Source: Desulfobacteraceae bacterium (lineage in GTDB: Bacteria; Desulfobacterota; Desulfobacteria; Desulfobacterales; Desulfosalsimonadaceae). From it: a stretch of DNA of 47,294 nt. The translations under genes and the position numbers were made by a program. The number at the start of each line of letters is the position of its first letter. Positions within the stretch are counted from its first letter, which is position 1. The DNA lies in the NCBI GenBank assembly GCA_027858815.1, contig JAQIBZ010000214.1, positions 1 to 47,294 of the forward strand. The letters run 5' to 3'. Shown piece by piece: positions 1 through 47,294 of this stretch. The notes under the pieces were generated by a model, which was given only the letters and a program-made list of their open reading frames with translations, was not told the DNA's origin and searched no databases.

Positions 1-1929
1 TTCAAACCCATTGATGCTTCTGATCATTCGCCTGGCATTATTTCGTCCGATCGGTGCCAGACGGAAAGTTACATTTTTAAACAATTCAACATAAATACCG
101 CCCAGACCGAACATGATCAGATGTCCGAATCCGGGGTATTTGGTAACCCCCAGAATCACTTCCTGGCCCGGCGGCACCATTTTCTGAACCAGAACGCCTT
201 TGATATCCGCATCCGGTTTATATTTTTTTGATGATTCCATAATTTCAGTAAAAGCCGTTTCCACAGCTTCAAGGGTTTTCAAACCGACCTGAACCCCACC
301 GGCATCTGATTTATGAAGAATTTGGGGAGACACGATTTTCATAACCACCGGCAAACCGATTTCCTGTGCAATTTTTACTGCGTCAGCCGTGGAACCTGCC
401 ATGCACATTGCAGGGATATCAAATCCATAGCATTGGAGCAGTTCCTGACCGTCTTCTTCCCCTAACACCTTCTTTCCCTCAGCCAGACATTGATCGACAA
501 TTTCCGTTGCTCGTTTTGTGTCAAACGTCAAATCAAAATCCGGAAGCATCCGGCGTCCCAGCCATCGGGTGGCTTCATACAATTTACCCAAAGCCCTTGC
601 TGCGTCCTCGGGGAAACGATACACCGGCACATGATTTTCCTGCAGATGCTTAACACCGGCCGACACATCCACTACTCCCATAAAACTGCATACAATCGGT
701 TTTGTGGAATTATTATAAATATTGACGATGGCCTTTGCAGTGCCGATGGCGTCAGTCATGGACTGAGGTGTCAGGATCATCAATATACAATCTACACCTT
801 CGTCCTGTATCACTGTTTCTAAAGCATTTTCATACCGGTCCCGGGTCGCATCCCCGATGACATCGACCGGGTTATTGAAATTCGCCGTTGGCGGAAGGAA
901 CTGATGCAGATTCCAGTCCGTGTCCGCACTGAATTTTGCCAGCTGCAGTCCGGACATTTCGGTCATGTCCGTGGCAATAATTCCCGGGCCACCGGCATTG
1001 GTAATAATGGCCACCCGGTTGCCGACCGGGATTTTCCGGGCGGAAAACGCCACCGCATAATCAAACAGATCATCCACGGAATCCACACGAAGAATACCGG
1101 CCTGATCAAAAATCGCATTATAAACAGCCTCGGACCCGGCCAGAGAACCGGTGTGTGAGGCTGCGGCCGCCGCTCCGGCTGCTGTCTTTCCTGATTTAAT
1201 CACCAGAACCGGCGTTGGACGGTCACCAGAGGTAATTTCAATTACTTCTTCGATAAAAGTCGGTTTATAACGGAGTTCTTCCATATATATCATAATCACA
1301 TTGGTTTCCGGATCCTTGTGATAATAACGCAGCAGATCCAGCTCATCCACATCCGCTTTATTTCCAATGGAAACAAACTTGGAGAATCCGAATCCCCGGT
1401 CCGCAGCAAAATCAAGTACCGCCGTGCACAAAGCACCGCTCTGGGATATAAATGAAATATTGCCTTTATGAGGCATTCTTGCAGAAAAACTGGCATTCAG
1501 CCGGACATTTTCATTGGGATTAATGACCCCTAAACAGTTGGGTCCTATCAGGCGGATACCGGCTTTTCTACACTTATCGGCAATTTCATCCTCAATTTTT
1601 GCCCCTTCGCCCCCGACTTCCTTAAAACCCGCCGATACGATCACAATCCCTTTGACCCCTTTTTCAATACAATCGTCAACGGTTTTTAACGCGATTCGCG
1701 GCGGGAGAATAATCATGGCAAGATCGATCGGATCCGGAATATCCATCATTGATTTATAACAGCGAACACTTAAAACAGAACGGGCCTTGGGATTAACCGG
1801 ATACAGCGTCCCCTTAAACCCGCCTTTGAGAATATTTTCAAAGATATCATGGCCGACCTTTCCGGGCGTTGAAGATGCACCCACAACAGCCACTGATTCC
1901 GGTGAGAAAATTGCGTCTAATCTATCCAT
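1..1929 (-). CDS. ADP-forming acetyl-CoA synthetase / NDP-forming acyl-CoA synthetase (fused alpha+beta); C-terminal end runs off the window
   Basis: Absent from the ORF track because no stop lies inside the window. My own minus-strand translation from the ATG at 1929 gives MDRLDAIFSPESVAVVGASSTPGKVGHDIFENILKGGFKGTLYPVNPK, then ISFISQSGALCTAVLDFA and SHTGSLAGS. An ATP-grasp-like part follows (VVMKIVSPQILHKSDAGGVQVGL). The frame stays open to position 1. Confidence 0.8.
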   Translation of the reverse strand, partial: MDRLDAIFSPESVAVVGASSTPGKVGHDIFENILKGGFKGTLYPVNPKARSVLSVRCYKSMMDIPDPIDLAMIILPPRIALKTVDDCIEKGVKGIVIVSAGFKEVGGEGAKIEDEIADKCRKAGIRLIGPNCLGVINPNENVRLNASFSARMPHKGNISFISQSGALCTAVLDFAADRGFGFSKFVSIGNKADVDELDLLRYYHKDPETNVIMIYMEELRYKPTFIEEVIEITSGDRPTPVLVIKSGKTAAGAAAAASHTGSLAGSEAVYNAIFDQAGILRVDSVDDLFDYAVAFSARKIPVGNRVAIITNAGGPGIIATDMTEMSGLQLAKFSADTDWNLHQFLPPTANFNNPVDVIGDATRDRYENALETVIQDEGVDCILMILTPQSMTDAIGTAKAIVNIYNNSTKPIVCSFMGVVDVSAGVKHLQENHVPVYRFPEDAARALGKLYEATRWLGRRMLPDFDLTFDTKRATEIVDQCLAEGKKVLGEEDGQELLQCYGFDIPAMCMAGSTADAVKIAQEIGLPVVMKIVSPQILHKSDAGGVQVGLKTLEAVETAFTEIMESSKKYKPDADIKGVLVQKMVPPGQEVILGVTKYPGFGHLIMFGLGGIYVELFKNVTFRLAPIGRNNARRMIRSINGFE

Positions 1930-2845
1930 CTGTATTATCTCCTTTTTCCCCGTCTGATACTTGTTCAATCGTGGATTTTAAGTCTAAAATTTTATCATAG
2001 AGCATATTTTTAGACACCCCGCAGGATATCGATAATTGTTTGGCGAGTTGCAAAACACCGGTTTTTCCCATTTTAAGTTCTGCTTCAACCTGATGCCGGA
2101 TATCTTCAAAACAAAACGGTTTTTTAATTTTATCTCCTGAAACCAGCAGTGTTATTTCACCTTTAATCGTCTGACGATTTTTCAATTCAGCAAGCAGTTC
2201 TGAAAAATTACCCCTTAAAAATTCCTCATATGTCTTGGTCATTTCTCTGGAAAAAACGGCATACCTGTCCCCGAATATTTCCAGCATGTTTTCCAACACT
2301 GCTATAATGCGCCGGGGAGACTCATAAAAAATCAATGTTGCGTCCATATCAACCAGTTGATTCAGGTGTTCAAGCCGTTTTCTGGATTTGGATGGTAAAA
2401 ACCCGATAAAACAAAACCGGTCAGATGGCAGACCGGATGCGGACATTGCGGTAATGGCCGCTGAAACTCCGGGAATCGGGACAACCGTTATCTTTTCCTT
2501 AATCGCTGTATTAATCAGACGATACCCGGGATCTGATACGGTTGGTGTGCCTGCACTTGAAACCAGGGCAACGGACGCGCCGGATTTAAGCTTATCTAAG
2601 ATACCTTTTGTACTCTGTTCTTCATTATGCTCATGATAGGCAATTAATCTGGATTTGATTTTAAAATGAGCAAGAAGCTTTTTGGTATGGCGAGTATCTT
2701 CAGCAGCAATCAGTTCTACTTTTTGAAATGTTTCAAGGGCTCTGAATGTGATATCATTCAGATTGCCGATCGGAGTAGCAACGACATAGAGCGTTCCGGT
2801 CACAAATTGCTGCAACGGGTCATTAATAGGCGAGTTCAAAGGCAT
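1922..2845 (-). CDS. rsmI: 16S rRNA (cytidine1402-2'-O)-methyltransferase RsmI
   Basis: ORF 1922..2878 has TLYVVATPIGNLNDITFRALETF, AAEDTRHTKKLL and GVSA motifs of the tetrapyrrole-methylase-fold RsmI family. I chose the start at M12 (MPLNS); 2878 is also possible. Confidence 0.85.
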   Translation of the reverse strand: MPLNSPINDPLQQFVTGTLYVVATPIGNLNDITFRALETFQKVELIAAEDTRHTKKLLAHFKIKSRLIAYHEHNEEQSTKGILDKLKSGASVALVSSAGTPTVSDPGYRLINTAIKEKITVVPIPGVSAAITAMSASGLPSDRFCFIGFLPSKSRKRLEHLNQLVDMDATLIFYESPRRIIAVLENMLEIFGDRYAVFSREMTKTYEEFLRGNFSELLAELKNRQTIKGEITLLVSGDKIKKPFCFEDIRHQVEAELKMGKTGVLQLAKQLSISCGVSKNMLYDKILDLKSTIEQVSDGEKGDNTDG

Positions 2846-3191
2846 TTTTGATAATCTCAACGTCTGTCTTTTTATCAACGGAGTTTACGGTTACTACGTC
2901 GAATCGAGCACTGCAATTGCTCTGGTCATTTTCCTTAAGATAGTACAGGGCAGTTTTGGATATGCGTTCCTGCTTCCCATGAGTGATTGAATATTTTGGA
3001 TGCCCGAACGATGACGTCCGCCTGGATTTCACTTCTACAAAAACGACGGTATCGGAATCTTTTGCAATAATATCGATTTCACCAAATCGGGTTCGGTAGT
3101 TTCTGCAAAGTACCTGATAACCCATTTTTTTCAAATAGCGGACAGCTAAGTCTTCTCCAAATTTTCCAAATTTTTGTCTGAAGTTAAGCAT
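2823..3191 (-). CDS. yraN: YraN-family (UPF0102) endonuclease-like protein
   Basis: 122 aa with GEDLAVRYLKKMGYQVLCRNYRTRFGEIDIIA..VVFVEVKSR, typical of YraN. It sits in the conserved position next to rnhB and rsmI. Confidence 0.8.
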   Translation of the reverse strand: MLNFRQKFGKFGEDLAVRYLKKMGYQVLCRNYRTRFGEIDIIAKDSDTVVFVEVKSRRTSSFGHPKYSITHGKQERISKTALYYLKENDQSNCSARFDVVTVNSVDKKTDVEIIKNAFELAY

Positions 3192-3230
3192 TAATCATCC
3201 TAAAATGAATCCCGGTTCAATCTCTAACTG

Positions 3231-3860
3231 TTACCGGCAATACTCCTTGACGCCTTTAAAACTCTGGCGATGAATCGGACAAACACCATGCTTACGGATT
3301 GCTTGCCTGTGCGCTTTGGTCGGGTACCCTTTATGCTTTGCAAAATCAAATTCCGGATAAGCTTTGGCATATTCTTTCATAATTCTGTCACGGGTAACTT
3401 TGGCAACAATAGATGCGGCGGCAATGGATATGCTTAATGAATCACCTTTGGGAATTGCTTTTTGAGGAAGATCAAAAGAAATGAGAAAAGTGCCGTCAAT
3501 CATCAGAAAATCAGGCGGCGAATCAAGATTTTGAACGGATATGGCCATTGCCAGTAATGATGCCTGTAGAATATTGATTCGGTCAATTTCTGCCGGTTCA
3601 ACAATTCCGACGCCCACCGCAATCGCATGCTGTTGAATCTCATCAAACAGCTTTTCCCGTTTTTTGGGACTGACTTTTTTGGAATCGTCAATGCCCGAAA
3701 CCGTAAAGATATCCGGCAGAATTACCGAAGCAGCAACAACCGGGCCTGCCAGGGGTCCGCGCCCGGCCTCATCAATCCCAGCCACGGCATTATAGCCGTT
3801 TTGCCGGGCCTCTTTTTCATATGCCCACATATCATGATTTGTCATTATAATATTTTGCAC
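3231..3860 (-). CDS. rnhB: Ribonuclease HII
   Basis: GIDEAGRGPLAGPVVAASV and DDSKK motifs. The start could instead be the internal M at 3845. Confidence 0.9.
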   Translation of the reverse strand: MQNIIMTNHDMWAYEKEARQNGYNAVAGIDEAGRGPLAGPVVAASVILPDIFTVSGIDDSKKVSPKKREKLFDEIQQHAIAVGVGIVEPAEIDRINILQASLLAMAISVQNLDSPPDFLMIDGTFLISFDLPQKAIPKGDSLSISIAAASIVAKVTRDRIMKEYAKAYPEFDFAKHKGYPTKAHRQAIRKHGVCPIHRQSFKGVKEYCR

Positions 3861-3911
3861 ATGAAAGCGTCCCGCTGATTAAAGAATAATGAAACAACCG
3901 GGCCAGGAAAT

Positions 3912-3963
3912 AACAAAAATAGTTCAGACAAAAATGCATAAAAAAATCCATTCCATCTGAACT
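3912..3963 (-). terminator. Possible weak intrinsic terminator/attenuator between rplS and rnhB
   Basis: 8-bp inverted repeat AGTTCAGA (3921-3928) / TCTGAACT (3956-3963), followed on the minus strand by ATTTTTGTT. The stem is AT-rich and the loop is long. Confidence 0.3.
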
Positions 3964-4011
3964 ATTAAATTCAATAATCGGAAAAAACAGTTCCGCCTTA
4001 TCAGCGAGTGT

Positions 4012-4365
4012 CTACTTCTGATCCCGGCGGCGTTCTTTAATCCTGGCAGCTTTTCCTCTCAGGTTGCGCAGGTAGTAGATCTTAGCACGACGGACACGAC
4101 CATGAGTCACGACCTCGATTTTGGAAATACTGGGAGAATGGGTCGGAAAAACACGTTCTACACCGACACCGTAAGACACTTTACGTACGATAAAGGATGC
4201 ATTGGTGGTGCCTTTTCGCTTGCTGATGACAACGCCCTGAAATATCTGGATACGTTCTTTTTCACCTTCTCTGATTCTTACATGCACCTTAACTGTATCA
4301 CCCGGAAAGAAATCCGGATGATCAAGCCGTAACTGTTCTCTTTCTATCTGTTTAATCTTTTCCAT
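4012..4365 (-). CDS. rplS: 50S ribosomal protein L19
   Basis: 117 aa with [32 protein letters not shown], a classic L19 sequence. Confidence 0.95.
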
Positions 4366-4432
4366 GACAATCCTCTAAATTTATTTTATTTCAAAACGTA
4401 TCAAACATTACGTTTTAATGTGTTCAATAAAA

Positions 4433-5008
4433 TCACTCAACGCCCAGCAGCCTGTCCAGAATAATCGCTACCGCCGATCGAACCGGTAAATGATTATATT
4501 CCGTATTACCTTTAATGGGCTCAAGAACAAAATCCGCTGATTCGAGAAATTCTTCCGTTAACCCCCATGCAGTGCCAAAAGCAAGAAGATATGCCTGTGC
4601 CGGGTCATTCAAACGATTTTTAAAATCCTCAAACCGCAGTGCATTCTGTTTTTCAGATGCACACGTTACCACCACACGGACATCAGTGCCAGCCTTGGCT
4701 TTAATATCGTCAACAACCTGGATCAGAGAATCTTTGACCTTTACCAGCGACAATGCCTCTTTACGGTTCGGGTTATATGTACCACCCCAACCGTCAATCC
4801 AGTGAGAAACGATTTTTTCAACTAATGCTCTCTGATCTTCCAGCGGTGTTACCACATAAAATGATTCAACACCATATGTTTTTGCTATTCTGGCAATATC
4901 ATGCAGGTCAAGGTTTGTAACCGCTGACGTGATGATCTCGCCATGTTTATTTTTTACCGGATGATGCAGCAACGCAACAGACAGCTTAGGCGGAGATAAG
5001 TTGTTCAA
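4433..5008 (-). CDS. Predicted SAM-dependent RNA methyltransferase (SPOUT-like, Methyltrn_RNA_4-type) conserved between trmD and rplS
   Basis: 191 aa with [37 protein letters not shown]. The family assignment is from memory of this motif and the gene position, not from a search. Confidence 0.55.
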
Positions 5009-5732
5009 TATATTTGCACCACCGTTTTAATACTTTTTTCTCCACACTGTCCAGCATTTTACTATCCAGCAAATCCGGACGTTTTAACAGCGTCCGAACC
5101 AATGAAGATTCGAGTCGCCAGTCTGCAATGGCTCCATGATTTCCAGACAAAAGAATATCCGGAACCGCGTCATCTTCAAATACCGGCGGCCGGGTATAAT
5201 GCGCATGCTCCAGCAAGTGATCCGTAAATGAATCTTTTTCCGCTGAGTCTTCTCCTCCCAAGGCTCCCGGGAGCAGACGGGTCACGGCATCGATTATTAT
5301 CATTGCTGCCGGTTCACCGCCGGTGAGAACATAATCACCGATTGAAATTTCTTCGTCAATGTACTTATAAACCCGTTCATCAACACCTTCATAGCGACCG
5401 CAAATAAAAATAAGACCGTCAAGCATTGATAACTCAATGGCAACCGACTGCTTAAACGGCCTTCCCTGGGGTGACAAAAGAATCGTCCTGGCACCCGGTA
5501 TTATTTTTTTCGCTTCTGCGATCACTCCGGCCAAAGGTTCCGGTTTCATTACCATACCGGCACCACCGCCATAGGGTCGATCATCTGTTATCCGGTGCTT
5601 CCCCTCGGCAAATTTTCTAATATCCACTGGATCAACGGAAATAATCCCGGCTTCAATCGCCCGCCGGATAATACCGTGTGCCAAAAAAGAATCAAAAATT
5701 TCCGGAAAAATCGTCAGAATGCTGAAATCCAT
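4986..5732 (-). CDS. trmD: tRNA (guanine37-N1)-methyltransferase TrmD
   Basis: ORF 4986..5843. The conserved TrmD N-terminus [13 protein letters not shown] starts at M38 (5732), 13 nt after the rimM stop. It also has [11 protein letters not shown] and [10 protein letters not shown] motifs. Confidence 0.9.
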
Positions 5733-5745
5733 CAACTGGAACCCT

Positions 5746-6258
5746 CTATAAAAGTCCTTCGGGCAGATCGACGCTGATTTTTTGTTCATCAAAATCAACA
5801 TCGCAGACGATGGATTCAGTGACCGGTATGAGCACTTCCTCATCTCCGTGTTTTACAACGAGAACATCATTGCTACCGGTTTCAAACAAATTCTCGACGT
5901 GTCCCAGATACGTGCCATCAATATCGTGTACTGCCAATCCGATAAGATCACACCAGTACCATTCTCCCTCTTCCGGTTCCGGCAATTCAGAACGTTTAAG
6001 CAACAGTTCAGAACCAATCAGCGTTTCAGCTGCCGTACGGTCCGACATCCCCTCAAAGACAATACGCAAAACATTCTTATACGACTGAACATCTTTCACC
6101 GTAAATGTGCTTACCGTGCCGCTGCTTTTTTTAAGCCGAATTTGTCTGCCGGGCGCAAACAGGTCTATGGATTCGTCAAAAGAATAGACCTTCAGATACC
6201 CTTTCATGCCATGAACACCAACAATTTTTCCAATCAAAAGGGTATCGTCTTTATCCAT
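5746..6258 (-). CDS. rimM: 16S rRNA processing protein RimM
   Basis: 170 aa with [18 protein letters not shown] and a PRC-barrel-like C-terminus. It lies in the rpsP-KH-rimM-trmD-rplS synteny block. Confidence 0.9.
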
Positions 6259-6265
6259 ATAGCGC

Positions 6266-6499
6266 CTAATCTTCTACGATTTCAAGGACCGTCCTTTTTC
6301 TGATCTTAGCAGAAGACGCACTTAACAATGTCCGCATTGCCCGCGCAGTACGACCTTGTTTACCAATAACCTTTCCCAGGTCCTCCTTAGCGACTTTCAA
6401 TTCAAGGACTGAAGTCTGGTCACCCACAATTTCTGTAACCATTACCTCTTCGGGATTGTCAACAAGCGCTTTTGCGATGTACGTGATCAGATCTTTCAT
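6266..6499 (-). CDS. KH-domain RNA-binding protein (YlqC/UPF0109)
   Basis: 77 aa with [35 protein letters not shown]. Confidence 0.9.
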
Positions 6500-6576
6500 G
6501 GTCCGTCTCCTTTTAATAGATAGCTGCTGGGAAAATAAGGATTAAGAGGTAGAACAACACATAAAACAGAAACTAT

Positions 6577-6816
6577 TTAAAGACCTTCTTTTTTCAACAG
6601 ACTGTTCACTGTATCTGTCGGCTTTGCTCCCTGGCCGATCCAGTATTCAATTCTTTCTTTTTTCAAGGTGACTTCATTGGGTTCTACCATCGGATTGTAG
6701 GTGCCGACATTTTCCAGAAATCTTCCGTCACGCGGATACTGTCCGTCTGCAACAACAATTCGATAAAACGGTTTTTTTTTCGCACCGTATCTTGATAACC
6801 TGATTTTTACTGCCAT
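6577..6816 (-). CDS. rpsP: 30S ribosomal protein S16
   Basis: [24 protein letters not shown] is a classic S16 N-terminus. Confidence 0.95.
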
Positions 6817-6830
6817 ATTCTAAAACTCCT

Positions 6831-8165
6831 TCAAAAAGGCATCGTTCCGCGGCCCATTCCGCGCATAAACCCGCCCTTGTTGATCTTTTTCATCATTTTT
6901 AAAACTTGTGTATAATTTTTCAATAACTTATTAACTTCTTGTACACTGTTCCCACTGCCTTTTGCAATCCTTTTTCGTCGACTGCCGTTAATTATCGAAT
7001 GTTTTGCCCGCTCGGCACGGGTCATGGAATTAATAATCGCTTCCACCCGAACCAGTTCCCGATCATCCACATCCATATTTTTAAACTGCTTGCTTTTACT
7101 GACCCCGGGAATCATTTTAATCAGATCATTGAGCGACCCCATTTTACGGACCTGGGACATTTGGTCACGAAAATCTTCTAAGGTAAACTCATTTTTCCTG
7201 AGTTTTTTCTCCAGTTCCGCTGCTTTTTTCTCATCAACAGCGCCCTGGGCTTTTTCGATGAAGGACAGCATGTCCCCCATCCCCAAAATTCGGGATGCGA
7301 CACGATCCGGGTGAAACGGTTCCAGCTCACTCAGCTTTTCACCCACACCGATAAATTTAATCGGCTTATTAATAATGGCTTTGATGGAAAGCGCGGCACC
7401 GCCACGGGCGTCACCATCCATCTTTGACAGAACCACCCCGCCGATATCGAGCGCTTTATCAAAGGACTGGGCAATATTTACAGCATCCTGACCGGTCATG
7501 GCGTCGGCCACCAGCAATATATCCGACGGATGCAGCGTATTCTTAATATTCACCAGTTCCGCCATCAGTTCTTCATCCATATGAAGACGTCCGGCCGTAT
7601 CAAGAATCAGGGTGTCACAGCCAGCTGCTTTCGCATCGACAACAGCCTCACGACAGATCTGGACCGGATCCATATCTGTGGTTGATGAAAAAACCGGTGT
7701 TGAAATCTCTGATGCCAACTTTTTGAGCTGATCAATCGCTGCCGGACGATATACATCCACCGGGACCAGATAAGGTTTTCTGCCCTGTTTCCTCAATAAA
7801 TTGGCGAGCTTGCCGGCGGTCGTCGTTTTACCGGACCCCTGAAGACCCACCAACATAATAACTGCCGGTGCCGGACCGGAAAGATCCAACTCCTCATTCG
7901 CGTTGCCCATCAAAGCAGTCAACTCATCGTTGACAATCTTGATCACCTGCTGCCCCGGGGTCAGGCTCGACAGGACTTCCTGACCGACAGCACGTTTCTT
8001 GATATCGGCAACCAGTTTTTTAACGACTTTATAATGAGCGTCCGCTTCAAGCAGCGCCATGCGTACTTCTTTTAGGCCTTCCTCAATATTGCTCTCCGTA
8101 AGTTTCCCGTGCCCTTTGAGCTTTTTAAAAACCGTATTGAGTCTGTCACTTAAATTTTCAAACAT
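6831..8165 (-). CDS. ffh: Signal recognition particle protein Ffh
   Basis: 444 aa with N domain, G domain (GLQGSGKTTTAGKLA, DTAGR) and a Met-rich M domain at the C-terminus. Confidence 0.95.
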   Translation of the reverse strand: MFENLSDRLNTVFKKLKGHGKLTESNIEEGLKEVRMALLEADAHYKVVKKLVADIKKRAVGQEVLSSLTPGQQVIKIVNDELTALMGNANEELDLSGPAPAVIMLVGLQGSGKTTTAGKLANLLRKQGRKPYLVPVDVYRPAAIDQLKKLASEISTPVFSSTTDMDPVQICREAVVDAKAAGCDTLILDTAGRLHMDEELMAELVNIKNTLHPSDILLVADAMTGQDAVNIAQSFDKALDIGGVVLSKMDGDARGGAALSIKAIINKPIKFIGVGEKLSELEPFHPDRVASRILGMGDMLSFIEKAQGAVDEKKAAELEKKLRKNEFTLEDFRDQMSQVRKMGSLNDLIKMIPGVSKSKQFKNMDVDDRELVRVEAIINSMTRAERAKHSIINGSRRKRIAKGSGNSVQEVNKLLKNYTQVLKMMKKINKGGFMRGMGRGTMPF

Positions 8166-8319
8166 AAAATTTTAGGCCCTGTAAGTAAATTGTTGAAAAT
8201 AATATTTCACAAATGTTATGTCAAGTAAAATATGTTTGTTAACATCCGCCCTGAGATATCATATCTATCCGGGGTTAATGGGAATAATCTTATCACCGCA
8301 AACCGGGTCTAAAATATAA

Positions 8320-9402
8320 ATGACACTTACAACAGAAATCATACCAGAAACATTGCCGGAATTAAAACCGGACATCAAAGAATTCACCAGAGAAGAACTG
8401 ACCCGATGGTTCCATGAAAAAGGTATTCAACCCTACCGAACCACCCAGATCATGAGCTGGATCTACTTAAAACGGGTTGATTCATTTGACGAAATGACTA
8501 ATATTTCAAAAGCAAACCGAAAATTATTGACCGAAAATTTCTCATTTTCAAAACCTTATAAAAAACAGATTGAAGTGTCTGCTGACAGGTCAAAAAAATA
8601 CCTGTTTGGATTAAAAGACGGCAATTGTATTGAAACCGTTCTCATTCCTGAAAAAAATCATTATACCCTGTGCATATCCACCCAGGTCGGATGTGCCATG
8701 GGATGCCGATTTTGCATGACGGCAAAATCCGGCCTGATCCGAAACCTCACCCAGGCAGAAATTATCAATCAGGTGCTCGGCGCTCTAAAAGACGTTACCG
8801 GCGAAAAACAACTGACCAATATTGTCTTAATGGGCATGGGAGAGCCTTTGGCTAATTATGAAAATGTTATCCGCGCCATCCATATTTTAACGGACAATGA
8901 CAACGGCATGCAGTTTTCCACCCGGCGGGTTACCCTTTCCACTTCCGGCCTGATTACTAAGTTTGATGAACTGGGCCGGGATACAAAAATCAATCTGGCC
9001 ATCTCATTAAATGCAACAGATAACCATACCCGCAGCATGCTCATGCCGATTAACAAAAAATATCCCCTTGAGCAATTGATTGATGCATGTGCCCGATACC
9101 AGCTGGCCCCGAGAAACAAAATCACCTTTGAATATATCCTGATACAGGGCATCAACGATTCCATTGAAGACGCACATCGACTCACCAAGCTGTTGAAACC
9201 GGTGAAGGCAAAAATAAACCTGATCCCTTTTAATGAACACGCCGGCTGTGAATTTAAACGCCCGGAAGAATCGGTGATATTAAAATTTCAGGAAGTGCTT
9301 CATCAAAAAGGCTATACGTCAATCATCCGGCGCAGTAAGGGGCAGGATATTTCGGCGGCGTGTGGGCAGCTTTCCGCCCAAAAATCATCATCTAACACTT
9401 GA
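8320..9402 (+). CDS. rlmN: 23S rRNA/tRNA (adenine-C2)-methyltransferase RlmN (radical SAM)
   Basis: Has the CxxxCxxC cluster (GCAMGCRFCMT), GMGEPLANY and a C-terminal GQDISAACGQL motif. Confidence 0.9.
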   Translation: MTLTTEIIPETLPELKPDIKEFTREELTRWFHEKGIQPYRTTQIMSWIYLKRVDSFDEMTNISKANRKLLTENFSFSKPYKKQIEVSADRSKKYLFGLKDGNCIETVLIPEKNHYTLCISTQVGCAMGCRFCMTAKSGLIRNLTQAEIINQVLGALKDVTGEKQLTNIVLMGMGEPLANYENVIRAIHILTDNDNGMQFSTRRVTLSTSGLITKFDELGRDTKINLAISLNATDNHTRSMLMPINKKYPLEQLIDACARYQLAPRNKITFEYILIQGINDSIEDAHRLTKLLKPVKAKINLIPFNEHAGCEFKRPEESVILKFQEVLHQKGYTSIIRRSKGQDISAACGQLSAQKSSSNT

Positions 9403-9484
9403 TGACTGCGTTGCAAGCCTCCTCAAAATGCTCACATACAAATGTATGCTCCGCTTTTTCATCGGCTTGCGCCTTGTCATCAAG
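9398..9484. other. Nested hairpin between convergent genes (possible bidirectional terminator)
   Basis: CTTGATGAC (9398-9406) pairs with GTCATCAAG (9476-9484). GCAAGCC pairs with GGCTTGC inside, and an inner palindrome CATACA-AA-TGTATG is present. Confidence 0.3.
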
Positions 9485-9516
9485 CGTGATCTGATAATTT
9501 TTGCAGATTTTATAAA

Positions 9517-10509
9517 TTACGGGATAAGCAAATCCTGAACCTCGCTGCTTGGTATGGGGGTAACGGTAATTTCCTTCTGACCTTCCGGACTTATCACGCA
9601 TACTTCAACCGGATCATATTCCGGTGTCTTACTGTATCCCGCACAAATAGATGCTGCCAATTCTGCTATTTGCGGATCACATCCATTCGGGATGAGAACC
9701 GCAGGGCCGGGAATTGAGTGCATTTTTATTAAAATATCACAATCCTTCCGATACAGTCGGAACAGAGTATCATTGTCTTTCTTGTTTCTGCCGACAATAA
9801 TTTTAATATTTTCATTCAAACGGAGATGACGGCCGTAAGATAACAAATCCATTTCAACCGGCGCAATGATGTCCTGATGATCAAAGAGATCCTTTAAGCG
9901 TTTTGAATAACCTTTATCAGTCAAAAGGCACCCGCCGGCCGGTGCCGGATAATCCGTAACACCAAATCTTTCTGCAAGCGCCATCTGCGGTTTTCTGGAT
10001 CTTCCGGAAAAACCATACAATCTTTCCCGGTCTACCAGCCCGTCCCTTTCCATAGGGGTTTCCGGCAGAACCATCGCACTTAGCGGTCTTAAAATAGTCC
10101 CGTCAAAACCGGAATTTTTTTCCACATACCGCAATGAATTTTTGTTCTGGGACATGGGACGCTGCCCTCTGACTTCCCCGGAAAATAAAAAATCACTGCC
10201 TGTTTCTGCCATCATTTCCCCGGCAATTTGAAACATTAAAGCATGACAGTCCATGCAAGGGTTCATATTTTTCCCATAACCGCATGCCGGGTTGTGCAGC
10301 ATGGGCATGTAGCGTTCGGTAATATCCTTGACAATAATCGGGATTTTATTATTAATTGAAGCCTTGCGGGCTTTATCAGCGGAAAAAAACGGCGTTTCAA
10401 ACGCAACCCAGCAGACGTCAATTCCCTGCTCCCTTAGCACGAGGGCCGCCAAAATGCTGTCCAATCCGCCGGAGCACAACCCCAAGCCTTTAACTTTTTT
10501 ATTATGCAT
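9517..10509 (-). CDS. PP-loop ATP pyrophosphatase family protein (ThiI/MnmA-like tRNA thiolation-type enzyme)
   Basis: SGGxDS PP-loop (LCSGGLDSILAA) near the N-terminus and a Cys-rich CMDCH motif. Start chosen at MHNKK (10509). Confidence 0.6.
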   Translation of the reverse strand: MHNKKVKGLGLCSGGLDSILAALVLREQGIDVCWVAFETPFFSADKARKASINNKIPIIVKDITERYMPMLHNPACGYGKNMNPCMDCHALMFQIAGEMMAETGSDFLFSGEVRGQRPMSQNKNSLRYVEKNSGFDGTILRPLSAMVLPETPMERDGLVDRERLYGFSGRSRKPQMALAERFGVTDYPAPAGGCLLTDKGYSKRLKDLFDHQDIIAPVEMDLLSYGRHLRLNENIKIIVGRNKKDNDTLFRLYRKDCDILIKMHSIPGPAVLIPNGCDPQIAELAASICAGYSKTPEYDPVEVCVISPEGQKEITVTPIPSSEVQDLLIP

Positions 10510-10579
10510 AATCCATATTCTCAAAAAGGTTCACAGTACTTAAAAATCATCTTACGCAACTTAGGAATAAGCTAAAACA

Positions 10580-11227
10580 ATGAATCCAAAAAGCAACGCC
10601 CGTATTAAAAAAATTCGTCAGATACTAAAGGCCAGATATCCGGATGTCAAGACTCAGTTGCTTCACAAAAATGCGTTTCAGCTACTGCTGGCAACTATTC
10701 TTTCCGCTCAGTGCACTGACCGCCAGGTCAACTCGGTAACACCGAAACTATTTGAACAGCTTCAAACCCCGGAAGATTTTACCAAAGCGCCGATTAAACA
10801 AATCGAAACCCTGATTCACTCGACCGGGTTTTATCACAACAAGGCTAAAAATTTAAAGAATTGCGCTAAAACTCTTATAGAACTTTATAATGGCGAAGTA
10901 CCAAACACGCTGGACGAACTGGTGAAACTTCCCGGAGTGGGACGAAAAACCGCCAATGTGGTGCTTGGTGCTGTTTTTAAAATCCCCGGTATGGTGGTGG
11001 ATACCCATGTATCAAGGATTTCACAGCGGCTGGGCCTGACAACCAGCAAAAATCCGGTCAAGATTGAAGTTGACCTCATGAATGTAATTCCGGAAAAGGA
11101 ATGGAACAATTTTTCATTATGGCTCATTTATTTCGGCCGGGCTGTTTGCAATGCCAGAAAACCGGACTGCCCGGCCTGTTTTTTAAATCACCTGTGTGAA
11201 TACCCGGATAAAACGGAGCCAAAATAA
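10580..11227 (+). CDS. nth: Endonuclease III (DNA-(apurinic or apyrimidinic site) lyase)
   Basis: HhH-GPD motif (LVKLPGVGRKTANVVL) and C-terminal 4Fe-4S Cys cluster (C..ARKPDCPACFLNHLC). Confidence 0.9.
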   Translation: MNPKSNARIKKIRQILKARYPDVKTQLLHKNAFQLLLATILSAQCTDRQVNSVTPKLFEQLQTPEDFTKAPIKQIETLIHSTGFYHNKAKNLKNCAKTLIELYNGEVPNTLDELVKLPGVGRKTANVVLGAVFKIPGMVVDTHVSRISQRLGLTTSKNPVKIEVDLMNVIPEKEWNNFSLWLIYFGRAVCNARKPDCPACFLNHLCEYPDKTEPK

Positions 11228-12102
11228 TGGATACCTCTTTGCAACACTCTTTATTACTGGGCGCTCATTTCTCCATTGCCAAAGGTCTGCACAAGGCAAT
11301 CCTTGAAGCCGAGACATACGGCTGCAATACGCTGCAAATATTTACGAAAAACGCAAATACCTGGAAAGAAAGAACACTGTCTGAAAATCAGATTCAAGAT
11401 TTTTTTCAGGCCAGAAAAAATACTGGTATTCATCATATCATTTCCCACACCTCTTACCTGATCAATCTTGCCGGTCCTGACATAAAAAAAGCAAAAATGT
11501 CCTGTGAGGCTTTGAAACAGGAAATCTTACGATGCGGACAACTTGAACTGCCTTACCTGGTGCTTCATCCCGGCTCTCACATGGGAGACGGGGAAACAAA
11601 AGGCATCAACCGGATCGCAGACAATATCAATGAAATTTTTGCAGCAACTGACGGACTCACAACCCGCTTATTGCTGGAAACAACCGCCGGCCAGGGCACC
11701 AGCATCGGCCATACTTTTGATCAACTTGCCGCAATCATTGAAAAGGTTCATAATAAATCCCGAATCGGTGTCTGTTTGGATACCTGTCATATATTTGCTG
11801 CGGGATACGATATCTCCAATAAAAAAGCCTATGAAAATACCATCAATGAATTTAACACAATTGTCGGACTAAAAAATCTTTTTGTCATACACTTAAATGA
11901 TACCAAAAAAGCGCGCGGTACCCGAGTGGATCGCCATGAGCATATCGGGGATGGGTTTATCGGATTGGATGCTTTCCGGTTGATAATAAACGATACCCGG
12001 CTGGAAAAAATTCCCAAAATACTGGAAACCCCTAAGCTGAAAGACGGGGTTGATGCGGATATTATTAACCTTGAATTGTTGCGAAAGCTGAAGTTACGGT
12101 AA
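11227..12102 (+). CDS. nfo: Endonuclease IV (deoxyribonuclease IV)
   Basis: 291 aa TIM-barrel AP endonuclease 2 family with LVLHPGSH, LLETTAGQG, VCLDTCHIFAAGYD and IHLND. The start overlaps the nth stop by 1 nt. Confidence 0.9.
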   Translation: MDTSLQHSLLLGAHFSIAKGLHKAILEAETYGCNTLQIFTKNANTWKERTLSENQIQDFFQARKNTGIHHIISHTSYLINLAGPDIKKAKMSCEALKQEILRCGQLELPYLVLHPGSHMGDGETKGINRIADNINEIFAATDGLTTRLLLETTAGQGTSIGHTFDQLAAIIEKVHNKSRIGVCLDTCHIFAAGYDISNKKAYENTINEFNTIVGLKNLFVIHLNDTKKARGTRVDRHEHIGDGFIGLDAFRLIINDTRLEKIPKILETPKLKDGVDADIINLELLRKLKLR

Positions 12103-12279
12103 ATATTGAGCCTTACTTTGTTTGCAAACAGCAATTCACGATGACTAATAGAATTTTGAACTGATTTGCTTTTTGATGCAAAAACGATAGATTGCCTTGC
12201 CAAAATTTTCTGTTTAATACCATAATGGTGCAAAGACTTGAAAATCAATACAAAATTCAAACCAAATCCGGACTATTTA

Positions 12280-13299
12280 TCAAAGCCATTTTTCCCTCAA
12301 CTGTTCGGACAACTTCTTCACCATCGAAAACCCCTTTTCCACTGTTTTTTCAAGATCCGGATTGATCAGACAGCAGGTGGCCGGTGAAATCTGACTTTGT
12401 GCCAGCAGCTGATCCATATCGATTCCCTTGTCAGTCAGTTGTTTCCATACAGATTCAAGCTGATCGGCCAGAGAGGCGATATTTTCCGATTCAAATGGCT
12501 CAAAGTTAGTGGGCACAATCCCCCAGGACAGGATACCGCCCCGATCTAAAAATCGCTTGATGGCCGGCGCATATACGGGGAAAACTTCCTTATTGGTATA
12601 AACATCCAAGGATAAAATATCCAGATCCTGGTTGAGCAAAAAATCCCAGTCCGGATTGCCGCACAAATGGATGCCCCGGGGGCGTTCAATCATATCAAAG
12701 AATGCTTCCATATCGCCTTTGGCCTTGCCATCCCCATATCCGGACATAGCGGAAAACAAAAACTGAAGGCCGGGTTCATCCACAAACATGAACGCATTTT
12801 CATTCATCTTTTTAAGCCGGGCAAGCTGCACATTGACCCGCTTGGCCATAAATTCAAGCATAAACGGACGGACCGTATCGTCAAAAATAATCGGCCGGTC
12901 ATCCTGATCAATAATATTAAATCCAAAACTGATGGGTCCTTCCAACTGCCCCCGGATGGCCGGTCGGTCTGCCAGGTCCAGCTCCAGAAACCGATGATAA
13001 ACCGCTGAATATTTGGGACTGATATCAAAAATTTCCGGAGACTCAAAGTTTGCCAGAACATCTTCGAGTTCTTCAATAAACTTATCCATGGAAAATTTTA
13101 GTGTCTGCTGTTCTACATCCAACAAAATTCCCGGAAAATGTTCAGCCGCTTGGACATACATGTCTTCATAGTAGTTCAACCGGGGCAGCTGGGGCCAGAA
13201 TGGAATATCCATGGTCAAAGCGATTTCGATGGCACGTTCCACATCCGTATGCGGCATAACCGCCATGGCGGTGGTTAAAAGATTCCCGGGTATCGGCAT
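12280..13299 (-). CDS. URO-D / cobalamin-independent methionine-synthase-like (MetE catalytic-domain-like) family protein
   Basis: About 340 aa. General resemblance to URO-D/MetE-type barrels (FVDEPGL, IHLCGN). ATG at 13299 is preceded by GGGAGGAATT. Function not assignable by eye. Confidence 0.45.
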   Translation of the reverse strand: MPIPGNLLTTAMAVMPHTDVERAIEIALTMDIPFWPQLPRLNYYEDMYVQAAEHFPGILLDVEQQTLKFSMDKFIEELEDVLANFESPEIFDISPKYSAVYHRFLELDLADRPAIRGQLEGPISFGFNIIDQDDRPIIFDDTVRPFMLEFMAKRVNVQLARLKKMNENAFMFVDEPGLQFLFSAMSGYGDGKAKGDMEAFFDMIERPRGIHLCGNPDWDFLLNQDLDILSLDVYTNKEVFPVYAPAIKRFLDRGGILSWGIVPTNFEPFESENIASLADQLESVWKQLTDKGIDMDQLLAQSQISPATCCLINPDLEKTVEKGFSMVKKLSEQLREKWL

Positions 13300-13483
13300 A
13301 ATTCCTCCCAAAGTAATTTAACTTAATTCTCAAAATATTCGTTGCACCATCATAGTTGAAACTTTAATTTTTTTCAATACCTTGCAACTTACTGATTTCA
13401 ATTTGATTTTTTTAATCTTGACAAGACTATACCACAATGTGATATCTCTTTTTTAAATATAAAAAAGAGCATTGGATGGCAAA

Positions 13484-13933
13484 ATGGAAACACAGGAATT
13501 TAAAGCAATCAGAAAATATTTACAAAAAACCCAGGAACAAATGGCCCGCCTTCTGGGAATATCTGTAAAAGCAATTCGAAGTTATGAACAGGGCTGGCGT
13601 GCCATTCCCGTCTATGCTGAGCGCCAATTATTATTTCTGGCAGCCAAAAAAGCGGAAATCCTTCAACCGGTCAAATCCTGCTGGACAATCAATAAATGCA
13701 AAGAAAAACAAAAAGAGCAATGCCCGGCCTGGGAATTTCAGGCAGGCAAGCTTTGCTGGTTTATCAGCGGAACGATCTGTAGCGGTGAAGTCCACAAAGA
13801 CTGGAGAGAAAAACTTGAAATCTGTAAAAAATGCAAGGCCTTTCCGTCAAGCTTAAAAGAGCTTTTAAGGATAACGCCGCATAATGTTGCTGAGGCCATC
13901 CAGGACAGTGAATATTTCAATCCACATAAATAA
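13484..13933 (+). CDS. XRE-type HTH regulator fused to a Cys-rich (CW...C...CW...C..C) C-terminal domain
   Basis: N-terminus LQKTQEQMARLLGISVKAIRSYEQG is an XRE HTH. C-terminus is SCWTINKCKEKQKEQCPAWEF..GKLCWFISGTICSG...CKKC. The ORF track starts at TTG 13472; the first ATG is at 13484. Confidence 0.6.
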   Translation: METQEFKAIRKYLQKTQEQMARLLGISVKAIRSYEQGWRAIPVYAERQLLFLAAKKAEILQPVKSCWTINKCKEKQKEQCPAWEFQAGKLCWFISGTICSGEVHKDWREKLEICKKCKAFPSSLKELLRITPHNVAEAIQDSEYFNPHK

Positions 13934-14202
13934 ACCACCCCCATAATGTTTTTCAGACATCATTCAACAGCTCCTATGCGCCTTCCGAATTTCACAATCA
14001 CACGGTTCACGGTTAATATGTTGCCTCCAAATACCGATATGTTTTGCGCCCTCCTTGATATTCTACTAATTTGACATATAATATATAAATAGAGACTTGA
14101 AAGAGGAGATTGATAAATCATTTTCTTTTTTAGAATAGGCGTGGCCTCCAAAGTACCACTTTGTGATATAAAATTATTTTTAGGAATTTTTGAGGATGTC
14201 TG

Positions 14203-15496
14203 ATGAACATGCATTGTCTAAATCATTTTTCAAGGATTGCCCTATTCGCAATTTTTATAATTACAGCACCTCTTTTTGCACTTGCAGCAGAAAGAATCTG
14301 GGCATCGGAAACATTGAAACACCTCATCCAGGAAGGACTTGAAAACAATCAGTCATTGAAAAGCATAGAAGCCCAGGTTGAAGCATTAAACGAACTGGCC
14401 CCGGCTGACGGCTCACTTCCGGACCCCCGGCTGGGTATCGGCGTACTGAACATGCCGACGGACACGTTCGATTTTGACCAGGAACCCATGACCCAGAAGC
14501 AGATATTTATCGCACAAAAAATTCCATGGGCCGGAAAACGGGCACTGAGGTCCGAAGATGCGCAATGGTCTGCAAAACAAAAAGAGACGATGCTTGATGC
14601 TCAGCGCCTGATGCTGTCGAAAGATATTGCCAATGCATGGTATGAACTGGGTTTTATCACCAAAAGCCAGGAAATCAATGACCGGATGATTGAACTGGTT
14701 GACCGGATATTAAACGCTGCCCAAAGCAGATATGAAACCGGCAGGGGACTGCAGCAGAATATTTTTCAGGCACAGGTTGAACGCAGCAAACTCGATACTG
14801 AACAGATATCTTTAAAAACAAAACACCGGATCATAGAGAACCGCATCAATTCGTTGTTAAACCGCACAACCTATCAACCGGTCGTTTATATAAATGATAT
14901 ACAAGACCCCGACATTAAGCTCTCTCTTCCGGAGCTGGAATCATTGGCTCAGGCAAAAAACCCGGAATTAAAAATCAGGAAATATGACATTCAGCAATCG
15001 AAAACACGCATTCATCTGGCGGAAAAAGACTATTGGCCGGATTTTGATATTATGGCCGCTTACGGACAAAGAGACGAAAGCCGATCCGGTCAGGACCGGG
15101 CGGATTTCTTTTCAACGACAGTCTCGATCAATCTCCCGGTGTGGAAAAACAGCCGCCAGGACCGGAAGCTGGCGGCCGCGAAAGCCATGCACCAGGCATC
15201 CGTTCAATCTTACGAAAACCTTCTGGAAAACATCAGTCACCGGTTAGACGGCCTTGCCACCGAGATTATCAATCTTCAGGACAATTATTACCTGTATCAG
15301 CGGACCCTGCTGCCACAGACAAACGACTGGGCTCGTTCGGCGATAGATGCATGAGGTCGGTGAAGTTGAATTTGACACCATGATCAATGCACGAATGCGC
15401 CTGTTGATGTTCGAACTGCAGGGGGAACGATTCCGGATGGATGTTTTTAAAAAACGTGCCGTGCTGGAAGCGCTGATCGGACAACCGTTGCCGTAA
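14203..15496 (+). pseudogene. cusC: TolC/CusC-like outer-membrane efflux protein, interrupted by a +1 frameshift at about 15350
   Basis: ORF 14203..15354 (signal peptide plus OEP repeats) stops at TGA 15352-15354. The conserved C-terminus (EVGEVEFDTMINARMRLLMFELQ...ALIGQPLP) continues in the next frame to TAA 15494-15496. One missing base in GCA-T(N)-GAG would restore A-Y-E-V. Confidence 0.7.
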
Positions 15497-15552
15497 AGAA
15501 CTTTAAAATAAATCAACATATCAAAAATACCAGAGGCGCCATACCGGTCCGG

Positions 15553-16516
15553 GTGATCTTGATCACGGCGGTTATTTCCGTTTCCGTTTTTGCAGCTGCC
15601 GCCTGGTTCAGCGGCTACCTGATGGTCAGCCCGATGAATAATTCATCTCACCTTCATGAAAAAAAAGACGCAGCTGGATCAGACACGCTCTATACCTGCG
15701 GGATGCACCCCATGGTCATTTCCGATGAACCCGGCTATTGTCCGTTGTGCGAAATGGCACTTACCCCTATTCGAAAAAACAATCAATCAGACAGCAATAC
15801 CGGAGAACGTTCAGTTGCCTATTGGCGGGCGCCCATGAACCCGATGGAAATTTATGAAAAACCCGGGAAAAGCGCCATGGGCATGGATCTGGTGCCGGTA
15901 TATGAAAATGAATTGAGCGGCGGCGTTGAAATAAAGATTGACCCGGTCACCCAGCAGAATATGGGGGTACGCGTTGCGGCCGTTGAAAAAGGACCATTGA
16001 CAAGCACCATCCGGACTTACGGCCACATCACCTATGATGAAACACAAAAATCACAGGTCAACCCGAAATTCTCCGGGTGGCTGGAAAAAGTTTACGTGGA
16101 CTTTACCGGTCAGATGGTTGAAAAAGGCGATCCCCTGTTTGATATTTATTCACCGGACCTGATCACGGTTCAGAAAGACTACCTGGAAGCCTTCCATAGC
16201 TATAGCAGCAATCCGTCTCCGGCAAATAAGTGAATCCGTGATCCGCTCCGGCGAGCGCAATCTCGTATTTATTACCCGTGGAGACGGAAAATTTATGCCG
16301 CGTGAAGTCACCCTCGGGATGTCCCTTGATAACGGCATGGTCCGGATATTAAAGGGCGTGGCACCGGGCGAAACAGTGGTGACCTCCGGCCAGTTTCTGC
16401 TGGATTCCGAATCAAATCTCAAAGAAGCGACCCGGAAAATGATGGAACCCGAACCCATCCCCCAGGCAGAAGCGCCGATGAAGCCAGCGGATGATTTTTT
16501 TGATGATCTGGAGTAA
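15553..16516 (+). pseudogene. cusB: CusB-like membrane fusion protein, split with the central part missing
   Basis: ORF 15553..16233 carries metal-binding N-terminal motifs (YTCGMHPMV..CPLCEM, YWRAPMNPMEIY..GMDLVPV) and the start of the hairpin. ORF 16238..16516, in another frame, begins at the late (V)IRSGERNLVFITRGDGKFMPREVTLG region. The two total about 318 aa against the 400+ aa expected for CusB-type proteins. Confidence 0.65.
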
Positions 16517-16600
16517 TCAATTAGATGTAGCAAAAAACTTCAGCCTCCCGAAAATGGCTGTTGAAAACCTTTATTGCAGACAGACTCCAAGGGGAATCCC

Positions 16601-19600
16601 ATGATTGAGAAAATCATAGAATGGTCTCTTAAGAATAAATTTATGGTGATACTCGCCACACTTGCGGTGATCACCGGCGGGATTCTTGCATTAAAATCCA
16701 TTCCCCTAGACGCCATTCCCGACCTGTCGGACGTCCAGGTCATTATCTACACCAACTATCCCGGCCAGGCGCCCCAGGTCGTGGAAGATCAGGTGACCTA
16801 CCCCCTGACCACCGCCATGCTCAGTGTTCCATTTGCAAAAGTGGTTCGCGGGTATTCTTTTTTCGGACTTTCCTTTGTTTACATCATTTTTGAGGACGGC
16901 ACGGATCTTTACTGGGCCCGGTCCCGGGTGTTGGAATATCTCAACTTCGTATCCGACCGCCTGCCGGCCGGTGTCAGTCCCCGGCTGGGACCGGATGCCA
17001 CCGGTGTCGGATGGGTATATGAATATGTTTTAACAGACACTTCCGGCAAGCATGACCTGGCCCAGCTTCGCAGTATCCAGGACTGGTATCTCCGGTATGA
17101 GCTGACTGCTGTGCCCGGTGTGGCGGAAGTCGCCAGTATCGGCGGGTTTGTGAAACAGTATCAGGTGGAGGTCGATCCCAACAAACTGCGGGCCTACAAT
17201 CTGCCTATTGGCAAAATCAGAACCGCTATCCAAAAATCGAATAAAGATGTCGGCGGCAAACTGGTGGAAATGGGGGAAACCGAATTTATGGTCCGCGGAC
17301 TGGGGTACATCCGGTCCATTGAAGATATGGAAAAAATAGCCGTGGGCGTCGACATGAAAGGGACCCCGATTCTGCTGAAAAATATCGCGGACATCCATCT
17401 GGGCCCTGAACTCCGGCGAGGCGTCCTGGACTGGAATGGGGAAGGTGAAACCGCGGGCGGCATTATTATCATGCGATACGGTGAAAACGCCCGGGAAGTC
17501 ATCAATAATGTTAAAAACCGCATCAAGGAGCTGGAAAAAGGCCTGCCTGAAGGGGTTCACATCGAAACCGGCTACGACCGTTCCTCGCTGATCGATCGTG
17601 CCATTTCGACCCTCAAAAAGAAACTGATCGAAGAAATGGCGGTGGTTGCGATTATCTGCATCATATTTCTGCTGCATCTCCGATCAGCCTTTGTGGCGCT
17701 GTTCACCCTGCCGGTGGGCGTTTTGATGGCATTTATCATTATTTATCCGCTGGGCATCAACGCCAATATCATGAGCCTCGGCGGCATTGCCATTGCCATC
17801 GGGGTTATGGTGGACGCATCCATTGTACTGGTGGAAAACGCCCATAAACACCTGGAAAGGGACCGCGGCAAAAAGCCCCATGCACAGATCATTTTAGATG
17901 CCTCCAAAGAAGTCGGGCCGGCCCTGTTTTACAGCCTGCTGATCATTACCGTTTCCTTTCTGCCTGTTTTTTCGCTCCAGGAACAGTCCGGCCGGATGTT
18001 CAAGCCCCTGGCCTATACTAAAACATTTGCCATGGCCGCTTCCTCAATTCTGGCAATTACAATCATCCCCATCCTGATGACTTTTTTTGTCGTTGAAAAA
18101 CCGCTGGGTCCCGGAATATCGAAAAAAAACAAACGATGGATCTGGGCTGCGGCAATTTTTGCACCGACACTTCTTGTGTTACTCGGCGGGGTTACCGGAG
18201 TCCCAATGCCGGACTGGAGTCTTGCGGCAGCATTTGCACTCTCGATGTTTGCGGTCATTTGCCTGATTCCCCAGAAAATAATCTCTGAAAACAAAAACCC
18301 CATCAGCCGGTTTTTTATCCGCATTTACCGGCCGCTGATCAATCTTGTTTTGGAATGGCGAAAAACAACGGTCCTGCTTGCCATTCTGATTCTGGCTGTC
18401 ACCTGGTATCCGGCGTCAAAACTGGGCAGTGAATTCATGCCGCCGTTAAACGAAGGCGACCTTTTGTACATGCCCACCACCCTGCCCGGCCTCTCCATCA
18501 CCAAGGCGCGGGAGCTGTTGCAGCAGACAGATAAAATCATCAAAAGTTTTCCTGAAGTTAAATCCGTTCACGGCAAAATCGGACGTGCGGAAACCGCCAC
18601 CGACCCGGCGCCGCTGTCCATGATCGAAACCACCATCATGCTCCGTCCAAAAACCGAATATGAAATGATTTCCGTCAGTCGTCTGTTTTCAAGTTGGCCC
18701 GGATGGTTGAAAACGCCTCTGACATGGATCTGGCCGGAAGTTAAGCAAGGTAAAATACTTCACGAATGGCGAAAGAAGCCAATTGATCGGTTTTTTTCCA
18801 ATTGGCCCGGATGGCTGAAGAAACCGCTGTCCCCATTATTAAGCCGGATCTGGCCGGAACAGGAAACCATTACAATTAATGACCTGTCAGACGACCTGAA
18901 CAGCGCCATCCAGTTTCCCGGCCTGACCAACGCCTGGACCATGCCGATCAAGACCCGCATTGATATGCTGTCCACCGGCATCAAAACACCGGTGGGGATT
19001 AAGCTCATGGGACCGGATTTAAATATTCTAAGCGACATCGGCACGCAGATTGAAGCAGTGGTCCGCCAGATTCCCGGTACCCAGTCGGTCTATTCCGAGC
19101 GTGTCACCGGCGGTAATTACCTGGATTTTGATATCCGGCGTGATGACATCGCCCGATACGGTCTGACCGTGGATGATGTCCAGAATGTGATCATGACAGC
19201 TGTCGGCGGAATGAATGTGACGGAGACGGTGGAAGGACTGGAAAGATATCCGGTCAATTTAAGATATAACCGGGAACTCAGAGACAATATCGACCAACTC
19301 AAGCGGATACTGGTGGCGGCGCCCACCGGCGCGCAGGTGCCCCTGGAACAGCTGGCGGATCTTTCCATCCATAAGGGGCCCGCTGGAATTAAAAGCGAAA
19401 ACTCCCGTAAAACCGCCTGGATCTATGTAGATTTAAGGGGAATTGACGTGGGCTCTTACGTAAAAACAGCCAAATCAATCGTTAATGAAAAAATAAATCT
19501 GCCGGCCGGGTATTCGATGATCTGGTCGGGCCAGTATGAATACATGGAAAAGGCGAGAAAAACCCTGAATCTCATTGTTCCGGTAACGATTCTTCTGATT

Positions 19601-20095
19601 TTTATTCTTTTGTACATGCATTTTAAAAACATTGCCGAAGCGGTCATCGTCATGGCGAGCCTTCCGTTTGCAATGGTCGGCGGCATATGGCTGCTGTATG
19701 TGCTGGGCTACAACCTGTCGGTGGCGGTTGTCGTCGGTTTTATCGCGCTGTCCGGTCTGGCTGCTGAAACCGGTGTGGTCATGCTGGTTTACTTAGACGA
19801 AGTGTATCACCGAAAAATGAAGAACAACGAAATCAACTCCACGAGTGATCTTCAGGCCGCTATCGTGGAAGGTGCGGTGGATCGTGTGCGCCCGAAAGTG
19901 ATGACGGTTGCCACCACACTCATCGGCCTGCTGCCGGTCATGATCGGTTCGGAAACCGGTTCAGAGGTGATGAAGCGTATTGCCGCACCCATGGTGGGGG
20001 GGCTGATATCTTCGGCCATCCTGACCCTGATCATTATCCCGGCTGTTTATGACATCTGGAAAAGGAATGAACTAAAGCAGATTAATATGCATTAA
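16601..20095 (+). CDS. cusA: CusA/SilA-type heavy-metal RND efflux pump, intact, with two lineage-specific insertions
   Basis: Full-length RND permease starting MIEKIIEWSLKNKF, with conserved TM and periplasmic motifs (AIGVMVDASIV, NAWTMPIKTRIDMLSTGIKTPVGIK). ATG 16601 is preceded by AAGGGGA; the track ORF starts at upstream TTG 16574. Confidence 0.9.
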   Translation: MIEKIIEWSLKNKFMVILATLAVITGGILALKSIPLDAIPDLSDVQVIIYTNYPGQAPQVVEDQVTYPLTTAMLSVPFAKVVRGYSFFGLSFVYIIFEDGTDLYWARSRVLEYLNFVSDRLPAGVSPRLGPDATGVGWVYEYVLTDTSGKHDLAQLRSIQDWYLRYELTAVPGVAEVASIGGFVKQYQVEVDPNKLRAYNLPIGKIRTAIQKSNKDVGGKLVEMGETEFMVRGLGYIRSIEDMEKIAVGVDMKGTPILLKNIADIHLGPELRRGVLDWNGEGETAGGIIIMRYGENAREVINNVKNRIKELEKGLPEGVHIETGYDRSSLIDRAISTLKKKLIEEMAVVAIICIIFLLHLRSAFVALFTLPVGVLMAFIIIYPLGINANIMSLGGIAIAIGVMVDASIVLVENAHKHLERDRGKKPHAQIILDASKEVGPALFYSLLIITVSFLPVFSLQEQSGRMFKPLAYTKTFAMAASSILAITIIPILMTFFVVEKPLGPGISKKNKRWIWAAAIFAPTLLVLLGGVTGVPMPDWSLAAAFALSMFAVICLIPQKIISENKNPISRFFIRIYRPLINLVLEWRKTTVLLAILILAVTWYPASKLGSEFMPPLNEGDLLYMPTTLPGLSITKARELLQQTDKIIKSFPEVKSVHGKIGRAETATDPAPLSMIETTIMLRPKTEYEMISVSRLFSSWPGWLKTPLTWIWPEVKQGKILHEWRKKPIDRFFSNWPGWLKKPLSPLLSRIWPEQETITINDLSDDLNSAIQFPGLTNAWTMPIKTRIDMLSTGIKTPVGIKLMGPDLNILSDIGTQIEAVVRQIPGTQSVYSERVTGGNYLDFDIRRDDIARYGLTVDDVQNVIMTAVGGMNVTETVEGLERYPVNLRYNRELRDNIDQLKRILVAAPTGAQVPLEQLADLSIHKGPAGIKSENSRKTAWIYVDLRGIDVGSYVKTAKSIVNEKINLPAGYSMIWSGQYEYMEKARKTLNLIVPVTILLIFILLYMHFKNIAEAVIVMASLPFAMVGGIWLLYVLGYNLSVAVVVGFIALSGLAAETGVVMLVYLDEVYHRKMKNNEINSTSDLQAAIVEGAVDRVRPKVMTVATTLIGLLPVMIGSETGSEVMKRIAAPMVGGLISSAILTLIIIPAVYDIWKRNELKQINMH

Positions 20096-20108
20096 TAAGT
20101 AGTGGTTG

Positions 20109-20247
20109 AACGGAAAGTCTCAAATTTGCACTTTTTCTGTCATTGCGAAAGAGGTACGACCGAAGCAATCTCCTTATCGACTGGGGATTACTTTGTCGTT
20201 CGTTCCTCACTCCGCGTAATGACAACCAGGATTTAGAGGTTTCCGGT
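20109..20247. repeat. Long imperfect palindromic element downstream of cusA
   Basis: TGTCATTGCG...GAAGCAATCTCC // GGGGATTACTTTGTCG...CGCGTAATGACA form arms at 20138-20224. The outer flanks CGGAAAGTCTCAAAT and ATTTAGAGGTTTCCG are also partly complementary. Confidence 0.5.
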
Positions 20248-20294
20248 CAGACACTGCTAAGCATAAATATCAAGCAAACCAAAGGAGAAAAAAA

Positions 20295-20738
20295 ATGAAA
20301 AAAATTATTCTGTCAGCAATCATGATTCTGATTTTTACCCTACCGGCAGCCGCGGGTGAAAGCTGCTGCCCTTCAAGCGCTAAAACAAAGATGGATCAAA
20401 CAAGCGAAATAAACGGTTTTCAACTGGAATACAAATTCATCGACATGAAAGAAAAAATGAAAGGCATGAAGGATATGGATCATCAGATGGACCAGATGAC
20501 CGCCACCCATCACCTGATGCTCTTTATCAAAAACGCAAAAGGAGAAGCAGTTGCAGCGGATATGGTGGGGTTCCTGATCACCGGGCCGGACGGCAAGGAC
20601 CAGAAGGTTATGACAATGGGCATGAGTGGCGGTTACGGCGCAGATGTCAAACTGTCTGAGGGTAAATACACTGTTAAAGCGAAAGCCGTCATAGGTGATC
20701 AGAAATTGATTGATACATTTACTTACACTTTAAAGTAG
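20295..20738 (+). CDS. Secreted Met/His-rich protein, putative periplasmic metal (Cu/Ag) binding protein
   Basis: Signal peptide MKKIILSAIMILIFTLPAAAG, then KMKGMKDMDHQMDQMTATHH and VMTMGMSGG motifs. GGAGA RBS upstream. Located directly after the cus operon. Confidence 0.55.
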   Translation: MKKIILSAIMILIFTLPAAAGESCCPSSAKTKMDQTSEINGFQLEYKFIDMKEKMKGMKDMDHQMDQMTATHHLMLFIKNAKGEAVAADMVGFLITGPDGKDQKVMTMGMSGGYGADVKLSEGKYTVKAKAVIGDQKLIDTFTYTLK

Positions 20739-20780
20739 TAATGGCTTATCCATTTCCATAATTTTGAGTCGAACGGGTGA

Positions 20781-20802
20781 CACTGGCAACTTGTTGCCAG
20801 TG
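20781..20802. repeat. 22-nt palindrome CACTGGCAAC-TT-GTTGCCAGTG
   Basis: Perfect 10-bp arms, read directly from the sequence. A twin lies at 20880-20901. Confidence 0.7.
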
Positions 20803-20879
20803 CGCGAAGCGCAAAAGGGGTCTGATTTATTTTTTAAAAAACAATTCAATATCTCAATCTCCCTTCTGTTCCTATGGAA

Positions 20880-20901
20880 CACGGGCAACCAGTTGCCCGT
20901 G
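20880..20901. repeat. 22-nt palindrome CACGGGCAAC-CA-GTTGCCCGTG
   Basis: Perfect 10-bp arms. It differs from the 20781 copy by a compensatory T>G / A>C pair. Confidence 0.7.
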
Positions 20902-21121
20902 CCACCCGGTCAAATATTACCAATTAACCGGATTTCTCATAAATGCTTAAAAATTATGAAAAATCCGGGTAAATTTTCAAAAATGTAAATCAATTTTCAT
21001 CTATGTTTTTTAAGCCGATTTTTTACCTGACACCATCCGTTTGGACTGCCTGCGGAGCTGAAACACAAACCGGTTGAACCGACGGGTATCTAAAGGCGTT
21101 CCGTCATCATAGAAGAAATAA

Positions 21122-21391
21122 GACAGTGAAAAAACCGACCTGATTCTGCTGCCGGCATTTCTTCCGCTACTTGATCTGGAAAACCCGAGAATAAAAAAAA
21201 TCATAGAGTGGACAAAGCATAACCATAAAAACGGCAATCAAATTGCCTGTACCGGCACTTTTCTGCTGGCGGAAACCGGACGTTTAGACGGCTGTGTGGC
21301 TACCACCAACTGGCAGTTTGCCGAAATTTTCATCAACGTGATAAATTGCTACAATGGTTTTAAATGCTCCCGACCGGGAGCGATTATTTAG
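21122..21391 (+). pseudogene. Remnant of a DJ-1/PfpI (GlxA/AraC-type or DJ-1-type) gene
   Basis: Open frame without a start codon reads DLILLPAF...NGNQIACTGTFLLAETGRLDGCVATTNWQFAEIF. This is the nucleophile-elbow region of DJ-1/PfpI domains. The upstream part is broken by stops and frameshifts. Confidence 0.5.
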
Positions 21392-21396
21392 ATCCC

Positions 21397-21594
21397 TCAG
21401 CCCCTTGGCACACAAGAGCCACCACCGCCATACCCTGCCGGCACCTTCAGCGTTACATTGCATCCGGCGGACATGAGCTTCTGGACATTTGTATCCTTAC
21501 ACTGAGGGCACTCCGGATTTTTATCATCAGAAGGGAGTATTAATCTTTCAAATTTATGACCGCATTTTTTACATTCAAACTCGTATATGGGCAT
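21397..21594 (-). CDS. FmdB-family zinc-ribbon protein (CxxC...CxxC)
   Basis: MPIYEFECKKCGHKFE...CPQCKD. Start chosen at M12 of ORF 21397..21627. Confidence 0.75.
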   Translation of the reverse strand: MPIYEFECKKCGHKFERLILPSDDKNPECPQCKDTNVQKLMSAGCNVTLKVPAGYGGGGSCVPRG

Positions 21595-21847
21595 TACTAT
21601 GTAGCTCCTTGTTTTTATAAAATTCAACCCGGATTTTTTATCAAAACCGATTTAATAAAACAATAAATCCGCTTTGACAAAAGTCAAGCATCATCGTCTA
21701 TATATGAAACGTATTTAACGAAAAAAATCAGGGTGTTTAGCAAAAATTATTTTCAATAAAAATCTCAAATCCAGAACATCTTATTAATGTGATTCCAAGC
21801 TTGACATATCAAAATCAGGATGTTAATTGAATGTTACTTTTTTAGTG

Positions 21848-21926
<79 letters not shown>

Positions 21927-21932
21927 TTAAAT

Positions 21933-21980
21933 CAGTCAGTCAGTCAGTCAGTCAGTCAGTCAGTCAGTCAGTCAGTCAGT
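21933..21980. repeat. Perfect tetranucleotide microsatellite (CAGT)12
   Basis: Counted directly: 12 uninterrupted CAGT units beginning 8 nt after the tRNA CCA end. Confidence 0.95.
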
Positions 21981-22055
21981 TAAAACTTTACCTTGAGGAA
22001 AATTTATCGTAATTAAAATGTACCGCCTACAAAAATAGCCTCCTTATTCCCTCCC

Positions 22056-22081
22056 CGGCTTTCAATAGCCGTTATTTTTTT
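22056..22081 (+). terminator. Possible weak intrinsic terminator after tRNA-Pro
   Basis: CGGCT-TTCAAT-AGCCG followed by TTATTTTTTT. The stem is only 5 bp. Confidence 0.35.
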
Positions 22082-22203
22082 ACAAAATAAGAATTTGAAG
22101 CGGAATCTGTGCCGTATCGAATATGTTTCCGCAATGGCGTAGCATCAAAAGCCAACTCATGCATTGGTATGATCGAGGAGAGCAATCCTTAAATTAAGAC
22201 AAA

Positions 22204-24252
22204 CTAATCCATAATCGCCTTCAACAGAGCATCTTTAACATCTGAGTAAAACTGAATATCGATTTTGGTGGCCATGTCATCAGATAGGTCAAACAGTTGT
22301 TTACGGCATGAAACCGGCATTAACAATGCCATAGCGCCTTTTTCAACTGCAATCTCAGTAATGTTTACGGCACTATGAATCGGTTCAATGGAGCCGCCCA
22401 GATTGACTTCTCCGCAAATGATTAATCCGCCGCGAATTGATTTTTTTAACAGGGCTGTACAAAGAGCGATTAATGCGGCAACGCCAATTTTCGACCCTAA
22501 TTTTGACGCATCAAATGCCCTTAACTGTACTGTAAATTCATGGTGGCGCGGGTCTTTATCCCCTACAAGTTGAGTCGATCGGGTATAAAGATTCTGTTCC
22601 GCGTATCCCATGCTTTCGCGAAAGGCCACCGGAATCGGCTTGTTCAGGATTTTAACACCGGAACCAGGTCCTTCATTGATTTCAAGGCGATAAAGGCCGG
22701 GATTATCCTCCAAGCCACCCGGGCTTATGGTCCAAACCTGCCCAGGTTCTAACGGATCTCCGCCAATACTGTTTTCGCTATGCAGTTCCGGCGTGGAAAC
22801 AAATTTTTCGACACCATCAGCCCCCAATACATAGCTGAAATGCGTATTACGAAATTCGGCCGCCCCGATGCGCTTTTGCTGTTCTTTTACTCGCCTTCTG
22901 GCTTCAAGGGCAATCCGCACTGCCCATTCAAGATCCTCTTCCGGAACTGTATTCTCATCGCCCGGATAGAGTAATTTTAATAATCCACTAATGGTTTTAT
23001 TAACAGCATTGGTGTCGCGCCCGCTGAGTGCGCCGCCAAAGAATACCCTGTTTTGGATATGCGATACCCTGCTTTGATTACGCAACTGGCTCCAGCATTC
23101 GGATATAAAATCGCTCACCAATCCAAAATGATCAGTGAGCATTTCTTTTTGTATTTTGGGAACATCCCATCCCGGAAGATATGCATGAATTCGATCCATA
23201 AAGGCGGTGTCATCTCTCATCTCTGGCGGCATTGGTCCGAAAAGGTGGCCAATACGTTGCTGATGCTCAACATCTACTTCGAAATTGCCGACAAGAACGA
23301 TACTGCCATCGGCTCGGATGCTGTCCTTGCCCCTGCTGAATTCGCCCGATTCCATATATCCCTTCATGATGTTGACGCCATCTTTTTGATCAAAGGATAT
23401 ACCGGATATTTCGTCAAAACAGACCACATCATATTGGCAAACCAGGCCGCGCTGGCCGGTTCCCATATGAACAAACATCCTTGCAACTGATGCTTTTCCA
23501 CCGGAAATCAGATGGGCATAGGGAGAGACCTGCTGAAATAAGTGGCTTTTGCCCGTACCCCGGGGGCCGAGTTCAACGATATTATAGTTTCGCTCGACAA
23601 ACGGCACCATCCGCAAAAGAAAGGCATTTTTCTGGCGTTCATCCAGCGTTTCAGGTTCAATACCAATACTCCGAAGTAAAAAAGATTTCCATTCATCTGT
23701 TGTAAACTTATCTCTTGCTTCAGCCAGCGTATCCAGAACCTCTCTTTTCGAGAGTTGAATTTCTCTTAAGTTTGCAATGCCAAAGGGATGGCCCTTGGTT
23801 TCCTGGGAAATTGCCGGATCATAGGTAAGTGTAATTTCGGAATAAAAACCGCCAGTCAGCATTCTTTCATGCCTATTGACAAGATCTCCACTGATTCGGA
23901 CATCCGTCAGTCTTAAACTCGGTAAAGTGGCAATGTATGAATCTGTTCTCGCATCCAGGCGGGCAGTAATCAGATCAATTATTTTAACTTCGCCATTCTC
24001 CCGCGCTTTTGCTTTAAAAAGCTCTTCTTCTCCCGCTTTGACACTTCGTGATTTTAGTTGTCGCTGGACAATTTCCAGGCCCTCTTCAATCTCTTCCTGA
24101 TCAATACTGGCGCAATATCGCCCCAACAGAAACTCAACCACATACGTCGGAACCGGAAACTGACGGCTGAAGGTTCTCACAAGGTCTTTACGGACCAGAT
24201 ATCCATCCAAAGACGATGCTGCGAGTTTATCAATATGATCCAATTCGATCAT
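22204..24252 (-). CDS. brxL: BREX Lon-like protease BrxL
   Basis: 682 aa. N-terminus LDGYLVRKDLVRTFSRQFPVPTYVVEFLLGRYCAS is typical of BrxL. It has an AAA-like core (ELGPRGTGKSH) and a Lon protease-like C-terminus. The ATG overlaps the pglZ stop (ATGA). Confidence 0.85.
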   Translation of the reverse strand: MIELDHIDKLAASSLDGYLVRKDLVRTFSRQFPVPTYVVEFLLGRYCASIDQEEIEEGLEIVQRQLKSRSVKAGEEELFKAKARENGEVKIIDLITARLDARTDSYIATLPSLRLTDVRISGDLVNRHERMLTGGFYSEITLTYDPAISQETKGHPFGIANLREIQLSKREVLDTLAEARDKFTTDEWKSFLLRSIGIEPETLDERQKNAFLLRMVPFVERNYNIVELGPRGTGKSHLFQQVSPYAHLISGGKASVARMFVHMGTGQRGLVCQYDVVCFDEISGISFDQKDGVNIMKGYMESGEFSRGKDSIRADGSIVLVGNFEVDVEHQQRIGHLFGPMPPEMRDDTAFMDRIHAYLPGWDVPKIQKEMLTDHFGLVSDFISECWSQLRNQSRVSHIQNRVFFGGALSGRDTNAVNKTISGLLKLLYPGDENTVPEEDLEWAVRIALEARRRVKEQQKRIGAAEFRNTHFSYVLGADGVEKFVSTPELHSENSIGGDPLEPGQVWTISPGGLEDNPGLYRLEINEGPGSGVKILNKPIPVAFRESMGYAEQNLYTRSTQLVGDKDPRHHEFTVQLRAFDASKLGSKIGVAALIALCTALLKKSIRGGLIICGEVNLGGSIEPIHSAVNITEIAVEKGAMALLMPVSCRKQLFDLSDDMATKIDIQFYSDVKDALLKAIMD

Positions 24253-26597
24253 TTATCACCTCCACCAATCAATGTGACAACCTGAGCCACAAGTTCATTG
24301 TTTTGGTCAATCACCACAATAGTCGCTTCACTTCCTTCCAGTTCTTCATTTTCAACCAGTACAGAGGCGATCCCATCTTTTTTAAAAGATTTCAGATTGT
24401 CAATGATGCTTGAGGCGCTATTTCCAGGCTGCTGCCGGATATCCAGCGATAACCATTCAATGTCCCCTTCCACGGCAACACGGCACCGCATTCCTTTCCA
24501 TTGCACATCGGCAATTTTTATTAGATCCGCTGCTTTCATTGACTTCCCGGGAAGAGCAATTAACTCCAGTGTCAGGCATTCCTGAAAGCTCAGACCGCCA
24601 TGGGAATATTCCAGTCCGTTACGGAAACAACTCACTCCATGGGCTATGGCAATTTGCTGATTTGGATTCCAATACCATGGGTAAAGATTTTCCTGGATCA
24701 CTGCGCCAGATTTTATGATTGCACATCGTCCCCACTTATTATCGGTGAGGGCGCTTGGAAGTTCATCTTTGGGCAACCCGCCGGGGACCAAAAGCCAACC
24801 GTGATCCGTTACCACACGCACGCGCTTCCATCCGGCATCCAGCAACCGGAGAATGCGGTCCTGTATTTCATTTAAATAGCCGTCGATATACTTCGATAAT
24901 TTCCACCCTTTTTCATGGCCTTCATGGTCAATATTGCCGAATTCGGTCCACCCTCGCGCCTGCTTATCTCCAACGCTTTTAGAATCAATGACTTCCCAGC
25001 CCGAATCTTTCAGCAATTTTTTAAAGTGATATCCGCCTTTAAGGGATTGCCCGGCGTCCTTGTCGTTGGGTTCAAAATCAACGCTGGTTTCCAGGCCGCG
25101 TATCTGCATTTTAACCGGTGACACAGCGGGTTTTCCGGTGGCGGTGATACTGGGAAGTGCGGCCCATACCGGTTTTTCACTCACCTGGCATCCGGCATGA
25201 TCCAGTTTTTCAGATAACCGTTTGGCCACATCAAATCGAAGACCATCAACAAACAAAATACATTCGCCTGCTGAATAGGACGACAATTTGGATTTTTCAA
25301 GTGGTCCCCCGGGATAACCATACTGATCTGCTATTTTCTGCAGATACCGTGCGGCTTCTTCCGCCCATGGCAGATATACGGCCCGAATGGCAGCAAAAAC
25401 CGCATCCGCGTCATCATTGTCTGAAACCAACAAAAGGGCCTGCATAACTGCTTCATCGGCACGCCATCCGGAATTTACATACCCCGCGGAAATGTCATCC
25501 ATAGTACCTGCGGTTAAGCTGTCCCCGGTTATTCGTGCCAGAACCGCCAAATGTGCCAGCGCCCGAGCAAGCGGGGCCTGTCCCAGTTCCGCCCAAACCA
25601 GTTTGCGTCTGTCCGCGTGTTTTTTTTCAAGATCCAGAAGCTGCTTGCGGGCTTTATGGTCCGGAAAAGTTTCAAGGCGCTTCAGGTCATTGCGAAGACG
25701 GGTTTCCGCACTTTCATTCCATTGGGGCCATGCGCCGTGGGACTCGGCATTTGAAAACAAATCCACTGGCGGCAGGGCACATTTTTTGATCTGGCCGGGG
25801 ATATTCGGATATTTGTGCGGCGCCTCGCAGAACCGTTCCCAGGCGCCATGCCAGGGACCTTCATGTCTGGCAAGTTTTTCAACGCCGATCAGGGCGCCGT
25901 CATTTTCCAGGTGAAATGCAAATTGTGATTTGCAGACACTCACAAATGCCGTGAATTCATTTTCACCCCGTCCGGAACGGAATGCATCCCCCTGGTCCAG
26001 CCATTGCAGTAGATCCCGAACCGGGTCACCACTGGTTAACAAGGTATTAAAATAATCCTTGTCCAGATGTTTGCCTTTTAAAAAGTCAACGGGTTCATCC
26101 ATCAGCGGATACAAGCCCAGCAGCATGGCATTTTTGGTGTCATTATCCCGGGCCACATCCAGCCCCAATCCGCCCTGATCGGACTTCAAAAACGCCATGA
26201 CCGTCCAGTCCTTTGCATTGACCTGGGACCATATCACCCCGCGATATTGCAATTCCGCCAGGGGTTTTAAATAATCCGGGCAGCTTTCAACAGCCCGGAG
26301 GTCCTGACGGCCCACGCCCGGCAAATATAAGATGGGCGGATTCTCCCGCGCAATGTCAAACCTTTCCACTTTACCGGCAATCACGCACCGCAGCCAGATC
26401 GCCGGTCCTTTTTGATTGTCCGGTGCGTATTCGCCCAGGACAAACAGTTCCGGCAGTTCATTTTGCAGATAAGGGATTATCGCTTCCCATTGCCGGTCCC
26501 GATCCGGCCAAAGGATACAGGCAGGTGCTGACTGGACTTCGGGATTAAAAACAGCGGCGTCACGGACAGCTTTCAGGAGATGATCAAGCACCCTCAT
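24249..26597 (-). CDS. pglZ: BREX alkaline-phosphatase-superfamily protein PglZ
   Basis: About 780 aa with ACILWPDRDRQWE N-terminus and a PglZ domain (ILFVDGLRFD, VTDHGW). The ATG at 26597 overlaps the stop of the upstream gene (ATGA); the track ORF starts at 26615. Confidence 0.85.
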   Translation of the reverse strand: MRVLDHLLKAVRDAAVFNPEVQSAPACILWPDRDRQWEAIIPYLQNELPELFVLGEYAPDNQKGPAIWLRCVIAGKVERFDIARENPPILYLPGVGRQDLRAVESCPDYLKPLAELQYRGVIWSQVNAKDWTVMAFLKSDQGGLGLDVARDNDTKNAMLLGLYPLMDEPVDFLKGKHLDKDYFNTLLTSGDPVRDLLQWLDQGDAFRSGRGENEFTAFVSVCKSQFAFHLENDGALIGVEKLARHEGPWHGAWERFCEAPHKYPNIPGQIKKCALPPVDLFSNAESHGAWPQWNESAETRLRNDLKRLETFPDHKARKQLLDLEKKHADRRKLVWAELGQAPLARALAHLAVLARITGDSLTAGTMDDISAGYVNSGWRADEAVMQALLLVSDNDDADAVFAAIRAVYLPWAEEAARYLQKIADQYGYPGGPLEKSKLSSYSAGECILFVDGLRFDVAKRLSEKLDHAGCQVSEKPVWAALPSITATGKPAVSPVKMQIRGLETSVDFEPNDKDAGQSLKGGYHFKKLLKDSGWEVIDSKSVGDKQARGWTEFGNIDHEGHEKGWKLSKYIDGYLNEIQDRILRLLDAGWKRVRVVTDHGWLLVPGGLPKDELPSALTDNKWGRCAIIKSGAVIQENLYPWYWNPNQQIAIAHGVSCFRNGLEYSHGGLSFQECLTLELIALPGKSMKAADLIKIADVQWKGMRCRVAVEGDIEWLSLDIRQQPGNSASSIIDNLKSFKKDGIASVLVENEELEGSEATIVVIDQNNELVAQVVTLIGGGDK

Positions 26598-28123
26598 TTT
26601 TGTCCGACCTCCCATCGCCCTTGCTTCCGCGACCCGATACGGTGCAAAATTCCGGCTTTCTTGAGTTTCTGAATATGCCGTTTGATGGTCGAGGCGCTTA
26701 CCCCCACCTTTTCCGCCAATTGAAGATAATCGCTTTGCGGATCTTTCCGGATGGCAGTTATAAGGTCAGCATGGATTTTTAAAAGGTCATTTATCGGGTC
26801 ACCCTGACCTTTTATGTGACCTTTTACCCTTTGTTTTTCCGCGATATCACCTGTGGCTTGTGGGCTTAAAGGTCTATTTATAAGTTCAAACTGACCTTTT
26901 ACCTGTTGAATGGTGGTTTGCAAATAATCATCCGTGACCTTAAAAATCGGTTCCACTCCCACCGCCTTCAACGCCGGCACAACCTTGGTTCGCACCCCCA
27001 TGCCTCGGGCGTCCACATACCCATAATCCCTCAGCACTTCCACAATGATATGATTCCTGGCCGAACGTTGACCGGCAAGCATTTTATCAATGGTCATGGC
27101 ATTGGGCAGTGCGCCGGGGCTGATAATTTCAAGGCGGTTTTTATATCCGACGATTTCAACATCCACAAATCGGGACCAATCCCGGTGGGCCAGGGCATTA
27201 ACCAATAATTCCCGAAGGGCTTCGTAGGGATAAAACCAGATTTTTTCCCGCCGGAAATTTTCGTCAATGCTGTCGGGTTCCAAGGTCACAAAAGGTTCCA
27301 TTGTTTCCAGGGTTTTTTCGATCAAGCCAGCGTCGATGAGTGTTTTTCCGGCTTTTCCCACCTGAAACCGTCCCACCAAAGGGGCATCTATCACTTTGTC
27401 CAGCCGAGCCTGATATTCTTTGTCCAGCGAGTCAAAAAACATGAGTCTGACGCCGGAATGTTTCAATGTCTGCCGGGGTTTGACGCCAAACAGCACCAGT
27501 CCGGCGATGGTGCAAACCGGTGCATCCGCAACGCTGTCCGTCATAAACCCCAAAGCTTTCAGTCGGTCAATCCAGGCATTTCTTTCACCAGGCACTTCCG
27601 GGTCCCGCAGAATATCTCGCAGATAGTTCTCCAACCGGGCCATATCCAGAGAATCAATGGACGTGCGGTTTACCGGCATAATTTCCGGGTGCACCGCACC
27701 GGAAGCCGCACCAAGCATTAAAAGTTGTTCCCGGGAGGCCGGCCGGGTCACACTGCCGATCCGTACATAGGCTGTTTCCCGGTCATTGGCCCTTACCACA
27801 TAGGGTTTGAAGATTTCGGGGCCGATGGTGATCACGGCCACCCGACGGCCCTCCCCCATGGCGACTTCTTCGTAATAGGGCAGAATCTGCGGATGCACAT
27901 ACCGGCCAAATACCGTATCCGCCACCCATTCGCTTAAGTTCTTGCGAAAAATGCCCGAGATGGTTCCGTCATCTTCCACGCCCAAAAGAATGCGGCCGCC
28001 TTTGAGATTGGCAAGGGCCACAATTTCCCTGGCCAACTGCTCGGGCCGGATGTCATCCCGCTTGAATTCAACGCCGGAATTCTCGCCATTGGCTATCAGG
28101 TCAAAAATGTCTTGTTTTTTCAT
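26594..28123 (-). CDS. AlbA_2 / Schlafen-like divergent-AAA protein with HATPase_c_4-like middle and C-terminal wHTH
   Basis: N-terminus IANGENSGVEFKRDDIRPEQLAREIVALANLKGGRILLGVEDDGTISG (AlbA_2-type). Middle is EALRELLVNALAHRDWS...LEIISPGALP. C-terminus is LQLAEKVGVSASTIKRHIQKLKKAGIL. AGGAGC RBS upstream. Confidence 0.7.
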   Translation of the reverse strand: MKKQDIFDLIANGENSGVEFKRDDIRPEQLAREIVALANLKGGRILLGVEDDGTISGIFRKNLSEWVADTVFGRYVHPQILPYYEEVAMGEGRRVAVITIGPEIFKPYVVRANDRETAYVRIGSVTRPASREQLLMLGAASGAVHPEIMPVNRTSIDSLDMARLENYLRDILRDPEVPGERNAWIDRLKALGFMTDSVADAPVCTIAGLVLFGVKPRQTLKHSGVRLMFFDSLDKEYQARLDKVIDAPLVGRFQVGKAGKTLIDAGLIEKTLETMEPFVTLEPDSIDENFRREKIWFYPYEALRELLVNALAHRDWSRFVDVEIVGYKNRLEIISPGALPNAMTIDKMLAGQRSARNHIIVEVLRDYGYVDARGMGVRTKVVPALKAVGVEPIFKVTDDYLQTTIQQVKGQFELINRPLSPQATGDIAEKQRVKGHIKGQGDPINDLLKIHADLITAIRKDPQSDYLQLAEKVGVSASTIKRHIQKLKKAGILHRIGSRKQGRWEVGQK

Positions 28124-28172
28124 TGAGCTCCTCTTGTCGACGACAAAAGATAGAAGAGAGACGCATAACGAA

Positions 28173-29186
28173 TCATAAGGTCTTCTCCATCATTTCCACT
28201 AATGCCATTTCCAGGCGTTCATCTTCTTCATCCTGCAGGCTGAGATAGAGAGAAAAATGGTCCACGCGATTGTTTTTTACAAACAATGCCGGGTCATACC
28301 GCCACAACTCTATGCGGCAAGTACCTGTGTCTTCAACAGGAATCTGCTCAACCCGGTCCGCGAGCTTTTTCCAGTCACGGCGGCCCAATGCATAGACCGG
28401 TTCATTCGGCGGAACCAGCATACTCAGGTCCGCAAGTGCGATTTCGCCCGCTTTCATCCGCTGATCTGGCGGCAGATGATCCTCCTTTATACGGAGTATT
28501 TTACGCACCGGGGTACGCAAATACGGCAGGGCTTCCTGCCACAAGGTGCGTCCGTCAGTGGGAAAATCAAGCAACCGTTCACGGCCTTCACGGGTTATTT
28601 GACCCAAACCGCTTCCTTCGATCTCATCCAGCGCCCGTGTCATAGACATTCCGGCATAACCCAGTTTGCCGGCCAATTCCTTGGGGGTGGTCGGTGTTTT
28701 TATCCCGCCATTGAGCGCATAAATCAGAACCGCCTGGGTCGCCGGTGTGAACGTTTCCGTTTTAGCCGGTGCCCTTGCTGTTTTTCGGGCTTGCGCAGCA
28801 ACCCCCAATTCCGGCCAATACAACTGTTGTCCGGGTATCACAAAAGGAATATGCCGTTCGATCAAACGGCGACGGGTGTATCCCGGCAACTCCTGAGCAA
28901 TCAGGCAGAAATCATCAAAAGCATCATTTGCCATGATCTGGCGCAGGTGTTTTTCAAATGCGGCGGGACGAAAGTTTTCGATATCTTTGATCATGATTCC
29001 CAGGAAAGCCCGTTTACCAACAGTGAGTTTCCGCAACGCATATTGTTGATTCAAGTAGTGAGGCAATGGTCTGGATACAGCTTTGCCCCAGGTGACAGGC
29101 ATGCCGGCCAGCTTAGTGATGTATTCAATAAATCGATGTGCTAAATTTTCCATGAGATATAATAACTTTTTTTTGTACAATAACAT
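28173..29186 (-). CDS. Hypothetical protein with central winged-helix motif (unassigned family)
   Basis: 326-337 aa with TPKELAGKLGYAGMSMTRALDEIEGSGLG as an HTH-like segment. The start is uncertain (29186 or ATG 29153). The long antisense ORF 28257..29144 has an implausible R/C/Q/F-rich composition. Confidence 0.55.
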   Translation of the reverse strand: MLLYKKKLLYLMENLAHRFIEYITKLAGMPVTWGKAVSRPLPHYLNQQYALRKLTVGKRAFLGIMIKDIENFRPAAFEKHLRQIMANDAFDDFCLIAQELPGYTRRRLIERHIPFVIPGQQLYWPELGVAAQARKTARAPAKTETFTPATQAVLIYALNGGIKTPTTPKELAGKLGYAGMSMTRALDEIEGSGLGQITREGRERLLDFPTDGRTLWQEALPYLRTPVRKILRIKEDHLPPDQRMKAGEIALADLSMLVPPNEPVYALGRRDWKKLADRVEQIPVEDTGTCRIELWRYDPALFVKNNRVDHFSLYLSLQDEEDERLEMALVEMMEKTL

Positions 29187-29215
29187 TTAAAAAGTTACTA
29201 TGCAAAATAAATGTT

Positions 29216-29240
29216 TCTAAGTTGTTAAAAACAACTTAGA
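29216..29240. promoter_or_regulatory. Perfect palindrome TCTAAGTTGTT-AAA-AACAACTTAGA
   Basis: 11-bp arms read directly, about 30-60 nt upstream of the wHTH gene start candidates. Confidence 0.5.
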
Positions 29241-29256
29241 TGGCCGGATTTTAAAT

Positions 29257-29281
29257 AGTTAATTGCGATCGGCAATTAACT
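29257..29281. promoter_or_regulatory. Perfect palindrome AGTTAATTGC-GATCG-GCAATTAACT
   Basis: 10-bp arms read directly, in the same intergenic region. Confidence 0.5.
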
Positions 29282-29305
29282 TAAAGCATAAACATGCAAC
29301 ATCTT

Positions 29306-29633
29306 TTAGAGTTTGAATAAGCGCATGGCCTGATCCACCAGTTTGGTGGTACGGGCGTCAATCCTGGCCTCGTTCCAATCTGTTTCGGAAGCCAAGTCCC
29401 CATTTGGTTTCAGTCCATTCTTATAACCAATCCCCCGGACCGATGCGTTTTTCCGGTGCTTAGTCGCCAAGGGCCAGGAGTTCAGACAACTCGGCCTGCA
29501 GGCCTGGTATCACTGCTTCAAACTGTCAGTCGCGGTCCGGCCAAAGTATGCATGCCGGTGCTACTTGAATTTCCGGGTTATAAATGGCAGCACTCCGGAT
29601 CGCTTCCGTTAATATTTCATTCACCAATGTCAT
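29306..29633 (-). pseudogene. Decayed N-terminal remnant of a second pglZ fused to an unidentifiable C-terminal fragment
   Basis: Minus-strand translation from ATG 29633 gives MTLVNEILTEAIRSAAIYNPEIQVAPACILWPDRD*QFEAVIPGLQAELSELLALGD*APEKRIGP. It aligns with the intact PglZ N-terminus (MRVLDHLLKAVRDAAVFNPEVQSAPACILWPDRDRQWEAIIPYLQNELPELFVLGEYAPDNQKGP). The two in-frame stops fall where R and Y are expected. The rest, in another frame, reads GIGYKNGLKPNGDLASETDWNEARIDARTTKLVDQAMRLFKL* and ends at 29306. Confidence 0.75.
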
Positions 29634-30295
29634 GCCAGAGCCTCAAGGCGATTTAACCAGTCATTGAATAACGGGCATTCGCCGCGCATTTTATCCAAAC
29701 CGATTTCCAGCGCAGCCAGTGAACCATGTATCGGTTTATCATATTCTGAATAAATCCTTATGATGCGTTTGCTCGGGGCCGTTTCAGGGTTATCATTGAT
29801 TTCCTCCGGTGAATCAAATTTTTCCCGTATACCTCTAAAGCGACGTTCCAGCTCGTTTCGGTCGATACCTTGCGCCAATGCGGCCGGGTCACTGAATAAA
29901 AGCGCCTCGAATTCATGCATCTGTATGTAGGGAATAAAGCGGCGCAGAGGATCTTTTGTCAATTTCTCCTTTAAGGCATCAGAAAGCATATGCAGCAGGC
30001 AGTCCGACTTCTCCTGACTGTTGATTTTCTGTTGTGATTCCGTTTTCCCGGGGAAGTTGTTGGGTAGGCCATAGAAATCAAAAAAAGTCGTACAGTAGGC
30101 GTCCGGATCACCTTGTAGCCGGATGCGCAGATCCGTCAGAAGCCGTTCAAATTTAAAATTACCCCCTTTATGCCCGGGTTTTCCGATCAGAGATGGATAA
30201 AGATAGATGTCACGAGAAATAAAATAGTTGGCGAGCACTTGGTGAATGAACATTTCCTCGGTTTGGCCTTCGCAGATCACATGCACCCTAATCAT
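29630..30295 (-). CDS. DUF4276-like protein (predicted Toprim-like partner of the upstream ATPase)
   Basis: Starts MIRVHVICEGQTEEMFIHQVL. ATGA overlap with the ATPase stop (30292-30295) and ATGA overlap of its own stop with the pglZ remnant start. The family name is from memory of this N-terminal motif and the ATPase pairing. Confidence 0.6.
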   Translation of the reverse strand: MIRVHVICEGQTEEMFIHQVLANYFISRDIYLYPSLIGKPGHKGGNFKFERLLTDLRIRLQGDPDAYCTTFFDFYGLPNNFPGKTESQQKINSQEKSDCLLHMLSDALKEKLTKDPLRRFIPYIQMHEFEALLFSDPAALAQGIDRNELERRFRGIREKFDSPEEINDNPETAPSKRIIRIYSEYDKPIHGSLAALEIGLDKMRGECPLFNDWLNRLEALA

Positions 30296-31404
30296 TTGGT
30301 CGGCCTCCCCCCCAAAATGTTCTTTTCCCAAAGTTCACCGACCGAGTATTCCTCCAGCCATGTTTTAAAGTCTTGTTCAGAATATTGCTTGAAGATCGTC
30401 TCTCCTTGTTCCCTCTCAACTATAACAAGGTCATCGATTGAAAATTCATTAACCAAAGGCACGGACTGAGTCGAGACGATCAATTGCATCCGTTTTGAGG
30501 CCGAGCGCAGCAGGCCACCCAATAGGGAAATGGCATATGGATGGAGGCCGAGCTCCGGTTCGTCGATAATAATCGTGGAAGGCGGGTCCGGTTGCAACAA
30601 TGCCGTAACCAGGCAAATAAACCGGATGGAGCCATCTGATAACTGGTTTGGCCAGAATGCATAATCACTGTCTTTTTGCCGCCAGAGAAGCCGGATCTGT
30701 TGTTCTTCTGATTCAAGTGATTGTGGCTTGAGAACAAAGTCATCAAAAAAAGGTATGGCAAGGCGTGTGGTTTTGCGGATCTGCTGGTAGACTTTGGGGT
30801 GTTCCTTATTCAGTCGATATAAAAAGGCAGACAGGTTGGATGCATCTGATCGTAGATATTCATTATCATGAAGCGAGCCAATTCGTTTAACTCCAGCGGT
30901 GTCGCTGGTATCATGGAAATGGTAGACTTTCCAACTGGAAATGGAGCTGTAGCAATAATCCGCCACGCTTCCTTTATTCAATTTTTCGAATTCTTCCTTG
31001 AGTTTTGCTTCCAGGTGTCCGGCACCTAATTTTATCCATTTAGGCCCGTAATGTGGTCCCTTGAAGAATAATTCCTCATTTGCAAAAGAGAACCCGCCGT
31101 CAATCGTAGGTTCAAGCGTGAATCTGTATCCATTCAATGCGAATTCGATGAAAGACTCAATCTTGCTCGTTTCCTTCACCCCAAAGCTGACAATACGGTC
31201 TGACGATCCCTGATTGCGCGTCCAGCTTTGCTGCCGGCCTTCGACCATCTCGCCGAGCATACGAAAATAGGAAACGAAATTGCTCTTACCGGCACCATTG
31301 GCGCCGATCAGCACATTTAAGTTTCCGAGCGTAAATTTTTCAAGGTTCCTGATGGATTTGAAACCTTTGATGGTCAGCCGGTCTATTTCTTTTTTTGTGC
31401 TCAT
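30292..31404 (-). CDS. ABC/SMC-like AAA ATPase (AAA_15/AAA_21-type)
   Basis: Walker A LIGANGAGKSNF, signature-like QLSDGSIRF, Walker B/D-loop TIIIDEPELGLHP. ATGA overlap with the pglX stop. Confidence 0.8.
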   Translation of the reverse strand: MSTKKEIDRLTIKGFKSIRNLEKFTLGNLNVLIGANGAGKSNFVSYFRMLGEMVEGRQQSWTRNQGSSDRIVSFGVKETSKIESFIEFALNGYRFTLEPTIDGGFSFANEELFFKGPHYGPKWIKLGAGHLEAKLKEEFEKLNKGSVADYCYSSISSWKVYHFHDTSDTAGVKRIGSLHDNEYLRSDASNLSAFLYRLNKEHPKVYQQIRKTTRLAIPFFDDFVLKPQSLESEEQQIRLLWRQKDSDYAFWPNQLSDGSIRFICLVTALLQPDPPSTIIIDEPELGLHPYAISLLGGLLRSASKRMQLIVSTQSVPLVNEFSIDDLVIVEREQGETIFKQYSEQDFKTWLEEYSVGELWEKNILGGRPTK

Positions 31405-34400
31405 GATCCCGCCTCCCGTGCGGCGCTTTTTTCAGCCAGCCTTAAATGATGGTCATTGATACGGTCACCTTTGTTGCCGCCATATTGGGGGCCAAGATGA
31501 TACCAAGGAGCGGATTTTACATCCTTGCCCCGGTCTTTTTTCCAGTGGATATTGGGCTTGTCGCGTAAACACCCGGCGCCGCGTTTACCCAAATCGGGAA
31601 CGGACATGAAGGGACGGATATTGAGACGAACACCGTCGTTTAGATCCGGGTTCCAGCCCATGGGTTGTTTTTCGATGGGTTTCCAGCGGACAAAGATATC
31701 ATAGGGAGCTTCTCCTTCGAGAATCAGCTCCAGTTTTTTCTTTAATGATTCAGCCGCAGCCAATTTTTCCTGAGCACCATCAATGCCGTTTGCAATATCC
31801 TGTTTCTGGCGGGTGATCCAATCGCCCAGATAGGTATAGATCAGGGTTTCCAGGTTTTTGTAATCCAGTTTGTGATAATTCACAAGAGCAGCAAACCCGT
31901 CATGCATTCCGTCCCAGATATGCCAGATAAAAGGTCGGTGGTGGAATAGCTTGCAATGCTGAATAAAAAATTTGTCTCGCAGCCAGGTATCCAGGGTTTT
32001 GCCTACATGGTCGCTATTTTTAAGGAGCTGGCCAAGCCAATTTTGAAAAGTGGCAGTGGAAGCGGCATCCTGCCGCTTTTTATCAAGAGGCTGGAAGCCT
32101 CTTCCACTTTCCCACACAGCGGCCAAGAGATTGATCAACCGGTCAGCGGCGGAAGATTCGCCGCGCAATGGCGAAATACAGACAATGCCGTCTTCATCGG
32201 CAAAAGGCAGTAGCTCCCTTGTTTGCTCCACCCAGGCACGGGATTCATCAGAAAGTTCCATAGTGGAAGCGCCATCCTGGCGCTTGTTTTCAAGCGGCTG
32301 GAAGCCGCTTCCACTCTCCAGTTCCGCAGGCCATCGGTAACCAAGGAGGCAAGCAACAGCAACCTGCAAAACAGTAGCATCAGTGCGCAATGTAGAAGCG
32401 ACTTCCAGTCGCTTTTTCTCTTCATCCCAGATCACCGAGCCGCTTGGGTGGCCATGGAAAATCCATTGGGTGGGGTCGTCGGAGTATGGTTTTGGCAGGC
32501 CGTTGGGGTATTTTTCTTCGGCGACCTTGGTCCAGTGGTCGAGGTCGAATGGGACTTTGGTTATTGTTGCAGCCGTTACTTTAAGGGATTGATCGACAGC
32601 GCGAACATTGTCATGAAAATCACTCGATTCAACATATGCCCATATTACTGGAATGGCGCTATTATTCGTTGGGCAAATAGGACATACGTTATCATCAAAA
32701 GCTGAACCTGAATATAAAAATGGCTCTAATTTTTTCATTTTGTTCACAACCACGCCTTTACGATTGAAAACATTTTGACCATGCAACCTACATCCAAGTT
32801 GAGAGTTCAGTTCAACGTCATCTAATGGGACCTTGCAGACTTGCCCACGCCCTGACCAGGGCGATAACCCGTTTGGAGAATTAAGCCAGTAAACATGTGT
32901 ATCAGCGACTTTTGGAAACTCCCAAAAATTCATTAAAAATCTTGGGCAATCTCCGGTAGTGCTTCCTTTACCGTAATCAGCCACATTGGCTAATAAAACT
33001 TCATTTGAAAGATCATCAAACACCACCCTTGCATCTGGATTATCCAATTGTTTGGCCTGTTCCACGCCTTTGATTTCACTTGTCAATAATCCCGTGGCTT
33101 TTTCTTCGGCATTATATGGTTCAGAGACATCCAGGCCGTAAAAGTAACCAGATCTGGGCGACATAGCTACTTCTTCACCCCGACTCAATGAAATCAGAAT
33201 TGCCTTAACCACTTCTCCACTAATTGTCTCAAACGCCCCAGACCCTAATCGTGCAATCAAATGCCAGGTATCGTTTTTAAGTAATTTTTCTCTGAATTTC
33301 TTGTAGCTGGTTAAAAACAGCCAGTTCTGCGGAAGCACAATACTCGTGGAGCCACCCTTTTTAGACAATTCCAGACAACGATCCAGAAACACAGTCGCCA
33401 AATCGTTTTTGCTTTTCGGGTAATGTTTTTCACTAAATTTTCTTAGCGTTTCACCTTGCTTGCCCCTCTTCAGATAAGGCACATTGGTAATCATCCAATA
33501 ATATTTACCAGCCAAAATCTGCGCGGCCTTTGCCAATCCCTGAGCAGTCACGCCGATTTCCCGCTCCTCGAACGCCCGATCTTTTTGCAAAACTGTTTCA
33601 ACAGCCGTGGCCAGTCCATCCCACTGCACCAATTTTGCCACGGCAGTGCGCATGGGATCAATCAAACTGCCAAGCACAGGCGCATATTTAAACTCCTCAT
33701 AAAGGCCGACCAGGGCCAGGCGAAGCTTGGAGTCCCCATTAGCCAATTTTTCCCATTCGGATCGGGGCACACTCACGGACAATCCGGAACATGCCACATT
33801 CATTTCCGGTAATTGACGGTAACCACCAGAGTCAGGATACTTCCATGCCTCGATCGCCAAGGCAAAGGCAGCCAATTCCACACAGCGTTTGTCAATTTCT
33901 AGGCCATGGATATTTTCCCGCAGCACCGCATCCACTGCCTCACGGACGGTCAGGTCTTCGAGTTCTATACGCATGGGCACCAGCATTAAAAAAGCCGCTA
34001 CCAGGAAATGGCCAGACCCACAGCAGGGGTCAAGGGTTTTAAGTTCACTTAAATACTTCGGCCACCCGCCAAATGTGCCGGCAGCTGGTTGCCAAATAGT
34101 GGAAGCGGCATCCTGCCGCTTTTTATCAAGCGACTGGAAGTCGCTTCCACTTCCACTTCTCTTACAAGCAGAGTGCCCCCTGATATACAGCCTTATTTTC
34201 TCCAATTGCGCCGGATTCCGGACAATATGATCGAAAGATTCCTTTTGCCAAAAAACACCGCTTCTTCGTGCTGCCTTATTAATTTCGTTTGCAGTGAATG
34301 ACTTCCATGAATGAAGAATCCCTGAGAGATCATGTCCACCCTTGGGAGTTACCAAGACATGGATATGATTGGGCATTACCACGAAATCATCCAGGTCATA

Positions 34401-35576
34401 ACGATCACCGTCAAAATGTTTTAACGCATTTTCAACGATCGTTTTATATTCAGCGTGTTTGAGCAAACATTCGCCATAACCCTGATCGAGCCATTTTTGG
34501 ATACGGTTGGAAAATTTTTCATAGAACTCTTTTTTTGTTTTTTCATCGTGAGGTTCAGGATGCTGTTTTAGCCACTCGTCTTTTTCAGTTTGCCATGATT
34601 TCAGCTTTTCCTGTGGGAGAGAATCGGAGGTTCGGAAAGTGACAAAGTAGGTAACGCCTTCCTGTCTCCAATGAGGAAGATTTCCTGAAAGGTTGGCTAT
34701 CTCTTCGTCTTTATGGAAATAGTCGATTTCTTTCAAGCGGCTGGAAGCCGCTTCTACTTTCACAAACCGAAGGTATTCCAAAGGCACACCAGGAAGGGAT
34801 GCTTTTTGACGAAGTTCTTCTTCTGTTTGTGCATTTTTCAGATCAGCTTCACTTAAGCGCCTTGCCGCCCACCAGGCCCCCAAAGAATTATCCAAAAGAA
34901 AAGACACCATATAGGGTTCTGTAAAAAGCTGGGTCACCGCCGGGAGTTCCCGGGCGCCGATCTTTACTTCTGATGCGTTGACCTCTTCCTTCTTCTTGGC
35001 CTGCCAGAACTGATATACCCAGCCCAAGGAATCAGAAGCAGTAAAAACATCTACTGATAAATCGGCTATGAGGCGCTCCAACCTTTGCTGGTGTTCCGGC
35101 GGTAGTGTGAGTTGAAACACTGGTGAATCGATCCGGAAAATCTGGGGCAACATGCGCGCGGCATATTTTGCTGCCAGTTCCCACCCATTTTTGGCACCTT
35201 CATCATGGGCCAGATCTTCACAATCCTGAAGGGTAACAGGGACCGGATCATCCGGGTCCGGATACATGAGCAGGTTGTTTTCTGCTAAAAATCGAGCAAA
35301 TAGCATGCGGTGCCAGTGCTCATAAGCCACTTCTTCAATGAGCCTCTCAATCTCTTGAACTTGAGTATCACCGTTGCGATTATCACCCAACTGACGGCCA
35401 TGGGCACGCAATTGAACCCTCAGTTTCCGATCATCTTCAGTAAGATGTGAAAATGGCTTGGCCTCGCCCACGCCAAGTTGATTTAAGGATGCATTGGCCG
35501 CTTCCTCGGCGATGTCCCGGGCGTCCTTGACAGTACGTTCCAGTTTGTTTCGGAGTGCTTTTTCCAGTGGCTGCAT
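31401..35576 (-). CDS. pglX: BREX N6-adenine DNA methyltransferase PglX, 1391 aa, with in-frame RAYT and REP insertions
   Basis: PglX-type N-terminus with motif I LDPCCGSGHFLV and motif IV MITNVPY. GAGG RBS lies 5 nt upstream of ATG 35576. The ORF is uninterrupted despite the insertions listed separately. Confidence 0.85.
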   Translation of the reverse strand: MQPLEKALRNKLERTVKDARDIAEEAANASLNQLGVGEAKPFSHLTEDDRKLRVQLRAHGRQLGDNRNGDTQVQEIERLIEEVAYEHWHRMLFARFLAENNLLMYPDPDDPVPVTLQDCEDLAHDEGAKNGWELAAKYAARMLPQIFRIDSPVFQLTLPPEHQQRLERLIADLSVDVFTASDSLGWVYQFWQAKKKEEVNASEVKIGARELPAVTQLFTEPYMVSFLLDNSLGAWWAARRLSEADLKNAQTEEELRQKASLPGVPLEYLRFVKVEAASSRLKEIDYFHKDEEIANLSGNLPHWRQEGVTYFVTFRTSDSLPQEKLKSWQTEKDEWLKQHPEPHDEKTKKEFYEKFSNRIQKWLDQGYGECLLKHAEYKTIVENALKHFDGDRYDLDDFVVMPNHIHVLVTPKGGHDLSGILHSWKSFTANEINKAARRSGVFWQKESFDHIVRNPAQLEKIRLYIRGHSACKRSGSGSDFQSLDKKRQDAASTIWQPAAGTFGGWPKYLSELKTLDPCCGSGHFLVAAFLMLVPMRIELEDLTVREAVDAVLRENIHGLEIDKRCVELAAFALAIEAWKYPDSGGYRQLPEMNVACSGLSVSVPRSEWEKLANGDSKLRLALVGLYEEFKYAPVLGSLIDPMRTAVAKLVQWDGLATAVETVLQKDRAFEEREIGVTAQGLAKAAQILAGKYYWMITNVPYLKRGKQGETLRKFSEKHYPKSKNDLATVFLDRCLELSKKGGSTSIVLPQNWLFLTSYKKFREKLLKNDTWHLIARLGSGAFETISGEVVKAILISLSRGEEVAMSPRSGYFYGLDVSEPYNAEEKATGLLTSEIKGVEQAKQLDNPDARVVFDDLSNEVLLANVADYGKGSTTGDCPRFLMNFWEFPKVADTHVYWLNSPNGLSPWSGRGQVCKVPLDDVELNSQLGCRLHGQNVFNRKGVVVNKMKKLEPFLYSGSAFDDNVCPICPTNNSAIPVIWAYVESSDFHDNVRAVDQSLKVTAATITKVPFDLDHWTKVAEEKYPNGLPKPYSDDPTQWIFHGHPSGSVIWDEEKKRLEVASTLRTDATVLQVAVACLLGYRWPAELESGSGFQPLENKRQDGASTMELSDESRAWVEQTRELLPFADEDGIVCISPLRGESSAADRLINLLAAVWESGRGFQPLDKKRQDAASTATFQNWLGQLLKNSDHVGKTLDTWLRDKFFIQHCKLFHHRPFIWHIWDGMHDGFAALVNYHKLDYKNLETLIYTYLGDWITRQKQDIANGIDGAQEKLAAAESLKKKLELILEGEAPYDIFVRWKPIEKQPMGWNPDLNDGVRLNIRPFMSVPDLGKRGAGCLRDKPNIHWKKDRGKDVKSAPWYHLGPQYGGNKGDRINDHHLRLAEKSAAREAGS
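32056..32107 (-). repeat. REP copy A (52 nt, two hairpins plus closing stem) inside pglX
   Basis: GTGGAAGCGGCATCCTGCCGCTTTTTATCAAGAGGCTGGAAGCCTCTTCCAC, translated in frame as SGRGFQPLDKKRQDAAST. Confidence 0.85.
32263..32314 (-). repeat. REP copy B inside pglX
   Basis: GTGGAAGCGCCATCCTGGCGCTTGTTTTCAAGCGGCTGGAAGCCGCTTCCAC. Both stems differ from copy A by compensatory changes. Translated as SGSGFQPLENKRQDGAST. Confidence 0.85.
34099..34150 (-). repeat. REP copy C inside pglX, directly downstream (gene sense) of the RAYT domain
   Basis: GTGGAAGCGGCATCCTGCCGCTTTTTATCAAGCGACTGGAAGTCGCTTCCAC, translated as GSDFQSLDKKRQDAAST. Confidence 0.85.
34173..34679 (-). mobile_element. REP-associated tyrosine transposase (RAYT, IS200/IS605-like HUH-Y1) domain read in frame within pglX
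   Basis: LPHWRQEGVTYFVTFRTSDSLP...DDFVVMPNHIHVLVTP (HUH)...SWKSFTANEINK...VFWQKESFDHIVRN...RLYIRGH (candidate catalytic Tyr). No own ATG or RBS is visible. Confidence 0.75.
34731..34757 (-). repeat. Half REP (second hairpin only) upstream (gene sense) of the RAYT domain
   Basis: TTTCAAGCGGCTGGAAGCCGCTTCTAC matches the right half of copy B with 1 difference. It is read in a different frame, as VEAASSRLK. Confidence 0.75.
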
Positions 35577-36038
35577 AACACCTCAGAGTTGCCGGGAAAG
35601 AATCCCGGCCTACGATGACGAATTCTTTTTTGGTAGGTCGGGATTTCATTCCCGACATTGATCTGCATTAAAATTTACGTTTTTATTGCAACATTCATTG
35701 CGCGTGAGCATTAAAATGCGCATTTAATGGCTTTTTAATGATGGATTCACATTAAATGTCACATTAAACCAATTTTAATGTGATCGGGAATGTGAATTCA
35801 CATTCGGTTCATCAAATGGTCCGAAACCATTTTGCGGGCCATTTAAAAAAAATTGGCCCTACATCGGCCCGGGTGCAATTATCGGTGCACTTTCATGGAT
35901 ATTTGCACATTTTAAGAGTTGGTCAAATGGTACAAATCCATTCTTGAACCATTGTTTGATTAAAATGGACCAAAAAATGGCGCAATACCATTGCGGGTAA
36001 TCCGACCCCCTTTCCGGGCGGTTCGCATAACGCAGCTC
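35577..36038 (-). promoter_or_regulatory. 460-nt non-coding region between brxC and pglX, dense in palindromic operator-like sites; probable internal promoter/regulatory region
   Basis: No ORF of 60 aa or more. Three AAATGG-N7-CCATT sites (35814-35832, 35925-35942, 35975-35992). Perfect palindromes at 35759-35783 and 35788-35805 share TCACATT half-sites. Hairpins lie just upstream of the pglX RBS. Confidence 0.6.
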
Positions 36039-39000
36039 CTATTTAATCGCAATCGGTCCCTGATTCAAGGCAGACCTGAGCAGTTGTCCTGTTTCCTTGA
36101 TCCATGCGTCAATATCATCATCTGTTTTAAGGGTTCGCCGGGGAACTTTGACGAATTTAACTTCCGGCTCCATTAAAACGGCGGCGGCTTCAATGACTTT
36201 GTCAAACCGGGAGGACATGGCCGCCACCCGATCAATTAACATAGGCAACGGGAATTTTCGTAATGTGACCAGTACATCATTTGTGGTCTGTACATTTATC
36301 TCCGGTTTTGTTTTTTCCGTCAGCATTTGTTCTGACAGGAGATGATTGCGTTGCTCCGGTTCCAGTTGTTTCCAGTTGTCATCTTCTCTTAACCGGTTCA
36401 TACCGTTTTCGTGATTTTTCTGATATTGCGCGTCCAGATCATTTAGCGCGTCGCGCAGGGTCTGGGTCACATTTAAGATCAAGGGCGACACCGGGTCCGG
36501 ATCGGACAGCAACAGGCGCTGTTCTTCAACTTTGGCCACCTGGGCGGAATAGACGTCCCCATCTTTTAATTCCCGGGCCTGGGTAAGCAGCGCTTTGAGG
36601 GTTTCCCATGCCGGGAGGCGTTTTTCAATGCGGTCTGCCAAATCTTTCCATTGATCAATGGCCCGGAAAAATTCATCGCGCTGGGTATAAATCGCCAGTA
36701 ACTGTTCGTTGCCGGCCAGCAGGCGGATTTCATTTAATGCGGACGTATCCGGCAAAACGGGTTTGGGCGCATCACCCCCGGCACACGATGCCAGATTCAA
36801 CAGTTTATCAATAAATTGCGGGGCCATGATGAGTTCTTCCCCGGATTTGGCCTGGCAGCCGATTTTTTGCATGACTTTACGGATCTGAATGCGCTGGGCC
36901 GTTGTCACGGTGGTCGCCTCAATTTTATACAGGGCTTTTCCCATGGCTTTGCGTTCCAGCTCACGCGGATCAACGGGCTTGCCATGATCGTCCGCGGCGC
37001 GAATCAGGCCGGCCACCAGAAGCACCTGCAGCCCGCCGTCCACCGCATCCCGGGACCACCCAAAGGGCGGGGTTTCAAAGTGCTGACGGAGTTCCGCCCC
37101 TTTTTTCCCGCTGCCGATAGCACCCATAATGGCTTTACACACCGGGTTATTGGAAGCTTCATCGTCAAAACCCACTGCTTTTAAAGCATCTGGTGCACCT
37201 TTCTTAGCATTTGAATAGACTTTGTCCCATCCTTTATGGTCTGATATTTGAAATTGATCATAAAGGCGAATTAAGGCATTTTTTGCAGCTTCAAGGACCA
37301 TTTCTTGTAAGTTGTTTCCAATGATTTCATTGCCACCACCCTGAAAAACACGGGCACCTGAAAACGCTTCTCCCAAAAGTTCATTTATTTTTGCTTCTGC
37401 ACTCTGACGGGTAGTTTTCATTGCAGAACGTGCTTCCTGGCCTTCCGGAGTATTGGGCACCCCTCGAATTTCCAGAGTGGAATGAGCTGCTTTATAAACA
37501 AGCAAATTGTGCCTGAGATCATCCGCAGAACGTCTGGGTATATAGACAAACACCGTTGGCGAGTGATTCCCAGCCTGCCGGGCATCTGCGAGAACTGTAT
37601 TTTCAGGGTCACGCCAACCGTCTCTGATCCAGATATAAATTTTCTGAGTGTGATCACTCGGCAATTGTGCGTCAAAAACCGGAAAAATATCGCGACTGAC
37701 AATGGAAGTGCCCTGAGTAAGGGATAATTTTTTGACTAATATTGAAAATCCTGCACGGATGCGATCAACCCGCTCTGCCTCAATACGATGGGCTGTATTT
37801 GCCAATTGACTGCGTTGGTTTTGAAATTCATCATTCCATGCTGCGCTTTCTTCTGTCTGGATGCGGTATTCATCCCCGACTTTCATTAAAAGTTCACATT
37901 TATCAAGTAAAGCAGGAAGTTTGTTTCGCAGGTTGCTACTGCCTACTGAAAGATCATCCACCATTAAATCGGCAATAGAATCGATGGTTGCCTTGATTCC
38001 GATTTCGTTGTTTTTCCCCCCCAACTTATTGATCAGAAAAATAATCCCACATGCACGGGACGTACATCTTTCATCTGCCGTTCCGCTGACCCATTTCATG
38101 GTCTTTTCATGAATTTTTCGTGGCAGGATACGGGATTGGAGCAACTTATCCGCTGAGTCAAAATATAAATAATCCGCCGGCACGACATTTCCTAAGGGCT
38201 CATCCAGATTGCTCTGGATCACTTTATGGATCATGCTGAGCTGATTACGGAGCTGGCTTTCGGTTCCGGTTTGATCCAGCACCCGCAGCGTGTTTTCCCA
38301 AAAGCGTCGGCGGACCGGAAGAATAGGGTAATCCTTTTCAAAACAGGGAATATCATCCTGATGATGGCCGATGGTTGTGCCTGCTAAATGTCTGGAGATT
38401 TCTCCGAGATTCGTTTCCATTTTCTTTTTTATAAGCGGAATGGCTTCAGCGGTTTTGGCTAAAACGACCTTTCGGATGACAGTGTCCACATCAGTATCAG
38501 ACAATTCAATGCGGACCGTAAAACGGCCTTCAAGTTTTTTCAGATTGCGCGTCCCGGTGACGGCAGTTTGTCCGGTCCCCACAAATAAAAGTTTGCCGCC
38601 GATCTGCTTACAGCATGCTTCCACCACTTCCTGAACGGCATTGGAACGCTCAGGGTCTCCCTCTCCGATATATTGCTGCACTTCATCAAGGGCAATGAGC
38701 GATAGGGGGAACTTTCCATCACGAGTCAAGGCATCCCGAATGCTTTTAATCATTTCATCATTGCTGATATCCGAAACATTTGGATACAGACGGGTCATGA
38801 TTTCAACAGCGCTGTTATCTCGAGAAAATACTTTCGGCTTAACTACGCAAAGGGCTTCATATAAGCCTTCGGCAACATGAAAATTGTCAATTTCGGTCTG
38901 CCAGTTATATCCGTTATTTTCAACATGCTTGCAGATTTCATCATAAATGCCTTCTGATTTAAGCCACATGACAAAACGTGCTACCGGGTATTGTTCCGGC

Positions 39001-39482
39001 AGGCCGACTGATTTAAATATGATTCTTATCAATGCCAAACGCACGCTGCCACTGGCACCGGCACCCAATGTGCCGGATGCAGCATGAAGTCCGCCATGTC
39101 TTTTGCCCTGCGTGGATAGTTCTTTGAGAAGTTCTTTGATCGAATTTGGAAGGGTAGCGATTCCGCGAGCGGACGCACCGTCTTCAAATGTGGTATCTGC
39201 CCAGAGAGCACGGAGCATTTTTACAAGATGAGACTTTCCAGAACCAAAAAACCCGCTTACCCAAACACCCGGCTGTTCCGCCTGATCGATATTGCTCGAA
39301 TAAGTTTGGAGAATATGTGCCAATCCTTTTTCATATTGACCATCACAAACAAAGGTATCGAGTTCGTATCGGAGGACTGATTGGGCCTGGGTGGTCATAT
39401 CATCATTGACGTTTGCCACGCCCTGATTAATCAGTTTCTGGGTGGACGGATCTTTTAGATAAATGGCTCTGTTTTTTATCAT
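36039..39482 (-). CDS. brxC: BREX P-loop ATPase BrxC/PglY
   Basis: 1147 aa with Walker A GFFGSGKSHLVKML near residue 80. Size and position between brxB and pglX fit BrxC. Confidence 0.85.
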   Translation of the reverse strand: MIKNRAIYLKDPSTQKLINQGVANVNDDMTTQAQSVLRYELDTFVCDGQYEKGLAHILQTYSSNIDQAEQPGVWVSGFFGSGKSHLVKMLRALWADTTFEDGASARGIATLPNSIKELLKELSTQGKRHGGLHAASGTLGAGASGSVRLALIRIIFKSVGLPEQYPVARFVMWLKSEGIYDEICKHVENNGYNWQTEIDNFHVAEGLYEALCVVKPKVFSRDNSAVEIMTRLYPNVSDISNDEMIKSIRDALTRDGKFPLSLIALDEVQQYIGEGDPERSNAVQEVVEACCKQIGGKLLFVGTGQTAVTGTRNLKKLEGRFTVRIELSDTDVDTVIRKVVLAKTAEAIPLIKKKMETNLGEISRHLAGTTIGHHQDDIPCFEKDYPILPVRRRFWENTLRVLDQTGTESQLRNQLSMIHKVIQSNLDEPLGNVVPADYLYFDSADKLLQSRILPRKIHEKTMKWVSGTADERCTSRACGIIFLINKLGGKNNEIGIKATIDSIADLMVDDLSVGSSNLRNKLPALLDKCELLMKVGDEYRIQTEESAAWNDEFQNQRSQLANTAHRIEAERVDRIRAGFSILVKKLSLTQGTSIVSRDIFPVFDAQLPSDHTQKIYIWIRDGWRDPENTVLADARQAGNHSPTVFVYIPRRSADDLRHNLLVYKAAHSTLEIRGVPNTPEGQEARSAMKTTRQSAEAKINELLGEAFSGARVFQGGGNEIIGNNLQEMVLEAAKNALIRLYDQFQISDHKGWDKVYSNAKKGAPDALKAVGFDDEASNNPVCKAIMGAIGSGKKGAELRQHFETPPFGWSRDAVDGGLQVLLVAGLIRAADDHGKPVDPRELERKAMGKALYKIEATTVTTAQRIQIRKVMQKIGCQAKSGEELIMAPQFIDKLLNLASCAGGDAPKPVLPDTSALNEIRLLAGNEQLLAIYTQRDEFFRAIDQWKDLADRIEKRLPAWETLKALLTQARELKDGDVYSAQVAKVEEQRLLLSDPDPVSPLILNVTQTLRDALNDLDAQYQKNHENGMNRLREDDNWKQLEPEQRNHLLSEQMLTEKTKPEINVQTTNDVLVTLRKFPLPMLIDRVAAMSSRFDKVIEAAAVLMEPEVKFVKVPRRTLKTDDDIDAWIKETGQLLRSALNQGPIAIK

Positions 39483-39488
39483 TTTTCC

Positions 39489-40040
39489 TTAGTACTCCTT
39501 ATCCGCTGTTATCGGTACGGCCAGATAATTCCAGCCATCATAGCCATCAAGTAATCTGTAATTATTGTTTTCATAGCTGCCTGGAAAAAAGACGACTAAT
39601 TTACCTTCGACCAAAGGGGCCAGTTGATCGACCACGTCTTTGACTTTTAAAAATCCAAAAAGAGACCCAACACCTTTTACAGCAACGACTGTATTGGCAT
39701 CTGCTTTGTTTTCCATTAAAAATTCTTCAAACTGATTTGTAATGAATGCCATATAACCCGGCAGGTGCGTTGAAAGAAGTTCGGGGTTTTTAAAATAACT
39801 TTTTGCATAGGGTTCATTAGAAAGCCAATTTGCAAAGGAATCGGTTAAATCAAAAACATGCCAGTTGTGCCCGGCTGCTTTTGTCACGAGCTCAAATTCT
39901 TCGATTCTTGCCCTGAGTTTTAATTCGTCATTTTCATTATAAACACAGAAAATTACCCGCTGCATCGGTGCCGCATCACTTCTCCAGGGTATGGAGATAA
40001 ATTTGTTATATGACTGTATCAACCGTTTAATTTTGCTCAC
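39489..40040 (-). CDS. brxB: BREX protein BrxB (DUF1788)
   Basis: 183 aa with ISIPWRSDAAPMQRVIFCVYNENDELKLRARIEEFELVTKAAGHNWHVFDLTDSFANWL, the DUF1788 pattern as I remember it. It overlaps the brxA end by 14 nt. Confidence 0.8.
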   Translation of the reverse strand: MSKIKRLIQSYNKFISIPWRSDAAPMQRVIFCVYNENDELKLRARIEEFELVTKAAGHNWHVFDLTDSFANWLSNEPYAKSYFKNPELLSTHLPGYMAFITNQFEEFLMENKADANTVVAVKGVGSLFGFLKVKDVVDQLAPLVEGKLVVFFPGSYENNNYRLLDGYDGWNYLAVPITADKEY

Positions 40041-40815
40041 GTATCCAATCCATTTCCTGAGTGGTTAATAGGCTGGGAAACAACAATTCCATTACATTGC
40101 CGATGCGTTTAAACACGATCCATCCTTTTTGGGATGCGATTTCCGCCAGTTCAATGGTTCGATGTGATGGACAGTCAAGCAGGCGAGTATATTCTGAATT
40201 GAATAAAGATTCACCGCGCAACCCGGAGAGATAACCTAAAAGTAAAGCATAGGCTGCTGCGCCTGGCGTTGGAATCGCCTTTGTGCGTATTTTCTTAACC
40301 TTCCCGGTGAGATGGCCGGATTTGGTAAATGATGAATTGATATTCTGGGCAACAGATTTAAGCGTTGCTTTGCTGAAACGATCAGATTCTTTGTCGTCTA
40401 TGAATTCTTCCAATGCTTCCCGGCGGATTATGTTGCCTTCCGAAAAATTCAAAATAAAAGGCGTACTGGAACTTAAAATAGAATCCCTTGCGTAAGCACA
40501 GAGCAGTGCAATCAAAGGTCGCCCTCCTTTATCCCGTTGCCAGAAAAACCGGAGAACCCGGAACAGGGCAATTGAAGGATCTAATGCATATAAGTCTGCC
40601 AAATGCCGCGCAGTTAATTGCCTTGTTCTGACGGATCTCTTTTTCAGGCAGTTATCGTTTATGATTGAGGAAAAATATTCGTCTTTCGAAGCCGCTGGAT
40701 CGGCAACTGCATCAAAAAGCAGATCCAAGTCTTCCAGCATGATCGTGCGAGATGAGTGCGCGCCTCCCTTTGAGAAGCTAAAACCGAATTTTGATAAAAG
40801 TTCTTCTTTTTTCAC
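40027..40815 (-). CDS. brxA: BREX protein BrxA (DUF1819-like)
   Basis: 262 aa, first gene of the operon directly upstream of brxB. The assignment rests mainly on position and size; sequence recognition is weaker. Confidence 0.65.
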   Translation of the reverse strand: MKKEELLSKFGFSFSKGGAHSSRTIMLEDLDLLFDAVADPAASKDEYFSSIINDNCLKKRSVRTRQLTARHLADLYALDPSIALFRVLRFFWQRDKGGRPLIALLCAYARDSILSSSTPFILNFSEGNIIRREALEEFIDDKESDRFSKATLKSVAQNINSSFTKSGHLTGKVKKIRTKAIPTPGAAAYALLLGYLSGLRGESLFNSEYTRLLDCPSHRTIELAEIASQKGWIVFKRIGNVMELLFPSLLTTQEMDWIREQN

Positions 40816-41187
40816 TGATTTTTTTCTTAACCGTTATTGGCTGATATATTTTTAGGTTATGGTATTTAGACGATATAAAATGGTAAGGATAAAATAAATC
40901 TTTTTTATAAATGCGAACTAAAAAATGGTCTTTAGAAAATTAAAACACAACTTGCATTAAAGGATTGACCTACCATAAATATATTTTTTTAACACGATGG
41001 TAACGGATAATTATCTTTAAAAAAAACTACTTTTAAGATATACTTCCTGACAAATTTATTTTTGTTCAAAAAAGGGAAAACGATGAACCGACAGTCCCCT
41101 TACCTATACTCCCAGTTGGCACTGACGAAAAGCAGGAGTCTTATAAATTTTACGGTAATATACAAGAGAGAGGGTCTTGGGGGGGGC

Positions 41188-41331
41188 CTTGGGGTCACCC
41201 ATTAAAGGACGGGTCACCCTTGATTTTTGATTATAACAGCCAAGGTTGCTGGGGTCGGACCAAGCCAACTGCAGAATTTTAATGAATAACATCCAAAAAG
41301 CAGGCTTTTTTAACCCTATATCGCACTTTTT
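41188..41331. repeat. Direct repeat, copy 1 (partner at 47171-47294)
   Basis: 41220-41331 equals 47183-47294 with one C/T difference (41272/47235). CTTGGGGTCACC (41188-41199) also matches 47171-47182. Copy 1 has an extra 20 nt that duplicates GGGTCACC. Confidence 0.9.
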
Positions 41332-41515
41332 GCTCCCAAAAAAACGAGATATAAAAAAGGCACACCCGCCATATAAAGTACTATAATGCTCTTTTTGCCT
41401 TTAAAAAAGTCAATATAGCCTCAATTTTACTGATTATTTTAAGCGTATACGATTTAAATCCAAACAGTTAGCGTGGTCCGACCCCGATCGCACAATTTAA
41501 AATTACAAAATCAAA

Positions 41516-42367
41516 TTACTTATCTTTCTTCTTGGGTCCGGGTTTTACAAAATGGAATATGCCCCAGGCAAGATAACCCTTTTCACTGCCATCGACCCAG
41601 TGCTGGAGTCCTTTTTTCATATTTGCAATATAATCACTGCTGACTTTTTCTTTTAGTATGTCTTCCTGTTTTTCGGTTTCTTTAAGCACTCTGAAATAAT
41701 GTGTTGACAATTGTTTCAAATGGTCTTCATAGCATAGTTCTTTCATCCCCAGCTTATTGAAAGTATCACGATAAAAACCCGGTGTGCCAAGAGATTCCAG
41801 ATGAATTCTGTCATAAATCGGCTGGAGTTTATCTGACGGGCAATTATCGGCCTGCATGGGATCGGTGAAAATAAATTCTCCCCCCGGTTTTAAAACCCTG
41901 GCTACTTCTTCACATACTTTTTCCCGGTCAGAACTATGAAGAATGGCATCCTGTGACCATACAAAATCAAAACTGGCATCTTCAACAGGGATGGATTCAA
42001 AGTTTCCGTCAACGACTTTAATCAAAGACGCAAGTTCCTGCTCTTTGGTCATTTTGCGATTGCGTTCATTCTCCACAGAACTGAGATTCAGTGCTGTCAC
42101 ATGACACTTGTAGTTTTTGGCAAGAAATCTTGCCGCGCCGCCATACCCGGACCCGATATCCAGGACTTTTGAAGATGCGTCAAGGGTTTTCAGGCGAGAT
42201 GCCATTTCCTGAACAGTACGCCGGCTTGCATCAAATATCGTCTCTTTATTATCTTTATAAATACCAATATGAATATCTTCGCCGCCCCAGATTTCAAAAT
42301 AGAAATTGTCGGCATCGTTACTGTCATAATATTGCTTTGTCGTATCAACGGCTATATTTTTTGTCAT
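41516..42367 (-). CDS. Sarcosine/dimethylglycine N-methyltransferase (SDMT-type)
   Basis: 283 aa with YYDSNDADNFYFEIWGGEDIHIGIY and a class I SAM motif VLDIGSGYGGAARFLA, as in halophile SDMT enzymes. ATGA overlap with the upstream gene. Confidence 0.75.
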   Translation of the reverse strand: MTKNIAVDTTKQYYDSNDADNFYFEIWGGEDIHIGIYKDNKETIFDASRRTVQEMASRLKTLDASSKVLDIGSGYGGAARFLAKNYKCHVTALNLSSVENERNRKMTKEQELASLIKVVDGNFESIPVEDASFDFVWSQDAILHSSDREKVCEEVARVLKPGGEFIFTDPMQADNCPSDKLQPIYDRIHLESLGTPGFYRDTFNKLGMKELCYEDHLKQLSTHYFRVLKETEKQEDILKEKVSSDYIANMKKGLQHWVDGSEKGYLAWGIFHFVKPGPKKKDK

Positions 42368-43209
42368 TTATCTTCCTTTGTTTGTTCATCTAATTTATAT
42401 TCTTTTTCTGCGACATGGGTAAAAAAATCAGGCTCTCCGTCTTTATAACTTTCCTGAAAATCTCCATAAGTCTCAACACTCTGAAAACCCACTTCATGCA
42501 TGATTCTTTTAAAATAATCCTTGCGTAGCGGAAACATGTTTAAATGAAAGGTGGAATTATCCGGGAAGTCATACCTGAAACGTGTAAGTCCTTCATCCAC
42601 ATGTATCGGCGCTACTTTGATATTGTTTCCACAATAATTGTAAGCATGTTTTGAGGAGTACCCGTTATCCAGAATGGAATCATAATTTCGCTGATCAATC
42701 ACAAGGGTGCCATCATGTTTAAGCATGGCGTAAAACTCGGCCAGGGATTTTCGCCGATCCCTTTCCTTAAACAGGTGGGTGAAGGAATTACCCAGGCATA
42801 TAATTGCATCAAACTCACCATGAACATCCCGGTTGAGCCATCTCCAGTCCGCATGTACCGTGCGGAGGATGTAACCTTGTTGTTTGGCATTTTCAAAAGC
42901 CTTTGCAAGCATGGACGGGCTGCCGTCGGTACTTACTACTTCAAAGCCTGCCTTGAGAAGCCGCACGGAATGGAATCCGGTGCCGGTGGCCACATCAAGA
43001 ACCCGTCTTGCTCCTTTTTTTTTGAGGACTTCTATAAAAAAATCCCCTTCACTTTTGGCGCGGCTTTCCCAGTCTATGAGTTCGTCCCATTTATCCGCCA
43101 CACATGGAACATATTCATCCACATAATGATCTGTATTTCTGACTTTGTTTGGACTTTCACCAAATGTTTGCGCTTCCATATTCAGGTGAGCGGTTTGTAC
43201 AACAGACAT
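42364..43209 (-). CDS. Glycine/sarcosine N-methyltransferase (GSMT-type)
   Basis: SAM motif VLDVATGTGFHSVRL, then ICLGNSFTHL and VIDQRNYD (GNMT-like). ATG 43209 is preceded by GGAGGT; the track ORF starts at TTG inside the RBS. Confidence 0.75.
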   Translation of the reverse strand: MSVVQTAHLNMEAQTFGESPNKVRNTDHYVDEYVPCVADKWDELIDWESRAKSEGDFFIEVLKKKGARRVLDVATGTGFHSVRLLKAGFEVVSTDGSPSMLAKAFENAKQQGYILRTVHADWRWLNRDVHGEFDAIICLGNSFTHLFKERDRRKSLAEFYAMLKHDGTLVIDQRNYDSILDNGYSSKHAYNYCGNNIKVAPIHVDEGLTRFRYDFPDNSTFHLNMFPLRKDYFKRIMHEVGFQSVETYGDFQESYKDGEPDFFTHVAEKEYKLDEQTKEDK

Positions 43210-43243
43210 TTTTACCTCCAAATAACTTGTTTTGATGTTTCAT

Positions 43244-44245
43244 TTAAATTGCTGTTAATTGATTTTTAATAATTTCCCAGCGTTCTTCAGGGATAGATGC
43301 GCCCATGACCGAAACAACTTCCGCCCCTAAAACAGCTCCTAAATCGCCACAGACTTTTAAATCTTTTTGGCGAAGATAACCGTATAAAAAGCCTGCGGCC
43401 CAGAAATCCCCGGCCCCTGTTGTATCAACAACTTCAAGAACGGGAACGGCTTCGACTTTAACTGTCCGATTTTTGTGTTTTAAGAATGCCCCTTTTTCTC
43501 CCATTTTTAAGGCGCATACATGGCAGTATTTACCCAGCCGATCAAGGGCGGTTTCCGGATCGCTTGTGCCGGTGAAGGCCTGGGCTTCATCTTCATTCGC
43601 AAAAACAATATCAACATAGTTTTTCAAAAGATCCGGCAGAATATCTTTGCTGTTTTCAACGACCTCAAATGATGCCAGGTCCATACTGACGGTGCATCCC
43701 GCCTCCCGGGCACATTCCAGTATGTGGGTGATCAGTTCTCTGTTAAATAAAAGATACCCTTCCGTATGGAGATGGGTATATCCTTTAAAGTCTTCGGCTG
43801 TAATATCGTCAGGCGACAGTGCCATTGCTGCCCCAAGGTGGGTTCTCATGGTACGCTCGGCATCCGGTGTGATAAGACATAAAGACAGTGCTGAGGGAGC
43901 GGAAGTGTGGATTTTGAATCCGGTTACATCCCCTCCGGCTTGTTTAAACATTTCTTTATAAAACGTCCCGTTTTCATCATCGCCCATTTTTCCTAAAAAC
44001 CCTGCCGACATCCCCAGCTTTGCCAGTGTAAAAAGCGTGTTGCCGGCAGACCCGCCGGGCGCCCGGTATGTCTCTTTTCCAAGGCTTTGAAGAATGGATG
44101 AAATATCCCCGTCCGAGATCAGTTCCATTCCCCCTTTTTTCCCGTCAATCTTTTCATTAATAAAAGAATCAGCAACGTGGGCAAGACGATCAACCACCGG
44201 TGACCCAATGCCAATAATAGTCTTTTTTCCGCTATGAAAATCCAT
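43244..44245 (-). CDS. PfkB-family kinase, probable adenosine kinase
   Basis: GGSAGNT near the N-terminus and DTTGAGDFWAAGFL near the C-terminus (PfkB signatures). The adenosine kinase call is contextual, from its place in a SAM-cycle operon. Confidence 0.6.
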   Translation of the reverse strand: MDFHSGKKTIIGIGSPVVDRLAHVADSFINEKIDGKKGGMELISDGDISSILQSLGKETYRAPGGSAGNTLFTLAKLGMSAGFLGKMGDDENGTFYKEMFKQAGGDVTGFKIHTSAPSALSLCLITPDAERTMRTHLGAAMALSPDDITAEDFKGYTHLHTEGYLLFNRELITHILECAREAGCTVSMDLASFEVVENSKDILPDLLKNYVDIVFANEDEAQAFTGTSDPETALDRLGKYCHVCALKMGEKGAFLKHKNRTVKVEAVPVLEVVDTTGAGDFWAAGFLYGYLRQKDLKVCGDLGAVLGAEVVSVMGASIPEERWEIIKNQLTAI

Positions 44246-44249
44246 CTCT

Positions 44250-45455
44250 CTACCTCTTTTTTATATAGGCTGAAGCGATATTCTTCAGAACTTCAGCTTT
44301 GTCTGTCTTTTCCCAGGGAAAAATATCCCGGCCAAAATGTCCGTATGCCGCCGTGTCCTGATATGACCAGCCATTGACTGGATACTTAAGGCTTAAAGCC
44401 TCTATAAGCGCTGCGGGCCTGAAATCAAATATTTCATCTGTTTCAAGTATCTTCTGAAGCTCACTGTCATCAATTATCCCTGTATTATATGTGTTGACAT
44501 TTATGCTGACCGGCTTGGAAATACCAATGGCATAAGCAACCTGGATTTCGCAACGTTTGGCAAGGCCGGCTGCCACAATATTTTTTGCAGCGTAGCGGGA
44601 ATAATAGGCCGCAGAGCGATCGACCTTTGACGGATCCTTTCCTGAAAAAGCCCCGCCGCCGTGTGAGGCAACCCCGCCGTAAGTATCAACAATAATTTTA
44701 CGTCCTGTCAGCCCGGCATCTCCATGGGGCCCGCCAATAACAAATCGCCCGGTTGGGTTGATAAGGTATTCAGTATTGGAAGAGATAAGCCCTGTACCGT
44801 TCAGTTCATTGTTGATCACTTCAATAAAATCATCTTTAATGCGCTTATAAGACACCTCATCCGTCTGGTGGGAGATCACCACGGAAGTCACCTCCTGAGG
44901 ATCCCCATCTTCATATCTAACCGACACCTGTGCTTTGGAATCCGGTCTAAGATAATCGATCTCGCCGCTTTTTCGCAGGTCGCTGAAGGTTTTCATCAGC
45001 TTGTGGCTGTAATATATAGGAGCAGGCATAAGATCAGGCGTTGCATTTGACGCATAGCCGAACATCATCCCCTGATCCCCGGCACCCTGCTCTTCAAACA
45101 ACCCTTCTCCTTTGGAAACACCCTGGGAAATATCAGGAGATTGTTCATGAAGTCGGCAGTCAAAATCAAACGTGTCATAACAGAACTGATATTCCCGCTG
45201 GTCATACCCAATATTTTTAATCACATCTCGGGCAAGTTTTTCAGAATCAATATCCTTAAACCCTTTACAGGTGATTTCACCCATTTCCATGACATGGTTG
45301 GTGGTTGTTGTGGTCTCACAGGCCACTCTGCTCTCAGGATCGGCTTTAAGACACGCATCAAGCATGGCATCAGACAACTGATCACAAATTTTGTCCGGAT
45401 GACCTTCGCTGACTGATTCAGATGTAAAAACATGGTCCTGAAAAATTTTGCTCAT
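44250..45455 (-). CDS. metK: S-adenosylmethionine synthetase
   Basis: FTSESVSEGHPDKICDQ, GAGDQGMMFGYA and GGGAFSGKDPSKVDRS. ATG 45455 is preceded by AGGAGAG; the track ORF extends upstream to 45554. Confidence 0.95.
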   Translation of the reverse strand: MSKIFQDHVFTSESVSEGHPDKICDQLSDAMLDACLKADPESRVACETTTTTNHVMEMGEITCKGFKDIDSEKLARDVIKNIGYDQREYQFCYDTFDFDCRLHEQSPDISQGVSKGEGLFEEQGAGDQGMMFGYASNATPDLMPAPIYYSHKLMKTFSDLRKSGEIDYLRPDSKAQVSVRYEDGDPQEVTSVVISHQTDEVSYKRIKDDFIEVINNELNGTGLISSNTEYLINPTGRFVIGGPHGDAGLTGRKIIVDTYGGVASHGGGAFSGKDPSKVDRSAAYYSRYAAKNIVAAGLAKRCEIQVAYAIGISKPVSINVNTYNTGIIDDSELQKILETDEIFDFRPAALIEALSLKYPVNGWSYQDTAAYGHFGRDIFPWEKTDKAEVLKNIASAYIKKR

Positions 45456-45537
45456 TACAACTCTCCTTTTTTTTAAAAATATATAATTTAAAATTTGATT
45501 TATAATTATGTATCCCAAGTGTATCCCAATTGATAAA

Positions 45538-45553
45538 TGCAAACTGTATGCCA
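45538..45553 (-). promoter_or_regulatory. Sigma-54 (-24/-12) promoter upstream of metK operon
   Basis: The minus strand reads TGGCAT-ACAGT-TTGCA, matching TGGCAC-N5-TTGCW in sequence and spacing. It lies about 80 nt upstream of the metK ATG and faces a divergent sigma-54 activator gene. Confidence 0.7.
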
Positions 45554-45820
45554 CTCCGTAATAATATTTTTAAATATTTGAATTTATAATAAATTTTATA
45601 GATATCCATTTGCAGTATACGGTTTAAAACCATGCCCGCCATGATGGGTAGTGTATAGATTATTTACATACAATGTGTTGACATATACGGCTGTTTAAGT
45701 ATAACCAATTATAAAAACTAATCTTCTTATCTTTATCGGGAAATTCCCCTTGAAATTTATTATGTTTAAATTTTACACAGTTCCTGGTATTTTTTTAAAT
45801 AATGTAAAAAAGATGCACAT

Positions 45821-47164
45821 ATGAAAGATTTTTCACTGCTTTGTGTTGATACATCCAAGGATCTGTTCAAACGGCTTCATAAAATCATAGGTATCAACAA
45901 CGCCTATTTTTATTGGGAAACACGCGTGGACAGGCTTATCGAATGGTTTGAATCCAGAAATCTGGATATACTTGTCATAACCGGTGACGCAATGGAAACA
46001 GATTCAGATGCCCTGGATATAATATCGTTGATTGCCCAAAGAAGTCCCGGAACTGTGATTCTGACCCTTGTCAATGACAAACAGCTGAATACGGCAATAG
46101 AGATCATGCAGTCAGGAGGCTATCTATACGCAAAGCTTCCGCTTGATGACAATAATCTCAAATTTTTTCTCACCTCTGCATACAAAAACATTCCCCTTTA
46201 TTCTCAAAACTTTTTTCTTAGCTCAGGTGTCAAAAAAAATGGTTTCGGAAAGCTGCTCGGAATTTCCGAAATCATGAAAGAACTTTATGACCAAACGACC
46301 AGGGCCGCCATGATGGACATGCCGGTCCTGATAACAGGAGAAACAGGAACAGGCAAGGACCTGGTCGCCCAGGCAATTCATAATATGGGAGATAGAAAAA
46401 CCCGGCCTTTTGTGCCGGTTCATCTTGGTACCCTTCCCACCGATCTTGTCCCTGGAGAATTGTTTGGACATGAAAAAGGAGCGTTTACGGGAGCAACTGA
46501 AAAAAAGAAAAGTATTTTTGAAAAAGCTGAAAAAGGCACTGTCTTTCTCGATGAAATCTCGACCACCAATGAAAAGGTGCAGGTCAGTTTGTTGCGGTTG
46601 ATTGAAAACAGAGAATTTTACAGAATAGGCGGCAGCAACAAAATTTCAACTGATGTACGTATCCTTGCTGCAACCAATTTGGATTTGCATGAAGCGGTCA
46701 TGAACGGTCAGTTCAGAGAAGATCTCTATTACAGATTAAATGTTTTCTGCATCAATCTGCCGCCCCTTAGAGATCGAAAAGGGGATATACAATTATTAAC
46801 GCGCCATTTCATTAATCAATACGGGGAATATATGAATAAGCGTATTTCCGGGATATCTGATTCCTGCATGCATATGCTTGAAGCTTATGACTGGCCGGGT
46901 AATGTCAGGGATTTAAAAAATCTTATCCAAAGGGCTGTGGTGCAATGTGACGGCAAAAAACTTCTTGAAAGGCATTTTCCGGAAAGGATCAGGATTAAAT
47001 CGTTGGAAAAAAAGCAGAGCAGCTTTTCATTTCCAATGGGGACCCCGTTGGGTGATGTTGAAAAAGAAATGATAAAACAAACCCTTGTCTATACAGGCAA
47101 TAATAAAAAAAGGGCTGCTGAACTTCTTGGTATTTCAAGAAGGACTTTATACAACAAACTTTAA
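45821..47164 (+). CDS. Sigma-54-dependent transcriptional activator (NtrC family) with atypical receiver-like N-domain
   Basis: AAA+ core GETGTGKDLVAQAIH, GAFTGA motif (EKGAFTGA), C-terminal Fis HTH (RAAELLGISRRTLYNKL). The N-domain lacks the usual DD...D acidic pocket pattern (LLCVDTS, DILVITGDAMETD). Confidence 0.85.
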   Translation: MKDFSLLCVDTSKDLFKRLHKIIGINNAYFYWETRVDRLIEWFESRNLDILVITGDAMETDSDALDIISLIAQRSPGTVILTLVNDKQLNTAIEIMQSGGYLYAKLPLDDNNLKFFLTSAYKNIPLYSQNFFLSSGVKKNGFGKLLGISEIMKELYDQTTRAAMMDMPVLITGETGTGKDLVAQAIHNMGDRKTRPFVPVHLGTLPTDLVPGELFGHEKGAFTGATEKKKSIFEKAEKGTVFLDEISTTNEKVQVSLLRLIENREFYRIGGSNKISTDVRILAATNLDLHEAVMNGQFREDLYYRLNVFCINLPPLRDRKGDIQLLTRHFINQYGEYMNKRISGISDSCMHMLEAYDWPGNVRDLKNLIQRAVVQCDGKKLLERHFPERIRIKSLEKKQSSFSFPMGTPLGDVEKEMIKQTLVYTGNNKKRAAELLGISRRTLYNKL

Positions 47165-47170
47165 AGAGGA

Positions 47171-47294
47171 CTTGGGGTCACCTTGATTTTTGATTATAAC
47201 AGCCAAGGTTGCTGGGGTCGGACCAAGCCAACTGTAGAATTTTAATGAATAACATCCAAAAAGCAGGCTTTTTTAACCCTATATCGCACTTTTT
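47171..47294. repeat. Direct repeat, copy 2 (truncated by window end)
   Basis: See copy 1. It starts 7 nt after the activator stop codon. Confidence 0.9.

Follow-up and report, generated by a model that had tools for sequence, protein, structure and literature searches.

An in-frame RAYT transposase domain with REP hairpins inside pglX of a cargo-bearing type 1 BREX operon

In a 47,294-nt stretch of DNA from a Desulfobacteraceae bacterium (contig JAQIBZ010000214.1; here called the window), we found that the pglX gene of a type 1 BREX operon holds, in frame, a complete HUH/Y1 (RAYT) transposase domain. Positions 22204 to 40815 read, from their sequence, as a complete chromosomal type 1 BREX operon, predicted to act against phages. 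A complete BREX operon with extra defense genes at a known cargo junction is ordinary. A RAYT and hairpin repeats in frame inside pglX are unusual, and apparently there is no earlier description of them. Overall, we consider it probable that this is a type 1 BREX system with two cargo modules whose pglX carries a selfish in-frame RAYT passenger.

The core of the operon consists of the following genes.
22204-24252, minus strand: brxL, Lon-like ATPase/protease, 682 aa (TIGR02688, 450.5 bits; cut-off, 329.3)
24249-26615, minus strand: pglZ, type B (NCBIfam BREX_PglZ_1_B, 935.7 bits; cut-off, 400; PADLOC PglZ, 1059 bits)
31401-35576, minus strand: pglX, N6-adenine methyltransferase and specificity subunit, 1391 aa (PADLOC PglX, 1717 bits in two stretches)
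36039-39482, minus strand: brxC, P-loop ATPase, 1147 aa (NCBIfam BREX_BrxC, 913 bits; cut-off, 400; PADLOC, 1609 bits)
39489-40040, minus strand: brxB, 183 aa (Pfam BrxB, 35.7 bits; cut-off, 26.8; PADLOC, 274.5 bits)
40027-40815, minus strand: brxA, 262 aa (PADLOC BrxA, 355.6 bits, full length)

An earlier note on this DNA had proposed six open type 1 genes on the minus strand and suggested profile searches as a check. Searches with PADLOC and Pfam/NCBIfam recovered BrxA, BrxB, BrxC, PglX, PglZ, and BrxL, and the reading frames are intact. The brxL product also matched Pfam BrxL_ATPase (441.6 bits), Pfam BrxL_N (145.6 bits), and PADLOC BrxL (995 bits), while that of brxA had no match in Pfam or NCBIfam. 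Translation of pglZ probably starts at Met7 (26597), so that the gene overlaps the upstream AlbA_2 gene by ATGA. With this start, the junction sequence contains all five ATGA couplings that the note had listed (pglX to ATPase, ATPase to DUF4276, DUF4276 to pglZ stub, AlbA_2 to pglZ, and pglZ to brxL). The gene set, order, and single strand are those of the type 1 BREX loci of E. coli HS, Salmonella D23580, and Acinetobacter. As established for the family, PglX with BrxB, BrxC, and PglZ would methylate a short host motif, and the complex with BrxL and BrxA would block replication of unmethylated phage DNA. Unlike those type 1 loci, the window is without a BrxR/WYL or HTH_17 regulator; it has a 462-nt spacer between brxC and pglX, 4.8 kb of cargo separates pglX from pglZ, and an in-frame RAYT with REPINs lies within PglX.

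This in-frame transposase and its REP hairpins add about 230 aa to the expected length of PglX. The protein matches Pfam Eco57I, N6_Mtase, and MmeI_Mtase as well as the solved BrxX/PglX structures 8zek, 9ewz, and 8c45, with which its NTD, MTD, TRD, and CTD regions align (domain limits from PMC11842806). However, it is distant from these structures (E of about 1e-40, in pieces). PglX retains motif I (DPCCGSGHF) and the NVPY catalytic motif. The match to NCBIfam BREX_1_MTaseX is 339 bits, under the 500-bit cut-off, and thus the insertions may affect function. The earlier note does not mention the insert, whose parts are as follows.
34089-34766, minus strand: in-frame insert of ~225 aa (PglX aa 271-496), holding the RAYT domain
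34735-34757, minus strand: REP monomer, GTAG-tagged hairpin, 5' of the RAYT domain, encoding VEAASSRL (pattern search; single-stranded DNA [ssDNA] fold z = -4.7)
34098-34152, unstranded: REPIN (inverted REP doublet) 3' of the RAYT domain, encoding GSDFQSLDKKRQDAAST (repeat family D1; ssDNA fold z = -5.7)
32392-32414, plus strand: decayed REP monomer in pglX, in frame (KKRLEVAST; three mismatches to the pattern; ssDNA fold z = -4.5)
32262-32316, unstranded: REPIN in the pglX C-terminal domain, in frame (GSGFQPLENKRQDGAST; ssDNA fold z = -7.4)
32055-32109, unstranded: REPIN in the pglX C-terminal domain, in frame (GRGFQPLDKKRQDAAST; ssDNA fold z = -5.65)

The RAYT domain spans PglX aa ~296-470, with the HUH motif at 404-406 (within HIHVL, 404-408) and the tyrosine at 464. 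It matched Pfam Y1_Tnp at 30.8 bits (cut-off, 23) and NCBIfam REP_Tyr_transpos with an E value of 6.7e-15 at 55 bits, below the 80-bit cut-off. An AF2 model of the insert had a pLDDT of 83, and its best PDB fold match was TnpA-REP (4ER8; E = 1.2e-5). Because the domain has neither its own start codon nor its own stop codon, it is translated within PglX. Pfam detected no Hint or intein domain in PglX, and therefore protein splicing is not expected. The insert occupies a loop that immediately precedes methyltransferase motif I, with REP hairpins on both sides of the RAYT. In most insert-free homologues this loop is 8 to 13 aa long (up to 46 aa in a few). A RAYT was present at the same loop in 23 of the best 120 homologues, a fraction inflated by the use of a RAYT-containing query, and another 5 of the 120 had a DUF559 element flanked by inverted repeats there. 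Most PglX proteins of the clade have no insert at this loop, and those with a RAYT cluster only partly in distance trees.

Could the long reading frame be an assembly chimera created by repeats? The contigs are metagenomic and REP copies are repetitive. However, pglX was assembled without a difference in two other samples, and the same architecture recurs in 22 further homologues from independent projects; the chance of a chimera is negligible.

Two REPIN doublets and the decayed monomer lie in frame downstream of the insert. A pattern search found eight REP monomers in the window, all inside pglX, where none was expected by chance. Across five loci there were 33 monomers in ~21 kb of pglX, 2 in ~61 kb of other BREX DNA, and none in ~62 kb of flanks, a distribution that rests on at most ~24 kb per related locus and 47 kb for the window. 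A sixth locus has one REPIN between brxB and brxC, and one REP lies outside any BREX gene in a Desulfoplanes locus (L056). Compensatory variants occur in the stems, whose ssDNA folds are strong. Five of the six reading frames of the monomer, and all six of its GTGG-tagged variant, contain no stop codon, so that in-frame copies survive selection. GTAG-type REPs inside genes have been documented (PMC3733652), and in PVC bacteria the same REP lies in frame within CobN, PabB, and glycosidases. The RAYT most likely would nick and join REP hairpins on ssDNA, seeding new REPINs mainly in cis. Such seeding would explain the clustering of REPs in pglX and the BREX operon.

With REPIN-RAYT systems (E. 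coli TnpA-REP, PDB 4ER8; Pseudomonas REPINs), the insert shares the HUH motif, the tyrosine, and the Y1 fold, and with these and the GTAG-tagged REPs (PMC3733652) it shares GTAG/GTGG-tagged flanking hairpins, inverted doublets, and in-frame REPs. It differs in that the RAYT forms part of the host protein as an internal, in-frame domain and is not a free-standing gene, that the host is a mobile defense gene, and that REPs in the loci seen stay within the host gene and its operon instead of being spread intergenically. The nearest in-frame or methylase insertions are the ShiLan element of phage methylases (PMC11855218), inteins, and Rickettsia palindromic elements. Like ShiLan-type insertions, the insert is stop-free, sits in a tolerated methyltransferase loop, has a nuclease-type product, and is found at a single site across diverged hosts. 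However, the ShiLan HNH is encoded out of frame (PMC11855218) whereas the RAYT is in the host frame, and the PglX insert, unlike ShiLan or inteins, encodes an HUH transposase that brings along the hairpins on which it acts.

Most likely, judging by its distribution among sequences, the RAYT is a selfish in-frame passenger and not a working part of BREX. As such, the element would ride an often-transferred, selected defense gene. Seven further Eco57I/MmeI-type methyltransferases also contain the same lineage in frame, as do LeuRS, RecG, PriA, HypF, and adenosine deaminase. We weighed this against co-option of the RAYT by BREX, either as an ssDNA nickase restricting phage DNA or as a recombinase exchanging REPIN-flanked TRD cassettes. 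The HUH histidines are conserved in 23/23 embedded and 120/120 free copies, and the tyrosine is kept wherever aligned. Conservation in the embedded copies speaks for co-option, but it fits an active selfish RAYT equally well. The architecture is also kept across PglX proteins of only 54 to 70% mutual identity, and where other PglX proteins have the DUF559 element, a second nuclease-type domain fills this loop. Of the 19 long hosts of the lineage, 7 are Eco57I/MmeI-type methyltransferases. REPs bracket the TRD in several homologues, and shuffling of the TRD does not follow the backbone: that of the window is 77% identical to the TRD of RAYT-free P0013 but 45 to 50% identical to those of its backbone relatives. 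However, RAYT-free PglX proteins are equally TRD shuffled, and the nearest TRD neighbor is RAYT positive in 4/23 cases, which is chance level. In LeuRS, HypF, adenosine deaminase, RecG, and PriA the RAYT can have no BREX-type role, both the RAYT and the DUF559 elements have terminal hairpins typical of mobile DNA, and the insert is absent from most PglX proteins of the clade. We therefore regard co-option as quite unlikely and favor the selfish passenger.

Upstream of pglX, the note's 460-nt noncoding gap from brxC measured 462 nt.
35577-36038, minus strand: noncoding, palindrome-rich spacer, 462 nt, between brxC and pglX

The spacer has a strong RNA fold (z = -4.94; none of 100 shuffles was equally stable), three CATT(W1-3)AATG palindromes inside 50 nt, and three AAATGG..CCATT units. 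It had no Rfam match and no similarity to the other loci compared. In relatives the gap is 12 to 22 nt (four loci, by DNA) or 23 nt (P0027, by gene calls), and L172 has an AlbA_2 gene at this position. The spacer may be an operator/promoter region or the scar of lost cargo.

Four extra open reading frames (ORFs) and a decayed 5' stub of pglZ fill the pglX-pglZ junction (26594-31404), as the earlier note had described.
30292-31404, minus strand: HEC-01A, OLD/AAA_21-type ABC ATPase, 370 aa (Pfam AAA_21, 104.7 bits; PADLOC HEC-01A, 488 bits)
29630-30295, minus strand: HEC-01B/DUF4276 protein (Pfam DUF4276, 188.8 bits; PADLOC HEC-01B, 278.8 bits)
29424-29633, minus strand: pglZ 5' pseudogene stub, about 70 codons, with two in-frame stops, ATGA-coupled to DUF4276
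29216-29279, minus strand: palindromes and a sigma-70-like site upstream of orf7, putatively its own promoter/operator
28173-29186, minus strand: orf7, 337-aa ORF (probable start at Met12, 29153, giving about 326 aa)
26594-28123, minus strand: Schlafen/AlbA_2-HATPase_c_4-wHTH protein, 509 aa (Pfam SLFN_AlbA_2, 67.4 bits; HATPase_c_4, 55.7 bits; HTH_24, 37.2 bits)

The note had called this stretch 4.8 kb of foreign genes. The extra ORFs are there, but they are accessory defense modules at a site of varying cargo, and such embedding in BREX operons has already been published (a 2026 survey, PMC12839542, and PMC11341690). We compared six related loci: four by DNA, P0027 by gene calls, and one Syntrophales locus with a DUF559-type pglX. 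All six have different cargo at the junction: an AAA_21 ATPase and two small ORFs in L003; AlbA_2 and PDC-M07A/B in L004; an AAA_21 ATPase and a 198-aa ORF in L171; AlbA_2 in L172 and, by gene calls only, in the P0027 locus; and DUF932, an orf7 homologue, and a 256-aa ORF in Syntrophales (L127-129). Within this BREX clade, cargo thus turns up repeatedly at the pglX-pglZ junction.

The first module would probably be PARIS-like. Its ATPase, which overlaps pglX by ATGA, matches the PADLOC AriA profile at 92 bits, and with PARIS (AriA ABC ATPase and AriB TOPRIM) the module shares the AAA_21/OLD-type ATPase, a two-gene operon, and a small partner. However, its best match is HEC-01A/B, in PADLOC a candidate system only, and the partner is a DUF4276 protein, which is not an AriB domain. 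The DUF4276 ORF spans 29630-30331 with a probable start at 30295, where it overlaps the ATPase gene by ATGA (30295-30292). Its product is presumed to be the partner of the ATPase and a nuclease effector. The ATPase, translationally coupled to pglX, would sense a phage anti-restriction protein and release the partner nuclease, leading to abortive infection; the pair adjoins the Ocr-sensitive PglX.

The second module, coupled to pglZ and brxL, would probably combine a regulator or sensor with an RNase-type effector. The orf7 product had no match in Pfam, PADLOC, or NCBIfam at default thresholds, and it has 209 homologues, some labeled MarR-type regulators by their sources. Its AF2 model (pLDDT 88.7) matched solved MarR/ArsR folds over the central ~75 residues only. 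On this model, it is a conserved protein with a predicted central MarR/ArsR-type wHTH and a candidate regulator. Upstream lie an 11-bp-stem palindrome (29240-29216) and a promoter-like site (29275-29248), with site counts not above chance, and L127 has an analogous 25-nt palindrome upstream of its orf7 homologue. The Schlafen-type protein is a candidate effector or sensor, and its architecture also occurs inside the BREX loci L004, L172, and P0027.

Second-layer systems are likewise embedded in Salmonella BREX, which holds PARIS (PMC11341690), in pEFER BREX with BrxU, and in the loci of PMC12839542. That survey reported OLD-ABC+TOPRIM and Schlafen-HK-wHTH within BREX in at least 1017 taxa and linked a Schlafen-type protein to BREX. 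As in its loci, an ABC-ATPase two-gene module and a Schlafen-type protein lie co-oriented and coupled inside the core operon of the window. Compared with those embedded systems, the ATPase partner here is DUF4276 and not AriB/DUF4435, a MarR-like gene from a family without a Pfam model precedes the Schlafen-type gene, and two modules are stacked with the pglZ stub between them.

This stub bears out the note's view of a mosaic operon. It is decayed and diverged, lies directly after DUF4276, and is identical to residues 13-75 of the resident PglZ at 39/63 positions (62%; tblastn) and 54 to 63% identical to four full-length PglZ N termini (L004, L172, L127, and the window's own). A codon-usage check agreed: GC3 is 0.50 to 0.56 in the orf7-AlbA_2-pglZ stretch and 0.44 to 0.47 in brxL, pglX, and brxC. 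Both observations fit replacement of pglZ by a second "cargo plus pglZ" segment. In such an event, module 2 and the present pglZ would have replaced an older pglZ by recombination.

Alternatively, stub, split operon, and interrupted pglX could all be erosion of a nonfunctional BREX remnant. The pglZ fragment, the spacer that breaks brxC-pglX adjacency, the PglX score under the NCBIfam cut-off, and a related locus (L171) with a short pglZ and no called brxL are consistent with decay. However, none of the six core ORFs is truncated and each matches its profile over the full length, PglX retains motif I and the NVPY motif, and translational coupling is kept. The locus is near-identical, with few variants, in two further metagenome assemblies; identity over the three is ~99.8%, with no disabling variant (in L001, pglZ looks split only because of a scaffold gap filled with a run of N). 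The 22 other RAYT-bearing pglX genes are likewise intact. Decay is therefore very unlikely, and we read the operon as intact.

The earlier note had framed the whole 18.6-kb block as an integrative genomic island that entered at tRNA-Pro, and its description of the flanks held.
21849-21925, plus strand: tRNA-Pro(GGG), left neighbor of the operon (ARAGORN; Rfam tRNA, 59.8 bits)
21932-21980, unstranded: (TCAG)12.2 microsatellite (TRF, 100% matches)
40816-41515, unstranded: AT-rich right spacer, 34% G+C, presumed BREX promoter region

The position next to tRNA-Pro(GGG), the AT-rich spacers on both sides, and the differing neighborhoods of the flanking methyltransferase pair among relatives point toward an island. 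Defense loci are also often mobile. However, a Pfam scan of 30 ORFs (among them the full set of 25 non-nested ORFs with 100 aa or more) found no integrase and no WYL gene, and a repeat search found no copy of the tRNA-Pro 3' end elsewhere in the window, in agreement with the note. The small ORFs read upstream of brxA (40816-41515) gave no supported gene and no HTH_17 or WYL gene. The G+C content of the locus is 47.5% against 45.6% for the window, and its GC3 is inside the range of the flanking genes. We regard an island as a possible but unlikely reading. Among the closest relatives of the flanking methyltransferase (identity at most 82%), no island-free allele was found, and their neighborhoods are unrelated to that of the window. 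On the right, a 114-nt element at 41218-41331 recurs at the window end (47181-47294; repeat D2, 99%), and on the left, the microsatellite is two units shorter in samples L001 and L002.

Profile searches recovered the complete core of a type 1 BREX system. The earlier note had read six intact genes on the minus strand at 22204-40815, and PADLOC and HMM profiles confirmed BrxA, BrxB, BrxC, PglX, PglZ, and BrxL, each with a full-length match to a BREX profile. BrxA was recognized by PADLOC (355.6 bits, residues 2 to 259 of 262), with no match among Pfam and NCBIfam models. BrxB matched its Pfam family at 35.7 bits (cut-off, 26.8) and its PADLOC model at 274.5 bits. The P-loop ATPase BrxC matched NCBIfam NF033441 at 913 bits (cut-off, 400) and PADLOC at 1609 bits, and PglZ matched the NCBIfam PglZ type B model at 935.7 bits (cut-off, 400) and PADLOC at 1059 bits. 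The Lon-like BrxL was found by NCBIfam TIGR02688 (450.5 bits; cut-off, 329.3), by Pfam BrxL_N and BrxL_ATPase (441.6 bits), and by PADLOC BrxL (995 bits), and it fell just below the cut-off of TIGR02653 (622.4 versus 628.25 bits). PglX scored 1717 bits with PADLOC, carries the Pfam Eco57I, N6_Mtase, and MmeI_Mtase domains, and has both motif I and NVPY in its sequence. It scored below the cut-off of NCBIfam BREX_1_MTaseX (339 versus 500 bits). From family membership, we infer that PglX with BrxB, BrxC, and PglZ would methylate a host motif and that the complex would exclude unmethylated phage DNA.

Two other metagenome assemblies are about 99.8% identical to the window over the locus. One of them (L001) has an in-frame 21-nt deletion between short direct repeats in brxL (23052-23072), which leaves a protein of 675 rather than 682 amino acids. 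The pglZ gene appears split in the same assembly. We rejected a frameshift as the cause, as the break is an N-run scaffold gap.

The earlier note missed that pglX has been invaded in frame. PglX has 1391 amino acids, versus about 1130 to 1200 in relatives without an insert, and the PADLOC PglX profile matches it in two pieces, with the reported best piece beginning at residue 490 (profile position 272). We aligned it to the solved E. coli BrxX and found that residues 238 to 511 correspond to BrxX residues 266 to 306, with the loop anchored at residues 271 and 496. By these limits, the insert lies near the start of the methyltransferase domain, immediately ahead of motif I (domain limits, PMC11842806). 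The extra residues, about 225 (271 to 496), hold a Y1/HUH domain (Pfam Y1_Tnp, 30.8 bits; cut-off, 23) of the REP-associated tyrosine transposase (RAYT) kind. The NCBIfam REP_Tyr_transpos model matched the insert over positions 29 to 127 of 146 with an E value of 6.7e-15, at 55.2 bits and so below its equivalog cut-off of 80. The RAYT lineage in PglX is distant from the E. coli type. Its HUH motif is HIH (residues 404 to 406, within HIHVL at 404 to 408) and its catalytic tyrosine is Tyr464, and both are invariant in alignments of 23 embedded and 120 free relatives. We modeled the insert with AF2 (pLDDT 83) and searched the PDB with Foldseek. The top match was 4ER8_A, the structure of the E. 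coli RAYT with a bound REP hairpin (E = 1.2e-5; TM-score on the target, a modest 0.51), and the TnpA proteins of IS608 and ISDra2 came after it.

RAYTs are regarded as free-standing genes, immobile and present in single copy. The copy described here differs from a free-standing single-copy gene in that it lies inside pglX with no start or stop codon of its own. An intein at this position was rejected: Pfam shows no Hint/intein family in PglX, and the junctions as read from the sequence (FVK/VEAAS and AAST/IWQ) are without the usual Cys/Ser and His-Asn. We found no relevant paper that joins RAYTs or REP-associated tyrosine transposases with BREX or PglX, and none describing a RAYT embedded in frame in PglX or in another host protein. 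A 2026 survey of BREX loci contains no mention of transposase, HUH, IS200, or DUF559 (PMC12839542). The in-frame REPIN-RAYT in pglX is a variant on two known things, type 1 BREX and REPIN-RAYT systems. BREX systems of this kind are likely to have been missed or mislabelled by annotation. Several full-length PglX-RAYT proteins (P0003, P0004, P0010, and P0024) are named "transposase" or "RayT" by NCBI or JGI.

REP hairpins with GTAG/GTGG tags, single or as inverted doublets (REPINs), accompany the domain within pglX:

34735-34757, a REP monomer hairpin bracketing the RAYT domain on one side
34098-34152, a REPIN (inverted doublet) bracketing the RAYT domain on the other side
32392-32414, a decayed REP monomer in the pglX C-terminal domain
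32262-32316, a REPIN in the pglX C-terminal domain
32055-32109, a REPIN in the pglX C-terminal domain

All of the copies in pglX are in frame and encode the peptides VEAASSRL and G(S/R)GFQPLxxKRQDAAST. Stops are absent from every frame of the 23-nt monomer, save for a single frame in its GTAG-tagged variant. Compensatory variants occur in the stems (GCGGC/GCCGC, GCGAC/GTCGC, GAGGC/GCCTC, and GCGCC/GGCGC), and the doublets fold strongly as single-stranded DNA (z, -5.7 to -7.4).

These hairpins are concentrated in the gene that carries the transposase domain. All eight monomers of the 47-kb window lie in pglX, where none would be expected by chance. Four related BREX loci (L003, L004, L171, and L172) contain 9, 5, 4, and 9, which with the window gives 35. 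By sums of gene coordinates, and in host genomes seen in stretches of at most 24 kb, 33 of these lie in about 21 kb of pglX and two in about 61 kb of other BREX DNA; the non-BREX flanks, about 62 kb in all, have none. The REPs of the five loci are confined to pglX or the BREX operon, in contrast to the genome-wide intergenic dispersal of REPs. Outside pglX, we found a REPIN between the cargo and pglZ in L171 (16201-16253). A sixth locus (L045, 5381-5431) has one between brxB and brxC, where the gap is about 130 nt versus 6 nt in the window. In Desulfoplanes, a REP monomer lies on one contig away from any BREX gene. The repeat peptides that accompany a diverged embedded RAYT (P0046) are a different set, in line with coevolution of a RAYT and its REP.

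The same monomer occurs widely in PVC bacteria, in Hydrogenedentota, and in part of the Desulfobacterota (at least 120 stretches), and there it is often in frame in ordinary genes, such as those for CobN, a Mg-chelatase subunit, PabB, and glycosidases. Among loci of PVC bacteria (L052, L061, L083, and L117), such in-frame copies, in genes that include those for a glycosidase, CobN, a Mg-chelatase subunit, and PabB, give peptides such as SGSGVPPL and KRQDAAST. Intragenic REPs of the GTAG type have been described previously (PMC3733652).

We found a RAYT at the same PglX loop in 23 of the best 120 homologues, a fraction inflated by the query itself containing a RAYT. The 23 are 54 to 70% identical and come mostly from Desulfobacterota MAGs. 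Judging from where the nearest homologues are affiliated, the window itself probably belongs to Desulfobacterota. Five of the best 120 carry a DUF559/MTES_1575 element at this loop instead. In a collection of plasmids, we found no PglX-RAYT and one distant free transposase. When the target recognition region (TRD) of PglX was excluded from neighbor-joining trees built on distance matrices, 13 of the 23 RAYT-bearing proteins had a RAYT-bearing nearest neighbor, versus 4.3 expected, and so are partly clustered. By the TRD, this was so for only 4 of the 23, and TRDs have thus been shuffled independently of the insert. The full polyphyly of RAYT-bearing PglX suggested by a first tree was rejected, because it was partly an effect of this shuffling.

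The window's pglX is itself mosaic: its TRD (32337-33179) is closest to that of P0013, a RAYT-free homologue (77% identity), and shares only 45 to 50% with those of P0002 and P0003, the two proteins with the closest N- and C-terminal domains (80 to 84%). The DUF559/MTES_1575 element is of nuclease type and stands in frame exactly in the RAYT loop (L127, 992-4843; also P0031, P0039, P0053, P0073, and P0106). In L127, the sole locus checked in DNA, the element has inverted repeats of its own on either side, each of 29 nt (1810-1838 and 2196-2224), which encode PSPSGRGAGGEG and PLPEGEGL.

The RAYT lineage is also embedded in proteins unrelated to BREX. A HMMER scan with the insert gave 8266 relatives, 781 of them at an E value of 1e-30 or below. 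By listed length, 51 of the best 150 representatives (about a third) have at least 500 amino acids with the RAYT internal. We scanned 19 such long proteins with Pfam. Eco57I/MmeI/N6-type methyltransferases account for seven, in which the RAYT sits at differing sites, and two are leucyl-tRNA synthetases (LeuRS) with it at the same site. RecG, PriA, a DinG-like helicase, HypF, an adenosine deaminase, and a B12-radical-SAM protein occur once each. One (P0422) is an ADH plus GFO/IDH/MocA oxidoreductase ORF in which the element may bridge two neighboring genes, and three show Y1_Tnp alone. The proteins P0390, P0392, P0407, P0417, P0431, P0456, P0458, P0479, and P0480 are among those with this RAYT lineage inside unrelated hosts. 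An HsdR host is unsupported: P0121, the one ORF scanned of those that JGI names "type I restriction enzyme R subunit", shows only Y1_Tnp, as do six other longer RAYT ORFs.

On this comparative evidence, the in-frame RAYT is most likely a selfish passenger. As it lies in the reading frame of PglX, it is made together with that protein. The TnpA-REP of E. coli works as a monomer, and this would make an embedded copy plausible. Activity of the transposase mainly in cis would account for REPINs being clustered in pglX and its operon. Where a gene is under selection, an insertion would persist only if it is in frame, free of stops, and in a tolerated loop, which would account for the recurrence at one loop and for the unrelated DUF559 element found there too. 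Alternatively, the HUH/Y1 domain might have been co-opted by BREX, either as a single-stranded DNA nickase in restriction or as a recombinase that uses REPINs to swap specificity cassettes. The REPINs flanking the methyltransferase and TRD segments would then serve the swap, and the DUF559 nuclease at the same loop of other PglX proteins would be a parallel solution. The insert places a nuclease-type domain inside the DNA-recognizing subunit of BREX, whose restriction step is to our knowledge still unresolved. LeuRS, HypF, and the other nondefense hosts argue against a function specific to BREX and for a selfish passenger, and we consider co-option improbable.

What stands out is a whole RAYT as an internal domain of a host protein, recurring at one PglX loop in many diverged BREX loci. 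As a selfish passenger, it suggests a route for a nonautonomous REPIN-RAYT system, which would be expressed, resistant to deletion, and moved between genomes on a transferable defense gene. The loop ahead of motif I can take inserts of 140 to 340 amino acids, which is useful for engineering.

The locus is also a mosaic. Four extra ORFs and a pglZ remnant had been reported between pglX and pglZ, and all are present. The four ORFs are as follows:

30292-31404, minus strand, HEC-01A, an AAA_21/OLD-type ABC ATPase (AAA_21, 104.7 bits; HEC-01A, 488 bits, E = 4.1e-147)
29630-30295, minus strand, HEC-01B, a DUF4276 protein (Pfam, 188.8 bits; PADLOC HEC-01B, E = 9e-84)
28173-29186, minus strand, orf7, with no family match at default thresholds in Pfam, PADLOC, or NCBIfam
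26594-28123, minus strand, a Schlafen/AlbA_2 protein with HATPase_c_4 and a C-terminal winged helix-turn-helix (wHTH) domain, by Pfam

The five ATGA overlaps that had been taken to couple these genes are all seen in the sequence, and they imply that DUF4276 starts at 30295 and pglZ at Met7 (26597). Directly after the DUF4276 gene and coupled to it by ATGA, the 5' stub of pglZ runs for about 70 codons with two in-frame stops and is 62% identical to the resident PglZ. GC3 is 0.50 to 0.56 in orf7, the AlbA_2 gene, and pglZ, versus 0.44 to 0.47 in brxL, pglX, and brxC. The simplest reading of this arrangement is recombination in two steps. An earlier operon would have run pglX-HEC-01A-HEC-01B-pglZ, and a segment with orf7, the AlbA_2 gene, and pglZ from another BREX lineage would then have recombined in, truncating the old pglZ. 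We rejected naming a donor lineage for the stub, which is about equidistant (54 to 63%) from the full-length PglZ N termini compared.

The pglX-pglZ junction holds cargo in related loci as well: an ATPase with two small ORFs (L003), AlbA_2 with PDC-M07A/B (L004), an ATPase with a 198-amino-acid ORF (L171), AlbA_2 (L172 and the locus of P0027), and DUF932 with an orf7 homologue and a 256-amino-acid ORF (L127 to L129). Embedded cargo of this kind is already published. A Salmonella BREX locus contains an embedded PARIS system (PMC11341690), and according to the 2026 survey, the BREX loci of more than 1000 taxa contain OLD-ABC/TOPRIM modules and Schlafen-HK-wHTH proteins (PMC12839542). The locus described here is one more, ordinary example, and BREX with embedded accessory modules carries little weight alone, the pattern having been surveyed at scale.

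The two HEC-01 genes are adjacent, co-oriented, and joined by an ATGA overlap, and PADLOC reports them as a HEC-01 candidate system. The ATPase scores far lower against PADLOC AriA (92.2 bits) than against HEC-01A. We found no match to AriB (DUF4435 TOPRIM) with Pfam or PADLOC, and the ATPase partner is the DUF4276 protein. Therefore, the module is PARIS-like but not PARIS. DUF4276 is among the listed partners of AAA15/21 defense ATPases (PMC11464382). The AlbA_2 protein, with its HATPase_c_4 and wHTH domains, matches the Schlafen-HK-wHTH proteins linked to BREX (PMC12839542). Orf7 belongs to a conserved family (about 327 amino acids, 209 homologues), and in its confident AF2 model (pLDDT 88.7) a central MarR/ArsR wHTH is the only part that resembles solved structures. 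Elsewhere, the family is paired with a partner of 253 to 256 amino acids, and in Syntrophales the pair sits between pglX and pglZ. By analogy to PARIS and bacterial Schlafens, HEC-01 and the orf7/AlbA_2 pair may be second-layer modules that would trigger abortive infection when BREX is inhibited.

The usual orf7 unit consists of two genes, the second of which overlaps the first and has no known domain (L125, 6001-7742; L127, 6001-7751). In Desulfosudis oleivorans, the unit adjoins lexA, imuB-like, and dnaE2-like genes. In the window, the AlbA_2 gene stands in place of the usual partner.

The operon is also interrupted between brxC and pglX. The earlier note had put this gap at 460 nt, and it measures 462 nt (35577-36038). 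The same junction spans 12 to 22 nt in four related loci and 23 nt in the locus of P0027 (from gene calls only), and in L172 it holds an AlbA_2 gene (8136-9851). The spacer is unusually palindromic, with an RNA fold z of -4.94, three AAATGG..CCATT units, and a cluster of three CATT(W)AATG palindromes in a stretch of 50 nt. We found no supported ORF in it and no Rfam match, and neither blastn nor tblastx showed similarity to the remainder of the window or to the other BREX loci. From its sequence, it could be an operator or promoter region that splits the operon, or it could be the scar of lost cargo. Promoter and terminator scans were dropped as evidence, because their site counts were at chance level (28 versus 30.1 and 30 versus 26.0). 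The absence of a BrxR/WYL regulator held up, with no WYL match in the 30 ORFs of the window scanned with Pfam and no supported ORF upstream of brxA, the position at which L003 and L171 have a 68-amino-acid HTH_17 gene. Because no BrxR or HTH_17 gene is present, the wHTH of orf7 or of the AlbA_2 protein is a candidate binder of the spacer.

The earlier note had also called the locus an island at tRNA-Pro, and this status is unproven. As that note had it, the left flank is a tRNA-Pro(GGG) (21849-21925) followed by a (TCAG)12.2 tract, and the right flank is AT-rich (the spacer has 34% G+C) with a 114-nt element found again at the end of the window. The tRNA was the sole match in an Rfam scan. An integrase was indeed absent from the 30 ORFs scanned with Pfam. 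A direct repeat derived from the tRNA was absent too, since its 3' end (18 to 30 nt, at most three mismatches) matched only the tRNA itself. Per-gene G+C and GC3 rose modestly over orf7-AlbA_2-pglZ only, with no clear compositional shift and no island signal. In one metagenome scan, relatives of the flanking methyltransferase were found in 41 loci, the best being 82% identical. In this best relative the gene is followed by tRNA-Asn and in others by metK, and one has a tRNA-Pro 7.8 kb away. The neighborhoods are not syntenic with the window, and borders cannot be set because no relative of the methyltransferase is closer than 82%. Housekeeping genes (ffh, trmD, rnhB, and rlmN) occupy the 1- to 14-kb part of the window.

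The (TCAG)12 tract (21932-21980), just after the tRNA, lies 224 nt past the brxL stop codon and is variable in length, being two units shorter in both other assemblies (L001 and L002). No effect on BREX is evident. The 114-nt element, which has no Rfam match, occurs in the spacer upstream of brxA (41218-41331) and 6 kb away (47181-47294) at 99% identity. The second copy follows a sigma-54 activator gene and is truncated where the window stops, so the full element may extend further. Between the two copies, the right flank (41516-45554) carries two paired SAM-methyltransferase genes, a PfkB-family kinase gene, and metK, and the methyltransferase pair is kept in many metagenome loci with varied surroundings.

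Follow-up and report, generated by a model that had tools for sequence, protein, structure and literature searches.

Inside a complete type 1 BREX operon we find two gene fragments joined end to end, the start of a pglZ gene and the end of a GmrSD-type restriction gene, over ~330 bases (29306-29633, minus strand). This stretch appears to be a non-functional scar (pglZ' fused to 'gmrSD), and it was probably left when two BREX-1 loci with different cassettes recombined, one end of the exchange being joined non-homologously. Positions are those of the window, that is, the whole stretch of 47,294 nucleotides that was analysed; related loci are numbered with the prefix L.

Two gene fragments within a BREX operon

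The operon, recognised with PADLOC, Pfam and NCBIfam, occupies 22.2-40.8 kb of the window on the minus strand, with the order brxA-brxB-brxC-pglX-HEC-01A-HEC-01B-scar-wHTH gene-Schlafen/AlbA_2 gene-pglZ-brxL. All six core genes (brxA, brxB, brxC, pglX, pglZ and brxL) are intact and in order. The genes brxA (40027-40815), brxB (39489-40040) and brxC (36039-39482), identified by PADLOC, are followed by pglX (31401-35576, 1391 aa; Pfam and PADLOC) and by the two HEC-01 genes, also found with both tools. HEC-01A (30292-31404, 370 aa) is an OLD/AriA-like ABC ATPase (AAA_21), and HEC-01B (29630-30295, 221 aa; PADLOC HEC-01B) is a DUF4276 protein (Pfam E 1.6e-55), a family placed in the TOPRIM superfamily (PMC12065111). 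An exact-protein look-up puts the start of HEC-01B at the ATG at 30295, rather than at the TTG at 30331. On the other side of the scar lie an uncharacterised wHTH-like gene (28173-29153, 326 aa), which matches no Pfam, PADLOC or NCBIfam family, and the gene for a 509-aa Schlafen/AlbA_2-HATPase_c_4-wHTH protein (26594-28123; Pfam), an architecture reported as BREX-linked (PMC12839542). The resident pglZ (24249-26597) is intact and belongs to BREX-1 PglZ type B (NCBIfam 935.7 bits, model positions 2-672 of 675; PADLOC PglZ), and brxL (22204-24252; Pfam and PADLOC) encodes a protein 98% identical in amino acids to BrxL of L094, the closest relative found. Start and stop codons overlap as ATGA at five junctions: pglX/HEC-01A, HEC-01A/HEC-01B, HEC-01B/pglZ fragment, Schlafen/pglZ and pglZ/brxL. 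An Rfam scan of 22.0-41.2 kb gave no match, and neither did a megablast search of E. coli genomes with 28100-31500.

The wHTH gene is the last-but-one gene before pglZ in every locus that carries it. Its homologues were found in L083-L090 and in L094, and the one in L083 gives a weak MarR/Crp HTH signal. In other loci the wHTH gene is followed by a partner of ~255 aa, whose place is taken here by the Schlafen protein; for the wHTH protein and its 255-aa partner, searches for relatives among solved structures and NCBIfam families found none.

The first fragment starts at the very end of HEC-01B. Its ATG (29633-29631) overlaps the TGA stop of HEC-01B (29632-29630), and the minus-strand frame from this ATG reads MTLVNEILTEAIRSAAIYNPEIQVAPACILWPDRD, stop, QFEAVIPGLQAELSELLALGD, stop, APEKRIGPGDWL, stop. 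When the resident PglZ was compared by tblastn with the whole window, this region was the sole second match (residues 3-75, 41/73 identical, 56%, E 5e-19), and the repaired peptide matches NCBIfam NF033450 (BREX_PglZ_1_B) at model positions 3-68 with an E value of 1.2e-21. An earlier reading of this DNA, made from the sequence alone, had described here about 65 minus-strand codons of a PglZ N-terminus following an ATGA overlap at 29630-29633, about two thirds identical to the intact protein over an NPE..GP stretch, with TGA replacing an Arg codon, TAA replacing a Tyr codon and homology lost after the GP, and had regarded the remnant as too diverged for a recent duplication. All of these points hold. 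The fragment comprises 66 codons (29436-29633), and 32/48 residues (67%) of the NPE..GP stretch are identical in the tblastn alignment; in homologues a conserved Arg stands at the position of the in-frame TGA (29528-29526) and a Tyr at that of the in-frame TAA (29462-29460). Fragment and resident pglZ 5' end share 63% DNA identity and 25/69 third codon positions (36%), so a recent duplication can be dismissed. Among 118 intact homologues, 27/70 columns are at least 95% conserved, and the fragment agrees with all of these except for W38F and the junction residues 67-68, which indicates that PglZ homology stops after the Gly-Pro at 65-66 and that the fragment is mildly decayed. Such mild decay, together with the 63% DNA identity of the two 5' ends, implies that the join brought together two copies that had diverged beforehand. 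Since only codons 1-66 are left, with two stops in frame, there is no complete ORF over the phosphatase domain, and 29436-29633 is a fragment, not a gene.

The placing of this fragment directly after HEC-01B, with an ATGA overlap, is the arrangement of intact loci: the HEC-01B/pglZ overlap is identical in L016 and L020. Among the 31 loci with a match to the PglZ N-terminus, only the window's own locus has a second one. A search with the repaired peptide returned 29 short proteins, four of which were examined. Those of L090 and L092 are true deletion remnants and those of L098 and L099 derive from frameshifted long-read assemblies, and we therefore rejected such short matches as evidence for recurring double pglZ N-termini.

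The tail that follows the GP, in another frame, had been called unrelated in the sequence-only reading, a claim now refuted. Pfam finds no domain in the tail alone, DUF262 (GmrSD_N) and DUF1524 (GmrSD_C) being absent. We built a profile from six BREX-embedded GmrSD proteins and compared it with the six-frame ORFs of the whole window, 1393 in number; it matches the tail ORF (model positions 542-592 of 597, E 2.8e-12) and has no other match in the remainder of the window. The tail (29306 to ~29437, minus strand) corresponds to the last ~44-45 codons of a type IV restriction gene of the GmrSD/BrxU type (DUF262+DUF1524), is 54-64% identical to the GmrSD C-termini of L087/88, L095-L098 and L100, and reads ..RGIGYKNGLKPNGDLASETDWNEARIDARTTKLVDQAMRLFKL up to its TAA stop (29308-29306). 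In L087 and L088 GmrSD lies directly upstream of the wHTH gene, and the DNA of the window is colinear with that of L088, continuously from the GmrSD tail toward the wHTH gene.

Codon 66 of pglZ adjoins the GmrSD C-terminal region, that is, two non-homologous genes are joined, and not pglZ to pglZ as the earlier proposal of recombination inside pglZ had it. From the frames and the homologue alignments the junction zone can be delimited to GGTCCGGGGGATTGGTTA (29424-29441, minus strand), where a PglZ reading, ..GP(GDWL), and a GmrSD reading, ..(VR)GIGY, overlap and where GGGGGATTGGTTA can be claimed by both frames. A few bases of microhomology at the junction are possible; fixing the exact crossover to the base within this zone would take close parents. 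The same scar occurs in three assemblies, the window and two JGI metagenome contigs (L001 and L002), at 99.8-99.96% identity over 20 kb, and its presence in the two further contigs means that it did not arise by chance during assembly. In annotations, the ORFs of 35 and 67 aa in this region should be recorded as pglZ and gmrSD pseudogene fragments instead of hypothetical proteins.

Directly past the stop of the GmrSD fragment, a hairpin, GTTAATTGC-CGATC-GCAATTAAC, can be read at 29258-29280 (minus strand). A consensus scan gave a further, terminator-like hairpin, TCTAAGTTGTTTTTAACAACTTAGA plus a T-rich run (29216-29240, minus strand), located between the GmrSD stop and a promoter/operator-like block. 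The region of this second hairpin has a 26-nt exact match in L094, upstream of the L094 wHTH gene, and it is probably the old GmrSD terminator. The promoter/operator-like block itself, TAACATTT..GTAACTTTTTAAATGTTAT..AAAAAAAAGTTATT (29161-29215, minus strand), was defined by invariant columns in 7 loci. It lies directly upstream of the wHTH gene and accompanies it wherever the gene is found, and it is kept even in L090, despite a wHTH protein that is only 40% identical.

Parental arrangements and mosaic structure

The two halves of the operon are colinear with two arrangements that exist intact elsewhere. In a scan for HEC-01B loci, with one genome per species, pglZ follows HEC-01B directly in at least 16 genomes (pglX-HEC-01-pglZ-brxL), so that the pglX-ATPase-DUF4276-pglZ-brxL order suggested earlier as ancestral is a real one. 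L087 and L088, for their part, have the order GmrSD-wHTH-256-aa protein-pglZ-brxL, without brxABC-pglX. What lies between pglX and pglZ varies, and related loci carry different accessory defence genes in this bay. HEC-01 is alone in some loci; the bay contains GmrSD and HEC-01 in L014 and L100, DUF932, GmrSD and HEC-01 in L013, GmrSD, HEC-01 and Septu in L019, DUF932 and GmrSD in L096, a large ATPase and GmrSD in L095, AIPR, the wHTH gene and the 255-aa protein in L094, and the wHTH gene and a ~255-aa protein directly after the end of pglX in L086. L083 starts like L086, and no pglZ was detected on it. An intact GmrSD is found between pglX and pglZ in L013, L014, L019, L095, L096, L098 and L100, and HEC-01 is a compact two-gene cassette present in many unrelated contexts. 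Remnants of genes were also seen in other loci: an AlbA_2 fragment is present in L094, L090 has only an orphan wHTH-254aa-pglZ', and L092 is a skeleton BREX locus. These fragments suggest that such scars are not rare.

Comparison with L094 reveals a mosaic. The 3' part of pglX has a similarity of 86-88%, which within its final ~270 nt drops to 78% and on to 64%; the decay concerns the last ~130-270 nt (31401-~31676) and marks a breakpoint relative to L094 at ~31.5-31.7 kb. The C-terminus of the window PglX carries a GPQYGG indel, as in most HEC-01-linked loci, which is absent from the closest pglX relatives, L094, L095 and L096. Further along the operon, identity to L094 is 78% in the wHTH gene, ~90% in the promoter region and 76% in pglZ, and the Schlafen protein is unalignable with the 255-aa partner of L094. 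At ~24.40-24.45 kb (24400-24450, minus strand), within the final ~60 codons of pglZ and ~150-200 nt before its stop, identity rises abruptly from ~76% to 99-100%: each 50 nt has 13-21 mismatches just upstream and 0-2 past this point, and the 214 nt of 24146-24359 contain none. Along brxL the DNA identity to L094 is 87-97%, or 87-100% by 300-nt window, with a mean of 94%. As a control, L095 was included in a three-way comparison based on means of 300-nt windows. For pglZ, the window, L094 and L095 are equidistant from one another (76/72/73%), while for brxL the window has L094 as its sister (94%, versus 76/75% for the pairs with L095). The histories of pglZ and brxL therefore differ. L003, L007, L016, L020, L035 and L087 were uninformative for congruence, all PglZ pairs being 51-58% identical, which left L094 as the one relative of sufficient similarity. 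The 24.4-kb breakpoint is seen against L094 alone, and its origin could lie in the lineage of L094 or in a distinct, more recent event.

These results agree with the earlier suggestion that two modules with different histories meet here, which both the pglZ fragment and the incongruence of pglZ and brxL support, and they redraw one boundary. The foreign module had been thought to span wHTH-AlbA_2-pglZ-brxL; since similarity to L094 jumps before the pglZ stop, brxL is outside any imported block. The GC enrichment of the wHTH-AlbA_2-pglZ segment, judged by eye in the sequence-only reading, is real but modest, ~5 points above its neighbours (51% vs 46%): GC content is 50.7-51.2% in the pglZ, Schlafen and wHTH genes, 46.0% in brxL, 46% in HEC-01 and 45.6% in the window. 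In six other loci carrying both genes, pglZ and brxL are within ~2.5 GC points of each other; an efflux-pump gene at 15-20 kb of the window is equally GC-rich. Tetranucleotide composition of the window does not single out the wHTH-Schlafen-pglZ segment and is not decisive. Among the databases searched, the best relatives are 80% identical for HEC-01A, 79% for the wHTH protein and 77% for PglZ. These databases contain no parent of either half closer than 77-80%, and naming donor, recipient and exact crossover would take closer ones.

Proposed recombination between two BREX-1 loci and its alternatives

In the exchange we propose, one parent would have been ...pglX-HEC-01A-HEC-01B-pglZ-brxL and the other ...GmrSD-wHTH-partner-pglZ-brxL. 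The old pglZ would once have followed HEC-01B directly, translationally coupled to it through the ATGA that is still present, and the lost GmrSD-type gene would have preceded the wHTH gene, leaving behind its ~44 last codons, its stop and the terminator-like hairpin. One end would have been joined non-homologously, at most with a few-base microhomology in the junction zone, given that the low identity of the pglZ 5' ends, above all at third positions, argues against a join by homology. For the other end, ordinary homologous recombination within conserved stretches of BREX sequence is the probable route. Such a pattern would correspond to homology-facilitated illegitimate recombination, the simplest single-event model. 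As to direction, we slightly prefer that a 'gmrSD-wHTH-Schlafen-pglZ block (pglZ codons 1-~730; 29.44-~24.4 kb) took the place of the greater part of the old pglZ, in which case brxL stays native and the homologous end falls within the final ~60 pglZ codons, because the GC content and the sharp 24.4-kb breakpoint mildly favour wHTH-Schlafen-pglZ as the newcomer. The breakpoints at ~24.40-24.45 and ~31.5-31.7 kb may belong to the same event as the scar. The product would be a chimeric yet complete operon, in which pglZ-brxL are predicted to stand now behind the wHTH gene's own conserved promoter/operator.

The same final structure would be reached by a replacement in the opposite direction, and for this reason the earlier assignment of the 3' end as the foreign part is not established. 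Here, the pglX 3' end, HEC-01A, HEC-01B and the pglZ 5' end would have replaced most of GmrSD in a resident pglX-GmrSD-wHTH-Schlafen-pglZ-brxL, with the homology anchor in the pglX 3' end and the illegitimate join inside the GmrSD 3' end. This course is possible, although we would sooner expect it to be wrong than right. The pglX 3'-end breakpoint fits it equally well, with the fall of pglX similarity to L094 over the last ~270 nt, and so do the GPQYGG indel shared with most HEC-01-linked loci and missing from L094, L095 and L096, and the occurrence of HEC-01 as a compact cassette in unrelated contexts. On the other hand the GC-rich outlier is wHTH-Schlafen-pglZ, HEC-01 at 46% matching both backbone and window, and a separate event would be required for the sharp 24.4-kb breakpoint. 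This breakpoint is likewise left unexplained by an internal deletion, in which two BREX loci, or one complete locus and a 3' half-locus of the L087/L088 kind, lay in tandem in one defence island and were fused from pglZ codon 66 to the downstream GmrSD 3' end. Half-loci with GmrSD-wHTH-256aa-pglZ-brxL and no brxABC-pglX do exist in L087/L088, and deletion remnants of BREX genes are common, as illustrated by L090, where wHTH-254aa-pglZ' is retained alone, but no tandem BREX arrangement was found among ~100 loci. We consider such a deletion unlikely and, since it would result in the same chimeric operon, a variant of the recombination set out above more than a true alternative.

Two pglZ 5' ends flanking inserted genes would also arise naturally from a Campbell-type insertion, whereby a circular cassette with a pglZ 5' segment enters through a single homologous crossover in pglZ and the 5' end is duplicated. 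We give this hardly any credence. Given their DNA identity of 63%, their saturated third positions and the barely decayed state of the fragment at conserved columns, the two 5' ends were never similar enough for a homologous crossover within these 200 nt; Campbell-type duplication was rejected because of this divergence. An assembly artefact is just as improbable, and so is a functional product of 35 aa (MTLV...PDRD), whether short ORF or leader peptide, that is coupled to HEC-01B. The metagenomic origin of the window might raise suspicion of an artefact, but the three assemblies are concordant, and a mis-join would neither yield in-frame stops nor unite two non-homologous genes; concordance and the nature of the join together exclude it. 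In favour of a small gene, the 35-aa ORF is called by gene callers and its ATGA coupling is retained, but the ORF is not conserved, given that no second copy occurs in any other of the 31 loci with a PglZ N-terminus, and no Rfam family matches it. Recombination between two BREX-1 loci is our preferred explanation, and a likely one.

In a broader and more tentative view, which may well prove mistaken, three unusually conserved parts of BREX-1 type-B loci, namely the end of pglX, the initial ~70 codons of pglZ and the pglZ 3' end/brxL, could be recombination anchors for a systematic exchange of the bay and pglZ, and fragment fossils would record failed or illegitimate exchanges. The first ~70 codons of pglZ have a mean amino acid identity of ~78% among relatives whose overall identity is only ~62%. 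If these anchors are real, the accessory bay, and even pglZ, would be swappable between divergent BREX systems, as cassettes are in capsule or O-antigen loci, and fossils such as the scar, the AlbA_2 fragment of L094 and the remains in L090 and L092 could be mined for reconstructing the turnover of the BREX repertoire.

Relation to known BREX systems and cassette exchange

The ariA/ariB pair of Salmonella Typhimurium D23580 presumably lies between pglX and pglZ. According to PMC11341690, these genes are the PARIS system embedded in the type 1 BREX of that strain, where an OLD-like ABC ATPase and a TOPRIM-family nuclease form a pair among the core genes, as do HEC-01A and HEC-01B here with AAA_21 and DUF4276 (PMC11341690; PMC12065111). 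Our locus differs in the nuclease partner, which is DUF4276 here and DUF4435/AriB there, and in having a second cassette (wHTH + Schlafen), with the gene-fragment scar between the two cassettes; the passages of PMC11341690 drawn on here mention no such scar in the Salmonella BREX. GmrSD-family enzymes alongside BREX-1 are cited in PMC12839542 and PMC11341690, and BrxU, a GmrSD enzyme co-located with BREX on pEFER, is among those in the latter. The co-location is the same in our locus, but the window keeps only the last ~44 codons and the enzyme itself is gone. According to a NAR 2026 survey, GmrSD-type HNH enzymes, pairs of OLD-ABC and TOPRIM proteins and Schlafen-minimal histidine kinase-wHTH proteins are widely linked to BREX (PMC12839542), and all three accessory kinds are present or fossilised in the window. 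Pseudogenes, recombination and mosaic structure do not come up in a word search of PMC12839542. The way in which cassettes are exchanged is further documented here by the scar, together with the breakpoints against L094.

Under the recombination reading, the scar would be direct sequence-level evidence that 'backup' defence genes nested in BREX operons are exchanged by recombination between divergent BREX loci, with breakpoints in conserved core-gene ends and with joins that are occasionally non-homologous. A core gene, pglZ, would be replaceable along with the cassettes, so that a BREX operon may look functional and yet be chimeric, its PglZ not having co-evolved with BrxC, PglX or BrxL, and this matters for the question of which BREX proteins have to be matched to one another.

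Homology-facilitated illegitimate recombination and flank-anchored exchange of cassettes are familiar from capsule and O-antigen loci. The BREX locus resembles these in its variable cassettes between conserved flanks, with one end of the exchange probably in the pglZ 3' end/brxL or in the pglX 3' end, and the other end here joins unrelated genes; in contrast to those loci, we infer the microhomology and the single event. Embedded accessory genes in BREX have already been described, and the scar is a well-resolved new instance of a known event.

The wHTH gene, its upstream block and its partner

The gene for the 326-aa wHTH protein (28173-29153, minus strand), which matches no Pfam, PADLOC or NCBIfam family, was compared together with its neighbour (26594-29153) with the equivalent region of five loci from other genomes and metagenomes (L083, L086, L088, L090 and L094). 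The usual order is the wHTH gene followed by a likewise uncharacterised partner gene of about 255 aa, whose stop overlaps the start of pglZ; in the window the place of this partner is taken by a Schlafen/AlbA_2-HATPase_c_4-wHTH protein. Directly upstream of every wHTH gene lies a strongly conserved AT-rich block (29161-29215 in the window; also in L083, L085, L086, L088, L090 and L094) with repeated GTAAC/GTTAT half-sites (..TAACATTT..GTAACTTTTTAAATGTTAT..GTTATT), kept even where wHTH protein identity falls to 40%. The block is probably an autoregulated promoter/operator, which would also drive pglZ-brxL.

Reduced loci and a further scar

In L090 (GCA_900089805.1, 8222-10261) the wHTH gene and a 254-aa gene are retained with only a pglZ stub of about 75 codons, adjoining housekeeping genes and without BREX, which suggests that the wHTH gene and its partner of about 255 aa form an autonomous two-gene module. 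L092 (JGI 3300077993, 1-4908) is a 'skeleton' BREX; in both loci accessory cassettes have been kept and core BREX genes deleted. L087 and L088 carry a half-locus, GmrSD-wHTH-256aa-pglZ-brxL, adjoining glyQ (for example L088 5607-13703), and the 5.6 kb upstream of it contains no brxABC-pglX. Their GmrSD and pglZ are each broken into two ORFs, which may reflect decay or sequencing error.

The closest relative found, L094, carries between its AIPR and wHTH genes a 60-nt piece (2773-2832) with 87% identity to positions 26778-26837 of the window, the segment coding for residues ~429-448 of the Schlafen/AlbA_2 protein (KQKIKGHVKGQDDLINDLL). This piece is a further gene-fragment scar in the same BREX accessory bay, the variable space between pglX and pglZ.

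The brxC-pglX gap and insertions within pglX

The gap between brxC and pglX (35577-36038) is non-coding and spans 460 nt, against some 10-15 nt in other loci. It contains an inverted repeat (35742-35800), and an Rfam search of the whole gap gave no match. Over 331 nt it is 92% identical to the DNA directly upstream of pglX in the control locus L095 (1482-1811), which there comes after an AlbA_2 gene, while the PglX proteins of the two loci share only 56% identity. The gap may represent a conserved regulatory or RNA element, or a mobile sequence.

Window pglX itself (31401-35576, minus strand, 1391 aa) contains three in-frame insertions that the other PglX proteins compared (seven or eight, varying by region) lack. 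The first (34098-34762, about 220 aa) matches the Pfam family Y1_Tnp (E 3.5e-7), a Y1 transposase domain of IS200/RAYT-like type, with the HxH motif NHIHVLV; the insertion is flanked by copies of a self-complementary element 58 nt long. This element, which is palindromic and REP-like, also encodes the two C-terminal insertions (32055-32112 and 32262-32319; 16-17 aa each, ..SGSGFQPLENKRQDGAST..), both shared with L094. All copies in pglX are read in a single phase, and the rest of the 47-kb window contains none. A REP/RAYT-like element within an open methyltransferase gene is unusual.

Follow-up and report, generated by a model that had tools for sequence, protein, structure and literature searches.

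An ABC ATPase and DUF4276 gene pair, assigned by profile to the HEC-01 family, between pglX and pglZ of a type 1 BREX operon

Several described defence modules combine an ABC ATPase with Toprim chemistry, and the one closest to the locus considered here is HEC-01 (Hma-embedded candidate 01; Payne, Hughes, Fineran and Jackson, bioRxiv 2024; PADLOC-DB v2), published as an ABC ATPase with a TOPRIM protein. The phage data on this family conflict: Payne et al. saw no protection by their representative against any of the phages used, whereas in a 2026 cold-seep study, which gives no magnitude for HEC-01, one representative conferred on E. coli B protection against one or more of T4, T5 and T7. [quoted passage not shown] OLD-type ABC ATPase and Toprim modules lying within BREX have been catalogued and read as a back-up layer (NAR 2026). 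In PARIS, the ABC ATPase and the Toprim nuclease (AriA and AriB) are encoded by separate genes; this system is embedded in some BREX loci and senses the anti-restriction protein Ocr (cited literature). We found in the literature no demonstration that HEC-01 senses Ocr or any anti-BREX factor. The original prediction, made from the DNA of the present locus, took the pairing of an ATPase with a DUF4276 protein to be experimentally uncharacterised. This no longer holds, because the pairing is already HEC-01 of PADLOC and has been assayed in two studies, with a negative outcome in the first and a positive outcome in the second, and because its distant relatives Mad3 and Mad4 have deletion phenotypes in the MADS system.

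The pair in its host operon

The window (the whole stretch of DNA analysed, 47,294 nucleotides) contains a complete type 1 BREX system, with brxA, brxB, brxC, pglX, pglZ and brxL on one strand between positions 22204 and 40815 according to PADLOC, NCBIfam and Pfam. In the order of transcription, on the minus strand, these are brxA (40027-40815; PADLOC BrxA, 3.5e-107), brxB (39489-40040; PADLOC BrxB, 8.7e-83), brxC (36039-39482; PADLOC BrxC, 1609 bits), the gene of the 1391 amino-acid BREX-1 methyltransferase pglX (31401-35576; PADLOC PglX, 1717 bits; NCBIfam BREX_1_MTaseX), an intact pglZ of type B (24249-26615, 788 amino acids; NCBIfam BREX_PglZ_1_B, 1.2e-281; PADLOC PglZ, 1059 bits over the full length) and brxL (22204-24252, 682 amino acids; Pfam BrxL_ATPase, 1.5e-132; PADLOC BrxL, 3e-300). 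All six type 1 genes thus surround the pair, in agreement with its predicted location inside a BREX operon. The methyltransferase gene itself carries an in-frame insertion of a domain resembling a tyrosine transposase (Y1), with REP-like hairpins on either side, and this insertion is more unusual than the HEC-01 pair. A scan of the metagenome for the REP-like repeat with a 38-nt pattern returned nothing; such a scan requires a shorter pattern of 23 nt.

Directly after pglX and on the same minus strand lie the ABC-type ATPase gene, which we call HEC-01A (30292-31404, an ORF call of 370 amino acids), and its neighbour HEC-01B (29630-30295), which encodes a DUF4276 protein of 221 amino acids, a predicted Toprim-like nuclease. 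The latter ORF begins at an ATG and its product starts with MIRVHVICEGQTEE. Both reading frames are as originally called, and the three ATGA junctions that had been proposed can all be read in the DNA: the stop of pglX overlaps the start of HEC-01A at 31401-31404, the stop of HEC-01A overlaps the start of HEC-01B by 4 nt at 30292-30295, and the stop of HEC-01B overlaps the ATG of a pglZ fragment at 29630-29633. Each of the two genes has in addition a Shine-Dalgarno sequence of its own, GGGAGG, located 7-8 nt 5′ of its ATG. Both ORFs recur in identical form in two further contigs, which come from two samples.

The pglZ fragment (29424-29633, minus strand) is the degraded 5′ part of a second, diverged pglZ, with 70 codons interrupted by two in-frame stops. 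By tblastn, it has 57% identity to the N-terminus of the intact PglZ of the window (E 1e-25) and 73% identity to the PglZ of another BREX locus of our survey, L031 (E ranging over both comparisons from 1e-25 to 8e-30), so that the remnant suspected originally is real. The claim that the pair is co-translated with BREX components is consequently right on the upstream side, where the coupled gene is pglX, but not on the downstream side, where the coupled ORF is this dead fragment. The functional pglZ lies 3 kb further downstream, beyond two other embedded genes and a palindromic intergenic region. In that region, immediately after the fragment, two perfect palindromes with arms of 11 and 10 nt occupy positions 29216-29281 (no strand assigned), and the DNA fold of this segment has a predicted energy of -17.6 kcal/mol (z = -7.4). 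They could constitute a terminator or an operator, and the operon may be split there into two transcription units. Scanning positions 26000-36500 for promoter and terminator consensus sequences gave a number of sites not above that expected from shuffled sequences, so that the suggestion of a split at 29216-29281 derives from the two palindromes only.

The two other genes embedded between pglX and pglZ are also on the minus strand. One (28173-29186) encodes a family-less protein of 337 amino acids, with no match in Pfam, PADLOC or NCBIfam; a homologue with 38% identity occupies the same position in the BREX locus L009 and has there a weak match to MarR-type HTH domains. The other (26594-28123) overlaps the start of pglZ by 22 nt and encodes a candidate effector of 509 amino acids in which Schlafen/AlbA_2, HATPase_c_4 and winged-HTH domains are combined (Pfam SLFN_AlbA_2, 2.1e-18; HATPase_c_4, 5e-15; HTH_24, 2.1e-9). 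It has homologues in the BREX loci L035 and L132, and its architecture was reported from at least 1017 taxa and linked to BREX and BR loci.

Assignment of the two proteins and comparison with named systems

A Pfam search with both proteins, suggested as a check along with the prediction, gave scores far beyond chance, AAA_21 for HEC-01A (1.3e-29) and DUF4276 for HEC-01B (1.3e-55, with 192 of the 192 profile positions covered). The PADLOC models are matched nearly end to end: HEC-01A matches PDLC04175 with 4.1e-147 and 488 bits (protein residues 4-368, model positions 3-362/363), HEC-01B matches PDLC04188 with 5.8e-83, and all other PADLOC families score far below the HEC-01 models for the pair. 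As judged from these profiles, matched by adjacent genes on the same strand, the pair is a member of the HEC-01 family. It shares with the published family the two-gene order, with the ABC ATPase first and the DUF4276/Toprim-like protein second, and the family was itself found through being embedded in a methylation-based defence operon. It differs in that HEC-01 was defined from Hma operons, whereas the host here is BREX type 1; the published tested representative is another sequence, whereas the copy considered here is coupled to pglX and accompanied by a pglZ scar.

The motifs attributed to the 370 amino-acid protein were all located: Walker A, GANGAGKSN, at residues 34-42 (G34-x-N-G-x-G-K40-S), the signature LSDGSIR at residues 255-261 (S256-D-G) and Walker B, IIIDEPELGLHP, at residues 278-289 (D281-E282). 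A TQS motif lies at 312-314, and the motif residues are invariant across 70 homologues. The AlphaFold model (pLDDT 80) has the ABC ATPase heads of PtuA, Rad50, SMC, GajA and OLD as its fold matches, while a sequence search of the PDB returned generic ABC heads only.

For HEC-01B, a profile search of the PDB gave only a spurious match to aRF1 (E 0.037) and, because no close relative has been solved, a comparison of folds was needed. With the AlphaFold model (pLDDT 92, pTM 0.88) as a Foldseek query against the PDB, the best four matches all fell in the C-terminal region of class 2 OLD nucleases, although they are of modest strength (probability 0.97-1.00, TM 0.40-0.54, E from 3e-3 to 1.4e-2); for 6nk8 the values are a probability of 1.00 and TM scores of 0.49/0.54. 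This region is the Toprim-containing part of OLD nucleases (Payne et al.). The modelled fold is consistent with a Toprim-type alpha/beta fold, with a match that is modest, and, taken together with the DUF4276 assignment, it bears out the Toprim-related character first proposed for the 221 amino-acid partner. Eight residues, E9, G10, E13, D73, E128, E130, S135 and K187, are invariant in the 70 homologues. In the model, E9 (invariant in 70 out of 70) directly follows strand 1 (residues 2-8), and D73 (also 70 out of 70) closes the third strand (67-73) as part of D73-x-Y75, a classical DxD not being evident. The invariant acidic residues E13, E128 and E130 could, from their conservation, complete a putative metal site; published alignments show the Toprim metal site of HEC-01 to be conserved with that of BpOLD (Payne et al.).

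[quoted passage not shown] Mad3 and Mad4 of MADS (Pseudomonas aeruginosa SMC4386) are likewise an AAA_21-type ATPase and a DUF4276 protein in a methylation-associated defence operon. However, HEC-01A reaches only 85.7 bits with the NCBIfam model antiphage_MADS3 (MAD3), the cut-off of which is 420, and 85 bits with PADLOC mad3 as against 488 with its own HEC-01A model. HEC-01B has no mad4 match in PADLOC, where the sole other mads match in the operon is a weak one of PglX to mad2. Membership of MADS was rejected, with MAD3 below its cut-off, the mandatory mad6-8 components not found and a host operon that is BREX rather than MADS/Hma.

PARIS is the best mechanistic analogue of the pair, as judged from its separate ATPase and nuclease genes. 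The nuclease partner here is a DUF4276 protein, not one of DUF4435, and the ATPase is smaller, with 370 amino acids against 53-55 kDa for AriA. HEC-01B has no AriB, DUF4435 or RloB match: its matches are confined to DUF4276 in Pfam (E <= 0.01) and to the HEC-01B models in PADLOC (E <= 0.001). HEC-01A does match PADLOC AriA (PDLC02980, 1.4e-26), 120 orders of magnitude worse than its own HEC-01A model, and this match looks generic because it covers residues 29-318 and a span of 304 positions, just as the match to Pfam AAA_21 does; no AriA chain is present among its top 50 structural matches. The pair was thus not assigned to PARIS, an AriB/DUF4435-type partner having failed to appear. Class 1 and class 2 OLD proteins and GajA of Gabija also join an ABC ATPase with Toprim chemistry, and among solved structures BpOLD and XccOLD come closest in fold to HEC-01B, through their C-terminal Toprim regions. 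In these proteins, however, the two parts are fused, and Gabija includes a UvrD-type helicase as well. The pair instead consists of two ORFs, each with a start codon and a ribosome-binding site of its own, and Pfam detects no UvrD-like gene in the operon, so that OLD and Gabija were set aside. Septu (PtuA/PtuB) and the retron-associated PtuAB follow the same two-gene logic of ATPase and nuclease, HEC-01A has PtuA hexamers and retron PtuA among its best structural matches, and Septu itself occupies the pglX-pglZ gap in two loci of our survey (L014 and L022), but its partner nuclease is of the HNH type and not Toprim. AbiL/RloAB was discarded too: HEC-01A matches AbiLi weakly (1.3e-22), and HEC-01B has neither an RloB nor an AbiLii match in the Pfam and PADLOC searches.

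Distribution and neighbourhood of the family

The survey comprised 80 species-level HEC-01 loci. Wherever upstream DNA was present, a HEC-01A homologue was found directly upstream of HEC-01B in all of them, the commonest junction being a 4-nt overlap, and the catalytic-type residues were invariant in 70 pairs with identities of 39-100%. The pair lies between pglX and pglZ of BREX-1 in 11 of the 80 loci, and there is no BREX in about 67. The two genes of HEC-01 are thus obligate and tightly coupled partners, and most copies of the pair are free-standing. In four of the loci (L019, L022, L031 and L056), an intact pglZ begins exactly at the HEC-01B stop overlap. The gap between pglX and pglZ accommodates other systems as well, namely Gabija and Septu in L014, Septu PtuA in L022 and PDC-S19 in L009; the pglX-pglZ junction serves several ABC-ATPase systems as a common docking site. 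Fragments of the 3′ end of pglX adjoin the pair in L018, L035 and L067. A crude neighbour-joining tree, built without support values, did not recover the BREX-embedded copies as monophyletic, and the idea of a single BREX-specific clade was abandoned.

Outside BREX the picture is different. Twelve or 13 loci from Chloroflexota are syntenic, with the pair amid transporters and metabolic genes, and at the other 55 loci the neighbours are mostly housekeeping genes (transporters, tRNA synthetases, dehydrogenases and similar). Neither the clustering of all neighbours within about 10 kb nor counts of the Pfam families in the two closest genes to either side at the 55 loci revealed a recurrent defence family around the non-BREX copies. 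A general association of HEC-01 with defence islands was consequently dropped: the enrichment expected at the outset exists in the form of the 11 BREX-embedded copies out of 80, but elsewhere the closest relatives are mostly found among housekeeping genes.

Autonomous module or component of BREX

The reading that we favour, with a probability of roughly 0.7, is that of an autonomous HEC-01 module of sensor ATPase and nuclease, captured in the pglX-pglZ gap and co-expressed with BREX. By analogy with PARIS, Gabija, Septu and OLD, HEC-01A and HEC-01B would form a complex in which the ATPase, acting as sensor or regulator, would hold the nuclease inactive until a phage cue is perceived; the freed or activated Toprim nuclease would then cut nucleic acid, either tRNA or DNA, and the infection would be aborted. 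Since the pair overlaps the stop of pglX, it should share a transcript with the first half of the BREX operon, and we propose that this co-transcription adds a further layer of defence that works by a different mechanism. A back-up or guard function for BREX is plausible, and is the reading that has been put forward in print for modules of this kind (Payne et al.; NAR 2026). As to how the cassette came to be there, the scars that it left, a foreign pglZ 5′ fragment in the present locus and pglX 3′ fragments in L018, L035 and L067, point to a putative spread between BREX loci by homologous recombination via conserved flanks.

The pair could instead be a functional arm of BREX, i.e. a nuclease powered by ATP and controlled by PglX methylation, which would carry out or boost the restriction of unmethylated DNA. 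Mad3 and Mad4 appear to play such a role in MADS: deletion of mad3 (the ATPase) or mad4 (the DUF4276 protein) reduces defence, a mad5 deletion could be obtained only if mad2 or mad3 was also deleted, and the authors used a mad3 mutant as their source of methylated plasmid (cited MADS paper). Translational coupling to pglX here and directly to pglZ in the four loci with an intact junction, as well as the use of one and the same slot, methyltransferase-PglZ, by every BREX-embedded pair, would also fit. However, the similarity to MAD3 is weak, the great majority of relatives live amid housekeeping genes with no BREX nearby, the slot also hosts systems that are independent (Gabija, Septu, PDC-S19), and a HEC-01 cluster cloned on its own in a host devoid of such systems was reported to be protective (2026 cold-seep study). 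For these reasons we regard a functional arm as unlikely. Most BREX-1 operons, moreover, function without such a pair. A selfish, addiction-type or other non-defence module, for instance a toxin-like nuclease with an ATPase regulator, might also hitch-hike in recombination hotspots, the pglX-pglZ gap being merely permissive. Such a module would account for the missing enrichment beside defence genes outside BREX, which most Hma-embedded candidates share, for the negative phage assay (both Payne et al.) and for scars showing that the cassette moves with flanking fragments, and the Pfam description of AAA_21 ties this domain to AbiEii toxins. But in Chloroflexota the pair is kept at one syntenic chromosomal position in many diverged genomes with its catalytic residues intact, which argues for a function beneficial to the host; one phage assay was positive, and the well-studied pairings of an ABC ATPase with Toprim are all antiviral (cited literature), so that a selfish nature seems to us distinctly improbable. 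Least credible is a decaying, no longer functional passenger from a past recombination between two BREX loci. The adjacent downstream gene is indeed a dead remnant of pglZ, interrupted by two stop codons, so that decay has set in over part of the imported segment, but both ORFs are full length with respect to the profiles, every invariant HEC-01 residue is retained, the strong Shine-Dalgarno sites and the 4-nt overlap have been kept, and the ORFs are identical in the two further contigs from two samples; we therefore hold decay of the pair to be very improbable.

Since Mad3 and Mad4 are needed for MADS function, independence from the host system cannot simply be assumed for the BREX-embedded copies. 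There the pair might be wired to BREX and not merely co-located with it, either as a guard whose ATPase senses that PglX or BREX has been inactivated by anti-BREX proteins of a phage, or as a BREX-dependent nuclease arm similar to Mad3/Mad4, a proposal to which we accord little probability. If it were correct, the strict slot, at the pglX stop and ancestrally at the pglZ start, would reflect a stoichiometric or physical link with PglX and PglZ.

If the autonomous HEC-01 module works as proposed, the locus would represent a case of layered immunity, in which BREX carries a nuclease module of the abortive-infection type in a fixed slot of its operon. The concept of layering, the HEC-01 family and its occurrence in BREX have all been published, and the finding thus mainly confirms existing catalogues. 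What is added here concerns the HEC-01 pair itself, with its coupling and its free-standing habit, the pglX-pglZ docking site, and the pglX and pglZ scars, which would record how the cassette moves from one BREX locus to another by recombination through conserved flanks.

The HEC-01 pair in its BREX operon

The type 1 BREX system around the pair is complete, with six annotated genes, and the operon genes relevant to the pair are all on the minus strand: brxA (40027-40815), brxB (39489-40040), brxC (36039-39482), pglX (31401-35576), a functional pglZ (24249-26615) and brxL (22204-24252). Between pglX and pglZ lie the ORF of an ABC-type ATPase of 370 aa, HEC-01A (30292-31404, minus), and HEC-01B (29630-30295, minus), which encodes a DUF4276 protein of 221 aa from its ATG, with the N-terminus MIRVHVICEGQTEE. 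The original prediction of a two-gene module inside the BREX operon is confirmed, and the motifs it quoted for the ATPase are present in the ORF, namely GANGAGKSN (Walker A), the signature-like LSDGSIR and IIIDEPELGLHP (Walker B). The three ATGA stop/start overlaps it described were also found in the DNA, at 31401-31404 (pglX/ATPase), 30292-30295 (ATPase/DUF4276) and 29630-29633 (DUF4276/next ORF); in both HEC-01A and HEC-01B, a GGGAGG ribosome-binding site is located 7-8 nt 5' of the ATG.

At its 3' end the DUF4276 gene is coupled to an ORF of only 35 codons, and 29633-29424, if read through stops, is a recognisable 70-codon pglZ 5' end. This scar is 57% identical to the window's intact PglZ versus 73% to the PglZ of L031, one of the related loci found in our survey, which argues that it comes from a different pglZ allele and is not a duplicate of the resident gene. 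The proposed coupling to BREX components thus holds upstream, with pglX, but downstream it involves only a dead pglZ fragment, since the functional pglZ lies beyond a spacer and two further embedded genes (26594-29186, minus). The spacer, AT-rich and upstream of the first of these genes, carries 3' of the scar two perfect intergenic palindromes, one with 11-nt arms and a 3-nt loop (29216-29240) and the other with 10-nt arms and a 5-nt loop (29257-29281). The DNA fold of this region has a z of -7.4 and a weak promoter-like site overlaps both palindromes, which could be a terminator plus an operator splitting the BREX operon into two units.

One embedded gene codes for a 337-aa protein without any family match; its homologue in the BREX locus L009 is 38% identical, with a weak MarR-type HTH. 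The other product, of 509 aa, has a Schlafen/AlbA_2-HATPase_c_4-wHTH architecture and homologues in the BREX loci L035 (66%) and L132 (77%); Schlafen-kinase-wHTH proteins, found in at least 1017 taxa, are reported as a frequent BREX-linked candidate RNase (PMC12839542).

The BREX island, of 18.6 kb, lies between a tRNA-Pro(GGG) gene (21849-21925, plus strand, about 280 nt past the end of brxL) and SAM-synthetase, PfkB and methyltransferase genes; no integrase was seen around it. The locus, here on a metagenome contig, occurs in identical copy on two more JGI contigs. On a sister contig encoding an identical HEC-01B protein (L001), pglZ is called as two ORFs of 692 and 96 aa (13699-16064) and brxL is 7 aa shorter than in the window, differences that an assembly error or a frameshifted variant could explain.

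Family, fold and conserved residues

The ATPase matches Pfam AAA_21 (1.3e-29), and its partner matches DUF4276 over the whole profile (1.3e-55), as anticipated. PADLOC-DB assigns the two proteins to HEC-01A (4.1e-147) and HEC-01B (5.8e-83); its AriA, mad3, NsnB, AbiLi, Old and GajA models are far weaker for the ATPase than HEC-01A, and HEC-01B matches no other PADLOC-DB family. The pair is a further member of a catalogued candidate family whose BREX context is already described. HEC-01, for 'Hma-embedded candidate 01', was defined by Payne et al. (bioRxiv 10.1101/2024.01.29.577857) as an ABC ATPase with a TOPRIM partner whose metal site is common to B. pseudomallei OLD. The representative they assayed protected against none of their phages (10.1101/2024.01.29.577857), and a cold-seep study reports that one or more of the phages T4, T5 and T7 were countered by one HEC-01 cluster in E. 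coli B (Nat Commun 2026, PMC12881386). The statement that the pairing had not been characterised is therefore out of date: it has been named, and challenged with phages in both studies.

An AlphaFold2 model of HEC-01B built with 29 homologues is confident (pLDDT 92, pTM 0.88), and its best four PDB matches (6nk8, 6njw, 6njv and 6njx) are all to the C-terminal part of class 2 OLD nucleases, the part that contains Toprim, with a probability of 1.00 and TM 0.49/0.54 for 6nk8. This predicted likeness to the OLD Toprim region is modest but consistent. The HEC-01A model (pLDDT 80) matches about equally the ABC heads of PtuA (Septu, retron), Rad50, SMC, RecN, GajA and OLD, so that the model shows an ABC ATPase to which no solved structure is clearly closest.

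Among 70 pairs with 39-100% identity, the invariant or nearly invariant residues of HEC-01A are those of Walker A (G34, N36, G37, G39, K40, S41), the signature S256-D-G, Walker B D281-E282, H288 and a T312-Q-S motif; those invariant in HEC-01B are E9, G10, E13, D73, E128, E130, S135 and K187. A classical DxD is not seen in HEC-01B, where the motif is D73-x-Y75. T-Q-S (aa 312-314, window 30463-30471), which contains no histidine, is found in 69 of the 70 sequences, close to what we take to be the usual H-loop position of ABC ATPases.

Insertions in pglX

In pglX itself, an insert of about 210 aa keeps the reading frame (34090-34720, minus; PglX aa ~285-495); it is located after the N-terminal domain and before methyltransferase motif I and is missing from PglX of L019 and L017, two other BREX loci. 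It scores 35 bits with Pfam Y1_Tnp when searched alone (Y1/IS200-like; cut-off 23) and 6.7e-15 with the NCBIfam REP-associated tyrosine transposase, and its HUH motif is intact (PNHIHVLV). The insert recurs, with 57-72% identity, in nine diverged metagenome PglX genes, and related modules are found at varied positions inside other Eco57I/MmeI-type (type IIG-like) methyltransferases; a leucyl-tRNA synthetase and a Mur ligase also contain such modules. A 2026 BREX survey (PMC12839542) nowhere uses the words HUH, transposase, RAYT, DUF559 or Vsr in its text.

A REP-like hairpin, AAGCGRC-N3-6-GYCGCTT, occurs six times in the 47-kb window, where none is expected by chance, and always within pglX (34098-34158, 34721-34758, 32060-32078, 32292-32310 and 32396-32414). 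Hairpins lie on both sides of the Y1 insert, where they make up imperfect inverted repeats of 38 nt, and in the C-terminal region of pglX they give rise to two inserts, in frame and each about 18 aa long (SGSGFQPLENKRQDGAST-like). The folding energy of the double hairpin is -18.8 kcal/mol (z = -7.1). The exact hairpin 23-mer was found in 59 metagenome stretches, 16 of which are BREX loci, and about half of 64 hairpin copies are in-frame in long ORFs, including housekeeping cobN and Kdo transferase. The element resembles a REPtron, tolerated or domesticated in coding sequence, and may drive pglX variation. In the L031 PglX (1088-5140, 1350 aa), a DUF559 (Vsr-like endonuclease) domain (Pfam 3.3e-23, aa 314-407) occupies the site of the Y1 insert, and short peptides resembling the repeats are found at the C-terminal positions where the window has its hairpin inserts. 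Nuclease-type domains appear to have an insertion hotspot in the PglX linker, and the pglX insertions may merit separate follow-up.

Relatives of the pair and the pglX-pglZ gap

A survey of one genome per species gave at least 592 HEC-01B relatives, the closest 80 of which were analysed. A HEC-01A homologue is immediately 5' of HEC-01B wherever upstream DNA exists, most commonly with the 4-nt overlap seen in the window. The pair lies between pglX and pglZ of BREX-1 in 11 of the 80 loci (Desulfuromusa, Shewanella, Pseudomonas, Colwellia, Riflebacteria, Pirellulaceae, a cyanobacterium and others), and three more pair-bearing BREX loci (L116, L134, L140) were found independently. An intact pglZ begins at the HEC-01B stop, overlapping it, in L019, L022, L031 and L056, the arrangement implied by the window's scar. 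About 67 of the 80 loci have no BREX. Twelve or 13 of the Chloroflexota loci (L023, L024, L027, L029, L030, L032, L038, L041, L044, L047, L049, L052, L054; most syntenic) share one site in Anaerolineae/Phototrophicaceae, next to an ABC transporter operon, a CitMHS citrate transporter, an aldehyde dehydrogenase and a family 4 glycosidase, with no defence genes near the pair; a free-standing copy seems to have been kept there by long vertical inheritance. In the other 55 loci the two nearest genes on each side are overwhelmingly housekeeping. A crude neighbour-joining tree splits the BREX-embedded copies into two or more groups, which they share with free-standing copies.

The gap also houses other systems: Gabija (GajA/GajB) and Septu (PtuA/PtuB) together with HEC-01 in L014 (5254-12626), Septu PtuA beside HEC-01 in L022 (6930-8231), PDC-S19 (DUF3644) in L009 (7707-8753), where the homologue of the window's 337-aa gene is in the gap too, and a second full pglX after HEC-01 in L017 (10721-14098). 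Short pglX C-terminal fragments lie directly 5' of HEC-01A in L018 (8723-8890) and L067 (8216-8317), both without BREX within 10 kb, and in L035 (2176-2244), where the fragment has a Schlafen-type gene on its other side. These fragments and the pglZ scar of the window point to a cassette that carries parts of its BREX flanks along when it moves.

In the main rival explanation, the pair would serve BREX as a functional arm, a role that Mad3/Mad4 seem to play in MADS. DUF4276 has been classed as Toprim and linked to Mad4 (the Menshen paper), MADS3-4 is counted among ABC ATPase plus Toprim systems (the PARIS paper), and in MADS, deletion of mad3 or mad4 weakens defence and mad5 is deletable only along with mad2 or mad3. 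But most relatives of the pair are free-standing, the same slot houses independent systems, and the similarity to MAD3 is weak (NCBIfam, 85.7 bits, under a cut-off of 420); we therefore consider a BREX arm unlikely. The simplest reading makes the pair an autonomous HEC-01 module, co-expressed with pglX after its capture in a slot of BREX that is prone to recombination.

The original interpretation is supported in part, and the back-up or guard role for BREX that it suggests is plausible and already in print as a hypothesis. Payne et al. applied 'guilt by embedding' to BREX also, and discuss an embedded ABC-ATPase system possibly firing on anti-BREX proteins, e.g. Ocr (10.1101/2024.01.29.577857). 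The BREX survey links OLD-type ABC ATPases to nucleases, chiefly Toprim, in at least 1242 taxa, in BREX and related systems, and reads such modules as a back-up effector layer (PMC12839542, NAR 2026). By analogy with PARIS, Gabija, Septu and OLD, the HEC-01A ATPase would sense a phage cue and then release or activate HEC-01B, the predicted Toprim nuclease, which would abort infection.

Follow-up and report, generated by a model that had tools for sequence, protein, structure and literature searches.

How does a transposase domain come to be read in frame within the methyltransferase gene of a BREX system, and does it serve that system or itself? The question is raised by the pglX gene of a BREX-1 locus in a 47,294-nt stretch of DNA from a member of the Desulfobacteraceae (the whole of which is referred to below as the window). 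A first-pass annotation had described residues 274-493 of the encoded protein as a foreign block of 220 codons and had offered two readings, a selfish, frame-keeping insertion comparable to Rickettsia palindromic elements, and a domesticated single-stranded DNA nickase serving BREX. The data presented here favor the former: the block is probably a selfish, translated "domain-parasite" REPtron (a RAYT with inverted GTRG-tagged REPs) residing in PglX, and not a BREX effector.

A RAYT-like domain inside PglX

The order of the genes, brxA-brxB-brxC-pglX-pglZ-brxL, is that of BREX type 1, and every BREX-1 gene was found (Table 1). Four additional genes, among them a HEC-01A/B pair, lie between pglX and pglZ. 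No Rfam family matches within pglX, and a single tRNA was found in the whole 47-kb window. PglX matches the PADLOC profile PDLC02528 with 1717 bits, the match being split at profile position ~272, i.e., at the insertion point. Its score against NCBIfam BREX_1_MTaseX (NF033452), 339 bits in three stretches, is below the curated cut-off of 500; given the strong and insert-split PDLC02528 match, this shortfall is ascribed to the subfamily and its inserts and not to a different protein. Profile searches with Pfam additionally returned Eco57I, N6_Mtase, and MmeI_Mtase. The reading frame is intact, as claimed earlier, with motif I (DPCCGSGHF) 21 codons downstream of the insert and motif IV and the remainder of PglX open. 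With its full gene set and invariant PglX motifs I and IV, the host BREX system looks functional, and PglX presumably keeps its function despite the insert.

Table 1. Features of the BREX-1 locus and of the insertion in pglX (positions in the window)
Feature	Position	Strand	Evidence or remark
brxL	22204-24252	(-)	NCBIfam 622 bits
pglZ type B	24249-26615	(-)	NCBIfam 936 bits
pglX, BREX-1 adenine methyltransferase, insertion host	31401..35576	(-)	ORF 1391 aa; BREX_1_MTaseX and PDLC02528 matches
Distal in-frame REP doublet, read as GRGFQPLDKKRQDAAST, aa 1158-1174	32055..32109	(-)	type-B REP doublet at same loop in L004; empty in L001, L002
Distal in-frame REP doublet, read as GSGFQPLENKRQDGAST, aa 1089-1105	32262..32316	(-)	orthologous doublet with compensatory change in L001; site empty in L002, L004
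Distal in-frame REP monomer, read as KRLEVAST, aa 1055-1062	32392..32414	(+)	hairpin identical in window, L001, L002; flanking synonymous sites differ
Methyltransferase motif IV of PglX, NVPY, aa 698-701	33474..33485	(-)	invariant in alignment A1
SAM-binding motif I of PglX, LDPCCGSGHFLV, aa 515-526	33999..34034	(-)	invariant in alignment A1
In-frame REPtron (left REP, RAYT domain, right REP doublet), aa 274-493	34098..34757	(-)	absent from 97/120 closest PglX clusters
Right boundary REP doublet (REPIN-like), read as GSDFQSLDKKRQDAAST	34098..34152	(-)	fold -18.8 kcal/mol, z -6.5
RAYT (HUH/Y1) catalytic core, aa 300-468	34173..34679	(-)	Pfam Y1_Tnp above cut-off; model pLDDT 84-98; top PDB 4ER8
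Predicted catalytic Tyr464 codon (YIRGH)	34185..34187	(-)	invariant as block Y191 in alignment A2 (40 relatives); kept in 23/23 embedded copies
HUH motif H404-I405-H406, within PNHIHV	34359..34367	(-)	invariant in 40 aligned relatives and all 23 PglX-embedded copies
Left boundary REP monomer GTAGAAGCGGCTTCCAGCCGCTT, read as VEAASSRL	34735..34757	(-)	hairpin -9.0 kcal/mol, z -4.9
brxC	36039..39482	(-)	NCBIfam BREX_BrxC 913 bits
brxB	39489-40040	(-)	PADLOC BrxB 274 bits
brxA	40027-40815	(-)	PADLOC BrxA 356 bits

The borders and motifs first proposed for the block were all recovered, namely VEAASSRLK (residues 274-282), LPHWRQEGVTYFVTFRTSDSLP (300-321), the HUH motif, SWKSFTANEINK (423-434), FWQKESFDHIVRN (442-454), the Tyr of YIRGH, and the closing REP, read as GSDFQSLDKKRQDAAST (477-493). 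The profile Pfam Y1_Tnp (PF01797) matches with 34.8 bits when the block alone is searched and 30.8 bits in the full protein, above its gathering cut-off of 23. The NCBIfam family REP_Tyr_transpos (NF047646) scores 61.8 and 55.2 bits, respectively, which is below the curated cut-off of 80; because of this score, and as its branch is a divergent one that has an additional helical insert, the block is treated as RAYT-like and not as an equivalog of the curated family. A single-sequence PDB search gave a marginal match to 4ER8, the E. coli TnpA_REP with a REP hairpin (E 0.042), so that a fold search on a model was needed. An AlphaFold model of the block alone (pLDDT 81) has 4ER8 as its best PDB match (E 5e-6, probability 1.00), followed by 29 IS200/IS605 TnpA chains that include the IS608 and ISDra2 TnpA structures; in this model the first strand is followed by an additional helical hairpin of ~45 residues. 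By profile and predicted fold, the embedded block is an HUH/Y1 RAYT-like domain.

As had been noted, the block has no translation signals of its own: it lacks a stop codon and a ribosome-binding site, no ATG in frame was found close to where it starts, its sole Met is that of VVMPNH, and the frame is read through from residue 273 to 494. It could therefore be produced only as an internal domain of PglX. In addition, no intein family of Pfam matches the PglX block and the residues of splice junctions are absent (its first residues are VEAASS, and its last, DAAST, precede IWQP), so that it is presumably retained in the mature protein. From alignments, the REPtron sits in a variable PglX loop between methyltransferase motif X and motif I. 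Structure prediction, which bore out the fold of the block, was less informative about its place on the protein: since residues 1-900 of PglX gave a weak model (pLDDT 62, pTM 0.47), a location on a surface loop rests mainly on the variability of the alignment, in which REP sites are indel-rich columns, and on the low-confidence linker segments 276-308 and 473-492.

The HUH motif and the Tyr are retained in 23/23 PglX-embedded RAYTs, which differ by 20-30% in protein sequence and whose synonymous change is saturated. As this saturation applies to the two type-A loci that were compared (the window and L001), dN alone was set side by side between domains, and it is 0.178 for the RAYT versus 0.187 for the methyltransferase domain. 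The predicted catalytic center of the RAYT domain is held intact by purifying selection; selection of this strength is equally expected were the domain useful to BREX.

REP hairpins along pglX

The REPs said to flank the block are true hairpins at the DNA level, with 8-bp stems, the right flank being a doublet. The borders of the block are inverted cognate REPs, with a GTAG REP in forward orientation on the left and, on the right, a doublet that ends in an inverted GTGG REP; no target-site duplication was found at these borders. Three further in-frame REP units located downstream (the distal units of Table 1) had been missed in the first-pass annotation. All five units of the window pglX lie in an ORF that stays open, and each has a perfect 8-bp stem, with folding z-scores from -4.9 to -7.6. 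The REP pattern has seven matches, versus 0.03 expected by chance. Within the 17-47 kb neighborhoods on which this comparison is based, REP monomers are confined to pglX (8/8 in the 47-kb window and 8/8 in L001), and a scan of genomes found the REP in at least 120 stretches. The lack of REPs upstream of the insert may reflect an N-terminal domain that does not tolerate insertions.

The hairpins are also maintained as such. All five unconstrained pairs are complementary in 189 of 221 monomers, across 17 different stems, and orthologous REPs, against a background of diverging synonymous sites nearby, are either still perfect or altered by compensatory pairs. Type-A RAYTs pair with the REP GTRGAAGCGGC.TCC.GCCGCTT and the type-B RAYT of L004 with the REP GTAGCCAGACCATCCTGGTCTGGC; a decayed type-A REP relic is present in this type-B host. 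Distal cognate REP peptides occur in 18/22 RAYT-bearing PglX proteins versus 6/93 RAYT-free ones (Fisher p 1.6e-12, uncorrected for shared ancestry and allele recombination), and RAYT-free alleles that still carry REPs include L002 and L003. In all, REP-derived peptides are found in at least 10 loops along the whole of PglX. This distribution suggests that REPs spread in cis within pglX.

The insert among PglX alleles and other proteins

The insertion is not peculiar to this genome: among the 120 closest PglX clusters, 23, with 54-70% identity, carry a RAYT at exactly the loop occupied in the window. The 22 clusters other than that of the window, which come from NCBI, JGI, ENA, and Logan, share the architecture and keep the frame. 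Two RAYT lineages, type A and type B, occupy this same PglX loop, each with its own cognate REP, while other alleles have a DUF559/MTES_1575 nuclease there. Carriers are interspersed with sister alleles that lack the insert and share 85-99% identity with them over the N-terminal region. The clearest case is a filled/empty pair: L001 and L002 share 94% identity from brxA through brxB and brxC into the first 815 nt of pglX, at which point a REP-RAYT-REP unit in L001 replaces a 5-codon linker, GGCAAGGACGGCAAA, of L002. Precisely at the insertion site, the 94% identity between the two gives way to about 87%, i.e., the alleles are mosaic. Neighbor-joining trees were built for the RAYT core and for the N-terminal region of PglX and, being simple distance trees that carry no support values, were used for their coarse pattern alone; they separate at least type A, type B, P0027, and a further type-A group, with insert-free sisters interleaved. 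A single ancient domestication was rejected on the grounds of these several interleaved groups.

The first-pass annotation had regarded REP/RAYT units as normally stand-alone. For this clade, residence in frame is common and not an exception: in 34/144 of the closest representatives, the RAYT is preceded and followed by 100 residues or more. The in-frame hosts include LeuRS, PriA, RecG, XseA, CarB, HypF, a Mur ligase, a DinG-like helicase, HsdR, HsdS, dehydrogenases, and many Eco57I/MmeI-type methylases, and own flanking REP peptides were present in 9/9 hosts whose flanks were read. About half of the 29 long host proteins that were typed are of the restriction-modification or BREX type. This host bias, together with the DUF559 nuclease at the same PglX loop, could hint at a function rather than at mere tolerance. 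In-frame residence in large host proteins appears from these sequences to be a common habit of this RAYT clade. Outside PglX, the RAYT matches 8,382 representative proteins at E-values up to 0.001, most of the top-scoring ones being stand-alone, and its nearest stand-alone relatives are mostly from Verrucomicrobiota, Planctomycetota, Hydrogenedentota, and related groups. Of note for database users, entire PglX proteins are annotated as 'transposase' and stand-alone RAYTs as 'type I restriction enzyme R subunit'.

Selfish element or component of BREX

A selfish REPtron would account for these observations as follows. Lodged in frame in a variable loop, the RAYT would be made as an internal domain of PglX, with the peptides encoded by the REPs as its linkers. 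It is expected to bind its own REP hairpins on single-stranded DNA and to cut and rejoin them, and cognate REPs would have multiplied inside the same gene. As PglX must keep working, a copy would survive only where the loop tolerates it and the frame is preserved. Gain and loss of the insert among close pglX alleles would come about through fresh insertions or through recombination in the conserved sequence to either side. The selfish, frame-keeping reading of the first-pass annotation is favored by the inverted REPs, the empty allele, the sporadic spread, and the unrelated housekeeping hosts, and a selfish role thus seems the likelier one.

Parts of this behavior have precedents. The REPtrons of E. 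coli and Pseudomonas share with the PglX block the HUH motif and single Tyr, an IS200-like fold, inverted cognate hairpins with a 5' GTAG/GTGG tag, REP doublets, and RAYT-REP covariation (PDB 4ER8; PMC2817692, PMC3337134, PMC5581495). Classical RAYTs are, however, stand-alone intergenic genes, usually one per genome, with extragenic REPs, whereas the PglX-embedded unit has neither start nor stop codon, is an internal domain of a 157-kDa protein, and has REPs that are coding; it further differs by its additional helical hairpin and its score below the NCBIfam RAYT cut-off. Rickettsia RPEs and the intragenic GTAG REPs of Opitutus terrae and Thauera are in-frame palindromes that add 7-30 residues in loops, frequently in DNA-metabolism genes and tRNA synthetases (PMC3733652). 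The five REP units of the window pglX resemble them in that the ORF is open and orthologous sites are empty (at aa 1089 and aa 1158). In contrast, the reports on these elements concern non-autonomous repeats only, while in pglX the transposase itself is embedded and translated with its host, and the repeats concentrate in the gene that carries it.

Inteins and homing endonucleases are likewise in-frame selfish inserts with a nuclease-type domain, found at one fixed site and sporadically among close alleles. Unlike inteins, the PglX insert has no splicing motifs (Val-Glu-Ala at its start, Ala-Ser-Thr and then Ile-Trp at its end), and its enzyme is an HUH/Y1 transposase, whereas homing endonucleases are of the LAGLIDADG or HNH type. 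With IS200/IS605 TnpA, the block has in common the Y1 HUH fold, the absence of target-site duplication, and the predicted use of subterminal hairpins on single-stranded DNA; however, IS200/IS605 elements carry a complete gene with its own signals and disrupt the genes that they enter, neither of which applies to the PglX block, whose best matches are in the RAYT branch and not in IS200. No published description of a RAYT inside PglX or other proteins was found in literature searches, most subscription journals being outside their scope, in agreement with the earlier statement that none was known for BREX.

Co-option of the RAYT by BREX seems unlikely, and the domesticated nickase that had been proposed found no support. 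The domain would then nick or capture single-stranded or hairpin DNA of invaders, or else rearrange pglX through the in-gene REPs, with phase variation or exchange of the specificity domain as the outcome. Catalytic residues kept in every embedded copy and a dN equal to that of the methyltransferase domain are compatible with such a role, as are the DUF559/MTES_1575 nuclease found at this loop in other alleles and the many restriction-modification proteins among the other hosts of the clade. The insert also lies at the junction where MmeI-type enzymes join a nuclease domain, N-terminal to the methyltransferase (PMC11341690). These type IIL/IIG enzymes have methyltransferase and specificity modules homologous to those of PglX; their nuclease is, however, a native N-terminal domain of the PD-(D/E)XK type, and not a REP-flanked HUH transposase between motifs X and I. 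Moreover, a DNA nickase would have no plausible use in LeuRS, CarB, Mur ligase, HypF, or dehydrogenases, all of which host the same clade, and near-identical PglX alleles lack the insert. The RAYT is always accompanied by cognate REPs kept as DNA hairpins, which points to the REPs as its substrate, and Y1 HUH enzymes such as IS200/IS605 TnpA and TnpA_REP are hairpin- and sequence-specific. As for rearrangement, REPs occur before as well as after the hypervariable specificity region, and mosaicism is seen among pglX alleles, but the in-gene REPs are spread over their many loops with no specific bracketing of the specificity domain. REPs as sites of specificity-domain exchange were rejected for this reason and because the L001/L002 variable block is not directly bounded by REPs. 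If co-option by BREX were nonetheless true, an HUH/Y1 domain fused to the site-reading protein of BREX would act on DNA for defense, and the DUF559 nuclease at the same loop would be a parallel acquisition.

It is improbable that the RAYT is a dead passenger, conserved through the recent spread of one insert by homologous recombination, with co-inherited REPs. The drop in identity of the mosaic L001/L002 pair at the insertion site would fit, and so would the REPs of the RAYT-free L002 and L003; all three distal REP sites of the window are common to other alleles, so that none needs a recent origin. Such a passenger would nevertheless be hard to reconcile with HUH and Tyr residues that are always kept in spite of the protein divergence and synonymous saturation described above, with hairpins that are perfect or changed by compensation, and with two unrelated RAYT/REP lineages that independently show the same pattern.

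An ancestral native domain of PglX, lost in most lineages, is highly improbable. The single position shared by at least 23 diverged PglX clusters is what such a domain would show, and in this respect the claim that the segment is not a conserved part of PglX needs qualification; the inverted REPs at the borders, the presence of two distinct RAYT lineages at one site, the scattering of carriers beside insert-free sisters, and the thousands of matches outside PglX, the best of which are mostly stand-alone, all argue that it is not native. Furthermore, the solved Salmonella and E. coli PglX/BrxX structures, which are 1205-1225 residues long, match only query residues 610-793, i.e., the methyltransferase region. 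Finally, an assembly or gene-calling artefact, a concern for metagenome-type assemblies and for repeats prone to mis-assembly, can be practically dismissed, since the identical full protein is found on three contigs, 10,176 nt are matched at 100% identity by an independent JGI contig of 20.9 kb, and the 22 other clusters have the same architecture with the frame kept.

An embedded REPtron changes the picture of this family. RAYTs have been viewed as stand-alone, usually single-copy, and largely domesticated genes with extragenic repeats, and the embedded lineage has a different way of life, in which a transposase-plus-repeat unit gave up its own expression signals and took up residence in hosts that include essential enzymes and are very often restriction-modification or BREX methylases. 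Direct evidence on whether RAYTs mobilize REPs, and by what route, has been difficult to obtain, and an embedded RAYT with repeats accumulating in the same gene is a natural system for this question. For work on BREX, about a fifth of this PglX subfamily has a 220-residue HUH nuclease domain beside the SAM motif, or DUF559 in other alleles, and such embedded nuclease domains need to be recognized before these PglX proteins are used in structural or mechanistic studies, or a nuclease role is deduced from domain content.

The RAYT block in pglX and its BREX-1 locus

The first-pass annotation had placed a REP-associated tyrosine transposase (RAYT) domain in frame in pglX, and residues 274-493 of the encoded 1391-aa protein correspond to it exactly, with all the motifs that had been quoted. 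The profile search it had suggested bears this out, as Pfam Y1_Tnp scores 30.8 bits against the whole protein and 34.8 bits against the block (gathering cut-off, 23); the NCBIfam RAYT model scores 55-62 bits, under its curated cut-off of 80. The structure prediction likewise suggested there, an AlphaFold model of the block built from a 40-sequence alignment (mean pLDDT 81), has as its best PDB match 4ER8, the E. coli REP-associated tyrosine transposase with a bound REP hairpin, followed by 29 IS200/IS605 TnpA chains. Catalysis is predicted to involve H404, H406, and Tyr464.

The remaining protein is PglX: motif I and motif IV are both found, and the PADLOC PglX model gives 1717 bits, with a match broken at profile position ~272, i.e., the insertion point. 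The insert lies about 45 residues past motif X (TEPYMVSFLLDNSLG, 219-233) and 21 residues ahead of motif I. Salmonella PglX consists of an N-terminal helical bundle (1-227) and an MmeI-like methyltransferase region (227-661; GxG motif at 315-317), the MmeI-like linker being present and the nuclease absent (PMC11341690). A weak model of residues 1-900 of the PglX studied here (pLDDT 62) shows low confidence at 276-308 and 473-492, the linkers encoded by the REPs, and flanks the insert with short strands (271-276 and 492-497); this is compatible with, but no proof of, an autonomous domain that protrudes from a loop. The exact 1391-aa protein is found on three contigs, and the window is matched at 100% identity across 10,176 nt by an independent 20.9-kb contig; the read-through is therefore no assembly accident. 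Its host belongs to the Desulfobacterales, to judge by an Ffh that is 86-87% identical to those of named MAGs.

The BREX-1 locus is complete and has four extra genes between pglX and pglZ (see table). Among their products, the 337-aa protein has no family match, and the 509-aa protein carries a C-terminal HTH and weakly matches SIR2-type Argonaute-associated proteins in their N-terminal regions. Accessory genes 3' of pglX differ between L001 and L002, two related BREX loci from JGI metagenomes, whose specificity regions include about 500 nt without detectable DNA similarity. At the other end of the locus, a tRNA-Pro gene and the microsatellite directly after it lie 220 nt from the end of brxL, so the BREX island abuts a tRNA gene; such genes are a usual integration site of genomic islands. 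The brxC-pglX spacer (460 nt) is AT-rich and contains several repeats of the CATTAAA/TTTAATG type, possible regulator sites, as well as a different REP-like inverted pair, the sole copy in the window. Further away, two 99% identical copies of a 114-nt direct repeat, the second reaching the window end, enclose SAM-cycle/osmolyte genes (sarcosine/dimethylglycine methyltransferase, PfkB kinase, SAM synthetase, and a sigma-54 activator).

Features of the BREX-1 locus and its surroundings, and one insert in another locus
Feature	Position	Strand	Details
BREX-1 locus, complete	22204-40815		brxA, brxB, brxC, pglX, pglZ type B, brxL
pglX	31401..35576	-	1391-aa ORF
RAYT block	34098-34757	-	residues 274-493
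Left REP of block			coding strand, GTAGAAGCGGCTTCCAGCCGCTT
Right REP doublet of block			coding strand, GTGGAAGCGACTTCCAGTCGCTT-GATAAA-AAGCGGCAGGATGCCGCTTCCAC
Four-gene insertion	26594-31404		HEC-01A ATPase, HEC-01B/DUF4276, 337-aa protein, 509-aa protein
HEC-01A ATPase	30292-31404		between pglX and pglZ
HEC-01B/DUF4276	29630-30331		between pglX and pglZ
tRNA-Pro (GGG)	21849-21925
(TCAG) microsatellite	21924-21987		~15 units
REP-like inverted pair	35591-35656		just 5' of pglX start codon; GTAGGCCGGGATTCTTTCCCGGC and GTAGGTCGGGATTTCATTCCCGAC
114-nt direct repeat	41218-41331; 47181-47294
22-nt piece of 114-nt repeat	41464-41485		inverted recurrence, GGGGTCGGACCAAGCCAACTG
DUF559 insert in locus L125	5423-5884		in frame, at RAYT loop

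REP hairpins and the mobility of the unit among pglX alleles

The flanking REPs that had also been claimed are indeed GTRG-tagged perfect hairpins on both sides of the block. Each monomer consists of a 5' GTRG tag followed by a perfect 8-bp stem with a TCC loop, and hairpin folding of the units at the DNA level gives z-scores between -4.9 and -7.6; the GTGG form has no stop codon in any of the six frames. The window holds eight monomers at five places, all five within pglX (7 matches to the REP pattern vs 0.03 expected), and the in-frame translations of the three distal units are KRLEVAST, GSGFQPLENKRQDGAST, and GRGFQPLDKKRQDAAST. All five free stem pairs are complementary in 189 of 221 monomers, with 17 different stems, although for part of this set the scan pattern fixed two of the five pairs, leaving only three fully unconstrained. 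An identical hairpin, with adjacent synonymous positions that differ, occupies the aa-1055 site in the window, L001, and L002, and L004, a locus whose PglX carries a type-B RAYT (see below), has a type-A relic with a GTTG lead and a stem mismatch. The doublet at aa 1089 is common to the window and L001, where it differs by a compensatory closing pair and in its spacer (6 vs 12 nt), and the site is empty in L002 and L004; at aa 1158, a type-A doublet in the window corresponds to a type-B doublet in L004 and to an empty site in L001 and L002. In these patterns, the REPs behave as structured DNA.

A filled and an empty site can be compared directly in L001 and L002, which are 94% identical over brxA, brxB, brxC, and the first 815 nt of pglX. 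Past this point, L001 has REP-RAYT-inverted REP and L002 only GGCAAGGACGGCAAA, and identity after the unit is back at about 87% (85-89% past the RAYT site); the pglX alleles are mosaic. Alignment of the 120 closest PglX clusters, an orthologue comparison that the first-pass annotation had recommended, sets the insertion borders at ..YLRFVK and W.PAAGTF.., with a RAYT at exactly this position in 23 clusters. These are of two unrelated kinds, type A (as in the window; flank peptides VEAASSR/KRQDAAST) and type B (VARPSRSG/PDQDGLAT), the REP DNA of the latter (GTAGCCAGACCATCCTGGTCTGGC) having the same architecture and a different stem. A distance tree built on the N-terminal region of PglX disperses the carriers among insert-free alleles: carrier and non-carrier sisters are 85-99% identical in this region, closer than many carrier-carrier pairs, and the type-B carrier P0014 is a sister of the type-A carriers P0010 and P0011. 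The block is a mobile unit and not a native PglX domain.

Its RAYT is also under selection, the PNHxH motif and the Tyr being kept in all 23 PglX-embedded copies. Synonymous sites have reached saturation in the comparison of the window with L001, in which the non-synonymous distance of the RAYT core (0.178) matches that of the methyltransferase domain (0.187).

Within the loci compared, perfect type-A hairpins lie inside pglX in 8/8 cases in the window, 8/8 in L001, and 4/4 in L002 and L003; L004 has six type-B hairpins within pglX and two palindromic sites in downstream genes. Distal cognate REP peptides occur in 18/22 RAYT-bearing vs 6/93 RAYT-free PglX proteins (Fisher p 1.6e-12, ignoring ancestry), three of these six being sisters of carriers, and all 72 distal peptides lie downstream of the insert. 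The concentration probably reflects REPs spreading within the very gene that encodes their transposase, and this spread would be filtered by the need for PglX to stay open and folded; co-inheritance and allele recombination also contribute to the concentration and are inseparable from spread here. As ideas rather than results, the downstream bias may reflect a coupling to the transcription and translation of the gene or, equally, an N-terminal domain that tolerates few insertions.

Three short, seemingly stand-alone RAYT matches resemble PglX pieces: P0123 starts with RFVKVEAASSR, P0124 joins the first ~104 PglX residues to a RAYT via REP peptides, and P0121 has a PglX-like N-terminus (MLQPLDKTFRNKVE). 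Such proteins might represent fragments of contigs, deletion derivatives, or insertions elsewhere in PglX.

In-frame RAYTs and nuclease inserts in other proteins

A search for relatives of the block returned 8,382 representatives at E-values up to 0.001. Among the named stand-alone copies, the closest belong to Planctomycetota, Verrucomicrobiota, Kiritimatiellia, Lentisphaeria, and Hydrogenedentota and, among the matches listed, the type-A REP occurs in MAGs of these same groups and of Desulfobacterota. The best 150 representatives include 144 new proteins, 50 of which have at least 500 aa, and 34 of which extend for 100 residues or more to either side of the RAYT. Pfam typing of 29 of the long proteins (embedded-RAYT representatives numbered within P0246-P0360) identified as hosts LeuRS (P0301), PriA (P0337), RecG (P0312), the exonuclease VII large subunit XseA (P0266), a Mur ligase (P0249), the carbamoyl-phosphate synthase CarB (P0360), HypF (P0342), a DinG-like helicase (P0270), HsdR (P0246, P0136), HsdS (P0352), a CARF-adenosine deaminase (P0320), dehydrogenases, a radical-SAM protein, and about eleven Eco57I/MmeI/N6-type methylases. 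One of the latter, P0271, is a PglX with a RAYT at the loop of the window's aa-1089 REP doublet. REP-like flank peptides of their own were present in 9/9 embedded RAYTs whose flanks were examined. Residence in frame is habitual in this RAYT clade. Defense and restriction-modification hosts are numerous in this sample, which is biased to relatives of a PglX-borne query, and no enrichment is claimed.

Databases contain annotation errors for such proteins. NCBI and JGI call whole PglX::RAYT proteins 'transposase' or 'REP element-mobilizing transposase RayT', and several 200-230-aa RAYTs are called 'type I restriction enzyme R subunit' in JGI, presumably a transfer from HsdR proteins with an embedded RAYT.

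A DUF559 (Vsr-like)/MTES_1575 nuclease domain is found in frame at the RAYT loop of other PglX proteins (P0031, P0039, P0053, P0073, P0106, and locus L125), P0031 being 99% identical in its N-terminal region to the insert-free P0013. Having housed either a RAYT or DUF559, this one PglX loop therefore accepts large inserts and has repeatedly been filled. The DUF559 insert is flanked by inverted GC-rich palindromes (left, CCCTCTGGGAGAGGG..GGGGTGAGGG; right, its reverse complement), translated as PSPSGRGAGGEG and TPLPEGEG, and looks like a second class of in-frame nuclease-plus-repeat unit. Peptides of the PSPSGRGAGGEG, LTPALSQGERG, and SPLNPLSINGEG types, which appear to be translations of the same palindromic repeat, are seen in several loops of DUF559-free proteins in the PglX alignment, sometimes in loops that are occupied in other alleles by type-A or type-B REPs; P0012, P0020, P0053, P0106, and P0118 are among the many homologues that bear such peptides.

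Origin of the insert

The block is probably a selfish in-frame REPtron, the first of the two readings initially offered and the one we prefer, with in-frame relatives in LeuRS and CarB. Co-option of the RAYT by BREX is unlikely: this preference over a BREX effector is mainly because no role for an ssDNA transposase is conceivable in either LeuRS or CarB. That the block is an inert passenger seems similarly doubtful. A native PglX domain, against which stand the filled/empty pair L001/L002 and the carriers found among insert-free alleles, and an assembly artefact, against which stand the independent identical contig and the three occurrences of the protein, are both extremely improbable.

With its HUH/Y1 domain, cognate GTAG-tagged REPs, and inverted flanks, the block has the defining anatomy of a REPtron; it differs from classical RAYTs in not being an independent gene and in scoring below the curated HMM cut-off. 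It also resembles an intein, as an in-frame, sporadic, nuclease-bearing insert at one site, but lacks splicing junction residues. Intragenic in-frame REPs are on record for Rickettsia, Opitutus terrae, and Thauera, where repair genes and tRNA synthetases often harbor them, in a study that reports no in-frame RAYTs (PMC3733652), and a 2026 comparative BREX survey mentions neither transposase, HUH, RAYT, nor DUF559 (PMC12839542). The suggestion that such an insertion had not been described for BREX agrees with the literature searched, whose coverage is incomplete and in which a RAYT inside PglX or other proteins was not found, an absence of evidence only. The PglX case is one member of a broader, apparently undescribed phenomenon.

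Follow-up and report, generated by a model that had tools for sequence, protein, structure and literature searches.

A RAYT transposase domain within a BREX pglX gene, and the in-frame REP doublets probably paired with it

Introduction

How do short palindromic repeats come to lie in frame inside a phage-defence gene, and what keeps them there? The question is raised by a stretch of 47,294 nucleotides from a Desulfobacteraceae bacterium (hereafter the window), in which three copies of a 52-nt palindromic element, A, B and C, are found in pglX, the gene for the adenine methyltransferase of a type 1 BREX system. REP and REPIN repeats and the RAYT enzymes that accompany them have reportedly been studied by Nunvar (2010), Ton-Hoang (2012) and Messing (2012). 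Such REP/REPIN-RAYT systems are known as REPtrons (Bertels & Rainey 2011, PMC3116915; Bertels et al. 2017, PMC5581495). Known RAYTs are stand-alone, single-copy genes, and their REPINs are extragenic and spread genome-wide (PMC5581495). An original prediction, made from the sequence of the window, had noticed the three copies and speculated that recombination between them might switch pglX. We analyzed here the repeats, their genomic distribution and the gene that carries them.

Results

pglX occupies positions 31401-35576 of the minus strand as an intact ORF of 1391 codons, which PADLOC recognizes as PglX with 1717 bits. PADLOC and Pfam scans place it in a type 1 BREX locus (22204-40815, minus strand) that comprises, besides pglX, brxA (40027-40815), brxB (39489-40040), brxC (36039-39482), HEC-01A/B (29630-31404), a Schlafen-AlbA2/HTH gene (26594-28123), pglZ (24249-26615) and brxL (22204-24252), all on the minus strand; an unknown ORF of the same strand (28173-29186) lies between HEC-01A/B and the Schlafen-AlbA2/HTH gene. 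The gene has what defines a BREX type 1 PglX, namely the methyltransferase motifs and the placement between brxC and pglZ, and BrxA, BrxB and BrxL are also found by PADLOC. Neither its SAM motif LDPCCGSGHF nor its catalytic TNVPY varies in the PglX alignment. The closest database relative is only 70% identical, and the solved PglX/BrxX structures 8ZEK, 9EWZ and 8C45 are distant matches only, too remote for a residue-level placing of A and B. A tblastn search of the window with PglX finds only the gene itself, with no second copy, fragment or silent cassette, and the Pfam and PADLOC scans reveal no invertase or integrase in the BREX locus.

The coordinates and sequences initially given for the three copies were accurate, and their offsets (207 and 1836 nt) are divisible by 3; A, B and C are all read in a single frame of pglX. 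Copies A (32056-32107) and B (32263-32314) were recognized by pattern match and fold as inverted REP doublets, translated in frame as S1157-T1174 (SGRGFQPLDKKRQDAAST) and S1088-T1105 (SGSGFQPLENKRQDGAST), respectively. Copy C (34099-34150), also an inverted doublet, encodes residues 477-493 (GSDFQSLDKKRQDAAST). Each copy consists of two opposed 21-nt REP hairpins, heads outward, separated by a 6-nt spacer, for a total of 52 nt. The unit has a GT(A/G)G head in addition to its 21 nt; its stem, AAGCNNCW/WGNNGCTT, is of 8 bp and is closed by a TCC loop. The units of the window are therefore REPs, i.e. short (20-40 nt) imperfect palindromes with a conserved, unpaired GTAG-like head, and A, B and C, as inverted doublets, have the form of REPINs. 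The two-hairpin architecture of the original prediction is thus present, but its hairpins 1 and 2 are one and the same REP in opposite orientations, and the closing stem GTGGAAG/CTTCCAC, also present, is an automatic consequence of having two units with GT(A/G)G heads in inverted orientation. The stem variants had been read correctly: hairpin 1 of B is GCGCCA/TGGCGC, and hairpin 2 is AGAGGC/GCCTCT in A, AGCGGC/GCCGCT in B and AGCGAC/GTCGCT in C. The second unit of copy B has a compensated GCGCC/GGCGC stem.

A search of the whole window with the degenerate unit GGAAGCNNCWTCCWGNNGCTT, tolerating at most 2 mismatches, returned 8 matches, for 0.01 expected by shuffles, and 8 was reached in 0 of 100 shuffles. 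All 8 units are inside pglX, and the remaining 43 kb contain none. The claim that no other copy exists in the 47 kb is therefore true of doublets, but it had overlooked two single units in the same gene. S2 (32392-32414, plus strand), with a GTAG head and a GCGAC/GTCGC stem, is read as KRLEVAST at residues 1055-1062, just past the target-recognition region. S1 (34735-34757, minus strand), also with a GTAG head, is read as VEAASSRL at residues 274-281 and is inverted with respect to the second unit of copy C. Copies A, B and C fold at -18.4 to -23.3 kcal/mol, with z scores of -5.2 to -8.3 against shuffles. Among all the loci examined, 61 of 64 doublets have their heads outward. A scan of the window with Rfam gave only a tRNA above thresholds, and no known RNA family at the repeats.

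Directly downstream of S1 and directly upstream of copy C, in gene direction, pglX encodes a RAYT domain (IS200-like Y1 HUH transposase; 34161-34712, minus strand, approximately residues 289-472). Its presence in the same ORF as the repeats, as originally proposed, is attested by the Pfam Y1_Tnp match (30.8 bits, for a cut-off of 23). The HUH motif is H404-I405-H406 and the predicted catalytic tyrosine Y464; neither varies among 25 fused and 122 other sequences, and the predicted catalytic residues of the domain are intact. E. coli TnpAREP, whose structure is solved (PDB 4ER8), matches weakly across the HUH motif. No stop codon is found on either side of the domain, which is internal to the 1391-codon ORF and hence departs from the stand-alone single-copy genes that RAYTs usually are; its stand-alone relatives (2927 matches) are 181-318 aa long and up to 78% identical to it.

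The PglX-RAYT architecture is present in 23 of the best 120 PglX homologues. In the window, the domain lies between S1 and copy C, which are inverted REPs, and REPs are found on the RAYT flanks in every fused homologue. All main-clade PglX-RAYT homologues have a KRQDAAST-type REP at the position of copy C, and the position of S1 is likewise conserved among PglX-RAYT homologues. This is the classic REPtron layout, a RAYT between inverted REPs, here fused in frame within PglX. In a second RAYT clade (41-47% identical), the domain is at the identical place in PglX but is accompanied by another REP peptide, which indicates that the REP co-varies with the RAYT. RAYT domains were acquired on separate occasions by two PglX clades and by one enzyme of the MmeI family. 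In one homologue, P0048, the REPs are kept in pglX and the RAYT domain is absent, so that persistence of the REPs does not require the domain in cis.

Comparison with orthologous pglX genes lacking the inserts, which had been suggested as a check, proved possible at both A and B. P0006 and P0024 have an insert at site A; in P0002, P0003, P0010, P0013 and P0048 this site is empty. Site B is filled, with the same stem variant, in P0002, P0003, P0005 and P0006; same site and same variant make copy B orthologous among these homologues. Empty alleles at site B have 4 residues there, and copies A and B are both stop-free, for a net gain of 16-17 codons. S2 also has an orthologue with the same stem variant, in P0003, P0005 and P0048. 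Independent assemblies (NCBI, JGI, ENA) have the same sites filled. P0010 is located on a 2.9-Mb Syntrophobacteraceae contig.

In an AF2 model of the C-terminal 552 residues, which is poor overall (pLDDT 66, pTM 0.41) and has further low-confidence segments elsewhere, residues 1087-1106 (B) and 1160-1169 (A) have pLDDT below 50. A, B and S2 coincide with disordered segments of the model, and the regions of A and B are devoid of helices and strands, which weakly suggests that these two copies may be placed in surface loops. The interval between B and A encodes invariant residues, from D1127 to E1140.

Which is conserved, the peptide or the hairpin? In eight pglX genes, all 26 KRQDAAST-type peptides are encoded by perfect hairpins of at least 8 bp, as are 8 of 10 VEAASSR-like peptides (at least 8 bp), whereas only 0.7-1% of synonymous recodings attain even 7 bp (0.7% for KRQDAAST-like peptides). 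No PglX homologue was found to have such a peptide without the palindrome, each one in the eight genes being hairpin-encoded. This synonymous-recoding test leads us to reject selection at the peptide level. Codon identity at identical residues points the same way, with 87% for REP codons, 52% for codons 1-5 positions off and 42-47% farther away, although the REP codons were here chosen by DNA pattern, an ascertainment bias of which the recoding test is free. We also reject the idea that REP identity stems from recent recombination tracts: codon identity is at background within 1-5 codons, and orthologues share site-specific stem variants. Regarding the structure itself, a model with two hairpins per 52-mer gives 98.2% paired positions and 5 compensated pairs, matched by 0 of 500 shuffles, whereas a single 23-bp hairpin was discarded, being only 84.5% paired and broken at the variable positions. 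By these sequence comparisons, the conserved thing is the DNA hairpin of the REPs and not their peptide. The initial reading of the stem covariation as selection on nucleic-acid structure is therefore upheld, compensatory changes and recoding test being in agreement. Moreover, since orthologous hairpins are kept while adjacent synonymous sites are saturated, the copies appear to be maintained in place.

We then compared pglX genes with their surroundings. Seven pglX genes (28.8 kb) contain approximately 55 REP units, versus 6 in 162 kb of flanks, a density some 50-fold higher, and all 6 flank units lie within the BREX operon. An unbiased metagenome scan with the exact pattern of the 6-nt-spacer doublet yielded 6 stretches, with the doublet inside pglX in 6 of 6. 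Both results bear out the specific link to pglX. The opposite possibility, an abundant element distributed at random, applies to the 21-nt REP, which is dispersed in many genomes and other phyla, but not to the 52-nt doublet, found only in pglX by the unbiased scan. Genome stretches with the 21-nt unit number more than 120 and come from many phyla; the RAYTs that accompany this REP family are as a rule stand-alone. Among the matches listed for the genome collection, an arbitrary sample as far as enrichment is concerned, the free stem positions are complementary in 129 of 143 (approximately 6% expected), and at least 4 stem variants are present. Essentially all occurrences of the 6-nt-spacer doublet subfamily are in pglX or BREX loci. 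Extragenic genome-wide dispersal in tens to hundreds of copies, the habit of known REPINs, is seen neither in the window (one 47-kb contig) nor in six homologous loci.

In-frame REPs also occur inside one HsdS and one HsdM gene. Elsewhere the same REP DNA is translated in other frames, as VEAASSRL, AAGSRFH, WKRLPAA or SGWKPLP. Within the gene, units point both ways; they are also found between genes and, in other genomes, on one or the other strand. Approximately 17 IMG/VR contigs carry the REP family, none of them related to the window, BREX or RAYT.

Discussion

Copies A and B are, in our judgement, probably non-autonomous REPIN-type elements of the REP family paired with the RAYT domain in pglX. 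The explanation that best fits the sequence comparisons, and which we consider likely, combines REPIN doublets and an in-ORF RAYT with copying in cis, the hairpins being maintained as putative RAYT sites. The RAYT domain, encoded approximately 2 kb upstream in the same frame, would bind single-stranded REP hairpins, cut beside the GT(A/G)G head, and would have copied doublets to nearby sites. It would leave the ribosome with approximately 900 codons of the same mRNA still untranslated and the transcript still attached to the gene. Such early emergence would make the RAYT act mainly in cis, which would in turn explain the pile-up of copies within pglX and its operon; we infer cis action from this distribution. 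Selection for a working PglX would then let only in-frame, stop-free copies in permissive loops survive, and those would be retained in place, most simply as putative RAYT binding sites. In-place conservation of orthologous copies is unlike a purely selfish, decaying insertion, and hints at a further function.

One such function would be rearrangement. REPs might act as joints between PglX modules (N-domain, RAYT, methyltransferase, target-recognition region, C-domain), exchange or deletion of which, RAYT-catalysed or homology-driven, would diversify specificity or turn BREX on and off. RAYT and intragenic REPs would then form a domesticated, cis-acting module of BREX and type IIL methyltransferases that swaps or deletes target-recognition modules. 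We regard this as unlikely, even if several observations go in its direction. REP sites are found repeatedly at domain boundaries in homologues, and orthologous REPs are kept in place; the DNA of P0003 and P0005 is identical save for two blocks (nt 2311-2400 and 2521-3190) that sit between REP clusters (nt 2184-2230, 2418-2496 and 3269-3291), and these two genes together with P0048 have a common backbone with three different recognition regions. The independent RAYT captures in two PglX clades and one MmeI-family enzyme, and the REPs in HsdS and HsdM genes, fit as well. However, domain linkers are in any case the expected place both for insertions that are tolerated and for recombination joints that are viable, and the P0003/P0005 breakpoints lie 15-90 nt from REPs, none within. 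In the window, A and B bracket a conserved segment rich in invariant residues rather than a variable one, no REP is present upstream of the recognition region of pglX, and no silent cassette is found. The original idea that deletions between the three copies act as a switch, of the on/off or of the specificity kind, is not supported: deletion from C to A or from C to B would take out the methyltransferase and the target-recognition region, no deletion or other structural variant was seen, and deletion between direct repeats would be irreversible. Specificity shufflons depend on repeats in inverted orientation and on a silent, partial copy of the gene, in most cases with a recombinase close by, whereas the repeats are here direct, and neither silent copy or cassette nor invertase is present at the pglX locus of the window. 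Programmed inversions, or shufflons, in specificity genes including PglX and hsdS are described by Milman et al. (2023, PMC9881135); the likeness lies in repeat-bounded specificity change, the role speculated for the pglX repeats.

The hairpins might alternatively work in the mRNA, by pausing ribosomes at domain boundaries, stabilizing the message or serving as autoregulatory binding sites of PglX-RAYT. They are indeed transcribed, positioned at domain boundaries and conserved in place, and a few G-T combinations pair only as G-U on the sense strand. Such pairs are nevertheless rare (4 of 280 cells), the exact 21-nt sequence is conserved including loop and head, as fits recognition by a protein, units are also met in both orientations, between genes and, in other genomes, on one strand or the other, and Rfam gives no match, all of which makes this reading quite improbable. 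Still less credit can be given to a function of the (S/G)GFQPL..KRQDAAST segments as selected linkers or motifs with incidental palindromes. That these peptides recur at several sites in many homologues would suit it, but the 26 KRQDAAST-like peptides all use the sole codon set that forms a hairpin of at least 8 bp, other frames of this DNA are translated elsewhere, and the segments fall in low-confidence AF2 regions lacking helices and strands. As for chance similarity or an assembly artefact, short repeats can cause misassembly, of which homologue P0122 may be a case; the count of 8 units for 0.01 expected, the intact ORF and the same sites filled in independent NCBI, JGI and ENA assemblies reduce this to a practically negligible probability.

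How does the doublet and in-ORF RAYT pair, our preferred explanation, compare with known systems? As in REPtrons, short hairpins with GTAG-like heads form inverted doublets, a Y1 HUH enzyme lies between its REPs, subfamilies are set by compensated stem variants, and the REP sequence tracks the RAYT clade. Unlike in REPtrons, the RAYT is here an in-frame internal domain of a defence methyltransferase, and the doublets are intragenic and in frame, their subfamily being limited to pglX and its operon. TnpA of IS200/IS605 elements acts on single strands by 'peel and paste' and recognizes sub-terminal hairpins in single-stranded DNA; what moves in their case is the whole element, from left end to right end, including its own gene. 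The RAYT domain of PglX belongs to the same HUH-Y1 fold family, but it forms part of a host ORF, and multiplication appears to have concerned the small hairpin doublets alone. Rickettsia palindromic elements (RPEs), reportedly described in protein-coding genes by Ogata et al. in 2000, are palindromic, in-frame insertions tolerated in surface regions of proteins, and to our knowledge have no dedicated transposase. The pglX repeats resemble them in being palindromic and inserted in frame, whereas RPEs are longer, CGTC-tagged and spread over many genes.

RPEs are mentioned by Di Nocera et al. (2013, PMC3733652), whose subject is GTAG-tagged intragenic REPs of Opitutus terrae and other species. 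There, REP singles and dimers are read in frame in known proteins, adding 7-50 residues, GTGG heads are documented for some families, an N-6 DNA methylase is among the listed targets, and neutral placement in linkers is proposed (PMC3733652). The pglX repeats share with them the in-frame singles and dimers and the possible GTGG heads. The Opitutus-type REPs differ in being dispersed among many genes that are unrelated to each other, in genomes rich in REPs, and in having a separate RAYT. The peptides KRQDAAST, GFQPL and EAASSR are absent from the tables of that study, which reports no gene-specific subfamily and no in-place conservation of intragenic REPs (PMC3733652).

A literature search on PglX with RAYT or REP retrieved nothing relevant, and we could not find a description of pglX with an in-frame RAYT and intragenic in-frame REPs. 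In the textbook picture, repeats are extragenic and depend on one RAYT gene, which stands alone and is inherited vertically; here the enzyme is an internal domain encoded by a phage-defence gene that moves horizontally, and nearly all of its repeats are found within pglX, in frame. This arrangement is a natural test case for cis action of RAYTs, and it demonstrates that coding DNA can hold selected DNA hairpins over long divergence. BREX and MmeI-type enzymes might moreover put a HUH nuclease domain to use in self-rearrangement, regulation or defence. A rearrangement module, if true, would be a previously unrecognized route for defence systems to diversify their specificity, and would account for three independent RAYT captures in this methyltransferase superfamily. 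On a practical side, annotation is affected: PglX proteins of this RAYT architecture are labelled 'transposase' in public records.

REP doublets within pglX

The three 52-nt copies of the original prediction, A (32056-32107), B (32263-32314) and C (34099-34150), were found at the positions and with the sequences proposed. Offset by 207 and 1836 nt, they share one reading frame of a single ORF of 1391 codons (minus strand, 31401-35576), in which they encode the peptides SGRGFQPLDKKRQDAAST, SGSGFQPLENKRQDGAST and GSDFQSLDKKRQDAAST, respectively. Each copy had been described as two distinct hairpins within a closing stem. Two hairpins are indeed present, but they are the same 21-nt element in opposite orientations, a REP with an 8-bp stem (AAGCNNCW/WGNNGCTT), a TCC loop and a preceding unpaired-type head, GT(A/G)G. 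The 52-mer is a REPIN-like doublet: two inverted REPs, their heads pointing outward, separated by a 6-nt spacer. The closing stem arises automatically from this arrangement.

A degenerate search for the unit GGAAGCNNCWTCCWGNNGCTT gave 8 matches in the window, for 0.01 expected from dinucleotide shuffles. A, B and C account for six of these, two each; the other two are single REPs, S2 (32392-32414) and S1 (34735-34757), overlooked when it was stated that no other copy exists. That statement holds for the rest of the 47 kb: all 8 units lie within the 31401-35576 ORF, and this search found none in the other 43 kb, all intergenic regions included. A, B and C fold far better than shuffled sequences (z -5.2 to -8.3). 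Pairing models were compared on an alignment of 16 doublets from eight pglX-type loci. With two separate hairpins, 98.2% of positions were paired and five pairs were changed on both sides, which none of 500 shuffles equalled. The compensatory stem changes are real; several are common to orthologous copies, and independent events are therefore fewer than sequences. A single long hairpin per 52-mer was rejected (only 84.5% paired, with breaks exactly at the variable positions).

A RAYT domain fused in frame

The host ORF is pglX, which belongs to a complete BREX locus of type 1 (with brxA, brxB, brxC, pglZ and brxL) that also contains a HEC-01 pair and two other genes. Between its N-terminal and methyltransferase domains, PglX contains an in-frame Y1_Tnp domain (IS200-like, RAYT; 30.8 bits for a cut-off of 23), with a weak match to E. 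coli TnpAREP (4ER8) spanning the HUH motif. Residues H404, H406 and Y464 are invariant among 25 fused and 122 other sequences. In gene direction, the order is S1, RAYT, C, methyltransferase, recognition region, S2, B and A. REPs of opposite orientation on its two sides give the RAYT the layout of a REPtron (a RAYT flanked by REPs), here fused into a host protein.

The RAYT domain is present in 23 of the best 120 PglX homologues (54-70% overall identity), the named records being MAGs labelled Deltaproteobacteria, Desulfobacterales, Desulfoplanes or Syntrophobacteraceae, and some records call the protein a "transposase". In the alignment, all 23 have the RAYT flanked by REP-derived peptides (KRQDAAST, VEAASSR, SGFQPL), which also occur at other PglX sites, in a set varying among homologues. 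The insert at site B, always with the GCGCC/GGCGC stem variant, is present in proteins P0001, P0002, P0003, P0005 and P0006 and missing from P0010, P0013 and P0048 (4 residues versus 20); P0001, P0006 and P0024 have site A occupied, and five others lack an insert there. A neighbour-joining tree groups the main fused RAYTs in a single clade, whose "solo" members are mostly fragments still starting with PglX residues. The RAYTs at this PglX position in P0009, P0014, P0046, P0051 and P0094 belong to a second, distant clade (41-47% identical) and are flanked by a different repeat peptide (PDQDGLAT/VT or VTRASSSG); the repeat thus co-varies with the enzyme. The second-clade peptide recurs at sites B and A also. 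A PSPSGRGxGGEG-like peptide is found at several of the same sites in P0020 (site B included), P0012, P0118 and P0007, so permissive PglX sites can house inserts of different repeat families. DUF559 together with PF18741 is found in other PglX homologues.

Association of the REPs with pglX

It had been argued that an abundant, randomly distributed element would have no specific link to pglX. The 21-nt unit is not pglX-specific: an exact-pattern scan of species-representative genomes found it in at least 120 stretches, those among the matches listed coming from Verrucomicrobia, Cloacimonadota, Acidobacteria, Planctomycetes, Hydrogenedentes and others. Among these matches, the free stem positions were complementary in 129 of 143 units, and several MAGs had many dispersed copies. 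Stand-alone RAYTs are abundant as well (181-318 aa, identity up to 78%). The link to pglX is nevertheless strong. Across seven pglX loci, about 55 units fell in 28.8 kb of pglX versus six in 162 kb of flanks, and all six were within the BREX operon, one doublet being in frame in pglZ. The locus of P0013, a relative without RAYT or REPs, had no units in 17.6 kb. The search suggested for the 52-mer with stem covariation, run on a metagenome collection, returned six stretches, every one inside pglX, including lineages only 42-44% identical over the matched ~600 residues.

The pglZ doublet (L124:18008-18059, VEAASSRL...) belongs to the P0006 locus; further doublets were seen in L121, between brxB and brxC, and in L123, upstream of pglZ. 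Among the arbitrary genome matches listed, the restriction-type genes with REPs were four pglX, an MmeI-family enzyme, an HsdM and an HsdS. Elsewhere among these matches, intragenic REPs are placed between the domains annotated in housekeeping proteins (E2 acyltransferase, HypF) or, in a PabB-like fusion, within a matched domain, its aminotransferase part. The MmeI-family enzyme (1552 codons, L048:79-4734, Opitutales MAG JAFIGE010000025.1) has a Y1_Tnp in frame inside its methyltransferase part; of its three in-frame REPs, one follows the RAYT and two form a doublet behind the recognition domain. As this RAYT clusters with stand-alone ones, the fusion is independent. One in-frame REP each was seen in an Akkermansia HsdM-like ORF (L007:731-1786, where the N6_Mtase match covers just the final third of the profile) and a Prosthecobacter HsdS ORF (L073:4002-5453). 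In Cloacimonadota MAGs L039, L058 and L090, GA/TC stem-variant units form tandem arrays at regular 60-75 nt spacing, that of L058 adjoining a stand-alone RAYT. The REP family also occurs on about 17 viral-classified IMG/VR contigs (L135-L159; up to ~10 copies per contig, 32 of 38 matches palindromic), none related to the window, BREX or RAYT.

Conservation of the hairpins in place

KRQDAAST-like peptides were chosen by protein pattern alone in eight pglX genes. All 26 are encoded by a perfect hairpin of at least 8 bp, whereas only 0.7% of synonymous recodings reach 7 bp; the REP interpretation thus survives a search for such peptides lacking palindromes. At aligned identical residues, codon identity was 87% in REPs, 52% at 1-5 codons away and 42-47% farther off. 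This abrupt drop, together with the retention of site-specific stem variants, rules out recent recombination tracts or homogenisation as the source of REP identity. By these codon comparisons, orthologous hairpins have been retained in place, with adjacent synonymous sites saturated. Such conservation suggests that the hairpins are still in use, most simply as putative RAYT binding sites. The RAYT domain would recognise them in single-stranded DNA and may have copied doublets locally, probably in cis, since it is made within a long protein while the transcript remains tethered to its gene. Only in-frame, stop-free copies in permissive regions would survive selection for PglX function. In an AF2 model of the C-terminal 552 residues, poor overall (pLDDT 66, pTM 0.41), S2, B and A map to the segments with pLDDT <50 (aa 1055-1067, 1087-1106 and 1160-1169, respectively).

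Deletions between A, B and C had also been suggested as a possible on/off or specificity switch. This is not supported: the A-B segment is rich in invariant residues, and a C-to-A or C-to-B deletion would remove the catalytic and recognition parts. No second pglX fragment was found in the window. More broadly, REP-associated rearrangement might exchange PglX modules, including recognition regions, and the DNA of P0003 and P0005 is identical save for two blocks, both situated between REP clusters; with P0048, they have a common backbone and three different recognition regions. However, the P0003/P0005 breakpoints are 15-90 nt away from REPs, and domain linkers are expected to draw both tolerated insertions and viable crossovers, so we regard such exchange as improbable. 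In P0122, on a 2.1-kb contig, the first ~13 PglX residues run straight into a degenerate REP plus the S1 REP and the RAYT, reflecting either REP-bounded loss of the N-terminal domain or repeat-induced misassembly.

Comparison with known systems and genomic context

Rickettsia RPEs are an older analogue of in-frame intragenic REPs. In Opitutus terrae, GTAG-tagged REP dimers similarly lie in frame within many genes, one of them for an N-6 DNA methylase, and were proposed to be placed neutrally in linkers (Di Nocera et al. 2013, PMC3733652). RAYTs have been described as single-copy stand-alone genes spreading REPINs through extragenic DNA (PMC5581495). The system of the window belongs with the REP/RAYT kind, minus these two features, as its RAYT is internal to the pglX ORF and all 8 units are intragenic. 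In the literature searched, no in-frame fusion of a RAYT into PglX or an MmeI-type enzyme was reported, nor a REPIN subfamily confined to one gene, nor intragenic REPs conserved in place.

The interval from pglX to pglZ (26594-31404) holds four further genes: the HEC-01A/B pair (AAA_21 ATPase and DUF4276), a 337-aa ORF without Pfam or PADLOC match (28173-29186) and a Schlafen-AlbA2/HATPase_c_4/HTH gene. Like cargo lies between pglX and pglZ in homologous loci L121, L123, L124, L126 and L133, and upstream of pglX in L125. The BREX island, starting with the brxL end at 22204, adjoins a tRNA-Pro(GGG) gene (21849-21925) directly followed by a (TCAG)n microsatellite of ~14 units (21924-21987); no integrase was seen in the locus. 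A 114-nt direct repeat, 99% identical, is present at 41218-41331 and 47181-47294 (copies 5963 nt apart), and the contig terminates with the last base of the second copy. Between the repeats lie two methyltransferase-like genes, a PfkB kinase, a SAM synthetase and a sigma-54 activator.
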